This document shows, one piece after another, positions 1 to 64,000 of a stretch of 64,000 nt of DNA. A program made the position numbers and the translations under genes. Source of the stretch: Bispira polyomma (Eukaryota). Positions within the stretch are counted from its first letter, which is position 1. Every line of letters starts with the position of its first letter. The stretch covers positions 41,168,001 to 41,232,000 of the forward strand of contig OZ287752.1 in the NCBI GenBank assembly GCA_965649765.1, written 5' to 3'. The notes beneath the pieces were generated by a model, which was given only the letters and a program-made list of their open reading frames with translations, was not told the DNA's origin and did not search any database.

Positions 1-138
1 TCACTATATGCTCAGGCCCCAGGCTGCACCTGATAACAATACATCTGACACCCCTCAGTTTGGCCAGGTCAATTTCTTCCAACCAATCCATAAAGGCCTT
101 ACATATTTTCTAAGAGTGAAACAAATATCAGGCTAGTG

Positions 139-1299
139 CAGTGTGCGAAATTCCCGGTGGCCCTGTGCCACCACTTTATGGGAAGGGCCACTTCCTTTCA
201 AATTCCGGTGGCCCGTTTGGCCACCTCCTTTGTCTCCTTTTTTTTTGCTACACACACTAACAGTATAATTTGGGTACCAGAGTGTTCCATTTTTCTTCGG
301 TATGCATGCGCAGACAAAACTTTACCGTGAAACTTTTTTATTTTATTGAAAAGCAAGGATATGGATGAGAACCCCTCTTATTGTTAAATAAAATGAAGAT
401 TTTATATATTTGTAAGTAGTTTTGTATGTGATCTTTATATTTTCTAATTAAAAGCAAATTTTACGCATATTTTACTAACTTCATCTATTATCACCCAGTG
501 CTCTCACCGCTAACCGACTAGCTTCGTCTTTGCTAGTGCTTTAATTTTCGAATTTTTACCCTATCTTGTGGCCCTTTCTTTTGGGTTAAATAACTGGACT
601 TGCTTTAATTTTATATTTCGAATTCAGTCCAAATTCAGTGTTTTACAGTCAACTCGACACCTCTTGTCCCCTCATTCCAAATAAATAAGAGGGGCTGATA
701 AATTGTCGGCCCATCTTGTGGCCCTCTCTTTGGGGTTAAATAACTGGGCTTGCTTTAATTTTAAATTTCGAATTCAGTGCAAATCTAGTGTTTCACAGTC
801 AACTCGATCTCTCTGGCCCCCTCATTCAAAATAAATATATAAATAAATAAATTTTTGGCCCATCTTGATTCTTTTTGGGTTAAATAATTGGGCTTGCTTT
901 GATTAAAATTTCAATTCAGTGCAAATTTAGTATCTCACAGTCAACTCGACCCCTCTGGCCCCCTTATTTGAAATAAATATATAAATAAATATATTTTCGG
1001 CCAATCTTGTGGCCTCTCTTTGGGGATAAATAATTGGGCTTGCTTATTTTTAAAATTTCGAATTCAGTGCAAATTCAGTTTTTCACAGTCAACTCGACCC
1101 CTCTGGCCCCCTCATTGAAAATAAACATACAATCTATATAAATAAATAAATAAATAAATATATTTTTGGCCCATCCCGTGGCCCTCACTTTGGGGTTAAA
1201 TGACTGGGCTTGCCTAATTATTAAATTTCAAATTCAGTGTTTTTACAGTCAACTCGACCCAAAGGGCCACCACACTTTTTCCGCGAAGTTCACACACTG
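139..1299. mobile_element. Non-autonomous hAT-type DNA transposon carrying an internal ~150-bp tandem array
   Basis: Imperfect TIRs CAGTGTGCGAAATTCCCGG / CCGCGAAGTTCACACACTG; perfect 8-bp TSD GGCTAGTG at 131-138 and 1300-1307. Confidence 0.88.
560..1262. repeat. ~150-bp tandem repeat, about 5 copies
   Basis: Unit cccatcttgtggccct...gggcttgcttt...aattcagtgcaaat...cagtcaactcgaccc starts near 561, 710, 859, 1000 and 1169. Confidence 0.9.
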
Positions 1300-1426
1300 G
1301 GCTAGTGTGATAAAAAGGCCAAAACTTCCACATTATAACCTAATTACATGACCCTTTAAAGATTTAACTTGCCCATCACAAAAAGCATGTGCAATAATAT
1401 ACTGAAGTAGTTTAGTGTGAAATATA

Positions 1427-1943
1427 CTGGTTCCGCTCTCCATCTCGCCCATGTTTGTGTAAACGCCCACCCCCAACTTTTCAAATATATGGAAAATGGC
1501 CAATTAATTTTGCAAAAAACATATCATATAACAACAAATACCATTTAAGAAACTATCAAAAATCGATGTTTTTATATGCAAAACTTTGTAAAACATCCCA
1601 GTTTAAGGTAACTTGGTCATATAAACAGCCATCATTTGGGCTTTCTGTGTACACTAACAATGGTGACGTTTTATCACCTGGGAGCACCTGTAATTTCCGG
1701 TACACATTTGGAGATAAAAACAACAAAATGGGGCTGTTTTTCGCAAGAAATTGTATGGATTTGTTGATTATTCTATTTCACAGATAAAATAGGTGATTTT
1801 GATGTACTTTGTCATTTTATAGTGTTATACGGATTGAAGCAAAAAACGAGTTTGCGTAACGGCACATTCTCGCAAACGCCCACCCCCGACTTCTTTGAAT
1901 TTTCATCGTTTTTGCCCCTGGGCGCTTCCGAGTGGGGAACCGG
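1427..1943. mobile_element. Tc1/mariner-type MITE
   Basis: TA|CTGGTTCCGCTCTC ... GAGTGGGGAACCGG|TA imperfect TIRs with TA TSD; internal aaacgcccaccccc occurs twice. Confidence 0.65.
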
Positions 1944-2003
1944 TAATCACATGATACTTTTTTCTGGCATTCATTTTGAGTTATGAAGTTATCATATACA
2001 AAC

Positions 2004-2151
2004 CTGCTTTAGCCATACGTACAGCACACTCCCCAGTAGAAACACCAGCCAGATCAGAGATAGGTCCAATACACATGCTGGCTGCTACTGGAAGCTTGGA
2101 CTCTTTGGCCACTTCAATCGCCCATTCCATTTCCTCCACAAAAGCAAAATA
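2004..2151 (-). CDS. BHMT: BHMT copy A coding exon 4 (148 nt)
   Basis: [49 protein letters not shown]; AG/GT flanks. Confidence 0.92.
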
Positions 2152-5100
2152 CTAACGGGAAAAAAGAATAAAAAATATAAGAAAAATTGTTACCATATAC
2201 TATACACAGTAGAACCTCTATTATTGGAACATGTTATGAGAGGGCAAGATTATGATTTTTGGATAATAGAAGGTTCATAGTATAGAAGCATTTCTGTATA
2301 AACAATAGAAAACTTAAATTTGGAAGAGTGGAAAATAAGTTCATAAAATTGAATATTCTGATGACAGAAGTTTGGCTAGTAGAGGTTCTACTGTACCTAT
2401 AAATGAAGTCAATAATACAAAACTAGAGAAACACAACATTTGCATTAGATGTACAGTGAAGCCATGTTAAAATGTGTTCTACTTAATAGAGTTTTTATTT
2501 AACAGGGTAAATTTTACTTAGCAATATAGTAATAGGATGTTAAATTAACTTCTACTTAAGAGGTAGTTCCAGTTATTAGAGTTCTACTTAAAGGGGTTTG
2601 ACAGTATTCTCTCTTTTAGAGTCATGTATCAATACTCAGGTAGAGACGTATGACATTAAAAGGATATAAACTCAACTTTGGGGGCCATTATTATTAAAAA
2701 TTACAAACTTGTTACAGATAAGCATAGCAAGAAGCAAGAGTGTTTACTTGAGGATGAAATCACCACTAGTGCTTATAATTAACAAAAATGTTGCGTAACA
2801 ATCTTATAAACATGATGTTCAACTTGAAAGTAATTTTATACAAGAGGAAAGTGACCTTGCGGTCACAAATCTTGGAGACATGTATCTATTTTTCAAGCTG
2901 TCTACCTAAGAGTAAACCAATATTATCTGTCAATGCATAAGTTACAACCAAAAAAATATCTGTCTACCTGTCTACCTATGACCTAAAATACAATTGTCAA
3001 TATATAAGTTACAAAAAAGGAAATTATTAGACAACCTATTTAAATATTAAAAAAATATTATCTGTCTACCTGTCAACTTGTCAACCTGTCTACCTAAAAG
3101 TAAAAAGAAATTAATCAACTGTCTATCTGTCGACATATCCACATGTAACCTGACAGGTTGACAAGTTAAAAATTTTTTTGATTGAAGGTAACTTTTAATG
3201 GTTTAGGATTAGGGTTTAGGGGAGTTAGCCATCATTCTTTAGCCTAGATATCTCTTACACTTAAAGTTAGGGTTTAGGGGAGTTAGCCATCATTCATTAG
3301 CCTAGATATCTCTTACACTTAAAGTTAGGGTTTAGGGGAGTTAGCCATCATTCTTTAGCCTAAATATCTGTTACACATAAAGTTAGATATAATCCCCTAA
3401 CCCCTTAAGCCTAAAATAATTTCGACCTGACAGCTTATCTTTCGTAAAAAATGAAAAAATTAGTCTACCTGTCGACCTAACTACCTGTCCAACTGAAAAA
3501 AATTAAATTTCTACCTGTCAGCCTGTCTACCTAATTTTTTTTTTTGTTAACCTGTCGACCTGTCTACCTAGAAAAATATTTGTTTTTTTTTGTCAACCTG
3601 TCGACCTGTCTACCTAGAAAAAAAATACTATTTTTTTTTGGTCAACCTGGGGAAAAAAACATATATACATGTATATATAATAGGATCTATATTTCAATTT
3701 ATTTATATATATCCCTACTGGTACATGGAAATAAATGTAATCATACAAATGAGGGGGAATACTAGACTTCTTCAGATATCCCAATATAGTGTCTGAAAGC
3801 AATATATTGCTATACGAAATTTAAAAGCAAGTACAGTATTTTCACAATAAATCCTTTAATGTCGCCCACTTCCGGGTCGCGTTTTAAACGAAACCTCGCC
3901 TCGTGTGTTAAATAAAAGATATTATAGTGAGGGAGGAAGTTCTGAAAGACGAGTACCCCCATAAAACGCCCCAAATATGATAATAATAATAATATATCAG
4001 ACTTTTTTAGCGCTTACTTTCGTTGTAATGAATTCTAAGGCGCAAAAAAACCAGAGCCAGAGTCGAAAAACATAGGTGATAGACAGAAGGAAGTCGTCAT
4101 CAATGCGTCCACCGTGAATGGGAAAGAGACTATGGAGGGAATGCATCATTGAAAAGATAGGTCTTTAAACTGCGCCAGAAGGAATACAGGGACGGAGCTG
4201 TCCTAATGTGTTGAGGCAAACTATTCCATAGGGTAGGGGCATCATTTGCAAAACTTTTATCAAAGTGAACCTTTGACCTGTGTACTTGGGACTTATATTT
4301 TGGAACAAGAAGGAATCTATTTTTAGGAGCGGTTCTCCTGGTATTGACATTGCACTTGTAATAACTCAAGTGTGGTTCAAAGTATTTAGGCAAACCTGAA
4401 TCAAGAAATTTATACACTATTGTAGCAGTTTTAAAAACACACCGATACCTAACAGGGAGCCAGTGGGGTGACTTCAGAATCGGTGAAGCATTTGAAAGCT
4501 GAGCAGAACAACTGACCAGACGTGCCAATGAGTTCTAGATGCATTGCAATTTCTTTAGGTCCTTTTTGGTCAAGCTGCGATACAGTGAATTTCAGTAGTC
4601 CAGTCTGCTACCAACCAGAGTATTTGCTGCAGTTATTAAAACCGATTTTGGAAGGTACCTCCTGATTCTCCTAAGGTCTCTGAGACCCATGAAGCATGAC
4701 TTACACACTGATTGGATATGACTGAAAAATGAAAAATCAATGTCAAACAATACTCCTAGGTTCCTCACTTTATCAGTTGGGAATAACAGTGTCCCAAGAA
4801 TGTTTGCAGGAAAAGAATTTGACAGTTCAGCACGTTGAGTGCCCGACCCAAAAAATATGAATTCGGTTTTAGAAGGATTCAGCTTGAGCTTATTTAGCGC
4901 CATCCAATTTTGAACATCTGCTAAGATGATAATGTAGGCGAAAATAGACAAAATATAGGCGAAAATAGAAGGAGTCCACAGACTTTGCCTGTGTTAATAA
5001 AATATATTCTAGCGAGATAGGAAGTTTTGAAAGCCGAGTACTCAACCGAAATTCTCCAAAAGTGATGAGAACGTAAGTGATTTACAAGCCGCTCGTGTCA

Positions 5101-5327
5101 AATAAAATACACGAAAAGTGATGACGTCAACACAGAAATGCTAGTACCGAGTATCTGAAATACTTAAAAATAAAAAAAAGACTGTAGTGTGGCGCTGTCT
5201 AGCTGTTGAGACCAAAGTTAAAAGGCGTGCGTTCTCGCAAGCTAGAAGCATAATATAAAGAAATGGATTTTCCCATCAGTATGGGTGTATATATATATTG
5301 TATATATATCCCAAACCCTAGTCTTTG

Positions 5328-5366
<39 letters not shown>

Positions 5367-8300
5367 CATTGAAACCTACGAATCTGACTGGCCCCACGAA
5401 AAATGGACATAACAAAATATGTGGTAATTGCGAGGTCAAATGTTAAATCTTATTTTACAAACAAAATAAAAAAATAAATAGATATATTAAGACTTCTGAC
5501 TCGTCCTTAGGACCAACCACATATAACTGCCAAAAAACGGACTTAAAATAATGGACGAAACTGGTAGAAAGTGCTGTTTACAGACCAAAAACATCTTCTC
5601 AATACATGATCTTAATTCTTAACACCAAACCTTAAGGATAACCCTATACAGTTAATGCTGCTATAGTCGATATGGGAACCCAACTGCCTTAATTCTGTGT
5701 CAGAATATTTCACCTTTATTTTTAGACCTAATTTCAATATGGCTGTGCCTTGTCCTGTACATTCTAAAATTTAACTGAGAATAGACTAGATGTTTTGTTC
5801 TTACCTCACATATAACAAAGTCTACATCACACTGTTTGAAGAAGTTGACCTGTTTCCTGAACTCCTCTTGTACCAGCTTTTTGTCTTTGTTTGCCCGGTA
5901 CACGGGAGTCTCACTCAGACTGACTGACACCAAGGCATCTCCTTCCTGGGCAACTTCTCTGGCAATACGACAGGCGGCTAGATTAAGGTCTCCAGCCTAC
6001 ATAGTATATATTAAAGATATTGAGTCAAACTCCCTGCCTGTAGAACTTATAATGGGAGAAACATTTGTAGCTCCACAACAGCCTTTACTTTTAAAGCCCG
6101 CCTCTGCAATAGTACTGTCCTATTATTAAAAGACCTCTGGGATCTGCTGGCGTAGGTTCGACTATCGTCGATGCCTATGTGGGAAAGGTGGTAGTTCCTT
6201 ACTGTTAGCCACTGGTTTCGGTGTAGAATCTTGATCAACTGTATGCAGTGTTTCCTCCAGTGTTTCAAACTACCCGTCCCAATAAAACCTAAACAGGTAC
6301 TAAAGTGGACGTTAAATATCCCAATTCAATTCAATTCCTATTATTATATCATTAAAGAGATATATTGTAAGTACACAGCTGAAAACTGCATTGATATCTG
6401 CTTCCCAAAAAACAACCTGTGATTTTACTGATATAACAATTTATATGTATTTTTCTCCAAATCACATGTGTAAAATGTGGTCTGTATTATGTAATAACAC
6501 TTAAGAAATGCATATATAAACACATGGCATCAGTGTCTAACACAAATTAGATTTAAAAATCACACCCCTTTTAAAATATTTACCAGAGATGACCACAAAG
6601 TGTCTTAAATAAGACTCTCAATACCACCAATTACTGACAGAATAGAGGGCTGCAGTGGCCCAGTCGTTAGAAGTCTCCCTGCTTCACAATCACTGGCCTC
6701 TCACTAAATTAAATGTGGGTTCAAATCCAGATTGTTCCTTTATGTGGTAAAGTTTGTCAGGTACTTGCCTGTAGGTCGGTGGTTTATTGTGCTTCATCAC
6801 TGGTTTCTTTCACCATTTAATCTGGCCATGGTAATATGCTTTCTATTATTAAAACAAAATAAGAACGTTTCTACAGTATAAAGATTTGACCACTTTCCAA
6901 CCCATGATGTTGTAACATTTAAAAACAACAAAATCTGTGTATCTGTTGGTATTTTTAAGTTCAAAGCAACCTAAATATGACATTGCAACAGCGTGAACAT
7001 ATCCATATACATACATTCACATAACAATGTAAATGATATGATTGACATCATTTAAGAACGTACCGTCGGGTCGAGTTTCTTGCCTGTTGTTTTTTCAGTA
7101 AATTCTAGTTTGCTGTCTGTAGCATAGAAAGTGTAGGCTTGCATCACATCTGATCCGGCACGCAGGAATTCTCGGTGATATTGCTTCACTGAGAAAAAAA
7201 GCAACAGATGGTCGAAATTAATTTACAACCAATCAATATAAGAGAAGATCTGCATCAAAGTTCTGAAAGTTGTGGTTGAAAAATTGGAATGTCTAAAATT
7301 TGAATGATATGACCGTAATATCTGGGGCAAGCATTCCAATGTATATTGTGGGGCCACAGCTGTTACATGCGTAATGTACTCTTTATATAATTGATTGACA
7401 GGGGTTAACATCGCTTTCCACACATGGTATAGATCATATCAGGACGTCAAACAGTCTCACTGGTGGTGGAAATCAGCTCATACTAGTTGATCAAGATTGT
7501 GCACTGTGAACTACCAGGCATCGGCAGGTAACTGCCAACTTACCAACATAAAACCGCCACCAAGATTCAACCCATGGCCTCAGAGGTGGAAGTCTAGCGT
7601 GTTAACAATTATGCCACCATCCCCAATGTACCCTTATAACCTGAATTTAAGTAATTAGCCCAGCAAAGTTAGTAAAGCCACAAACATCCACCATGTTGTA
7701 CAAAGTATAAAAGCATTTGTGCTTCAACTATTTTTATCGAACATTTTTAACACACATTTTAGATGATATAAAATTCTAAAGCACTACAAACTTAGAAGTT
7801 GGTCATCTGATGGGATATCTTACGCACAAAATTAATGGTTTACTCCTTTGTCAATGATTTAGTGCTCCACAAAGTTCGGTCAAAATTAGTTCACTAGTTT
7901 TTGGCGGTATTTTTTTTTACCTCCTTGGTGGAGGTATACACTCCACTATACTACCCCATTAAAAAACAAGTAAACAAACTCACATTAGTTTTTGCGGAAT
8001 CCTGATAGAATGTTTATTTACTTTGATCCTTGGTGGAAGTATGCACTCCACCACATATACTACCACATTAACAAGCAAGCAAACAAACACACACAAAAAA
8101 ATCAACATACAAGGTTGGTGAAAACATAACATCAACGGCGGGGAGGTATTAATTAATCCAGTAAAATATAATCTCATAACTGTAATCAAATATATTAATA
8201 ATTTGAACTTTTTGTATACTGAGTACTACTAGTATTAGATTTGAGTTTGCCACAGTTGTTGTGTGTTATATTTGTCTCTGTGTACTAGGTAAGTGTATAA

Positions 8301-8482
8301 ATTTAAATAAATTAAATAAATAACCAACCTGCTTCCGGATGCTCATACACACACTCTGGCGTCCAGGGCCCTGCTTTGACATAACCACGTTTTTCTAGTC
8401 CAAAACAAAAGCCCCCATCACCAAGTACTGGACCCTTGGCTAGTCTCTCTAAAATACCCTTCCTTTCAGCTGACTTGGACAT
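2004..8482 (-). CDS. BHMT: BHMT-family gene copy A (5' part, exons 1-4; exons 5-8 lie beyond the left edge); most canonical paralog
   Basis: Exons 8482-8329, 7188-7064, 5996-5805, 2151-2004 with GT-AG junctions and phases 1,0,0,1. Spliced protein [76 protein letters not shown]...[20 protein letters not shown]...[11 protein letters not shown] matches the BHMT N-terminal barrel. Confidence 0.93.
2207..2393. mobile_element. pogo/Tigger-like MITE
   Basis: TIRs CAGTAGAACCTCTA / TAGAGGTTCTACTG followed by TA. Confidence 0.75.
2454..2604. mobile_element. Degenerate pogo/Tigger-like MITE
   Basis: TA|CAGTGAAGCCATGTTAA ... TTAAAGGGGTTTGACAG|TA. Confidence 0.5.
3209..3382. repeat. 58-bp tandem repeat x3 inside a degenerate (ctgtc/acct)-rich repeat region ~2895-3650
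   Basis: ttagggtttaggggagttagccatcattctttagcctagatatctcttacacttaaag starts at 3209, 3267 and 3325. Confidence 0.9.
3980..4951 (-). mobile_element. 5'-truncated L2/CR1-clade LINE (RT C-terminus and 3' tail)
   Basis: ORFs 4592-4951 ([30 protein letters not shown]) and 4130-4528 (HWLP, LWNSLP, LKTYLF); (att)n tail near 3980. Confidence 0.88.
5329..5364. repeat. (TA)n microsatellite
   Basis: Direct observation. Confidence 0.95.
5805..5996 (-). CDS. BHMT: BHMT copy A coding exon 3 (192 nt)
   Basis: [23 protein letters not shown]...DVDFVICE; AG/GT flanks. Confidence 0.92.
6129..6335 (+). mobile_element. 5'-truncated tRNA-SINE, family 1
   Basis: Homologous to 38081-38333 and 24683-24847; (aattc)n tail; 11-bp TSD TCCTATTATTA at 6118-6128 and 6336-6346. 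Confidence 0.85.
6647..6860 (+). mobile_element. tRNA-SINE with a Meta/V-like core
   Basis: Box A-like cagtggcccagtcgttag, box B-like ggtttcaaatcc; core tgtggtaaagtttgtcag...ggtcggtggttt resembles mollusc SINEs; reverse-strand relative near 60225-60400. Confidence 0.65.
7064..7188 (-). CDS. BHMT: BHMT copy A coding exon 2 (125 nt)
   Basis: [42 protein letters not shown]; ttctcag| ... |gtacgt. Confidence 0.92.
7430..7620 (-). mobile_element. Degenerate tRNA-SINE
   Basis: Reverse strand has tggtggcataattgttaac (box A) and gggttgaatc (box B), then ggtaagttggcagttacc; related pieces near 11730-11890, 12590-12705 and 35200-35365. Confidence 0.55.
8329..8482 (-). CDS. BHMT: BHMT copy A coding exon 1 (154 nt)
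   Basis: ATG at 8482; [25 protein letters not shown]; donor CAG|GTTGG. Confidence 0.92.
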
Positions 8483-8779
8483 TGTATTATATATAACCGG
8501 GGGATGGCCGACAATAAACTATATACAACACCGAAGAGTTGTTATAATATGTGTGTGAGGGGATTAATATTAACAAGATAAATGTAATATATATTCCACT
8601 CGACAAGTTATGCAACAACGTCTTCTTGCGAATGAAGCCGGCGTTCTATAGTGTACTCTCTTTGGTATAAATTAGTATCTTGTGTACCCACTCATACCAA
8701 AAAACAAAACACTAGGAGCCAAAAGGTTTGTTCAACCATAAAGTTGCATTGGATAATAGTGGGAATAAATTTCCGGCAT

Positions 8780-8945
8780 ATTATCCACCTGAACAACATA
8801 CGAGAGATCAGAAAGTTTTTAACTCAAGAAACCACAGAAATAGTAATCCATGCATTTGTTATTTTTAAGCTAAAAAAAATAACTGTCTGAAACTAACTGA
8901 AAAATGTGATAAATAAATTGCAAAAGGTTCAAAATACTGCTTGTG
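8780..8945 (+). mobile_element. Small L2/CR1 RT fragment
   Basis: IREIRKFLTQETTEIVIHAFV...KLQKVQNTA-like translation. Confidence 0.6.
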
Positions 8946-9023
8946 TTTTAATCGAGCACTAACATACTTGCAAGAAGTATGTTGGTGTTTGGGATATTAA
9001 TTTTATTCTATGTTAAAATTCTA

Positions 9024-9320
9024 CACTGATGCAATAATTAACTGGATGGGGGCACCCGATAAATTAAGTTTATGACTAGGGTAGCCAGGATTATGTTTGA
9101 CTAAGGCTACCCTAAGTTGAATTAAAATGTAAGGTCAGCCTTAACTAAGTTTTTGATAAGGCTACCATAAATTAATTGAGATGGCCTTAATCTGTGTAAG
9201 GCTACCCTAAAGTGGTTTGAGGTGACCTTAACTTTTTGGTTAAAGGTTACCCAAGAGAATTACTAGTTTAGTTTGTGATAATCTAAACTTTTATAAGGTA
9301 ACCGAAGCAAAAGTTTAAAA
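9024..9320 (+). repeat. CACTGATGCAA-ended element with degenerate taaggctaccctaa subrepeats; inverted relative at ~39300-39648
   Basis: Repeated ggctacc/ggtgacc/ggttacc motifs; the terminus cactgatgcaa is also seen reverse-complemented near 39638-39648. Confidence 0.5.
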
Positions 9321-9403
9321 TGTAAATAAAATTTTAATAATAAAAGAAAGACGCCAGGGTGGCTCTAAGTATATATATATATGTTACAGTCAATCTGTGA
9401 AAC

Positions 9404-9512
9404 CAGTCATTACGCGTAATGACTGAAACTTTCAGTCATTTCGTGTAATGACTGAAGCCACCTGTCATTACGCGTAATGACTAAAATTTTTAGTCATTTC
9501 GGGTAATGACTA
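9404..9512. repeat. 4 x 29-bp tandem palindromic repeat
   Basis: cagtcattacgcgtaatgactg-type palindromes at 9404, 9433, 9462 and 9491. Confidence 0.92.
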
Positions 9513-12500
9513 AAATTATATATATATTTATAGATACTCTATATTATATAGTGGTGTTAATTAGTCCACCCAAGACCAATTAAAACAGGGGTCAATTGCT
9601 CAAGCATAGTTTTACAAATAACTGGGAGCAATGACCCAGCTAGCCCCTGTGGGGCTACCCGGCATAGTTTCTGGCCACAAACTGTGGAATGAGCTTCCAT
9701 GTAAACTGAGAAAAATAATATGTCAAAATAAATTTAAGACTGGATGTAATATAATTGTATTTGATAGTTGTGTTTGATACTTCTCTGCATAATGTCTGTG
9801 AACAGCAGCTGAAACAAGCACCTAAAATGTATATTTTATTATGATATATTAACAAAATATGTGTGTCTAAAATATATAGGTACAATTAAGTCATATTTGA
9901 AACAAATCACCATCTTTACATACATTTAAAGTTCATTACTTGTGTTTTGGCATTGAGGTAAAAAATGTGTTCAATCAATCTTTTAACTTAATTTGTGTTC
10001 ACATCATATATAATTATATCATTTTAATTTAATAAAATGAATATTTTAAAAGTGACAGTTAAAACCCTGATTTTTGTTTCCTAGTATACAAATTTAGCAT
10101 AATAAGGCTGGCTCATGCAGACAAAACGATTATACAGGCTAAAGATTCGTCCACTTGAATGTGAACTATGACAATGAAGTTTGTCTTCAGATCTCTAATA
10201 ACAAGAAATTCAGTGCAGTGTAATGCATTTATGCTATTCTGTAATAATTTAATATACTTTCATGCACAACTGCTCAGGCTACATTTAAGCTAGTCGCATC
10301 AATTTTAGAACATAAACAAGAATAGCCTTTAAAAAGGAATATCCAAGGGAGGTGAAGATACGCTAACACTTTTGCGGGTCTATTACGGTTCTGAGAGACA
10401 TTTCAGGATTTAGTAGTAACCATCTAGCTTGGCGATTTGACCTGCTTTCTAATAAGGTCAGCTATAACGCGTTACCGAACACAAGAATCCCAGATTTTGA
10501 AAAGGTGTGTTTGCTTTTTCAATATGAAACATTGTAATTCTAGATCAATTAATTCTTTCATTTTTCTCATAAAATAAACTTCTATCAGTCCACCTATATA
10601 AGAAAAACATATTAACCATTAATATGAGATAACTATAACATTAACCAGTAACCACGATAAAACAAGATCTCTGTTTTCATAAATGTTAACAATAAATCTA
10701 CACCCCCTACATGGTTCATCTTTGACTCACCATACAACATGACAGCCCCATCTAACAATCACATTAGAAGGTGTCCAGCCAATAATGCTATCAAATATGT
10801 TTTGCCCTGCATGATATCTGTTATCCATACTCCAATGCACACTGTGTCAGATTTAGAGGATACATGAACTGGCAATAAAATTTAGATATGTTACATATAC
10901 GTCATTTGGTATGTTTGTTCTTGTAGAATTTAGCTAAAATTTGCTTTTGTAAGTCAGGTACAGTATTCACAATTTAGAACATGTACTGATGGTAATCCTA
11001 CTAAGGTACTCTTTTCCATCTTTTTGTTTGGCCCTAGACTTTCCGGGTTTTTTTTGGATATCAGCGCCTCAGACGATGTTTTAATGAATGTGGAGCTTTA
11101 TAATTTTATACTACTTTTTTATAAATAGATTATTAGTATCGAGATATCCTAAAACAGAAATAAATAAGAAAAGCTCTGCATGCATTTCTACAAAGATGAA
11201 GATACTGTCATTGAGTACAGACCTGGACATTTCTATGGTAGCATATCGCGCCAACCTAGATGTTGACTGAAACCAAGTCAAATGTAGTTAATTAGTTGAG
11301 AATCATATAAATACAGTTTTCAGGGATTTATATGTTTTTATCAAGTGTAGATCCGGCCAAACTAGCTGAGGTGTGTCAGAATAATTGTTATGAGACGAAA
11401 CCTGCCTGGGTATATAGTGGTCATATCAACGTTAGCGTTTTTCACACTGTGTGCCTATGTCTTTTAAAAAGACACCTCTTGTTATACCTGTCCTTTTATC
11501 TCTTTATACTTAAGGAATGTATTTGGATTGTACAGGATTTTTGTGCATCACACATAGGACTATAAGTGTACACTTTGTCTCAACTGTAATACAAAAGTAC
11601 ACTTAATTGAAGTCCAAGTCTTGGATTTGGCCTTTGGTTGACTATCCCTGATGCCTCACTTGTCCTTTAACAAGGTTTTGTACACTTTATATCAAATCTA
11701 GAATAAAATCTGGTCTTTATGGTTTGGACACTGTATTCGGATTTAACTTTGGGGTGGTTGGTCAAGATTTTCTTCTCTGTAAGCCAACAACCTTCGGCAA
11801 GTCTACTGCCAACTTAATGCCACACATACCCCATGGCCGAGATTTCAGCCCACGCCTTCAGATGTGGGGTGGGGGGAGTGTGTTACCAGCTTACACTATA
11901 ATAATGGTCATTAATTGGAGCATAGCATCATGTGGCAAGGTGTAAACATGCTATTTCCTACGAATGGTAACCCATTGGTTATGTATTAAGATCATGGTTG
12001 ATTATTCATCGATTCTGATGTTGGGCTTGAGAAATTGTCTGATATTAATAAGACACATCAAAAGTTTATAATATAATGATACATATATAATCAAAGTCAT
12101 ATTTTAGTTTAAGTTGGGGTAAAAGTTTTTTTTTTATTATTTTTTTTTTTATCATTTTTTTAAAAAATTTTTGTCATTAAATTGGTACGCCTGGGCGTAC
12201 TGGCGTTAATGGTAGCTACGCCCCTGAAGACACGTTAAAAGTGACGTTAAAACCTCTAACTAAATGTTACGTGAATGTAGATATAAAAAGTAAATGGAAT
12301 AATTAATAAAATACAGATTGGGACATGGAATCTATTGTTCGTGATCCAGGCATGAACTATTGCCCAAATTAGGTCGATGGGGGCATTCACTCAGTAATAA
12401 CAATTACAAATATATATAATCTAGACTAGTTTGATGTGGAGTTTTCGGATTGACAGTCACTATTCAGACAATTTGCAAACTTAATTACTTTTTTTTTCAA

Positions 12501-13199
12501 TTTAACTAAAAATACTATTGAAGATACTTCAACAACTGCATATTATAGTGTGATGAGTCATTAATTAGTGAAAGAATCAGGAAGCAACACAGGGTAATTG
12601 GTCAATGTTATCTGCATTGTAAACTACTGACCTCCAGCAAGTCTACTGCCAACATTCCCACATATAGCAAGATGGTGAGAGTGTTACCTCTTTACCACCA
12701 AGGTCCCTGCATTTAATGAGGGAGTGAATAGATCACAAATGTCCAACGTTTGAATTTAAGAATAATGACAGTGGTGGAAAGGACATGGATGGTTTAATAT
12801 GAATTCATGACTTATCGCCTCAGAAAACAGGATCAAATATTCACTATAGTCCAATGACATGATAAATGTTTCATCGTAAGATTTTCCAAACTTCAATATT
12901 CATCTGACTGACAGGACATGACAAAAATAGAAATAAGATCATATACAAAGGTTATCCAGACTGCTCCCTACACGACACCACACGGCAATTTGACTTGGAT
13001 AATTCTCTAAAAAAAAATAATTGTCTCATCGGGTATTTATATATTGTTTGTACATAAATGGCTTTGTGTGATGTATTGATTCCCTCTCCTGGTGGCTGTG
13101 GATGTTTGTTTTTGGGACGTGTAGTGCTTTGTCGTGGTCGTGGTTAGTGTAAGAGAGATGTGGGCAATGTCAAAAGAAGTACCTTGTCAGCAATAAAGA

Positions 13200-15780
13200 A
13201 ATGTACTGTAAGAGTGAAGCACAAGTGGAGAAGTAGAGGGGAGATTCTTTCATGTGGCCATCAAAGAGGTTTGAAGTGTGAACTAGACCTTCTACTGTCC
13301 ATGGTTAAATTAGTACTTAGAGATAGCAAATTTCAAGATGTTACAGTTAGTATTGAAGTGGCAAAATGTGGTCAACAATAAGCAACATATGTTCATTATC
13401 TTAAAATAGCTGTGGTTGATCTCTGTGGACTTAATACGTACTTGGATGTTAGCAGTGATGAGTGTCACTAATAACAGGATAACAAACAACATTTGTAGCT
13501 CATTTGATTGTGATATGCAAGAAGTGGGTTTAAAAGAAGCCCACAAGTGATATATACAACATTTTCAAAACTGTCAATCTGAACTGAGACTCAAGCTCAC
13601 CTCTCTATGGTCTCACCATCTTTCTATCTTTCAAAGCTACGGCTACAGGCTGCCACATAGCCTTTTTTCTGAATCAGAGTTTAAGATTGAGTTCAATTGG
13701 AGAATACAGTGTTCCCTGTGTGCAAAAAGAAACTGGACTTTCAAACCTAGTACAAAGCATGTGTGTATATCTATCTACTAATTGTAAGGACATTGGGACC
13801 AGTTGATACAAATATTTGATGGAAATCAATATGTATTACTAGGTTGTATTTAAGTGTACTATTCTCATTGCATCAGGCATTGAAGATAAGTATTACTACC
13901 TAGTTTATGTTTTTAATTCCCAGACCCGCAAAATAATGTCCCCAAATGTTAACAAATGATTAGATGGTAAGTGAAACATTGAAGGAATTTGTAACTCGTA
14001 CATTCCTATCAAATATAAAGACAGAAATGTAACATCATAGAGAGTCATGGCCTGACACATATTAAAAAAAAAATGCTGGTAAAATTCTGGTATATTCAGG
14101 GATGGTATTCACAAAATGGCTAAGCAAAGACTTTATCTTAGATCTAGTATACATTTGTGCTAGATTTAAGACAATGTCTAGACAAAGACCTTTTGTCAAT
14201 ACCACCCCTAGATTTGTCAAGAGATATCTAGACTCTTTCATCGTATTTGACATTTTCTTTGGTGCAGTTTTATTTCAAATCTAGTGTCACCTTGGGAGTT
14301 TTCATGGTAAATACCAATGGATGGGAATCTAAGAGTGCAGCTTGTATAATGTTAATGAAGTTATAGACATCTAATGGACCCCCTGACCCGTGGCATATAT
14401 GGGCAGTTCGTGCTGATGGACCTCAACATAAGTTGGACAATATGGTGTTCTAACACTGTAAGAGGTAAAGCATATATTTTAATTCAGACATGTAGTTACA
14501 TACAAAACCATGGCCTGGTCCACTGTAGACTGAACAACCACGGAAGGCCAGTGCATCCAAAACCTCCACATTACATACATCCACATTTGCAAAAGCACAA
14601 AACTTAAGGAATTCTTAAACATAGAAGTATATGTTAATGTGGTACCGGGGCAATAACCTAAGTACAATCTCTGGTGAGCCTTTTGTAGGAGAGAGTTGTA
14701 GCCGGAAGTAAGCACCTTCAATAAATATAAAAGAGATGTTTGGTTACAATACTATCATCCACAAAATCGAGTGTGCGATTAACATAATACCACACAGGTT
14801 TTCCTGTTCCAGGATTAAACCATTTGGATAAAATGATCATCAGTTGGATTGTTAGCACCCAGCACATGTTTAAATGAGATTTGAATGTTGTGCTCAGCAG
14901 CGACAGCCCAGGTGTTCCTGGGCAATCCAGTAAGATGGGACCTCTTCCCCTACCAGAATTGAGAGTTGTAACCACAGCTTGGTTATCGCAATTCAACAGT
15001 GCTTTACCTTCAACCCATTCAGGGGCCCACAATCTAACTGCAACCAACATATTAAGGATTTCCAAGCAAACAATGCCATAAACTTTTGTAATGTCCACTG
15101 GGAGGTGGTATGCATCCCACACACCGCCTATACCCATTAGGAAAGCATTTAGTTCTATAGAAAATTGTTCTAGCTTTGATTCGGATAAGTCCCATAAAAG
15201 TGTATCAACAGCTGCTTGGGCTTTACTGGGTAAGACAGAATCCAAATCCAAATCCTATCATCTAGATACAAAATCATTCAAATGCGTTTGTTAATCGGGT
15301 ACATATAATAGGCTTTCCATTACAGACCAGTGAGACAATAATGCAGGGGGTCGGTCCACAAGAAACTGCCTAAAAGCTCTCTGAAGGTCCAAATTCTACA
15401 GTAAGGCCCCTGAACTTTCAAACTCTGGTTTAATACTATAAACATAAACTGGTACCAGGTAAACGTGTTTTGGTACACTAGAGTTAACAGAATTGCCTAT
15501 GGGCCACGACAAGTCAACAATAATGACTATAACTACCTGTATTTCTAGGCATCACTGGGAGGTATGCTGTCCTGTGACTAGACCTGTACTAATTGGTCCA
15601 AAGATTGCACTAGATTTAATTTCCTCTGGCAAATGATAATGATCAACATGAGTCGGGATCAATAAGGCTGACTTGTGATTACTATGTTCACTACTAATAC
15701 ATGCAGTGGCATAGGGGAAGTCCAAGGGAAAGCCAAACTGGCTAAATTACAGCAATTGCCAAATAAGTTCGGCTCCTATT
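13200..15780 (-). mobile_element. Decayed DIRS/Ngaro-type tyrosine-recombinase retrotransposon
   Basis: RT motifs IIVDLSWP (~15502-15525) and DLQRAFRQ (~15365-15390); DIRS-type RNase H in ORF 14718-15251 (LEILNMLVAVRLW...CDNQAVV). Left boundary uncertain. Confidence 0.75.
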
Positions 15781-16307
15781 GTACGACATTACTTTGTATC
15801 CGTTGAGTGAGACGTCCTATACATCATTTAACATTTACATGCGCGTTCAGGCATTGTACTTTATTACTGATGTAACATATACAAACTACCCACAGCTATT
15901 TTAATATGTATATATATATTTTTTTCACACACAGCAAACATAAGAAATATATCTCCTAATATAAAATGTGTCGGCAGTAGTTGATCTCATCTAATCAAAC
16001 ATTTATAGCACTTATCTTTGTGCTAGCAAATCCTAAGGTGCATGAGACAGAAAATCATTTTGACAATTTCATATAACCATTGGAAGTACAGGGGTCGTGA
16101 CCATGGAGACGCCAGAAAAGGGTAAGGTGGAATAGCCTGCCTAAATTGGTAGGTTTTGAGGTTTTTCCTAAGTTAAAACTAATGACATATTCTTTAACAA
16201 AATGAGTTTGTCCTCCGTCATCATTCGTATAGACAAAGCAAAAGGATATATCCCATCACCACCGTCAATTACTTCGAATAAATTCTGGCAGGGGCAAAAT
16301 ACACTCT

Positions 16308-16392
16308 TCAAAAGTAAAAAGCTGTAGCAAAAGCTGTACTCTTTGGTCTTCCTGTGGAAGGTTCTAGATTTCTCCAGATCTCTTTTGATGAT
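16308..16392 (-). CDS. BHMT: BHMT copy B exon 8 (85 nt, terminal)
   Basis: [28 protein letters not shown]; aligns with BHMT KEYWENL..ASGRP. Confidence 0.9.
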
Positions 16393-19300
16393 CTGTAACA
16401 AGAACACCATGGTTGATGTAAAATATCTACCCTTTGGCTTTCTATAGTTTTAATGCAGAAAAAAAAATCCTTAAATTTCATGTTGATAAACATTGAAAAA
16501 TAATATATATTTTTGATATTATCAAGAGTTTTATTCATGAAATAAATATGTTTATATAGATATTGATATAAATATATTTGGCAATATATAAAATTACTAA
16601 GATGTACCTGTTCCTGAGTAAATCTCTGGGACTTGTTTCCAGACCAGACAGGATGTGGTCAAACTCTTGGGTAACTTCTGCTACTTTCCCACGTTCTTTT
16701 GTCAATTCTTCTGACATTGCCCTGTAAAGATATGGAACGATAGTCCATATTTAAGAGCTAAAAGAGCTGGATTACAAATGCTTAATGGATACTGTGTCTT
16801 ATTCAATTAATAAGCTGCATATATAACAATATACATTTGTTGATCATTATGTGTGTATATTTAGTTTAGTTATGCTACTAATACAATAAGATCGTTTGGC
16901 ATATGTGGCCCCTGAATAAAGACTGGCCTTATAATGGCAACATTGCTTCCATACCTTATGTGATAGGGTTCAAATCCACAGCATCCTCCAATGTATCTCA
17001 CACCTAGTTCGTAGGCTTCTCTGGCATACTTCTGGGCTTCAAATCTAGTAATCACCCTTGGCTCATATGCTGAAACCACCATACTAGTACAACTATTACA
17101 CAATCTAATAACAGCCAACTGAAAGACGAAATAATATGACAGTTTGATAATCACTTATCTGGCTGTTTCAATGTTGCCAGATCAAATCATAATATATATA
17201 TATATATATGTGATATATAACAAGGTGTTATATCGGTGTATGCATGCAATATTACTCTTCTTAAGAGAAAGAGGTACAATTTCTTGTTGTAGTTATAAAT
17301 GTTTAATTAACTTACAAATTTCATTATTTGTTACATGTAATGTGTTATATATTATATTGTTATCGCCTTGTTGTGGTCAACCGTGGCCTAGTGGTTAGGG
17401 ATTTGGTTGATGATGATGATGATCAGAAGGTCCTGGGTTCTATTCCCAGCACCAGCCGCTAGTTTCATTGGTGGGATAACATTCTTCGGCAAGATGTGTA
17501 CACATGTTTGCCTAGTGGCTTAGATGACCACGTAAAATGGTGGTCCTCTGTCACTGGGTCTTACCCCCAGTGGAAGGCTAAAGATCCTTGGGGACGTTTG
17601 TAAATGGTCATCCTCAAGCCTCTCTTTAGTTGGGGGAATGACAGTAACTGAGGCATTTGACTGTTGCAGTCAAGAGAGGGTTAATTAACTCTCTGAATAC
17701 CAGATGAAGGTATATATATAAAGTATATATCTAAATACAATACAATCAATACAGTAAATTAAAATGTTTAAACATACAACATGAAAATGTGTCAATTTAT
17801 ATCTGCATTAATATTTTTATTTAAAGTGTATTTAGGCCACAGGTAGATAGATATTCACGTCATTATTCCATGATACCAAATTACAATGAATCTGTAAATC
17901 TTATGCACATAATATAAAGAAGTAGCCAAAATAAGAGTCAATATAGGTTATATTAAGAGCCACAAACATGATTATAGACTGCCCAACCCCCTCACACGTT
18001 GGTTACGACAGTCAATATTATCTTGGTAAATTAATTTAATCCCAAAGGTCAATTAGCTTACACTTCAGCTAACGTATGTGTTCATTAAAAGGTGATAAAC
18101 AACATATAACATAGGTAAGAATATGGTGAATGTACTGGCAGTGTATTTACCCATATAGTTCTCCGGAGTGTGTAAATAGCCTTTCTTAGTCTCTATGTCT
18201 GGGGTAAGCAGTGCCAGTGACTGACACATTAGGTACGGCTTCAGGTTTTCCTTTTCTAGGGCTTCCTTCATCACTCTGATACTTTTCAATGAGACATTTG
18301 GTCCAAATGAACAGTTCACTCCAATGATATCAGCCCCTAATAACATACACAATATATTACAGAAAGTCAGTAATATAATTGAAACATTGTCCTGCAAAAT
18401 CTGACAATATTCAACTTCATAGCATTAAGATATGCAATAGAAGAAATTGGAACAGTATTTTTCAATAAAATGTTATGTGAAATGTAATGCCACAATATTG
18501 ACTAAACTAAAAGCACCCAACTTTAAATAACAAAATTAGAACATTTTCTGCAATTTATATTCATGGCTACTTTGTCTTATATACCAGCCACAACTATGGA
18601 CTTAATATTTTATTCCTAATTTATTTAGCTCTGACACCACTTTAATTTTACTTCAGCAGAGGTGAATGTTTACATTATGAATAAAGCTATCTATGGAGAC
18701 TTTATACAGTAGTAGTACCTGGCCACAGGAAAATATTTTACTCTAAATTGATAGCAGTATGTGACTATGGACAATACGTTCATATTTGTATATGACATAG
18801 AAATAACCTGCTTTAGCCATGCGAACGGCACACTCTGCTGTCGGTACATCATTCATATCTGCATGTGGACCAACACACATTGTTGATGCTACAGGTTTCC
18901 CAGTTTCTTTGGCAGCCTCTATGGCCCATTCAATCTCTTCTATTGTAGAGAAAAACTTAAGAATACATGGAAGTAAAGTAAAAATTATTATGACAACAAT
19001 CACAGCAGATTAAGTGTAATAGCCCAGTCACACCTACACATGTTAGAGCTACGTTTATGTGACGTTTTTAACTGTTTGGAAACCTAGTATAAAGGTAGTA
19101 GAAGCTAATGCCAAAGTGAGGATTCCTGGTGCGTTCGTTTGGTGACGTTACTTAATGGATGGTATCGTTCCGGAAACGTTTCCGTTTGGTCGGTGCGACA
19201 ATTATTTCAAACTGTTTGAAATAGTTGTGACAGAGCTCTCCATTTCTCGAGGACATCTCCACTCCTCTGTATAAGTAGCATAACGTAGCATAATGTAGCA

Positions 19301-22300
19301 GTAAATAGTGAGATCGTCTCCACTTGTCTGGTATTCGTCGTAGAACGTTTCACTAGGTATCATAACGCAGCCGAACGCACCAGTAAGTAACAGTACATAG
19401 TAGTAGGTAGTGATATCCTACCAATAAAGTGATCGATTTTTCCCCCACTTTTCCATTAAGATTACGCACCAGTAAGTAGCAGTACATAGTAGTAGGTAGT
19501 GATATCCTACCATTAAAGTGATCAATTTTTTCCCCCACTTTTTCCCCCCATCATCACAAAAACGTCACAAAATGTCTCAATCGACTGCACCTTGGTCAAA
19601 ATGACGTCACTTTGACACAAAACTACCCCGTTTTTAGATATGTAGCATTTCTACGTTGTGGGACGATAGCACGTTCAGGTGTAACAGGGCTATTAAGGTA
19701 AAAATTTATCTTATGTAATTATTATTATTAAATTTTTAATGCACTTTATTAATGCTAGGCATCTTCTAAAGCGTAACAGCAGAATCATTGATCAATTCAT
19801 TAAATCCATAGACATAGCAAAGGAACAAGGAAGTAGGAGCGTGCACGAGGGAAACTAATGTGGATAGGCAAGGTTTCAAACTTTTTTCTAAAACCGCTAA
19901 GTGTGTCAACTGGGCTGAGGTTGGGAGACTGTTCCATAACAATAGATATGCAGTGGAGAACGCTCTGGATCCCGTCTTCCTGATGGGACTGACCCAAGAG
20001 ACAGAGAGTCTGTTGCCTCTCTTGCGCTTACTGAAGGAGAGTAGGAGAGAAGGGAAGCAAGGTAGGAGGGCTGTTGAGTAACTACAGCCTTAAAAGTGCT
20101 AACATGAATCTTGAACAAAAGATGAGAATGAATGGGCGGCCAGTGTAATTTGTTGAGGTAAGGAGTGACGTCTGTGCGACAACCCAGGCAAAAAATAACC
20201 CTGAATAGGTGGTTTTAGATGGACTGGAGCTTTTTAATATGTGACTTGTTTGCTCCGTCCAGAAGAGAGTTGCAGTAGGCGAGGAGGCTACTCACAAGGG
20301 CATTAGCCACAGTTATTGCTGTGTTCATGGACAGGTGGTTTTGGATTCTTTTGATGTCACATATATGGTAATAGCATTTTTCTTGCTATAATCAATGTTT
20401 AGTCATACTCCTAATATAGGTCAAGAAGCGACAATTTCACAACATGGCATTTATCATCAGTTGATGGTGTGTTTCCAAGGATGTTATCCAACAATAATAA
20501 CCATTGAGACCTTCTGGTCATCAAACTGATTATTTCTCCAGCTGGGAGTCAAACCTGGACCCTCTGATCACCTGACCAACTCTCTAATTACTAGGCCACG
20601 AAAGAAACACATAGATATGAAATGTACTACTAAATTGCTTTATTCTTTTTTAATAGTTTTTGTTTTTACACAAAGACATACAGACAATGCACGATTACAA
20701 TATACACAATATACAGAAAACATAATTTGTATTGGAATGTCTGGAGGTAAGTTTCTATTCCAGTTGGATGTGATAGTTTAAAACTTTTTGTACCATGGGA
20801 CAGTTTCAAGAAATAGATAGGTTTCAATCCATTTATCCAGCGATGTTGGTGCTTGCATTTTTTTGTTTATAATCTGATTAGACTCAATGCATCTAATTTC
20901 AAACTAAACTTCTCGATGAATTTGTCTGTTTGTAATATCTGACCTTGATAGTTTGTTAGGTCTGCAAAAACTATTTTTTTTTGCATGAATTACAAATAAT
21001 TTTAGCTCTTTTGCTTGTACAGGTTTATCCTGTATACATATATATTTTAGTGTTTGGAGGAACAGCATGAAATTCTAACCAGCAATCAATAACTTGTTTA
21101 TGGAATGGTGTAAAACCCTTATCTGTGTGAAAGGCTGGCAGTTTATTTTTAATTTTATACTGCTGTATATTTAACACATACCATTTTAGGTTTTGCAATT
21201 TTCCTTGTGAATCTGATTTTGTAACTATTTTTTAATTCATTTAATTTTTGAGGTTAAGTGTATGCCGTAAATATCAGGCATTTCGAGACCTCCATTGAAT
21301 ATGGGGCAATTATGGTACCCTTTTAGATTTGTAGATATTCCCAATGTTTTAAAACGGTTTCAATTGATACTTATTTTGTTTGTCGTTTTTGATAATGTTA
21401 TACTTTATAATTTACATGTACCAATATATATATATTCCATATTGATTTTTAGACCAAAAGAATTCTCAAATTTACGTAAAAGTGCTATTAATTGAACAAT
21501 GGATTTAATATTATTTACAAATATTGTTGTATCATCAGCTAGTTGGCATATTTTATATTCTCTCTTCTCTATCCTTGTACATGCTATATTCTGATTATTT
21601 CTGATTTTGATAATTATAATTTCAGCTATCAATATAAAGAGGAACGCTGATATTGGAGATCCTTGTGTTATGCCCCTACCATATATTTGAAAAATAGCCA
21701 TTATTAATAACACAGGATTCTATTTTGTGTACAGTATTTTTATCCATTGCAAAAGTTAAAAGATTTTAATGTTCCGAAAAGGAATGGCCATTGAACACTG
21801 TCAAAAGCCTTTTCAAAGTCAACAAGAACTAGGCTTAGCACGACAGAGAACGGATGCATATTTGTATCCTCCGGAAAGACAAAGCACCCTAGGTAGCAAG
21901 CACCCTAGCTAGCACCCAAGGTAGAAGCCTTTGATTTCCTTTGGGGCATTTATGCTTAAGCCTTAAATGGCACAAGTGGGTTTCATATTGCAAACCTGTG
22001 GGACCAATAATAAGTGTGAGATAGGCATTTTAAAGTTGGCCTACACATTTGACCTTGAACGAGGGGTATAAGGTAATAGCTGACCATATCAAAACCAGCC
22101 CATGATTTCCTACAGGTTGGTTCACATCCCAAACTTGTACAACCAATAAAAAGCGATATATAGGCAAATTTAAGTTAGACCAAGATTGATGTTTAGTTAG
22201 GAGCCCAAAGTCAAATCAGATCACACCAAAAGATTCCCAGGCCTTGATTTCCTACAGGTTGGTTTTAATATTCAAAACCTCTAGAACCAATAGTAAGCAA

Positions 22301-25300
22301 GATATAAGCACGTTTAAGTTTGGCCATCCACATTTGGTCTTGAACGAGGGGCGCAAGGTTAAATCTGAGCACATCAAAAGATTCACAGTTCATGATTTCT
22401 ATAGTTTGGTTTGGAACTCCAAACCTCTGGGACCAATAATAAGTGAGATATAGGCACTTATAAGTTTGACCTAAAACGAGGATTCCCAGGTCATGATTTC
22501 ATATAGGTTGGTTTCACATCCAAAAACTGTTTGACCAAAAATAAGCAAGACATAGGCACTTTCAAGTTTGGCAATCTCTGTTTAACCTTGAAGGAGAAGC
22601 CAAAGGTCAAATCTGAGCACATCAAAATATTTCCTGCTCATGATTTCCTGTAGGTTCATTTCAGATCCCAAACCTCCAGGACCAATATTAGGCAAGATAT
22701 AAACACTATTAAGTTTGGCCAAAATCGGTCCCTTTTGTACTTTGGCAGCCTGTCGATGATCTTGAATGGGGAGATTCAAGGTTAAATGTCTGCATGCTTT
22801 TGCAGAACATATATATCTGTTAAACATATAACCCGTAAAGAGATTCAACCTTCTACAGCTGAGAAACAGACACAGTTAAAAGCCTGAATATTTTCAAAGA
22901 AACGCCTGTGGCGGCCATATTGTTTTTCAATGCAAAAAATATATACATCATGATAATATGCTCACTGTAAAAATAAACATTTTCATAATAATAAATTAAG
23001 GTTAACTTACTTTAAAACAAGTGTAAGTGTCATTTGAGGTACAAGATGACAAAACCGGCAAACGTTTCAAAATTTGTCAAGAAATAGAGTTAATTCAGAT
23101 ATTCATAAAGAAAATAATGGCTTGACAAATTATAATGCATATGTATTTATTATTTAATAAAAAATGATAGATTACAACAGTCACAATCAGGTATGCAGAA
23201 GTCTAGACACTAGCTGAGTTATATTTTGCAGAAAGACACTGAATATATATATATATATGTAAGTAGTATTTACTTTCACAAAACATACCTCACAAATAAT
23301 GAAGTCTACATCACAGTCTTTAAAAAAATTAAGATGACTTCTGAGTTCCTTGATGACCTCTTCCTTCCCTTTCCTATGGTATCTATAGGCCAATGTTTCT
23401 GAAATACTGATTGACACAAGGGCATCCCCAGTGTCAGCAACTTCTCTTGCCAGTTCAAATGCAGCTTTATTTACCTCTGAAGCCTAAATACAGATATACA
23501 AAGTATGATTAAGAGCTCATATATATGTACATTATACAATGTTACTCACTGCTTTAAAGTGGCATATGGAACAATAATAATATAGAACAAGAAAAATATT
23601 TTTATTTTTTTTTTTTTTAAATTTCATTTTTTATTCTCCAATTTCACACATCATATCATATAATTACAAGTACATAAATAGAAATATATATAAATCTTCA
23701 TACAAGCATAATTTGGTACATAAAGAAAGTAAAATAAAACAATTACATTTGTAAATACATAATAGTCAAAACAGTAGTTCACTGTACTAGGAAAACAAGA
23801 ATAAATAGGGAAATACACTCAAATACATATCAATACTATCAATCACAAAAATACATCTTCTATATATTTACATTAAAGAGCGTCTTCATATTTAACCAAA
23901 TTTTTTTAAATGTGTGTTCCCTTCCTTTTTCTTTATTTGCATAATATTCGTTTTGGTAGATATTTTCAATTTTATTTTTTAGGGTATGAAAGTTTAAATT
24001 TTCTTTGTTTATAGCACATGAGAAAATATAATGTTTAGTTGCTATTATAATAACAAGAAAAATATAGTGAAAACATGCATTCAGTAACCAAATCATTAAG
24101 CAACCAGTGGCTTTTAAGAAATCACTGGTTAAAATTGGGCTAACTTAGGGTCAATTTATCACCAAACCGGACCCTAAAACAGACGTCCAGTGAACTGTAT
24201 TGGCTAGCTACATGGGCGATATTCAAAGATTTTGCACAAAAAGTGATGCAAACATTGTAATTTGATTAACTTTTTGGAACTATTTTTTTTATTTTGAAAT
24301 CCTTACTTAAAGTATGTTAACAAAGATAGGACTAAACTCATCCACCTTTTCATTCATATAATCCGTCAATGTCACCTCGTTTTTGCAGACAGTATAGCCC
24401 CACCTGACAAAATTTGCAAAATATCTATTTTCTTGAAACCATCGAAAGTGTGTATTTAAATATTGTAAATAAATGGATTAGTGAATTTTTTTTTATTAAT
24501 CAAACAAAATATGTGTCACTTTCCATGGGAGTTTTATATTTTAAAGTTTGTTGTCGAGATCATTCGCTCATGCACTCGTCCCACCGGATTTACGTTAGCC
24601 TATGTTAACCACGCAAGGCTGTCGCAATTATTTGATGCAAAAGTCCATGCACAAGTCTATTTTTTTTTATTACATCAAAGGCGTTGCCTATGTGAGAAAA
24701 GTGGTAGTTCCTTACTGTGGGCCGCTGGTTTCAGTGCAAAACCTTGATCAAGTGTATGCAGTGTTTCCTCCAGCGTTTCCAACTACCCATCCCAATATAA
24801 CCTAAACAGGTACTAGAGTGGACGTTAAATATCCAAATTCAATTCAATACATCAAAGGCAATAACCCAGAGATGCACATCAATACCTGTAAAGACTTGCC
24901 GCTTAAGCAACAATTCACGTAAAGTTACGTATTAAATCGCACACATTTGTATGCAAAGACGGTAATATTACGTGTATTACGTTAACATTCGTTTGGCTAT
25001 GTCAAACCACGTTATACTCTGCCACAAAGCTCTCGCAAATATTTATGTTAAACCATGCAACAATCTTACAGGTTTGCATTTCGAAATTTCAAACAGTTTG
25101 AACTTACAAATTTCTTGCGTAACATCTCCCACGTCAGGTTAAGTACTATCATGTCCAATACATTAAGTCCTGCATACTCCATGCAAACCCTACGCAAAAT
25201 TAATTTTCTAACAACTGTTAATGTGACGGCTGGTGGGACCAGGGTATAACTGTGTGCTTTTGCACTGCTAAAAATGGACACAAGAAAGTATGGACACTAT

Positions 25301-26411
25301 TTGTCACATAATTTTACAGGTTTCGCTATGTGAAGACATATTGTATGCAGAAACGAGATGATGGGTTTTATGTATGGGACAGTGTATGTAGTACTGTCAT
25401 CAAATTGATGAATGAAAGTGGCCAGAGTTTACCACACATCTGGGCCTCACCAAATGATATGAAACATCAGGGAAAATTCTTAACAACTGTGTCCTGATGA
25501 GGTGAATCCTTAAAAAATTAAAACATAGCCACATGTTTCGCAAAATCGGAAAACACCTGCATTAGCTTCTCAAACTTTACGATAGAGTTGTCAAACTAAC
25601 TTGGATCGACAAAATGAGAAAAAAAAAGAAAAATTTAAGCATAGAATAAATCTGTTTTTACACCGGATACATTACTTGTGGTCACAGAATCTAGTGTACA
25701 AACCGGTGAAAATGGAAAGAAATGCTATTTTAATATAAAGTGTCATTACCAAATATCCTCTGAACTGGGAAAAACAAATATTATGTGGTCATTTTATGAA
25801 AAAAATCTCTTTTTATATAAATGATATGCTTAATATTTTACTAATTCAAAGTTTTGCGATATGCAACATTTGCATTGGATTTAAAAAATTTAAAAAGAGT
25901 TTCCCGCCAATTTCATTATGTTGGTCTCCCATGTATCCAAACCTCCAGTCATTCCAACCAAAAGTCATGTTTCTAGCAGTTTTCAGATAAATGGTACATA
26001 ATATTTAACCTACGTTTATAGTTTTCTTTCCTTTGACATTGCTCCATCTCTTCGTTATGCTGTCTTCAGAACCAGCAAAGGTAAAAGCTTGCATAACGTC
26101 AGAACCATTGCGAAGAAACTCACGATGTAGTTGCTTGACTAGTACCACATATTAAAATAAAAAAGAGACATCAATAATATAGAAATTGAATTATGTGCTA
26201 ATACTGAATACAGGAACAAAATATATAAATGTTGTCAATAAATGGATAAACTATAAGCTATACCTGCTTCTGGGTGATTGACTGTACATTCTGGTGTAAA
26301 GACTCCAGATTTTACATAGCCCCTCTTTTCCAGTGCAAACACAAATCCACCATCTCCCAATACTGGACCCTCAGCCAGTCTTTCTAATAACCCTTTCCTT
26401 TTGTTAGCCAT
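16308..26411 (-). CDS. BHMT: BHMT-like gene copy B, complete, 8 coding exons, 371 aa
   Basis: Exons 26411-26264, 26138-26014, 23483-23289, 18955-18808, 18336-18151, 17069-16955, 16721-16608, 16392-16308 total 1116 nt in one open frame, all GT-AG. Zn motifs GVNC and [10 protein letters not shown] present; TGA at 16310-16308. Confidence 0.95.
16608..16721 (-). CDS. BHMT: BHMT copy B exon 7 (114 nt)
   Basis: [37 protein letters not shown]. Confidence 0.92.
16955..17069 (-). CDS. BHMT: BHMT copy B exon 6 (115 nt)
   Basis: [39 protein letters not shown]. Confidence 0.94.
17372..17705 (+). mobile_element. tRNA-SINE, family 2
   Basis: cgtggcctagtggttag (box A), gggttctattccc (box B); body gatgaccacgtaaaatggtggt...aaatggtcatcctcaagcctct shared with 62510-62790. 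Confidence 0.75.
18151..18336 (-). CDS. BHMT: BHMT copy B exon 5 (186 nt)
   Basis: [27 protein letters not shown]...[19 protein letters not shown]; first Zn-ligand Cys. Confidence 0.93.
18808..18955 (-). CDS. BHMT: BHMT copy B exon 4 (148 nt)
   Basis: [49 protein letters not shown]. Confidence 0.93.
19020..19692. mobile_element. MITE with Harbinger-like termini and an internal ~80-bp duplication
   Basis: TIRs TAGCCCAGTCACACCT / AGGTGTAACAGGGCTA with TAA/TTA flanks; cgcaccagtaagta...cccccactttt duplicated within 19376-19542. Confidence 0.75.
19718..20385 (-). mobile_element. L2/CR1 LINE 3' fragment
   Basis: [33 protein letters not shown]-like motifs; microsatellite tail near 19720. Confidence 0.82.
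20640..21826 (-). mobile_element. Tx1/L1-clade LINE RT fragment
   Basis: [29 protein letters not shown] and QLADDTTIF (ORF 21405-21713). Confidence 0.85.
21821..22800 (-). mobile_element. Helentron-associated (HINE-like) element with internal tandem subunits; inverted copy of 28334-29064
   Basis: atgcatatttgtatcc...caaagcacc..ggtagcaagcac..tagctagcacccaag is the reverse complement of ~28965-29037; repeated catgatttcctataggttggtttcacatcc/gacctt units. Confidence 0.75.
23289..23483 (-). CDS. BHMT: BHMT copy B exon 3 (195 nt)
   Basis: [33 protein letters not shown]...DVDFIICE. Confidence 0.93.
23600..24095 (-). mobile_element. 3' end of a Tx1/L1-like LINE with poly(A) tail
   Basis: [10 protein letters not shown]...IYQNEYYA...FKKIW C-terminal pattern; T-run at ~23605-23618. 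Confidence 0.6.
24683..24847 (+). mobile_element. 5'-truncated tRNA-SINE, family 1
   Basis: 12-bp TSD TACATCAAAGGC at 24671-24682 and 24848-24859; body shared with the 6129 and 38081 copies. Confidence 0.87.
26014..26138 (-). CDS. BHMT: BHMT copy B exon 2 (125 nt)
   Basis: [42 protein letters not shown]. Confidence 0.92.
26264..26411 (-). CDS. BHMT: BHMT copy B exon 1 (148 nt)
   Basis: [49 protein letters not shown]. Confidence 0.93.
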
Positions 26412-26899
26412 CTTAATACAGCAAAAAAAATATTATACTTTTGACAATCTGACAAATAAAGTATGTAGTAATTTTTGTTCAACTAATTTAGGATTGGGTG
26501 TGTTATTAATGCCATATAACTTATTCAGTTTATTAGGTCATTCTATAACACAGATGTTGACCTATGTTGACATTTTGTTACCTTAACTGTTGTTTTTATT
26601 ATATACAAACCTTTTTTTTTTTTTTTTCGATTAATGTGATGATGTATCCAAAGTAAGTTGAGGTTTACAGTAATACAGCTGATGACTTACAAAAGACAAA
26701 GAATGTCGCGCTGCCATGTGCCTATCTAAAGGAAATCACTAGATCTCGGTACTTGTTGTCAGACGAGAATATCGCTAACATAACTGCTGAAAAACCCCCT
26801 TGAAATATCAATTTGAATGTGACAGGGTTAGGAGTAGACCATATTGGCTCAGCTACATCACATTTGACCCTATCAGAGTGTACTCTGTCACCGGTGTAA

Positions 26900-27860
26900 T
26901 TATTGTATTGTATTTGTATTGTATTGTACATTTTTAACGCACCTTATTGATGCTAGGCATCTCCTAAGGCGGAACATCAGAATCAATAAGCAAATAGAAA
27001 AATCGATAAACAATAGGTTGTAAGGATGAATGCGTCAACACCCAGGTAGAGGACTACAGAGAATAGGTGAGCCTGAAGAGATAGGTTTTTAACTTTTTCC
27101 GAAATCCAGAAAGTGTTTCAAGCATTCAACTGGAAGGCGGTTCTATAGCATAGGAACGGCGACCGAGAAGGCTCGAGATATGACCCTCTTAGTGGGTTTT
27201 TTAGAGGCTCTTTCCCCTTTTAAGGCTGCTGAATGAGAGTTTGTAGCAAGGAAGTGAGGCTGTTGGGAGACAACAGCTTTAAAGGTAGTTACGTGCATTT
27301 TAAACAGGATTTGATCGTGAATTGGAAGCCAATGGAGTTGCTTGAGGTATGGCGTTACATCAGTACGGATACCCAAATAAAAGATAACTCTACATGGATT
27401 GTTTTGAATGGACTGTAACTTGTTTATGTAGGAATTATTAGCTCCAAAGAGAAAAGAATTACAATAATCAAGGCAGCTACTCACAAGAGCGTTGGCTACA
27501 ATAATAGCAGTATCTATTGGCAGATAATTTGTGATTCTTTTGAGGTCACGAATGTCGTAGTAGCAGGAGCGTCAGATGTTGTTAATGATGTTGTCGGATG
27601 AAAAATGGTCGCCCAATTTGATTTTTTGAGTTGTAAGAGCAAGGTACGATTTAATCCAGTCAAGGACAGTACTATCAACACCAAACCACTGTTTTAGGGT
27701 GTCAAAGAGTAAGCCATGGTCGATAGTATCAAAAGCTGCAGAGAGATCGAGAAGGATTAGGGCGACAGTTTTATTACGATCCAAGGCAAGGTTAATGTCA
27801 TCACTGATTGAAAGTAGGGCACTCTCCGTAGAGTGAAATTTTATGTAGGCAGATTGGTGG
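26900..27860 (-). mobile_element. L2/CR1 LINE fragment with an internal deletion
   Basis: ORFs 27572-27784 (ALILLDLSAAFDTIDH) and 27143-27484 (LDYCNS, LHWLP, RAFSVAVP); (caata)n tail near 26900. Confidence 0.88.
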
Positions 27861-28029
27861 GAGAAAGGAATGGCAGATTTTCATTTGTGAGGGATATTGT
27901 TAGTGAAAATTTGGAGTTTCAGGAATGGATCCTATTAGGGAGCATCCTTGTGTATATGATAAATTTAAAATTAATCTGTATTTGTTAGTGTTATGTTGGA
28001 GTCACTCAGTCTATTAAGGGCACATTGAC

Positions 28030-30500
28030 TGGTGTTCTCCCATAATAAACTACCCTTTTCGACATTTTAGATATTGGAACAATCGTGTAGTACATGGAGT
28101 TGTAAAAGTTGTAAGGAAAGATGTGGGGGTGTACAGGAGGGAACTAGGGTGGGTTGGCAAGGTTAAAGAGATTTCAAGCTTTTTACTAAAACTGATAAGT
28201 GTATCTACTGATCTGAGATCGACTGAGAGACTATTCCAAAACAAGGGGACAAGGATTCCTGGCAGGATAATTTTAGGAACTCACTGTCTTTCTTGTTTCC
28301 AATGAGAATGAATTCAGTGTTGTCAGGATGTAATTGTATTCACCGATCCAGAGATCGGTGGATACTTTGGTTTAGTGTTCGCTACTCCGCCAACGCCGCC
28401 AAAGACAGATTTTTGCCATTAACACTAAAAGTTTGGCATGTGAAGCCAACCTATAGGAAATCATGTGCTGGGAATCTGATGTGGTCAGGTTTGACCTAGG
28501 GCTCCTCCTTCAAGGTCAAACGAGGATAGCCAAACTTAAAATTGATTATAACTCGCTTATTATTGGTTCTAGAGTTTTGGGATGTGAAACCAACCTATAG
28601 CAAATCATGGGCTGGGAGTCTTCTGGTGTGGTCAGGTTTGATTTTGGGCCCCTCCCGTCAAATAAGGGTACCAATTTTAAAAGTGCTAATAACTATTATT
28701 GGTCCTAGAGATTTAGAATGTCAAACCAACCTAAGAAAATCATAGTCGTAGAGGTTTGGGATGTGAAACCAACCTACAAGAAATCATGGGCTGCTAATCT
28801 TTTGGTCACATTTAACCTTTGATCCTTCGTGCAAGGTCAATCGGGTACGCCAAACTTTAAAGTGCCTCTCAGAGACTTATTATTGGTCCCACAGGTTTCC
28901 AATATCAAACCCACTTGTGCCATTTAAGGCTTTAGCATAAATACCCTATAGAAAATCATAGGCTTCTAGCTTGGGTGCTAGCTAGAGTGCTTGCTACCGC
29001 GGGTGCTTTGTCTTTTTGGTGGATACAAATATGCATTGGTTTTCCCATGCGCTAGGTCTTGTTTAAATTTGGAGTAGTTAATCCAAGCCTGATCAGACAG
29101 CAGACAGTCCACAAGTAGATCAATATTTTTATGTGTATTTTGAGGGTTGAGAGAGATAGACTTGAGTGTAATTAGCATGTGGTGTTTTATATTATGGTTA
29201 TTGGTGACAGTGCTGAGAGGATGTGTATTAAGAGTAAACAGTAGAGGTCCAAGAACAGACCCCTAGGGTATTCTGGGGTACTCTAAGAGTAAGGTAGGAT
29301 GTGTGCCATTAAGTCTGAACCATTGTTTCAGGGTGTTGCAAAGTAGGCCATGGTCGATGGTGTCGAAGGCTGCTAAGAGATCTAAAGGGTGGGGCCACTG
29401 CTTCATTGCGATCCAATCCAAGATTGATATCATTGCTGATAGAAAAAGGGGCACCTTCTGTAGAATGAAACTTTGTGCAGGCAGATTGGTGACGATTTTT
29501 GATGTTTTATGTGTTGAGGTGGTCAGACATTTGTTGTGCCACAGCTTTGCCGATGACTTTAGAGATAAAACTGAGATTATACACCAATCTGAAGTTTTTG
29601 AGCTGGTTTTTGTCAAGCCCTAGTTTTTTTAGCAAGGGAGTAACATTGGCAGTTTTAAAACAAGTGGGAAAAATTTAATATGTTGGTTATGGGTGTGACT
29701 AGAATGTCCAGGTATTGATTGAGAATGACGACTGGGTGGAATCTAGTTCAAGATTTAATAGTAGAAGATTTCATGAGTTTTAGAACATCCTTCTCTGTGG
29801 GCTGGAGAGAAGAAATGAAACATTTTGGGATTGTGTAGATTAACTGATTATGGAATCATACTGCTCCTTTTTAGCACCAGTTGTTAACAAGTTGAAGTGG
29901 TAGGTGGCGATGCGGTACCTCCTTCTATCAAACGAGGATCTGGTACAACATTGACGCTCAAGTTGGTCTTTGCATCTTTTGGCCTTTGTGCCGGCAGCAT
30001 TGGTCTATTCATGGGGGTTTGTGGGGGGAAGTGTTTTAGAAACTCATGGAGCATGATTGTCGAAGATAGTTGAATGGCTATGATTGTATTGTGAGCTGAC
30101 GCTGTCTGCATTCTTGCACGGATGTTTCATGAGGTTTGATGTCGTCTCTAAATGTGTTAAAGTTGATATTTTGAATATTCCAGTATTTTATTACACAAGG
30201 TTCTTGTGAAGCAGATAGTGGCATATTTGAATAGGCATAGGTTGCTTGGTCATCAGAAACCCCATTAGTGACTCAGACTTTCCTGACCAGATTGGAATTT
30301 GGTTGGGCATTTACCAGATACGGTATATGATTGTGGAGGTGGGTAGGACTGGAGATGAACTGTGAGCAATTAAAGTGTTGAAGACTGTTAAAGTTTTTGT
30401 TGTTAACCGTGATGTTAAAATCACCAAGGAAAATAGCTTTGAATGGGAGAAGGTTGGGGTCTCGAGGAATTTAGAAAACTCTGAGAGATGTACCAATCTA
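28030..30500 (-). mobile_element. Decayed L2/CR1 LINE interrupted by a HINE insertion
   Basis: FWNSLSVDLRSVDTL (28050-28244), DLLAAFDTIDH (29263-29616), and an upstream linker/endonuclease-like region to ~30500. Confidence 0.78.
28334..29064 (+). mobile_element. Helentron-associated interspersed element (HINE/DINE-like)
   Basis: 5' hairpin gtattcaccgatc/gatcggtggatac, gcc microrepeat, internal tandem subunits, 3' subterminal IR ggtggataca then short stem and cttgttt. Confidence 0.72.
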
Positions 30501-31302
30501 AACTTCAACTGACTAATTTATTAAAGGACTTTGAACTATACAATTTGTTACTGTCACCCGTGAGACATAGTGAGAAAGAAGAATGAGAGATACTAATTTA
30601 ATGTAAAAGAAAGATAAGTATATGTCAGCGTTTGTCTGGTCGATATCCCCCCAAAATACCAAAGTTATACTTATGTCATGCGATTTAACTTTCTAAATAA
30701 GCCTATTTTTATTATACTCTCGCCTGGTAAATACATTTTGGGTTTTAGAAAATTTGTTCTAGCTTAAATCTAATGAATAATTACTTTTCCTTGACATGTT
30801 TTCAAAATTGTAATACTTCAACATTAGCCAAGTTCGACTGGTAGGAAAGATACCTATCTTATTTAATTTGAAAGAATAAGTAGTTACTAAATTTATAAAC
30901 AATTCTTTTGTTCATAAGTACTTTTCATTTAACTAAAAAATTTTGTTTATTTACCTTAACATTTATTTTATCAAAGAAACCTGTACGTATATCAGTAAAT
31001 ACAAAATGTTTTTCATCTTCCACTAGTTTACATAATACAGGCGTGTATGTGTTTTTTTTTGGAAATTCAGGAGGACTTTGCGCAATGCTTAAAAAATACA
31101 ATTTGTTAATGCCACCTTAGGTTTCAGCAATTTGAGTCAGAGAAAATTGCCTTGAATCAGGAGTTTCTTTAAACTCCTTGTCCTCGCCTTCGACTTGGAC
31201 TATTATTTTCAAGAAACTCCTTATTCTCGACAATTCTCATACACCTTACAGTGCTTTTTCATGAAAATGTTTTACTTATAAAGTAACAAAATGAGACATT
31301 AC

Positions 31303-31430
31303 CTGTATCCAACAGTTTAGTGACGAGAAATGTATCCTTAGATTTAAAATGCAGACCAGGTTTTTCTTCTAACCCTGTTTTAACAAATGATTTCTGAGTA
31401 ATATGTCATGAATTTTGTCCTCCTTATATA
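31303..31430 (-). promoter_or_regulatory. Candidate TATA box plus non-coding 5' exon for copy B
   Basis: Minus strand TATATAAGG near 31430-31422 and donor CAG|GTAATG at 31303/31302; the copy B ATG directly follows an AG. An alternative donor exists at 26582/26581. Confidence 0.3.
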
Positions 31431-31608
31431 AAAGTAGTGAACATTAAAAACACACTATTGGGTTATACTGGTAATAATATAACCACATTAAAATATTGTC
31501 AGCACTCAAAACATTATAAGGACGAAAAAGGTGCATCTGATTTGAAGTGACACGTGTACAAAATCAAATTGTCTCATCATATATACAGCTGACTGTTCAC
31601 AGTACTAT

Positions 31609-31722
31609 ATAGATAAACACCAAGTGGCACTACGTTATGTTAACATAATGGAGTATGAGGGCCTTTATGCCCGAATACCCATTAAGTTTACATAATGTAA
31701 GTGCCACAAGGTGTTTATCTAT
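31609..31722. repeat. Long imperfect palindrome (~55-bp arms)
   Basis: atagataaacacc..gtggcac...gggc / gccc...gtgccac..ggtgtttatctat. Confidence 0.85.
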
Positions 31723-32426
31723 TATAAAATCCAACCCAACTAAAACAACATTTTTGAATAAAAATTGAAATTAAATTAAGAATGCATCTTTAAATATTTA
31801 CTTAAATAATTGGTAGAAAAAAAACGCTACAACTACATTATTTTCTAATGCTGCATTATTAGAAAATAATGTAGTAACAGTTCAATGTCAATGCATATCA
31901 ATTGGGTTGTATACCAATATACAAACTGGTTTCTTTAAAAAAATAAATTTTAAGGTACATAAACAAGATGTTCCAGTTAAAAGAAAAGTACTGATAAACG
32001 AAAGAAATGTTTATAGCCATACTTGGCTGTGTAACGTGTGATAGTATAATAAAGCAAGCGCACATGTCAAAGGTTTCAGACCATAAAGACACAAATGGGC
32101 TATGTATATTTATATATTCTAACACCACCATTATTATACCAGTAACACTATCAGTAATGTCATTTAATAATGCAGACCGTTGGTGATAATAGCAAGTTAT
32201 AGGTTCACACAGAAGTCCATTATGATAGCAATATTTCGATCATGTATATACACCAAATTAGTAGATCAAGTGAACTGTTCTAATTAAAGAAATTAAATTA
32301 AATTCAAATAGTTTACAATGAGTTTTTATCCAATGACATTATGATACTCTTAATTTTTAGTCAATTCAAGAAAAGTTGTGATTTTGCAGGGTTATTTTCC
32401 CATCTGATATTATCAGATTAATTCTA

Positions 32427-32652
32427 ACTAGAACGGCACTCGGAAGAGTACATATCCCTGCCAATGTGGCATAGTAACACAAAGTAAATCAAACAACAAT
32501 TACTGAATCTGCTCTATAATTCAATGGATTGTTTATCTTCCCATGCCCTATTCATCCACCAATTTTAATGCAAATTGGTTTTTGTATTAATAGTGGTGAC
32601 AAACAAACAAACAGAGCCAGGTGGAAAGATAACCTCCTTGGTGGACGTAATA
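32427..32652 (-). mobile_element. Short HINE/Pearl-like repeat remnant; related remnants near 7830-8090
   Basis: actagaacggcactcggaagag start, (aaac)n, and cctccttggtgga.gta terminal hairpin motif also seen near 7920 and 8028. Confidence 0.5.
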
Positions 32653-33867
32653 ATGATGTGTACCAGGGCAAGTGGTCTCTTGTACTGCATTCCTATAAGT
32701 AGACTTGAAGAAAGTCTGCATTAAGGTGATGTAGGGATAACTTAAAAGTACAAAGATCACTTGTCACCCATCACTTATTTATGGTGTCAGTGAGAGTACC
32801 CAAAGAGAAGAACTTTTGGGTTGAAATTTAACTTAACCTTGTATACATGAAAATCTATTTAGTATTTTTTAAAAGACAAAGAGCCTCAACGATCTCTTTC
32901 AGTCCACCGGCTTACAGGTAATCCTGTCTTAAACTTGATCTATGATTTAAGTCATCTGAATACAGTAAGCCTGTCAGGCAGCCAACCATGACTTATTATG
33001 TAGTGATATCCAAATAAGACCATGATGCCAGATATTTAAACAATCTACAGATTATAAATTTAATTTTGCATGGTTTAGGAAATCTGTAGACATATCATGT
33101 GCCCCAGTTAAAGTTAAGGTTCACAGTTAAGGTCCAAACACATAGCCCTAACAAGCATCTGCAAAGTAGCTTAAAATTTCACATATCTAAACACATGAAC
33201 ACTCATTCTGTGCCCATGATTCGGCCCATGTCCTGTGTGAATTGAAGAAATTTTGGATGATTATACGGATCCGGATCCCAACAAGGTCTTGGTTAGGATA
33301 TAGATAGGTAGATTTATAGGATGATATGCCTTTGAGTCTCAACAACTGTATGCCAATGAGATCTTACATCCTATAGGGTTATCATATTCATTTATAGGAA
33401 CAAGCGGTACAGTCTTCATCCAAGTGCATATGCAACATATGAACCTACACACTGCCCAACTAACCAAAGCTTCTTCCTAAGAAGATAGCATTGGCGTTAT
33501 GGACTAAGCCAAGGAAGCCCCCCCCCCCCCCCCCCCCGTTCTTAATCCTATAGAACATTTTTAGTATAAGATGTTTTGGTCGAAACCTTACCTCTCATAA
33601 TGTCCAGGAACTGATTGAAGGTTTACTACACTATACACACTAGTGACATCCGATAGAAGAGAAATAACACAAATTTTTAACAAAGTTTTGGATATTATAG
33701 TTTTCACCTAATCAGTTTGAATCAGAAGTCCAATATCTAGTACACCATTTAACATTTACATGCATGTTTATGGATAATACATTATTACTATTGTAACCGA
33801 CAGGTATTTTAAACTGTGAATACAATATTTTCTCATATACAGAAAACACAATAGTAAATGAAATCAT

Positions 33868-33952
33868 TTAGTAGTAAAAAGCTGTGGCAAATGCTGTACT
33901 TCTTGGTCTTCCAGTGGATGGTTCTAGATTTCTCCAGATCTCTTTAGATGAT
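33868..33952 (-). pseudogene. BHMT: BHMT copy C exon 8
   Basis: [27 protein letters not shown] (TAA 33870-33868). Confidence 0.85.
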
Positions 33953-35023
33953 CTGTAAATACAAATAATTAACATCATAGTAATTATAATAAAAACAGAA
34001 ACGACGACAACAATATATTAGTGCTTTGTATTTTAATACATATGAATAGACTTTTATTTTTCAAATTTGAGTTATTGTAACTACCGTTGCTATTACTGAT
34101 TTGTTATGCTCCGCTGATGTTATTGTTATAGTCAGACCTCATACATTTTAATAAAAGAAGGTTCAAAGTTAAACCTGTCATCCTAAATAACCAGTTTTAT
34201 CATCCACTAGCATGTGGATGAAACAGTTTTGATGTGAAACTTGGTTGGTATAAATAAATAATGTCGATCAAATTGCCTGCAAGACTATAGACCCCGTATT
34301 AGGGAAACATTTGGAGAAATGGAAACCAAATAGGATGTTTTATCTTAATAGATATGTAAATGTGTTCATTTGTGCAAACACCATCAACGAAGATAGTCAG
34401 AACCCATGAAATACTTATTTAGGCAGAAAGGAACTGTTATTTACTTTCTTATTATATTTTAAAAAGCACAGAATTTGTGATAATGCATCCTCTAAAGCAT
34501 CCACAAGGGATAGTCATACAGAAAAATAGAACCACTCATCACGGGTCAATTCCTTATGTGGCATTCACACCGCCTTTCTCTCCCGTTCAGCCAAGTTCTA
34601 ATGGTCTTGAGTATATGGCAATGCAAGAGCGTGAACTAGGTATGAACTTGGACAGTGTGAATGCTACATTAGGTCACAGTAGACAACAGGAAAAACTGCT
34701 ACACATCAACTGAAAAGTCTGCTGCAACAAGCAATTCAAGTAATAGAGTTATTATCTTATGTCTGTCAGGTTTTGTACAAAACTTTGCATACCTTCTACT
34801 GGACGATATATCTTACAGGTAAAGGTACTGCACCAGTGACAATTATCACCAGGAATTAATTTTAACTGTTTTATCTAATGGGGTAGGGATAAGCAAAAGT
34901 TAATTGTGTGAAATGTGTGAAAATACTAAAAATTTGTTTCCAGTGAACTAATCAAAAATTGCAAATTAGTGAAATTTTCTTTCAGCTAAACTTGCCACTT
35001 TTTATAGTATTTAATTATGTAAC

Positions 35024-35137
35024 CTGTTTCTGAGTAAATCCCGTGGACTTGTTTCCAGACCAGACAGGATGTGGTCAAACTCTTTGGTCACTTCTGCCAC
35101 TTTCCTACGTTCTTTTGTTAATTCTTCTGACATTGCC
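35024..35137 (-). pseudogene. BHMT: BHMT copy C exon 7
   Basis: [37 protein letters not shown]. Confidence 0.85.
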
Positions 35138-35519
35138 CTAAAAAAATGAGAATACCATACTTGAAATAAAATCAAATAATAATAATAATTCAACAGCTAC
35201 ATATTATATCGTGATGGTCAGTTTATTGGTGGAGTTGTTTTTTACTCTTTAAATTACCGGCCTTCCCAAAGTCACTGTAAATTTCCCTACATACACTCTG
35301 GGATAGATAATCAAACTAGACTGCAGAGGTTGGAGGCGAGAGTGTTACCTATACACCATCAATGCTCCCATATAATTATAACGGTATTACTATTAAACAC
35401 TTTATTCAAATGGACTAATTGGCATCGTGTGTACTAAGCCTATGCTTTCTTTCAGCACATTCCGACGTCGGCCGATTTGCGTGTGTCCGATCCGATCCGA
35501 CGTCTGCCGATGTATGTCT

Positions 35520-35915
35520 TCCTTTCATCAGACATATGCTAAAAATTTGTCGGATGTTAATGTTCAAAATGGCATGGGAAAGGTTATTTTATTGTGATTA
35601 CAGTGAGTGCTTTTTTCCACCAAAATTCGATGAGAAAAAGATATATACAGTTAAGTAAGGGTACCCATTTTTACTTCCTGGTGTGTAAGCTGTGACGTAG
35701 CTACAAAACTGACGTCATGATGACGTTTTGTGACGAATTATTTACAATACAAGGAGGAAGTTAAGTGGGGTACCCATCTTTTAACCTTAATATCTGAGCT
35801 GTTTCTTAACAAATTTTGGTGGGGGAAAAAACACAGTAATCACAATAAAATAACCTTTCTCATGCCATTTTTAACTACAATATCCGACAAATATTGAGTA
35901 TGTATGGGATGGAAA
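35520..35915. repeat. Foldback MITE-like long inverted repeat (~160-bp arms)
   Basis: tttgtcggat...aaaatggcatg.gaaaggttattttattgtgattac...gggtaccc...acttcct is mirrored at ~35752-35915. Confidence 0.85.
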
Positions 35916-36114
35916 CTATACCTATGATAGAATTTTTGCAGCCATTTTGTTTCAAAATCATTTTGTTGTATATTTTTGAATATGCTAATCAGTAGACAGT
36001 GGATTGCTATTATACCTGTGAGTCTGACCAGTCAGATATCATTGAAGACTTGTTGTATTTTTTCATTTATACTTTTTTGTGTGCTTGCTTCTGGCATAAT
36101 AATTAGATTCTGAC

Positions 36115-36229
36115 CTTATATGGTAAGGTTCAAATCCACAGCATCCTCCAATGTATCTTACACCAAGTTCGTAGGCTTCTCTGGCATACTTCTCGGCTTC
36201 AAATCTAGTAATAACTCTTGGTTCATATG
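36115..36229 (-). pseudogene. BHMT: BHMT copy C exon 6
   Basis: [39 protein letters not shown]. Confidence 0.85.
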
Positions 36230-36666
36230 CTGAAACCATTACACTGCGCTATATGAACCAATAAATAATAAACACAATCTTCAATTATAATATTTAATTT
36301 GTTAATGGGGATATTTTTAATTTGGAAAGATTATATAATAGTAATTTTTTTTTCAGAATTTAAATTTTTATGTTTACACTTAGGGTACAATGTTTTACAA
36401 TTGCTTTATTTAGCAAGCCTCAACAATCTAAATAATTCAGTAATCATCTACACCTTCTACAGAACATAGTCTTCCAAAGCTAAAAATGACTTATTTTATA
36501 AACAGTTTTCTAGAAACCACAGTTTCTTCTGCACTCAGTGGTCAATTCAGTAAAATTTTAAATATCTATCATAACTGATACTGTCTCTTCTATGTAGAGG
36601 GTAATTGGAAGCTTTGTCTAAATAATGGGATAAATATTGATATATGTATAAAGGTACTGTATTTAC

Positions 36667-36852
36667 CAAAAAAGTTCTCCGGAGTGTGGACATATCCTTT
36701 CTTAGTCTCTATGTCTGGTGTAAGAAGTGCCAGTGACTGACACATGAGATATGGCTTCAGCTTTTCCTGTTCTAGGGCTTCCTTCATCACTCTGATACTT
36801 TTCAATGAGACATTCGGTCCAAATGCACAATTCACCCCAATTATATCAGCTC
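36667..36852 (-). pseudogene. BHMT: BHMT copy C exon 5
   Basis: [27 protein letters not shown]...KGYVHTPENFF. Confidence 0.85.
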
Positions 36853-37316
36853 CTAATAAAACATTGAATTTGTTAATAATTTGCATTTTCAGGCCTATAA
36901 ATAAGAAGTATTATTTTGGGACAAAAAGAGGGTCAATAATTCATGAAGATTCGACCATCGCCAAGTTAGGGACTCTGTTGAAAAGGCAGATGCAAATAGG
37001 TGAATTCCTAAGAGAGGTTGCATAGTCGCTAAATGAATTAGTGAAACATTGGGACAACTAGATCTGATATTACTGACAGATGTGAGTTATGTTAACTCTT
37101 TGGTTAACAGCTTCACACTATTCCTTGCAACTATGTGTTTAGACTATGATACTACTTCTTTGCCAACTTCATTAAAATAATTTTGATGAATTTACATACT
37201 GATGTGAGGCCTATAGAGAAAATGAGATGGATATTTAGCAATATAAGTACGCATATTTAAGGAAGAAGTCAGCAACTAATGACATTGCTTTCCCGGTATA
37301 TGTAACTCAAAAACAC

Positions 37317-37464
37317 CTGCTCTTGCCATGCGCACTGCACACTCCCCTGTTGGTACATCATTCATATCTGCATGTGGACCAACACACATGCTTGAGGCTA
37401 CAGGTTTTCCAGTTTCTTTGGCAGCCTCTATGGCCCATTCCATCTCTTCTATTGTAGAAATGTA
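37317..37464 (-). pseudogene. BHMT: BHMT copy C exon 4
   Basis: [49 protein letters not shown]; upstream reads ttcag-g-TAC. Confidence 0.85.
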
Positions 37465-37850
37465 CCTGAAACACAAAGATGAATATTAAGAAATTTTGTC
37501 CTTTTTTTTACATGAAAATATATAAAATGACTATCAATACCACATTTAAATAGCTAGATAAAGACATTTTATCTGCAACAGGCTCTTGGTGATAACAATT
37601 TAATATGGTGATAACAATTCAATATGGAATATTAATTATAAAATACATTTTAATCCCCATGTCATTTTTGATAAACTTCTTGTAGTTGTGGCAAAATCGT
37701 GACTCATTCTGAACAGATCACAGCCAAAAGAAGTTTATCCTTTACCATACCTTGCAAAAAAACACAGATAGATGCAACCATTCAAACGCAATACTCCTTC
37801 TAAACAGAATGTAGGTAACAGTAGGGAATATGAAGGTTAATGGGACTTAC

Positions 37851-50600: not shown

Positions 50601-51749
50601 TATAAAAATGTTTGTTAACTATACAGTCAGGATACTGTAAGAAACAAAGCAAAAGACTGTTGTAATGGTGTATTCTACTCAGTTTAACATATAAATTGTC
50701 CAATAATGAATATCATGCATTAGAATAGTTTTGTGATGGCTAAAACAACATACTAACAAGAAAATGTATTTACTGTTTTCAACTAAGCATACTTTAGACT
50801 TTACTGTGTATGTAACGTGAGTTGTATGTATAATTAAGTTATATAACAAAAGAAGATAAGAGTTGTCTTTTAAAAAAGACACAGACGCAGAGTGAAAGAA
50901 ATGTTAATCCGACACCTGTTAGTTTGGCCGGATCGATTGCTTCCTACCAATCCATGAAGGCCTTACATATTATGTTCAGCATGACAGCAATATCAGGCAG
51001 TGCCTGATATTATTAGGCCGACACCCCTCAGTTTGACAGGGTTGATTGCTAACCAATCTATACAGTCTTCACATATTAGTTCCAACAGGGCGGCACTTTT
51101 CAACATAGCTGCGCCCTTTTCAAAGTGGGCCTGATACAAAAGCATTACAAAACGAGTTCTGTGGGTATTTCTAATCTTGTAAACTTGGCAAGTGGTGTTT
51201 ACTTTCATTTTACACTTATTTAGCTACAATTAGTTTTTTGCTATATGGTCTAAAATTTCGCCATTTTAGTGTTTGTTCTAGGTTAAATGGTATTCAGTAT
51301 CCAAAAATCATAATTGATGAAACACAAAAACACTAAAAGATCAACTGATAGCCGGGACATAGCAGTAGGACAATCAAATGCAAAACTGTTATCAAAATAA
51401 TACTTAGAATTAACCTGTGTATTTTTGACTTATAATTAGGAACGTCAAGGAATATATTTATTGGTGATTTCATCTCCTGTTATTAACACTGCATTTGTAG
51501 TACATATTTTAGGTATGGTATGCATGCCCGAATAAAAAAAATGCATACACAATTGTATTTGTCAAACTCCAAACAGTGAGTTACAGTAATCTAGCCTAAT
51601 CTAGCCTGGTACCAATTGCAGCAGAGTTTGGCAGATACCTCTGAGAGCTGTAAGAACAACGAATCGAGACCTGCATACTGATTTAACATGACTAGAGTAA
51701 TTGAAAGCACAATCCAACGAACACCTGGCTTCCTCCTCACCTTTTCAGC

Positions 51750-52357
51750 AGAGAATAGTAATGTACCAATAATTTTGACTGCAAAACAAGTAAAAGGTTC
51801 TGCACGTTGAATATTGGAGCCCCAAACAAGATGTACTCAGTCTTATCTGGGTTCAACTTGAGCTTATTTGAGGCCATCCAAATCCTAACATCTATGAATC
51901 TTGCTTAAAAAAGTTCAAAGACGCCAGCTGAAGTTCTAGGGTGAGATGCACATGTGTTATCAGCATAGAAATGATACTTTCATGAACAAGAGGAGGATAT
52001 CATTTTACTGAGGGATGTTATATACACATTTCTTTATCTTAAGGTGAACCCATGGCATTGGTGCTGCTCGAGCTGTCGACTGCCTTTGATACTATTGATA
52101 ACAGCACACTTTTTGACTGTTTGTCATCATGGTTTGGTTTCCAAGGCACTGTCTTGAAATGGTTTACTTCATATATCTCAACCTACCTTTTTTGGCAAGG
52201 TGTTTCCACCTCAGCGTCCTTACCTTTATCCGGCGTATCCATGATCACGACCCCTGTACGTCCAATGGCTATATATAATTGTCAAATAATTTTCTGTCTC
52301 ATGCTCTTTAGAATCTGCTAGCATAGAGATAAGCGCTATAAAAGTTAGATTAGATTA
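51750..52357. mobile_element. Rearranged L2/CR1 fragment (inverted 5' piece plus sense piece and tail)
   Basis: Minus: YHFYAD...WMASNKLKLNPDKTEYILFG; plus: ALVLLELSTAFDTID then 3' tail aagcgctataaaagttagattagattag. Confidence 0.75.
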
Positions 52358-53649
52358 GGTGTAGAGAGAAAACAGCATTGGTCGTAAGACTGACACTCTG
52401 AATTTAAGCAACTCTGGATCTGACAGAACATTGCCAAAGATAATAGGGAATAGAACATATTTTAACACGTTTTAAATTAGATTGTTAAAATATGATTACC
52501 TATTTATATGTCTGAATGCATATCTGTTATACATATTGTTGGGTTTTTCTTTGTTGGAGTTCTCTTCCTTAATGTACTTTTTTATTTTGGCGGCTCTCTA
52601 TATATATATCTCGGCTAACTAATATTAACTCTCAAACTACCTAACTATCTCTAACTACATCCCAACAGCTAAAGCCGTCTCCCTTGTATACAGAATTTCA
52701 TCTCGGAAGTGGAGCCTGAAAATGGAGCCAGGAAGAGCCCGAGAATCAAGCTTATTCAAATTAGTTCTTAGACTTTCTTTCTTATGGTTTACTTTTAAAT
52801 ATAGCACAGGACTTCACTTAAAACAGATTAACTTCTGCAACAACATGTACCAGAGCATTTTATTATTGTAATTTTTTATGAAAGACTGTTTTCCCCAAAC
52901 AGAAAGATATGGCAATAGTTTTCTGGATATTCTTACTTTGTCTAGTCCATGCAGTGCTTTGATGAAGTTTAGGTGAGTTTGTCTTCCATAAAGTCTCCAC
53001 CCAGTCCAAAAAGAGCCAGTATATTTTAAATTATATATTTTTTTCCTTAATAGTCGAACTTTGGTCTATGGAGTGGTTTAAGGCTTGGTGAGGTTTCATA
53101 AAAAAGCTGGCATGTTTGTCCTCTATGTTTGTTAAGGCTGGCCGGAGTAATAGAATAAAAATTAATAACAAACGAAATATTATTTTCACAATCATTTATT
53201 TACTGCACGATAGACATGTAAATTATAGGACACAAAGAGTTTGAATTTATTACAACTTTCAGCGTCATCAGGTCAAAAATGAATTCCTTCTTATTATAAA
53301 CCTTAAAGATTTAACATGTGTGCCAGTTAATTAGATATATTTTGAGATATATAATATATATATATATAATTTTAGATATATTTTTTAGATTGCATTTAAA
53401 ATCTGAGTACATTTGTTATAATAATAATAGTTTATTTTTCGCACTCGTAGTACATATTCAATACATATATGACAAACAGACAATAAAACAGACAAACTAT
53501 TTACAACAGCAAGTAAGTATGTATCGAAAAGACGAGGTAACTTTAAATGTACAATTCAATTCAAAATTGATCTTCACATAGATATTTTAGTATAAGATTT
53601 ATTTCATACCTTGTAAATCTTGTAGTGTTATCTCTTAGATACAGTAAGT

Positions 53650-55200
53650 CCTTAATATTTTCCACAAAAAAACATTCATTTGTCTCATTCATACCATTTC
53701 TACAGGCCTAAAAAATCTGGTAACTCTAAGTCTCAACAAGTTCATCTTTACCAATATTGACTATTTTTGCCATACTATTTATATTATTGCTTACATTAGA
53801 ACTATTCCCTGACAAAGCCAACTTAGCACAAGTAGAGATGACATAGTTAATACTAGAAATACAACTCTAAAAAAACTTTAAAAATCTCTTATACATCTGC
53901 ATGTACAACTCTTGGTCATCACATATAGAACTAAGGTACCTGTTGTGGGTACGTGGAGCTAATCTCCATATCACAGACTTCCTCCAGGCTATTGTCAAAT
54001 CCTTGAATTCTTTGCTATTATAATCCCACAAAACACATCCATATAGTGATTTACAATATCTTTTGAACAATTTAAACCTGACACATGAATGGGTCTTAGA
54101 GAATATAAAATTTATACAGTTTGTTGCTACAGTAAATTTATCCTTAGCCACTTTAACTATTTCATTTTTATTGTCAGAGCTAATTTGCAACACTAAATGA
54201 GAAACACTTCTAACAGTTTTAATGAATATACCATTATGGGTTATACCAGATATACCACCAGTTGATATTTGTCTAGATCAAACTTGATATCAAAATCTGC
54301 ACCAAATTGGTCACATATCTGTGACTTTATTTTGATACAAGAAACCGTTGGACATAGTAAAGTTATATTATCTGCATATCCAAAACTACCCATGTACTCA
54401 TTGCTAATATGACACCCTACACCACTTTTCTTTAATCTCATATACAATTCATCAATGTACAATGAAAACAAAATGGGAGACATAACACCTCCCTGTTTAA
54501 CTCCATTTGAGACATTAAAATATTTCGACAAATAACTTCCCCATTTAACATTTATCATTTGAGACAAATACATATTCATCATCAATTTTGTAACTTTAGG
54601 ACAAAGACCTTTATTAACCAATACCTCAAAAAGTTTTTTATATTGCACACAATCAAATGCTTTACTTGTATCTAATAACATTAAGTACATATTTTTACTG
54701 TTATTCATATAATACTGAGTAATTTCATTATTGACAATGAACATTTTGTTGTAGAATGTTGTGACTTGAAGCCAAACTGATATCTACTTGATTCAAACAC
54801 ATGCTTATTCAGTTTTAACGGAACTAAATCAAATAGTTAACCAAAAACACTGCTGAGAGCAATAGCTCTATAATTATTAGAACCATTCAAAGACTTTCTC
54901 TTGTCCTTTGGGATAGGAATAAGTATTGATTTTGAACAATAATTCTGAAGGTATAACACAGTATTTTAACATTGCACAAAATGCTAATGATATGTAGACA
55001 TATAGTCTGTGCGTCCCATATTTGATATTATTGGTACAATACCTGTGACCACTATCATATTTTCCTAATTTAAATTTTTTACTTTCACTAATGATATCTT
55101 GTACAGATATATTATGATCCGACTAACACTTTTCCCTGATCACATATATGTCCAATGTTCTTATCAACTACATTTTCTAAATTTTTTATTTTACTTTTAT
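53650..55200 (-). mobile_element. Non-LTR retrotransposon RT fragment (RTE-X-like)
   Basis: ORF 54241-54744 LLDTSKAFDCV...NGVKQGGVMSP.LFSLYIDEL...YADNITLL; ORF 53867-54193 LFKRYC.SLYGC.LW. Confidence 0.85.
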
Positions 55201-55536
55201 CATATGAAACGTTTGTAAAAGGAAGTATTAAAAGCAACCATAATTGGTACTAGATGTCCATATTTTATTCTCCTTTGACTGACAATACTTTAAAACTTGC
55301 AAAAATACCTTATACAACTTTCAGATGTACCGGGCAATGCGATACAATATTGAAATACATCTGACACTACTTATTTGAAAGAAAGTCAATTTGGTAGAAT
55401 TCAATCTATAGTTTATGACACATTTTACATATTCTATTATATATCATCAGACTCAATGCAGACAGAATTTAATATTCTGCAAAATTAGACTTTTTACCAT
55501 GATATTGAATATGATACATAGATATATATTTATATA

Positions 55537-55539
<3 letters not shown>

Positions 55540-55578
<39 letters not shown>
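55540..55578. repeat. (TA)n microsatellite about 110 nt past the copy D stop codon
   Basis: Direct observation. Confidence 0.95.
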
Positions 55579-55581
<3 letters not shown>

Positions 55582-55687
55582 GAAATATCCATTTTTTTAT
55601 GGTTTAGTAAATCAATAATATTATCAAAACATAAACGCAATGCTTAACATAATCTATGCTTGTTAAGATGGAAAAAGCTAAAACATT

Positions 55688-55772
55688 TCAGTAATAGAGA
55701 GTGGTGGCAAAAGCTGTACTTCTGGGTCTTCCAGTAGAAGGTTCCAAATTTCTCCAGATCTCCTTAGATGAT
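55688..55772 (-). CDS. BHMT: BHMT copy D exon 8 (85 nt, terminal)
   Basis: [27 protein letters not shown] (TGA 55690-55688). Confidence 0.9.
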
Positions 55773-58700
55773 CTGAAATAAAAATACAGGTACTAATAAT
55801 ACATAAATAATTGTGACACTACGTAAATACATGAGCTTAATGCATTACAATTTAGAACTAAGTAAAGCTGAACCATTTATTACCTTAAAAACACAAAATT
55901 GTTTTTTATATATGAAACGGATTGGTACCAAAAGGCTTGTCTTAATTGATTGACAAAAAAACATTATTGTAAGCCTCTGATTTTGTCACATGGACATGCA
56001 TTTTTCAAACGATCATATTAATTATATAACCTGTTTCTGAGTAAATCTCTGGGACTTGTTTCTAGACCAGACAGGATGTGGTCAAACTCTTGGGTTACTT
56101 CTGCTACTTTGCAACGTTCTTTTGTTAATTCCTCTGACATTGCCCTACACAAAAATATATTGGAACAGCAGGGGTATTATCTAGACATCCATATGACTTT
56201 TGTAAATAACTTCTGCACACACTAGATGTAATATGTGATACATAAATGGCTCCCTATAAGTGGAAACTTTGGTTGATCATTTATATATTAGTACTGTTGT
56301 GAATTTAGGTATTCCAAATGGAAATCTTGCATGAAGTCACGAGAGTTCACACACAAACAGTGGAAAATCTGATCGATAAAACTTCAGTTAGAATGTAGAT
56401 TTTAATGTAAACTGACCTGTTTAGAATCATCTGTGAAGGGATACAAACAGACGGGTAAAATATACTGCAGTGGTAATGCTGGTATTGGTATTCAAACTTA
56501 TATTTAGCACACCACCTCGCCTAGTCTATGATTCAAAGTGCCAATAAAGCTTTTTGACTCCGAAAGTAAGTTCAGCAAACAGACGTTTTATCAATCTCCG
56601 CCAGAGGATTTAGTCTGCAGAGGATGACTGTTTTAAACTGTGATCCAAGCTATTGCGTATCTGCCTGACCTAGGAATTTTAAAGCACACGAACAAAATTA
56701 TCAACTTTGAACTCAATTTTTGAGTTTATAGTTCAACTAAACTAAAAACTGTTGATATTCAAAATTCGGAGTATACGTTAAAACAATGTTCAGTTGTTGG
56801 CTCAGGAGGTGAGCTGAAAATATCACACTGGAAGCTGAGGAACTTTTGATTTAAGGGCCTTTGTGAAGAAAATGATTATTCCATGATTAGGAATAGCTAT
56901 TTGATTACTCTCTGAATGATGCTATTTATTGCAACCTTTGATTCCGTAGAGCTAAAAAAAGCAATGTTTATAGCAATGTGAGATCAAAATACCAACTTTA
57001 CTATAATTTCTGGTGACACAAAAACTGACTTCATACGTCGGAGTTTAAAGTAATACAGCCACAGGTTAGGTTTCAAAAAAGTTTTAATGCATTCCTAAAC
57101 AAATGTGTTTTACACTCGACCAGAGTTGCATTATTACTTCTGTTGTTGTGCAAGCATATCACTCCGCTGTATTGTATTATGGATTTTAAACGGGCCTTAT
57201 TGATGCAAAACGTATGATACCAAATGCATATTCTTTTCATCTGGCTATTGATTTAATATTGTGATTTTTTACCTGATGTGATATGGTTCAAATCCACAGC
57301 ACCCTCCAATGTATCTCACACCCAGTTCATAGGCTTCTCTGGCATACTTCTGGGCTTCAAATCTAGTAATTACTCTTGGTTCATATGCTATAACATAATG
57401 AATTATAAAATGGGGTTAAGTATATATTATTTTAATTATGAACAAAGAAATGTTTAATCTCTTTGAGATAAGTGTTCATGAATTCCAGCACAATCCGACA
57501 GCTGAATAAAATAAACTTATTTTCACCATATTAATGACAGATGAGAAAATCATAACATATAAAACATATTTGCACTAAAGCTTACTGCATCAATATGACC
57601 ATGTCTATTGCTACATTTATTTAATCCACTCAAATTGTAAACAGATCTGAATGCCCAAACAGGCATATTTCCAGCTTTCTTCTCATCAATGACCTTCATG
57701 AAGCCAGTTTGACCTTGAACCTTACCTGTAAGATTATTGAATCATACAGAAATACCCCAGTCAGTTCAATGGCATATGACTAAAATACTGGAAATGTACT
57801 TTATGACCCCCAACCTGAACTTGAATCTAAGCTCAGAGATGAACTTGGAACTTTTGGGGGTCCACAACGTGGTTCACAACCTAACCTTTAAGATTATACC
57901 GCACTACCGAAGCAATATAGTAGCAAGTTTGGTGTCAATCCAAGTACATTAGAACCTTTGAGTTACGGACATTTTGAGAAAGTGAGAATTTGTTTGGATA
58001 ATAGAAGGTCTGTAAAGTATAAATTGCATAATAGTATAAAACAATAGGAAAAAACTGTTTGTGAGTGACTTTCAATTGGTAAAATCTAATATTTGTAGTC
58101 GACATCTCCATGAGGGCCTTTCAATACAAAATTCTCTTAAGAATCATTCCAACAAATAAACATTTAAAATTATGTAAGATAACAGAAGATGATAAATGTG
58201 ATTTCTGTAAAGTATCAACAGAAACCATTGAACATCTCTTTTGGTTTTGTCCAGTGATTAACAATTTTTGGAAAAAATTATCTGACCGACTACAAAGGTG
58301 TATAGAGATTCAAGAAATGCTTAATCTCAAAACTGTATTGCTGGGACATACAAATATTAACAACGAGTTGCACAATCATATATTTAATATTGTAAAAAAA
58401 TATATCTATATTACAAAATGTAAAAAAGAAGAACTCAGAGTTGAACAACTAGTCAGACTTTTAAAATATTATTACAATATTGAAAAACTACTAGTTGAAC
58501 ATTACAACAAAAGCATAGACAAATTTAAACGTAAATGGGGACCTTTAGAACAATTTTTAACAGCATAAAATGAAAGATAGCCAACATCATTAAATAATTT
58601 TGGTCTAATGAAATAAAAAGTCAGTGGCCACATCGATCAATGTTGTGGGAGCCAAAAAAAAAATTTAAAAAAAATGAGTGTGAATGAAATTTGAAGTATA

Positions 58701-61700
58701 CTCTTTCAAGTGTTAAATTTGCAAATTTATGTAAAGTGTAATTGAATGTACATGTAGTTAAAAGTGCTTACACCGCATGTTTGTAATACTGTTATCATAT
58801 TCTGATGTGTTTTTGTTTTTTGAAAGATATGGAAACTTGTTTTACAGCTCTAGAACTAAAATGTCTCTCTGTCAATGCATTTAAAAATAAAAAAAATTTG
58901 GGTTTCTCCTGAAGTTACGATACCAACACTAATGTATAAACTCCCAGTCAGTGTTCTTAAATGAATGATGATTAAAGCTTGTGGAATAGCTATATTTTTA
59001 ATGTATAAACTATCTGGGTATCTTTTGTACACTGTGTTGTGTATGCCATTGTAAAGGGGTCAGTGGGAGGTTGCAACCTCTTTTCCTCCGCACTGTACTC
59101 TTCAACAAATGTTGATTTTTTCTTTTAAAAGGGGGAATAAACCATAAAATGATAAAAAATATTTGTATGAAAAACGGTTGTATGATAGAGGTTTTATCAG
59201 AACATTTTTGAGATATAACACAATATACTGAAAATGAGGTCAAAATTGCTCTATCTCGAGCCGTATTTTTTTGAGAAAAACACAGCACTTCAAGATGGCC
59301 CCCAAATCGGAATTTTTCGGAAAAGTTGTTATAGACTCTAAACAAGATGCCTTTTAGGCCGGAAATGAGGTCAAAATCTATCTAGCCCCATTCCCGAGAT
59401 AACAGACGTTTGCACTGGCAATCTTTACAAAAATTTAAAAAATTTTAATGAATAGGTGGCAAGGCATATGCATGCAAAATTACAGACTGATCCCTTCCGG
59501 GGTTCTGGAAAAGAAGATTGTCAAAGAAAGTGTACAGGAAGTAAAAAAAAAATCAGGAAATCTCTAGCACCTGTAGTTTAAGAGACGAAGCTGTTGACAT
59601 GGACACAAATATGTACGCGGATGCCAACCCATTGGAATAAGTCAGCTGACTTAAAAAAGAAAAAGAGAAAGTATGAGTTTGATTTACTATTTACATAAAC
59701 TTTTGTTGAAACTAAAATATATATCAATCAAATATCTTCTCACAGTCATTAGCTGTTTAGTAAGGTTTTATTCTTACCAAGAAAGTGCTCTGGGGTGTGC
59801 AGATATCCTAGGCCAGTCTCTATGTCTGGGGTATGTAGTGCCAGAGGTTGGCATATAAGGTAGGGTTTAAGGTCTGCTTTATCAAGGGCTTCTTTCATAA
59901 TCCTCATGCTTTTTAATACGACATTCGGCCCAAAACAACAATTTACGCCAACAATGTCAGCACCTGTAGCATACAAAACATACTTCACATTAAATGTTTG
60001 TTTGTAAGACATGATTTGAAGTTGTTTATTCTTGTACAACTGCCAGCCAGTGCAGCCATCTTACTTTCTGACTTCCTGATAGTATGCACCAAGCTGTCTA
60101 TGGTTGTTTTAGTTAAATCATACACATTTCAGCTCAGATTTATTTTATTTGTCCTTACCACATATAGATCCACACGTTCACTGGTGTTATTTTATACTTA
60201 ATACAACCATATATGCGAATTTTGTTGGGTTTTTACGTCACTTTTAACAGCTTAGGTCATATCATGATGGCCAGATTTAATGGTGAAACAAACCAATTCT
60301 AATGCACTGTAAACCACTGGCCTACGGCAAGTACCTGACAAACTTTCCTACATGAAGGGACAAACAGAATTTAAAACTACATTGATGATAGGCCAATGAT
60401 TGTAAAAAAGAAGCTGACTGTTTTAGATTGATGTTTGTATGTTACGGTGTTTATAATTAAGAACAGTTATGAATTTTTAAAATCTAACAATGACATAATT
60501 AAGCTTACAGGTTTATACTAGATTTACACTGGATGATGTTGCCCCTTTTTGTTTTGGGATGATGTATGAAATCTGTTAAGTATCGTAAATATACATCCCT
60601 TGCAAGACCTATTTCTGTTAATTGCCAAAAATTATATAAATACACCTGCTTTAGCCATGCGTACGGCACACTCTGCTGTTGGTACATCATTCATGTCTGC
60701 ATTTGGACCAACACACATTGTAGCTGCCACCGGTTTTCCTGTTTCTTTGGCAGCCTCTATGGCCCACTCCATCTCTTCTATTGTGGGAAAGAACTTGTTG
60801 TGTAAAATAGATTGAGAAAAAGTAAAGCATATTACTGTATTTTATAAATGGGATTACTATCATTTTCTGCAATGATGTGTTATTACATGTAGGTTACCAA
60901 ATAAGTCCAAAAGGTTATTGTAAAATTAATCTAAATTATAATAGCCTTTATAATATTCTGACAATATTATTTTCCATCAGCATTTAATTTATTCTGAAAG
61001 TTTTTGTGGCATTTTGAAAGAGACTCAACCTTCCATATAGATTTAACATTTAAGGTTGATATATATAATTATAGTTTTGCTATTGTATTAATTTAGTAGT
61101 CAGCTTTATAATTTAATGGGTGTTCCTGCTTTAGTTAAATTTTGAAACAATAATACAATAGCATGATGCTGCGGACAGTACAACAGCCTATATGCCATCA
61201 TGGTGGAGTGGGATACATAGGACGGCACTTATTCAAACACATACCTCTAAGTTGCCACGATGTACCACATCGCAAATAACATCCTAGATCTGCATATTTA
61301 CCTTGTTCTGTTCCCAAATGTATTGGATTATTTCTTGTCTTATGTCTTTTCCTTCACTGAACATGATGTAAGGTAAAGTAAAAAAGGGAAATAGGGGGAA
61401 ATATACCTACTTGGCAGAGGTAACTATTTAAAAAAAGTTTGAAATATGTATTATTTCTGAAACAATATTGTGAGCATTACCTCACAAATGATAAAATCTA
61501 CATCAAAGTCTTTAAAGAAATCAAGTTGCTTTCTGAATTCTTTAATGACATCTGTTTTTCCTTTTCTTTGATGTCTATAGGCCAATGTTTCTGAAATACT
61601 AACGGACACAAGGGCATTTCCAGTGTCAGCAACTTCTCGTGCCAGTTTAAAGGCAGCTATATTCACCTCCGGAGCCTTGTGATATAAAAAAATATATAGT

Positions 61701-63412
61701 AAAATAATGTCATAAATCAAGCAATTGTAATCACATGTTTACAGCATATTTATAAACATAAATGTAATAAAATGGTATCAAGTGACGCAGTCGTACAAAT
61801 TGATGGTCAAGTATAAAATTTAATGTTACAGTAGGAAGAAATATTAGAATTTAGTTTGTTATACTATAATGTACTGTATCATAAAATGAATGTAGCCTCA
61901 TAGATATTTACATACTTTTGGAAAATAGAAACAATCTTACATCTATCTTTTTTCCTTGGTCTTCCAAAGTCAACCTGGTCCTTATAAAATCACCCGTTCC
62001 ATAAAAAGTAAATGCTTGCATGACGTCAGCACCAGCTCGTAGGAATTCCCGGTGAAGCTGTCGAACTAAATTGGAATTAGAAGACAACAGTACTGTATGA
62101 AATAGGATATAAAGACTTTATGGAACAAGTTGCCTGTGGATATCAGATCTTCAAAATCACTACTAGAATTTAGAAAACAGCTCAAAACATACCTTTTTAA
62201 ATGTGCTTATAATGTTTAAAATTTTAATGATCAGCGCTTAGAGACACCTTATTTTGGTACACAAGAAGAATGTACATTGAAGAGACAGCTCTCTTAGGGA
62301 AACAGAATTGGCATTTTATTTGAAACAGAATTAAACCAATTTGGTTTGTTCTCCTTGAGTGTTCTTCAAAATACAATCATTACATAGAGATAGTATTTTC
62401 AGGGTCAAGCTTATAGCAATTTGAACAGCAAAAGTCAGGCTAGGACATGTCATTGCACATAAAATAATGAATTTCCTTAATTCGTGATTTCTAGATTATT
62501 GAGATACATTGTGCTACTGTGGACTAGTCGGTAACTCACTCGCTTAGAAACAGAAAGAACGTAGGTTCGATCGCAGCCTGGGTTAACCCAGTACCGGCAG
62601 ATATAGAGTAGCTTGGATGACCACTTAAAATGGTGGTGCTCTTCATTGGATCCTATCCCCAGTGGCAAAGGAACGTTGATAAATGGTCACCCCGCAAGCC
62701 TCTTTCTTCAGAAGAATAATAGTAACTGATGGTAGTTGGCAGTCAAAGAAAAGGTTAATTGCTGCGCATATATTTAATTACCAAAAGATTCTAAACAAAT
62801 ATATCAAGCTTATGAACCAAAGCCCACAAGTGATGTTAAATATCAACTCCTGGAAAAACTGCCCATAATGTGCAGGGTAGCAGTAAAAACATAAAAAAAT
62901 ATTTAGCAGCAGTATTTATATTCGACCTCTTCTGTAAATCTGCCGCTAACATGTAAGTCAAGAATAGGGACGACACATGGGTAGACAAAAATTAATGTTT
63001 CATTTTTTTTTTTTGTCAACTTTTCTTAGAACCATATTTTTTTTGTAATTTTATTATTTTTCATGTACAATATTATGCCGTTTATTACTTCTAGCAACAT
63101 TGTAAAGTTGTAAAAATCTTGGTACAATAAATCCACAAGCCCATATTGAACAGACTAGCAGTAGACCTGCCTCTTTTGTGAGCAGCAAACCCAGTCCTTA
63201 GGAACATTTTATCAGAAACTGTTACTGAGGGGCAAACTGAATTGTCAAGAAACAAATTCCTAACCTGCCTCTGGGTGATTGACAGTACATTCTGGTGTAT
63301 AGACAGCAGCTTTCACATAGCCCCTCTTTTCTAGTGCAAAACAGAATCCCCCATCTCCCAGTACTGGACCCTCAGCCAATCTTTCTAATATCCCTTGCCT
63401 TTTGTTAGCCAT
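55688..63412 (-). CDS. BHMT: BHMT-like gene copy D, complete, 8 coding exons, 371 aa
   Basis: Exons 63412-63265, 62065-61941, 61675-61481, 60793-60646, 59963-59778, 57387-57273, 56144-56031, 55772-55688 total 1116 nt, open frame, GT-AG. GVNC and GGCCG Zn motifs present. Confidence 0.95.
56031..56144 (-). CDS. BHMT: BHMT copy D exon 7 (114 nt)
   Basis: [37 protein letters not shown]. Confidence 0.92.
57273..57387 (-). CDS. BHMT: BHMT copy D exon 6 (115 nt)
   Basis: [39 protein letters not shown]. Confidence 0.94.
57995..58895 (+). mobile_element. Tx1/L1-like LINE 3' end (zf-RVT) in intron 5 of copy D
   Basis: ORF 58110-58568 [16 protein letters not shown]...CDFC...[10 protein letters not shown]...FW; A-rich tail near 58885. 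Confidence 0.85.
59778..59963 (-). CDS. BHMT: BHMT copy D exon 5 (186 nt)
   Basis: [27 protein letters not shown]...[20 protein letters not shown]. Confidence 0.93.
60646..60793 (-). CDS. BHMT: BHMT copy D exon 4 (148 nt)
   Basis: [49 protein letters not shown]. Confidence 0.93.
61481..61675 (-). CDS. BHMT: BHMT copy D exon 3 (195 nt)
   Basis: [33 protein letters not shown]...DVDFIICE. Confidence 0.93.
61941..62065 (-). CDS. BHMT: BHMT copy D exon 2 (125 nt)
   Basis: [42 protein letters not shown]. Confidence 0.93.
62115..62250 (+). mobile_element. L2/CR1 3' end fragment
   Basis: LWNKLP...[10 protein letters not shown] then cagcgcttagag tail motif. Confidence 0.65.
62510..62790 (+). mobile_element. 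tRNA-SINE, family 2
   Basis: gtggactagtcggta / ggttcgatc boxes; body shared with 17372-17705. Confidence 0.72.
63265..63412 (-). CDS. BHMT: BHMT copy D exon 1 (148 nt)
   Basis: [49 protein letters not shown]. Confidence 0.93.
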
Positions 63413-63794
63413 CTAAAATAGAGATATTTTGTCTAATGTGTTCCCAAATGCTGTATATAAATTAGACGACAACACATTAGGATATATATGTGCAATAGGT
63501 AAACATTTTTTGTGCATAAGATCGGTGTGGTACTGCAACAGTTGAAGCTTACCTAAATGGTTACTTTCATGGAGAATATTTAAGCATTCAATATGAATAT
63601 TGTTCGACTTAAAACAAATTGATCCACTAATGTATAGATATCGAAACGGGAAAACTGTATTGAAGAGAAAATAGGTTGATAGCTAGATTATTGTCCAGAT
63701 ATTATATTTTTAGAATTGTATACAGGACCTAACATTAACTGATGCAGCAGAGGTCCCAAAAGATTCAAATGTCATGGGGAAAGGCTTTGACCGT

Positions 63795-63930
63795 AATCTA
63801 ATCTGATCTAGTCGTACTTTTATAGCGCTTAATCTTTGTACAACAAATTCTAAGGCGCAACAAACCCAAAACGTTAATTGAAAATCAAAAATAGTGGGCC
63901 GATGGAAGTCGTAACCTGGGAGACTACCGT
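63795..63930 (-). mobile_element. L2 3' tail remnant
   Basis: ctaatct..tttatagcgctt...ttctaaggcgca matches the tails at ~4005-4045 and ~52330. Confidence 0.55.
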
Positions 63931-64000
63931 AAATGGTAGAAGCTATGTTTATTAAACATTCTTGAAAGTGTGTCACTGCCCAGGCCAGACTATCAGTTAA

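Follow-up and report, generated by a model that had tools for sequence, protein, structure and literature searches.

Divergent BHMT-like paralogs with replaced donor-pocket residues in a tandem cluster of Bispira polyomma

Gene content and extent of the cluster

Four BHMT-family genes (A, B, C and D) are arranged head-to-tail on the minus strand across ~2-63 kb of the window, i.e. the whole 64,000-nucleotide stretch of Bispira polyomma DNA analyzed here (Table 1). According to the gene models, A, B and D are intact and C is disabled. The end coordinates 2004 and 63412 are exact, and copy A overruns the start of the window by 5.4 kb. The B and D genes each contain eight exons of 148/125/195/148/186/115/114/85 nt that form intact 371-codon frames. 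The sizes of the last four exons of A reveal an exon 6/7 split unlike that of B-D: its sixth intron is placed 37 nt further 3' than in B and D. Previously, a four-gene array with a common exon architecture was proposed in the initial annotation; the exon sizes given there are exact for B and D and for the first four exons of A, but not the exon 6/7 split of A, and four genes are indeed present, although it was not remarked that one of them is a pseudogene. The D exons match human/rat BHMT in PDB exon by exon. When exons were scanned one at a time with the S-methyl_trans profile PF02574 (Pfam cut-off 22 bits), scores of 22.0 bits for D exon 3, 25.3 for D exon 6 and 29.8 for A exon 6 were obtained.

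Table 1. Coordinates of the BHMT-like genes, the lesions of copy C and additional ORFs in the window
Feature	Position	Strand	Description
Gene D	55688..63412	-	intact BHMT-like, 371 aa; all introns GT-AG, frame open
D exons 1-8	63412-63265, 62065-61941, 61675-61481, 60793-60646, 59963-59778, 57387-57273, 56144-56031, 55772-55688	-	
Gene C	33868..44514	-	pseudogene of the same BHMT-like type; homologous exons, three lesions
C exons 1-8	44514-44454 (truncated), 41762-41638, 38045-37851, 37464-37317, 36852-36667, 36229-36115, 35137-35024, 33952-33868	-	
C lesion 1	44452..44454	-	exon 1 stops at 61 nt
C lesion 2	41758..41760	-	in-frame TGA, second codon of exon 2; CGA in D, AAG in B
C lesion 3	37465..37467	-	exon-4 acceptor moved by 1 nt; TTTCAG|GTAC in C versus AAG|TT in B and D
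Gene B	16308..26411	-	intact BHMT-like, 371 aa; all introns GT-AG
B exons 1-8	26411-26264, 26138-26014, 23483-23289, 18955-18808, 18336-18151, 17069-16955, 16721-16608, 16392-16308	-	
Gene A, 5' half	2004..8482	-	first four exons of a BHMT-like gene (intact, 373 aa); all introns GT-AG
A exons 1-4	8482-8329, 7188-7064, 5996-5805, 2151-2004	-	154/125/192/148 nt
A exons 5-8	2460-2645, 3515-3666, 4693-4769, 5349-5436 nt before window base 1 (locus L015)		186/152/77/88 nt
Reverse-transcriptase ORF	54244..54783	-	between D and C, outside the genes; Pfam RVT_1, E 9e-17
zf-RVT ORF	58110..58565	+	within D intron 5, retroelement remnant; Pfam PF13966, E 1.3e-8

In exon 1 of the C pseudogene, codon 21 (GAT G) is directly followed by GTATAGCTT, which is similar to the start of intron 1 of B. 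The exon lacks 87 nt corresponding to human residues 27-55, and no trace of the missing part was found in 41.7-46.5 kb. Due to the second lesion, exon 2 starts with V*QLH, compared with VRQLH in D and VKQLH in B. The displaced AG of exon 4, if used, would add one extra base and thus cause a frameshift. Exons 3 and 5-8 are still open, and the comparison with B yields dN/dS of 0.13 at dS of 0.41; C was disabled recently.

The suggestion that the array may extend past the window was not borne out, as only the 3' half of A lies outside. The proposed search for more copies revealed none in the flanks (40 kb on each side), and genome-wide exon searches returned, besides A-D, a single BHMT locus on another chromosome. 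On the other hand, the real array with one pseudogene agrees with the birth-and-death tandem expansion that had been postulated. The introns of the copies have unequal lengths and no sequence similarity, except for a 172-bp stretch common to the second introns of B and C, and the silent-site divergence (dS) between the copies is 0.4-0.8; on these grounds haplotig or assembly duplication, already considered unlikely in the initial annotation, was rejected. Another organism carries an intact orthologue, X, whose exons have the same sizes (ENA contig ERZ22147071:ctg30300l); no adjoining copy was seen when this contig was followed for 25 kb in the upstream and 16 kb in the downstream direction. 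The dN/dS values are 0.13 for B-D, 0.06 for B-X and 0.08 for D-X (overall range 0.06-0.13), which shows purifying selection. That the whole array is decaying and consists of untranscribed relics, or else is an artefact of assembly or haplotigs, is very improbable: C is indeed a pseudogene, but A, B and D have complete frames with 21 of 21 canonical splice sites, and the low dN/dS, the intact X, the unrelated introns and the silent divergence all argue against it.

The canonical gene and phylogenetic position

The canonical BHMT of the genome (E) is located on another chromosome (C2:20.73 Mb), keeps every signature residue and clusters with annelid canonical BHMTs. Copy A, to which the canonical role had been assigned, is not this gene: it has a rewritten L2 loop and changes at positions 30, 74, 218, 261 and 267, and lacks the C-terminal helix. 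In the trees, A and (B,C,D,X) form a clade with support of 100/100 and long stems, within which the derived clade of B, C and D was recovered as postulated. Judged by sequence, A-D are a fast-evolving BHMT-like subfamily that is short at the C-terminus.

Two profile searches of the protein collection returned no full-length member of the A-D clade; the matches were canonical BHMTs, BHMT2s and short paralogs from other phyla. When D exon 3 was used in an exhaustive search of representative sequences, nearly all matches were anonymous exon-sized fragments, and the clusters of the ten best of them carried neither a name nor an organism. Literature searches revealed no account of divergent BHMT paralogs from invertebrates, annelids included.

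Active-site residues and proposed donor use

All of A, B, C, D and X have the zinc ligands C217, C299 and C300 (human numbering). The residues that bind homocysteine (D26, G27, G28, F29 and E159) are conserved in A, B, D and X; C has a deletion of the segment 26-30. The A, B and D products would still be Zn-dependent thiol (homocysteine) methyltransferases, in which the homocysteine thiolate, activated by zinc, would attack the methyl group of an onium compound bound in the pocket. It is rather improbable that homocysteine remethylation was abandoned in favor of methylation of another thiol or selenol, or of a non-catalytic binding or structural role. Such a change would be in line with the strongly diverged dimerisation arm and C-terminus and with Y160F, which takes away a residue near the metal site, and has a precedent in rhesus monkey BHMT, which is a lens crystallin (PMC4516251); however, it is opposed by the conservation of all five homocysteine-binding residues and the three Cys ligands at dN/dS of ~0.1.

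The donor side of the active site is different in each copy. The D pocket contains V30C, W44Y, A78G, Y160F, H218C, F261Y and F267H. In B, the PDB alignments revealed W44F, Y77A, A78G and Y160F, accompanied by H218S, F261Y and F267N; none of the three betaine-contacting aromatics is retained. Copy A has V30C, F74Y, H218N, F261Y and F267T. Positions 44/77/160 are occupied by F/A/F in B, F/G/F in X and Y/Y/F in D, with W/Y/Y retained by A alone. In canonical BHMT, the pocket residues replaced here do not vary from cnidarians to mammals (residue table); W44 is kept in 277 of the 281 retrieved BHMT-family proteins, and the combined change at 44, 77 and 160 was found in none of them. The L2 loop of A-D and X lacks the DKLxNRGN motif, which covers residues 86-94, and is two residues longer. 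The betaine site is built by Tyr77 and Phe76 (PMC3871600), and residues 86-94 are required for betaine use (PMC4516251). In addition, A-D and X stop 7-9 residues past the SGRP motif; since the linker and C-terminal helix (371-406) are absent, the A, B and D proteins are unlikely to assemble into the BHMT tetramer.

Because A, B and D each have their own remodelled version of the pocket (30, 44, 77, 78, 160, 218, 261, 267 and L2), we propose, with a probability of about 0.6, that these genes encode divergent BHMT-like paralogs using donors other than, or besides, glycine betaine. The altered donor use put forward in the initial annotation fits these pocket residues, which are unlike those of canonical BHMT and unlike one another. 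The A protein might still use betaine, given that it retains W44, Y77 and Y160. The same retention, together with the preserved zinc and homocysteine sites and the common occurrence of regulatory subfunctionalisation among tandem duplicates, would suit ordinary betaine-dependent isozymes that have split their expression domains (tissue, stage or salinity) with the substrate unchanged. We consider such isozymes unlikely, as the L2 loop needed for betaine (PMC4516251) is rewritten in all four copies, and B has lost W44, Y77 and Y160 and D has lost W44 and Y160, all of which canonical BHMTs keep without exception from cnidarians to mammals. Within the preferred reading of altered donor use, a narrower version can be offered tentatively and is itself somewhat doubtful: B and D, and perhaps A, may be homocysteine methyltransferases for distinct non-betaine onium donors, e.g. 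sulfonium or ammonium osmolytes of algae or bacteria. DMSP, proline betaine and the other donors listed in the initial annotation are speculation.

Only two routes lead from homocysteine to methionine in animals, BHMT being one, and mammals provide the textbook donor switch following tandem duplication, the BHMT/BHMT2 pair. The cluster may represent an independent and more radical rerun of this experiment, in which the half of the active site that handles thiol and zinc stays fixed and the donor half is rebuilt three ways in adjacent genes, the separate canonical gene being an internal control. If the donors differ, animal one-carbon metabolism would be tied to dietary or environmental methylated osmolytes, and natural variants would be available for studying donor recognition by the BHMT pocket; if the donors are the same, the cluster is a lineage-specific expansion of a gene family of the ordinary kind. 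Were the narrower version true, the worm lineage would possess a methionine-salvage enzyme set that originated independently of mammalian BHMT2 and includes a B pocket, with 44, 77 and 160 all replaced, unseen in 281 other sampled family members.

Comparison with known methyltransferases

Canonical BHMT, EC 2.1.1.5 with the human/rat structures 1LT7, 1LT8, 1UMY and 4M3P, has in common with the cluster the PF02574 barrel, the DGG motif, E159 and the Cys217/Cys299/Cys300 zinc site, at 50-60% identity. Five of seven intron positions are common to the canonical gene of the genome and the cluster, which has an extra intron dividing a 229-nt exon. In contrast to canonical BHMT, the cluster has a rewritten L2 with two additional residues, a diverged dimerisation arm and copy-by-copy replacements at the eight numbered pocket positions, and is devoid of the linker and C-terminal helix (~34 residues).

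The MmuM/YagD-type homocysteine S-methyltransferase (HMT), represented by PDB 5DML, has the same Pfam family and zinc chemistry as the cluster, uses SMM or SAM as a donor and belongs to a distant branch. Both an MmuM-type HMT and MTR are present elsewhere in the genome, with an HMT-like gene at C10:19.74 Mb; the SMM route may thus already be covered, and the need for extra remethylation routes is not obvious.

Mammalian BHMT2 provides a precedent for a post-duplication donor switch: it is likewise a tandem BHMT duplicate with the same end point (after the SGRP...SKPD region), an altered 218 and 267 and a changed L2, and its Tyr77 is lost (to Ser) as it is in B (to Ala) and in C and X (to Gly). 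BHMT2, which is monomeric and uses SMM, lacks residues 86-94 and the last 34 residues (PMC4516251). In the cluster, the C-terminus is similarly cut, whereas L2 is replaced and not deleted; BHMT2 keeps W44 and Y160, while B and D have a long L2 of other sequence with both residues replaced. Orthology to BHMT2 was rejected, as a quick tree of a 40-row sequence set placed BHMT2 inside mammalian BHMT and the A-D clade outside it.

Short "BHMT 1-like" paralogs (362-370 aa) of teleosts, decapod crustaceans and horseshoe crab are truncated at the same point as the cluster, and Y160F, F261Y, F267Y and A78S/C recur among them, with Y160F found in the teleost and decapod ones, a point against the reading of altered donor use. 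However, they keep W44, Y77 and a recognizable L2 motif, form separate clades, and have at most 58% identity to B or D.

Gene models of the array and of the canonical gene

The window (G000:C5:41168001-41232000) lies in a 1.04-Gb AT-rich animal genome. Searching it by tblastn with those open frames of a single copy that contain exons revealed four homologous exon sets, all on the minus strand. Individual exons matched human and rat BHMT in PDB with E values of 1e-12 to 1e-15, and exons 3 and 6, each taken singly, reached the PF02574 cut-off in Pfam. The exon sizes initially given for genes B and D proved exact, and gene A has an intact frame of 373 codons. The initial annotation had counted at least four paralogs; the array is real but smaller, comprising three intact genes (A, B and D) and one pseudogene (C). 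Its suggested extension beyond the window was not borne out, as a flank search added only the 3' exons of A and found no fifth copy within 40 kb on either side. Assembly or haplotig duplication, already considered unlikely, is ruled out by the differing introns and by silent-site divergence of 0.41 (B-C) to 0.71-0.76 (B-D, C-D). Intron lengths vary widely across the copies, from 125 to 4463 nt, and the only intronic similarity detectable among them is a 172-bp stretch (84% identity) common to intron 2 of B (26013-23484) and C (41637-38046). Two retroelement remnants lie in the window (see the table), and its ORFs 14721-15254, 4595-4993 and 48295-48624 have no Pfam match.

Pseudogene C is disabled at three sites. 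Its exon 1 has only 61 nt, followed by GTATAG resembling the intron start of B, a lesion best read as an in-frame 87-nt loss that would delete human residues 27-55. Codon 2 of exon 2 is TGA (CGA in D), and the acceptor AG of exon 4 lies a base 5' of its proper position and causes a frameshift. Judging from its open exons 3 and 5-8, a C-B dN/dS of 0.13, and 6.5 non-synonymous and 10.5 synonymous changes on its own lineage, far from neutral, C looks recently inactivated.

Whole-genome searches with two exons and the Pfam profile identified a sole further BHMT locus, gene E. The E model shows up to 80% identity with the top canonical BHMTs retrieved (JGI/Logan proteins) and 77% with Lamellibrachia BHMT. 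The quick tree groups it with the latter at 96 SH-aLRT, and the careful tree does so weakly. All canonical signature residues are present in E; the canonical role earlier assigned to A belongs to this gene on another chromosome. An extra 5' exon seemingly precedes its first coding exon, and no final exon encoding the C-terminal helix was found at the C2 locus. At least six PF02574-domain genes occur in the genome, including B12-dependent methionine synthase (MTR) and an MmuM/YagD-type homocysteine S-methyltransferase (HMT); the latter may already handle S-methylmethionine (SMM).

Locations and pocket changes of the genes and retroelement remnants (human BHMT numbering)
Feature	Location	Strand	Description	Pocket changes
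Gene D	window 63412-55688	-	eight exons 148/125/195/148/186/115/114/85 nt, seven GT-AG introns, open 371-codon frame	V30C, W44Y, A78G, Y160F, H218C, F261Y, F267H
Pseudogene C		-	positions 26-44 deleted	Y77G, A78G, H218A, F261Y, F267N
Gene B	window 26411-16308	-	eight exons 148/125/195/148/186/115/114/85 nt, seven GT-AG introns, open 371-codon frame	W44F, Y77A, A78G, Y160F, H218S, F261Y, F267N
Gene A	exons 1-4, window 8482 to 2004; exons 5-8, 2.5-5.4 kb before window base 1	-	154/125/192/148 and 186/152/77/88 nt	V30C, F74Y, H218N, F261Y, F267T
X	ENA ERZ22147071, ctg30300l, record 217920-282172 (L019, L032-L036; stretch examined)		orthologue	V30C, W44F, Y77G, A78G, Y160F, H218S, F261Y, F267N
E	G000:C2:20731192-20737896 (L030+L031; 20.73 Mb)	+	canonical BHMT model	
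MTR	G000:C2:98557890-98610010 (98.56-98.61 Mb)		B12-dependent methionine synthase	
HMT	G000:C10:19737550-19741408 (19.74 Mb; L002, L005)		MmuM/YagD type	
RVT_1 ORF	window 54244-54783	-	retroelement remnant between D and C	
zf-RVT ORF	window 58110-58565	+	retroelement remnant within intron 5 of D	

Active-site residues and selective constraint

In an active-site alignment numbered on human BHMT, with the numbering confirmed against PDB alignments, A, B, D and the orthologue X retain D26, G27, G28, F29, E159, C217, C299 and C300. Residues V30, W44, F74, F76, Y77, A78, Y160, H218, F261 and F267 are invariant in E and in all sampled canonical BHMTs, from sea anemone to mink; we take W44 and Y160 to have roles in betaine binding and zinc coordination. 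The motif DKLxNRGN of loop L2 (which covers residues 86-94) is substituted in A-D and X, and the loop is longer by two residues. Tyr77 and Phe76 are described, with reference to the rat structure, as belonging to the betaine site (PMC3871600), and residues 86-94 are required for betaine activity (PMC4516251). A-D and X terminate 7-9 residues past the SGRP motif, at the end point of BHMT2, and thus lack the linker and tetramerisation helix. BHMT2, a monomer with SMM as its donor, is missing both residues 86-94 and the 34 C-terminal ones (PMC4516251).

Pairwise dN/dS is 0.134 (B-D), 0.057 (B-X) and 0.084 (D-X), and B, D and X are protein-coding genes under purifying selection. From the frozen thiol/zinc half, the copy-specific donor half, purifying selection and the separate canonical gene, we infer that A, B and D may have diversified in their methyl donors, for which mammalian BHMT2 offers a direct precedent. 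The pattern fits the multi-donor reading of the initial annotation, without the canonical status of A. Judged by its sequence, the array is a strongly diverged new take on the BHMT/BHMT2 theme.

Phylogeny, the orthologue X and intron positions

The tree included 17 named canonical BHMTs, from cnidarians to mammals, with the annelids Owenia and Lamellibrachia among them. A and (B, C, D, X) form a clade with 100/100 support on a stem of 0.6, and the proposed derivation of B, C and D relative to A is upheld by their nesting with X on an additional stem of 0.5. The A-D clade joins neither BHMT2, which nests inside mammals and whose orthology was rejected, nor the teleost short paralogs, which fall inside ray-finned fishes; its grouping with decapod short paralogs appeared without resolved support.

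The best fragment of a representative search sits on the 570-kb contig ctg30300l. Walking this contig yielded X as a complete gene of 371 codons with the eight exon sizes of B and D and GT-AG introns throughout; the exons of B match it at 76-98% amino-acid identity. Its intron 5 (~11 kb) is retroelement-expanded and contains an 874-aa RT ORF. This contig of a "metagenome" assembly clearly comes from an animal; it carries spliced BHMT-like genes and numerous ORFs for RT and integrase. In the protein tree X is nested with B and C (91-97% support), and by silent sites it lies outside the group of these two and D (third-position distances of 0.42-0.46 vs 0.22-0.34); monophyly of B, C and D was not rejected by the AU test (p = 0.195). 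No second copy was found in the 25 kb upstream of X or in the 16 kb downstream of it. The silent sites and the solitary position of X favour a lineage-specific D/(B,C) duplication later than the species split, with faster protein change in D.

The region of exons 6 and 7 is a single unsplit 229-nt exon in E (L031), split 152+77 in A (L015:6334-6485, 5231-5307) and 115+114 in B, C, D and X (B 17069-16608; D 57387-56031). These two distinct intron positions, 37 nt apart, imply either two separate intron gains or one 37-nt shift inside a single gene family.

Comparison with other short BHMT paralogs

Of 281 retrieved BHMT-family proteins (250 aa or longer), 277 retain W44. Ser replaces Y77 in the 22 sequences of BHMT2 type, Phe replaces Y160 in 21 short teleost and decapod paralogs, and no protein is altered at 44, 77 and 160 together. 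Short (362-370 aa) "BHMT 1-like" paralogs of teleosts, decapods and horseshoe crab (P0311, P0318, P0330, P0345, P0354, P0387, P0395) stop at the BHMT2 truncation point; several carry the parallel changes F261Y, F267Y and A78S/C, and most teleost and decapod ones Y160F. The short form looks to have evolved recurrently, and this residue survey indicates that short pocket-altered paralogs arose several times, in mammals, teleosts, decapods and horseshoe crab, the A-D/X clade being the most divergent. In the literature searched, BHMT2 counts as the one paralog known to have switched donors (PMC4516251, PMC4303824), and mentions of annelid BHMT are confined to its presence or absence (PMC10414810).

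Two clade-biased profile word searches, with 8000 candidates scored in each from a collection in which records of this genome may be missing, returned no full-length members of the A-D clade. Scored on these profiles, B and D reach 381-383 bits where the list cut-off is 355, and with their own rows omitted X reaches 344 and A 318 where it is 301. The clade thus seems rare among annotated or transcript-derived proteins, which does not imply absence. A few anonymous exon-3-sized ENA ORFs (P0012, P0022, P0002-P0007) are slightly nearer to X or A than to canonical BHMT, a hint that the divergent clade may have more members in organisms outside the sample.

Follow-up and report, generated by a model that had tools for sequence, protein, structure and literature searches.

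Two conserved types of remodelled methyl-donor pocket in a tandem cluster of BHMT-like genes from Bispira polyomma

The window analysed here is a stretch of 64,000 nucleotides of the Bispira polyomma genome. Four BHMT-like genes, named A to D, lie in it head to tail on the minus strand, so that the order of transcription is D, C, B, A (Table 1). Each gene model has 8 exons and GT-AG introns, with the exception of the acceptor before exon 4 of gene C. The interval from 16308 to 63412 is limited by the final base of the gene B stop codon and the initial base of the gene D ATG. Gene A extends beyond the window; with exons 1-4 inside and exons 5-8 outside it is intact and encodes 373 amino acids. 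A putative ninth exon at 24678-24782, with paralogous places, was rejected, as it is a dispersed repeat that also has copies outside the genes. The joined exon models were used for alignment, dN/dS calculation and trees, while Pfam and structure-chain searches were run exon by exon. Codons were read directly, and human numbering was set by exon-wise phmmer alignment to the human and rat BHMT structures 4M3P, 1LT8 and 1UMY.

Table 1. Gene models, pocket codons and zinc-ligand codons of the BHMT-like cluster (window positions unless stated otherwise; residues in human numbering).
Feature	Position	Strand	Remark
Gene D	55688..63412	(-)	intact, D-type BHMT-like, 371 aa; joined frame open, all introns GT-AG
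Gene D exons	63412-63265, 62065-61941, 61675-61481, 60793-60646, 59963-59778, 57387-57273, 56144-56031, 55772-55688	(-)	
Gene C	33868..44514	(-)	B-type pseudogene
Gene C exons	44514-44454, 41762-41638, 38045-37851, 37464-37317, 36852-36667, 36229-36115, 35137-35024, 33952-33868	(-)	
Gene C in-frame TGA	41758..41760	(-)	exon 2; position 57, R or K in other copies
Gene B	16308..26411	(-)	intact, B-type BHMT-like, 371 aa; joined frame open, all introns GT-AG
Gene B exons	26411-26264, 26138-26014, 23483-23289, 18955-18808, 18336-18151, 17069-16955, 16721-16608, 16392-16308	(-)	
Gene A exons 1-4	2004..8482: 8482-8329, 7188-7064, 5996-5805, 2151-2004	(-)	
Gene A exons 5-8	L001: 7540-7355, 6485-6334, 5307-5231, 4651-4564		before the window start
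Position 44, gene A	8365-8363	(-)	W
Position 44, gene B	26298..26300	(-)	TTT = F
Position 44, gene D	63299..63301	(-)	TAT = Y
Position 77, gene B	26074..26076	(-)	GCT = A
Position 77, gene C	41700-41698	(-)	G
Position 77, gene D	62003-62001	(-)	Y
Position 160, gene A	2151-2149	(-)	Y
Position 160, gene B	18953..18955	(-)	TTT = F; opening codon of exon 4
Position 160, gene C	37464-37462	(-)	Y
Position 160, gene D	60791..60793	(-)	TTC = F
Position 267, gene B	18158..18160	(-)	AAC = N
Position 267, gene C	36676-36674	(-)	N
Position 267, gene D	59785..59787	(-)	CAC = H
Zinc ligands C299/C300, gene B	16978..16983	(-)	C217 at 18313-18311
Zinc ligands C299/C300, gene D	57296..57301	(-)	C217 at 59940-59938

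In exon-wise searches, every exon found a human or rat BHMT structure, with E values of 1e-7 to 1e-16, and for exons 1, 2, 4 and 5 of 1e-7 to 1e-15. Against the PF02574 cut-off of 22 bits, exon 3 scores 20.9 bits in gene B (just under) and 22.0 bits in gene D. For exon 6 the two genes have the same score, 25.3 bits. The genes thus share the PF02574 fold family with vertebrate BHMT (EC 2.1.1.5; 1LT8, 4M3P, 1UMY) and its canonical invertebrate orthologs. Also in common with canonical BHMT are the zinc-ligand cysteines C217, C299 and C300, which are found in all four genes, the homocysteine contacts D26, G27, G28, F29 and E159 (in A, B and D), the potassium-side residues Q72, Q247 and G298, and several intron positions. 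In gene B, 16 zinc, homocysteine and potassium-side positions were checked, and every one is canonical. B and D differ from canonical BHMT at W44, Y160, F261 and F267, across the whole 263-271 loop and, in the B-type, also at Y77. H338 is lost, and so is the C-terminal tetramerisation helix (approximately residues 375-406), some 33 residues in all: A-D end near human position 372-374 and comprise 371-373 amino acids versus 406.

Gene C is a pseudogene. Its exon 1 has lost 29 codons (residues 27-55), which were sought in intron 1 and are absent there. An in-frame TGA interrupts exon 2. In addition, AGG stands in place of AG before exon 4, which means either loss of the acceptor or a one-base frameshift. 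These three defects rule out gene C as a third functional variant, and hence as a third enzyme. The dN/dS of about 0.24 on its branch suggests that the decay is recent.

Gene A keeps W44, Y77 and Y160, the classical betaine-contact residues, and was considered as the canonical enzyme of this animal. This was rejected, since a fully canonical BHMT is found on another chromosome of the same genome (G000:C2:20.73 Mb) and groups with canonical BHMTs in the tree, whereas gene A sits in the divergent clade. In the unrooted tree, A-D together with two genes of a second species (R1 and R2, see below) form a clade of their own with 100/100 support, on a long stem and apart from all canonical BHMTs, to which their identity is 53-60%. 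Roughly ten more BHMT-like genes are present elsewhere in the genome.

The CB-Hcy site consists of D26, G27, G28, W44, F76, Y77, E159, Y160, F261 and F267 (Evans 2002, cited in PMC9713302), and mutants of D26, Y77 and E159 lose activity (PMC9713302, which cites Evans 2002 and Gonzalez 2003). An earlier note on this DNA, made from the letters alone, had proposed that the methyl-donor pocket is remodelled in B, C and D on a retained zinc and homocysteine site. Every residue that it named lies at the place given, as read from the codons. C217, C299, C300, D26 and E159 are present in B and D; position 44 is W in A, F in B and Y in D; position 77 is A in B, G in C and Y in D, as it is in A; and position 160 is F in both B and D. 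The changed positions 44, 77, 160 and 267 do line the substrate site, being among the CB-Hcy site residues that PMC9713302 lists from Evans 2002. Two further claims hold in part. F267 is indeed replaced by N in B and C and by H in D, but A carries T at this position; likewise human LDMHTKP corresponds to LETSPRD in B, C and D, but to LAGSTKE, with S338, in A. Gene A thus shares the changes at both places, which do not set B-D apart from it.

The earlier note gave every paralog a combination of its own; with C a pseudogene, only two types remain, both of them conserved. The D-type has Y44, Y77, F160 and H267, and the B-type has F44, A or G at 77, F160 and N267. Read across the donor-side positions 44, 77, 160, 261 and 267, canonical W, Y, Y, F, F becomes F, A, F, Y, N in gene B, Y, Y, F, Y, H in gene D and W, Y, Y, Y, T in gene A. 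The loop 263-271 is rebuilt in B, in D and in R1 of the second species, and both types gain polar residues on it, namely Y271 and an H or N at each of positions 263 and 267. Positions 44, 77, 160, 261, 263, 264, 267, 268, 269 and 271, all altered here, are 99-100% conserved in 99 canonical BHMTs. Among the 174 positions at least 95% conserved in these 99 proteins, 47 are changed in A, 60 in B and 57 in D. All five donor-side positions are changed in gene B (Fisher, p 0.004) and four of the five in gene D (p 0.04); the two of five changed in gene A are not significant. This donor-site enrichment is only modest, as the whole subfamily is fast-evolving, with 27-34% of otherwise invariant positions changed, even in A.

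Both types recur in a second, distant species (ENA ERZ22147071 ctg30300l), where R1 is D-type and R3 is B-type. R1 and R3 are intact, encode 371 amino acids each, have the same 8 exons with GT-AG introns and carry all three zinc-ligand cysteines; R2 is a B-type pseudogene. The dN/dS is 0.09 between D and its ortholog R1 (dS 1.4) and 0.057 between B and R3 (dS 1.6). Between B and D it is 0.13, with about 0.17 on the B branch. B and D are intact genes, and both pocket types evolve under strong purifying selection. Whether the split between B-type and D-type predates that of the species is answered differently by the protein tree and by the codon tree.

These data bear on the view that the pocket changes are losses of function in redundant duplicates, which would be non-catalytic copies on the way to becoming pseudogenes or taking a structural role. 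B-type copies decay repeatedly, as C does here and R2 in the second species, and the B-type has no Y77; both facts fit such a view. However, dN/dS values of 0.06-0.09 between species at saturating dS, intact frames and splice sites in B, D, R1 and R3, and invariant zinc-ligand cysteines and homocysteine residues make it highly improbable.

The occurrence of two pocket types on a kept zinc and homocysteine site, held by purifying selection in a second species, indicates that B and D probably function as enzymes but use another methyl donor. The best reading of their residues, which we hold with moderate confidence, is that the B-type and D-type proteins methylate homocysteine with a methyl group taken from an altered donor. 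Such proteins would still be zinc-dependent thiol methyltransferases, and their acceptor would almost certainly be homocysteine and their product methionine. The donor sub-site would no longer fit glycine betaine in the manner of BHMT: the hydrogen-bonding aromatics (the indole NH of W44 and the OH of Y160) would be lost or altered, the replacement of the activity-critical Y77 by a small residue would give the B-type a larger cavity, and the facing loop would contribute polar side chains at 263, 267 and 271. The most likely outcome would be two isozymes with different onium methyl donors. Candidate donors are sulfonium compounds (such as DMSP or S-methylmethionine) or bulkier betaines, and such a change would have its parallel in the switch of mammalian BHMT2 to S-methylmethionine.

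The zinc site could also be kept for other chemistry. Another thiol or selenol may be methylated, or demethylation may serve the breakdown of methylated osmolytes and not methionine formation. Alteration of both donor-side and neighbouring conserved residues would suit such a change, and so would the missing C-terminal oligomerisation helix, which BHMT2 lacks as well (PMC11942099). But all known homocysteine-holding residues are conserved, which a changed acceptor can hardly explain: D26, G27, G28, F29, E159 and T45/E47 are the same in B, D, R1 and R3. We regard a changed acceptor or new chemistry as improbable.

A more serious alternative, albeit a rather unlikely one, is that the reaction is the same and has only been tuned. 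B-type and D-type proteins would then still be betaine-homocysteine methyltransferases, or users of a close analogue such as dimethylsulfonioacetate, and the duplicates would be kept for dosage, for expression in particular tissues or under stress, or for a changed Km or inhibition in an animal whose osmolyte levels are very high. Dosage or regulatory subfunctionalisation is often behind tandem arrays, and all homocysteine and zinc residues are retained. At positions 44, 160 and 261 one aromatic residue replaces another, and a trimethylammonium group could therefore still fit the cage; the Y77 retained in the D-type also counts against an altered donor. On the other hand, the genome already holds a fully canonical BHMT, and the loop 263-271 is rebuilt with polar residues in a state conserved across species. 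The B-type, moreover, lacks Y77, the mutation of which severely depletes rat BHMT activity (PMC9713302).

An altered donor has precedent in this family. Mammalian BHMT2, which has no C-terminal helix like that of BHMT, uses S-methylmethionine (SMM) (PMC11942099); the donor is DMSP or betaine for a bacterial Bmt and SMM for MmuM (PMC12366255), so donor switching is known among relatives. By its description (PMC11942099), BHMT2 resembles the present genes as a tandem BHMT duplicate that has kept the zinc and homocysteine site without the C-terminal helix, and its different methyl donor makes it the best functional analogy for the B-type and D-type, again by description. Unlike them, it arose by a mammalian duplication, with an origin independent of A-D. 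E. coli MmuM, plant HMT and bacterial Bmt are likewise single-domain PF02574 proteins, in which homocysteine is methylated directly by an onium donor such as SMM, DMSP or betaine (PMC12366255). Their sequence relationship is only a distant one, and they are likened here by description. The loop 86-94 has no gap in A-D and is 2 residues longer there than in mink BHMT1. In BHMT2, this loop reportedly carries a deletion, as work by Szegedi in 2008 is said to have found.

BHMT is the textbook route to the use of betaine methyl groups, and mammalian BHMT2 is, to our knowledge, the sole characterised donor switch in animals. We tentatively raise the possibility, doubtful as it is, that the subfamily comprises two unrecognised animal enzyme types that form methionine from homocysteine with donors other than glycine betaine, the B-type doing so without Y77. 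If this is true, the donors could be compounds such as DMSP, S-methylmethionine or the bulky betaines that abound in marine invertebrates, and the cluster together with the approximately ten further BHMT-like genes would form a lineage-specific radiation of onium-compound methyltransferases. It may represent an unrecognised animal route that recovers methyl groups from other methylated osmolytes. Two donor pockets conserved across species beside a canonical BHMT offer a natural experiment on donor specificity.

A literature search for invertebrate BHMT paralogs found no paper, and Ganu 2015 contains nothing about pocket residues. When representative sequences were searched with exon 5 of gene B, most hits were single-exon fragments. 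An intact exon 5 with N267 is present on a further ENA contig, P0271. A parallel in pocket changes is a scleractinian coral BHMT-like clade (P0039, P0151, P0155, P0159), whose members are named 'BHMT1-like' or 'BHMT2-like' by NCBI. A word search with the coral protein P0039 gave canonical BHMTs and the coral clade only, with no B/D-like proteins. Like the B-type and D-type, the coral proteins are a conserved animal duplicate that keeps all zinc and homocysteine residues and carries Y160F, S in place of Y77, in some cases W44Y, and a residue other than F at 267. Unlike them, they form a separate group nested among canonical BHMTs, with M29 and T30 and a loop 264-271 that is canonical apart from L at 267.

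A six-frame motif scan of the window, combined with an all-versus-all comparison of its open-frame pieces, reveals four paralogous exon sets, every one of them on the minus strand. The eukaryotic assembly measures 1.04 Gb, and the window itself, at G000:C5:41168001-41232000, has a G+C content of about 35% and short open frames only. Models of the four BHMT-like genes, A to D, were built from coordinates and splice sites in the window plus 20 kb of flank per side. Searches with these models used single exons, and the joined models entered the alignments, dN/dS estimates and trees. Eight exons and GT-AG introns are common to them, a conserved acceptor lies immediately 5' of the ATG, and no additional BHMT-like copy is found within 20 kb of the window on either side. 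All four lack the last ~33 residues, which form the oligomerisation helix; this helix is also absent in BHMT2 (PMC11942099). A ninth-exon candidate at 24678-24782 and its paralogous places were rejected as a dispersed repeat, whose 34-aa open frame occupies the same position within the second intron of each of A, B and C and is mistakable for an exon. Regularly spaced open-frame pieces indicate a probable tandem repeat inside intron 4 of A, and five further similar open frames suggest that mobile-element fragments lie in the array's introns and spacers.

Coordinates of the BHMT-like genes and other features (G000, whole Bispira polyomma assembly; C, its contig or chromosome; L, locus; plain numbers, window positions; residues in human BHMT numbering)
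Feature	Location	Strand	Residues 44, 77, 160, 267	Remarks
Gene A	exons 1-4 in window, exons 5-8 before window start (L001)	minus	W, Y, Y, T	373 aa, intact
Gene B	26411-16308	minus	F, A, F, N	371 aa, intact; H-I-R intron borders 16955/16721
Gene C	44514-33868	minus	lost, G, Y, N	broken copy; H-I-R intron borders 36115/35137
Gene D	63412-55688	minus	Y, Y, F, H	371 aa, intact; H-I-R intron borders 57273/56144
R1	ERZ22147071 ctg30300l		Y, Y, F, H	D-type, 371 aa, intact, same eight exons
R2	~11 kb downstream of R1			B-type pseudogene; stop in exon 4, zinc-ligand part of exon 5 gone
R3	~70 kb beyond R2		F, G, F, N	B-type, 371 aa, intact
Canonical BHMT (L011/L012)	G000:C2:20731192-20737830	plus	W, Y, Y, F	F261 and H338 also kept
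Distant BHMT-like cluster (L013-L016)	C1:37070001-37110000			~4 genes
Distant BHMT-like cluster (L017-L020)	C1:60750001-60790000			~4 genes; stop or frameshift in two copies
Distant BHMT-like cluster (L021-L025)	C2:1625001-1675000			~2 genes
Mitochondrial COX1 (L010)	G000:C75:4864-6204	minus		9 in-frame TGA codons
Dispersed repeat	24678-24782, 6168-6269, 38175-38276, 66464-66565			two more copies ~15.3-15.8 kb before window start
Similar open-frame pieces	~500-1350			~150 bp spacing
Similar open frames	27146-27880, 19909-20385, 4133-4993, 29266-29619, 51594-51904			

Human numbering was set by exon-wise phmmer alignments to the BHMT chains 4M3P, 1LT8 and 1UMY, and the codons at the pocket positions of A to D were read directly from the DNA. 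D26, E159, C217, C299 and C300 are kept, and the H338 segment reads LETSPRD in B to D and LAGSTKE in A. All residue statements of the earlier note, which described a retained zinc and homocysteine machinery beside a methyl-donor pocket remodelled in B, C and D, are borne out. The contrast with A is weakened by T267 and LAGSTKE in A. Castro and colleagues, in 2004, reportedly assigned betaine binding to W44 and Y160 and found Y77F inactive. As quoted in PMC9713302, the residues holding the bisubstrate analogue are D26, G27, G28, W44, F76, Y77, E159, Y160, F261 and F267 (Evans 2002), which places positions 44, 77, 160 and 267 in the substrate pocket. According to the same paper, Y160 serves as fourth zinc ligand while the enzyme is at rest (Gonzalez 2004), and most activity is gone in D26, Y77 and E159 mutants (Gonzalez 2003).

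To weigh the changes, 122 full-length proteins of the BHMT family were aligned; 99 of them are canonical as defined by W44, Y77 and Y160. Positions 44, 77, 160, 261, 263, 264, 267, 268, 269 and 271 are 99-100% conserved among these 99, and nearly all ten are altered in B, D and R1, where the loop 263-271 is rebuilt (D263H/N, L264T, F267H/N, P268F/Y, F269L/M, L271Y). On the Zn/Hcy/K side (26-30, 45, 47, 72, 74, 76, 159, 217, 247, 298-300), B is canonical at 16/16 positions and D differs only by V30C. Canonical BHMTs have 174 positions with conservation of 95% or more, and of these 47 are changed in A, 60 in B and 57 in D. All five classical donor-side positions tested are changed in B (p 0.004), four in D (p 0.04) and two in A. 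Because the background is not quiet, the donor-side enrichment is clear for B, marginal for D and absent for A.

A whole-genome search with the canonical BHMT protein P0243 finds a canonical gene on another chromosome, with exons 67-85% identical to the query. In the tree this copy groups with canonical BHMTs from other phyla, and A falls together with B/C/D and relatives in a clade of its own, on a long stem and supported at 100/100; A was thus rejected as the canonical enzyme. An extra intron after H-I-R (~residue 305) is present in B, C, D, R1, R2 and R3 and absent from A and the canonical gene, A instead having an intron 12 codons further on. The H-I-R intron is a gain or shift marking the B/D lineage.

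Pairwise dN/dS by the Nei-Gojobori method is 0.13 for B-D at a dS of 0.76, 0.18 for B-C and 0.15 for C-D. With B exon 5 as query, a representative search found the fragment P0001 on a contig of 570 kb in ENA ERZ22147071, from a second species, and three genes, R1, R2 and R3, lie in one orientation along this contig, ctg30300l (L005-L009, L026-L028). Exons 1-2 of R2 were not found. A LINE is inserted in intron 5 of R3, and the intervals between the genes contain retroelement and integrase-like open frames. D-R1 gives a dN/dS of 0.09 at dS 1.4 and B-R3 0.057 at dS 1.6, and another ENA contig (P0271) carries an intact exon 5 with N267. The intact R1 and R3, the low dN/dS and the P0271 exon together show that the two pocket types are of long standing and have been maintained. 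B and C join R2 and R3 in the protein tree, weakly (74/77), and in the codon tree the copies group by species, with an AU test p of 0.04 against a type clade. At least eight type-specific residues are common to both species, and an old duplication with later gene conversion at silent sites is therefore favoured as the probable history, parallel change being less likely.

For the B and D types it is established that the zinc and homocysteine residues are intact, that the donor side is altered and that selection is purifying. Their proteins would still activate homocysteine on zinc and may use a methyl donor that is not glycine betaine. Loss of both hydrogen-bonding aromatics and of the bulky Y77 would give the B type a larger cavity, and both types have acquired H or N at positions 267 and 263, plus Y271. 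These losses, the new polar residues and the precedent for donor switching in this fold point the same way: BHMT2 uses SMM (PMC11942099), as does MmuM, and a bacterial Bmt uses DMSP (PMC12366255). We consider it somewhat probable, from residue patterns, that the B/D types are zinc-dependent homocysteine methyltransferases with such another donor. Continued, tuned use of betaine, for which the Y77 retained in D speaks, is rather unlikely. A changed acceptor or purpose is improbable with the homocysteine residues in place, and non-catalytic or decaying copies, as C and R2 are, would be a still more improbable account of types under purifying selection. The different donors or new methyl-transfer reaction proposed earlier are partly supported, by the retained zinc and homocysteine residues, the altered donor side and selection; A is not the canonical enzyme, and C is broken. 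The array is a variant within a known enzyme family. With two conserved forms of donor-site rebuilding next to a canonical BHMT that is itself intact, it offers a good example of enzyme neofunctionalisation that can be tested directly.

In gene C, exon 1 stops after the G-D codons with the donor next, and 29 codons (residues 27-55, with F29, V30 and W44) are missing and were not found elsewhere in the intron. The residue 57 codon is TGA (41760-41758), and AGG precedes exon 4, which means either a lost acceptor or a one-base frameshift; the remaining frame is open. The decay appears recent, because the C-branch dN/dS (~0.24) is not significantly above that of B (~0.17).

B exon 1, used as query in a word search, returned 86 exon-1 fragments, in which residue 44 is W in 75, F in four, Y in one and S in one, with five unscored. 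Stony corals have their own conserved BHMT paralog with F160, S77, M29/T30 and sometimes Y44 (P0039, P0151, P0155, P0159 and others), named BHMT1-like or BHMT2-like at NCBI. BHMT2 itself has a deletion in the 86-94 loop. The coral paralog represents an independent instance of donor-site change, and with the B/D types it implies that donor-side loss of this kind arose more than once in animals. A literature search found no biochemical characterisation of window-type or coral-type forms.

The same genome also holds three clusters of distant BHMT-like genes, ~10 in total. Their N-terminal exon aligns with residues 12-75 of human BHMT (E 1.6e-16), with E replacing D26 and F replacing W44, and they retain the CC zinc motif. 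The near-identical layout of both C1 clusters suggests a segmental duplication. The mitochondrial genome is assembly contig 75, and the TGA codons of its COX1 fit the invertebrate mitochondrial code.
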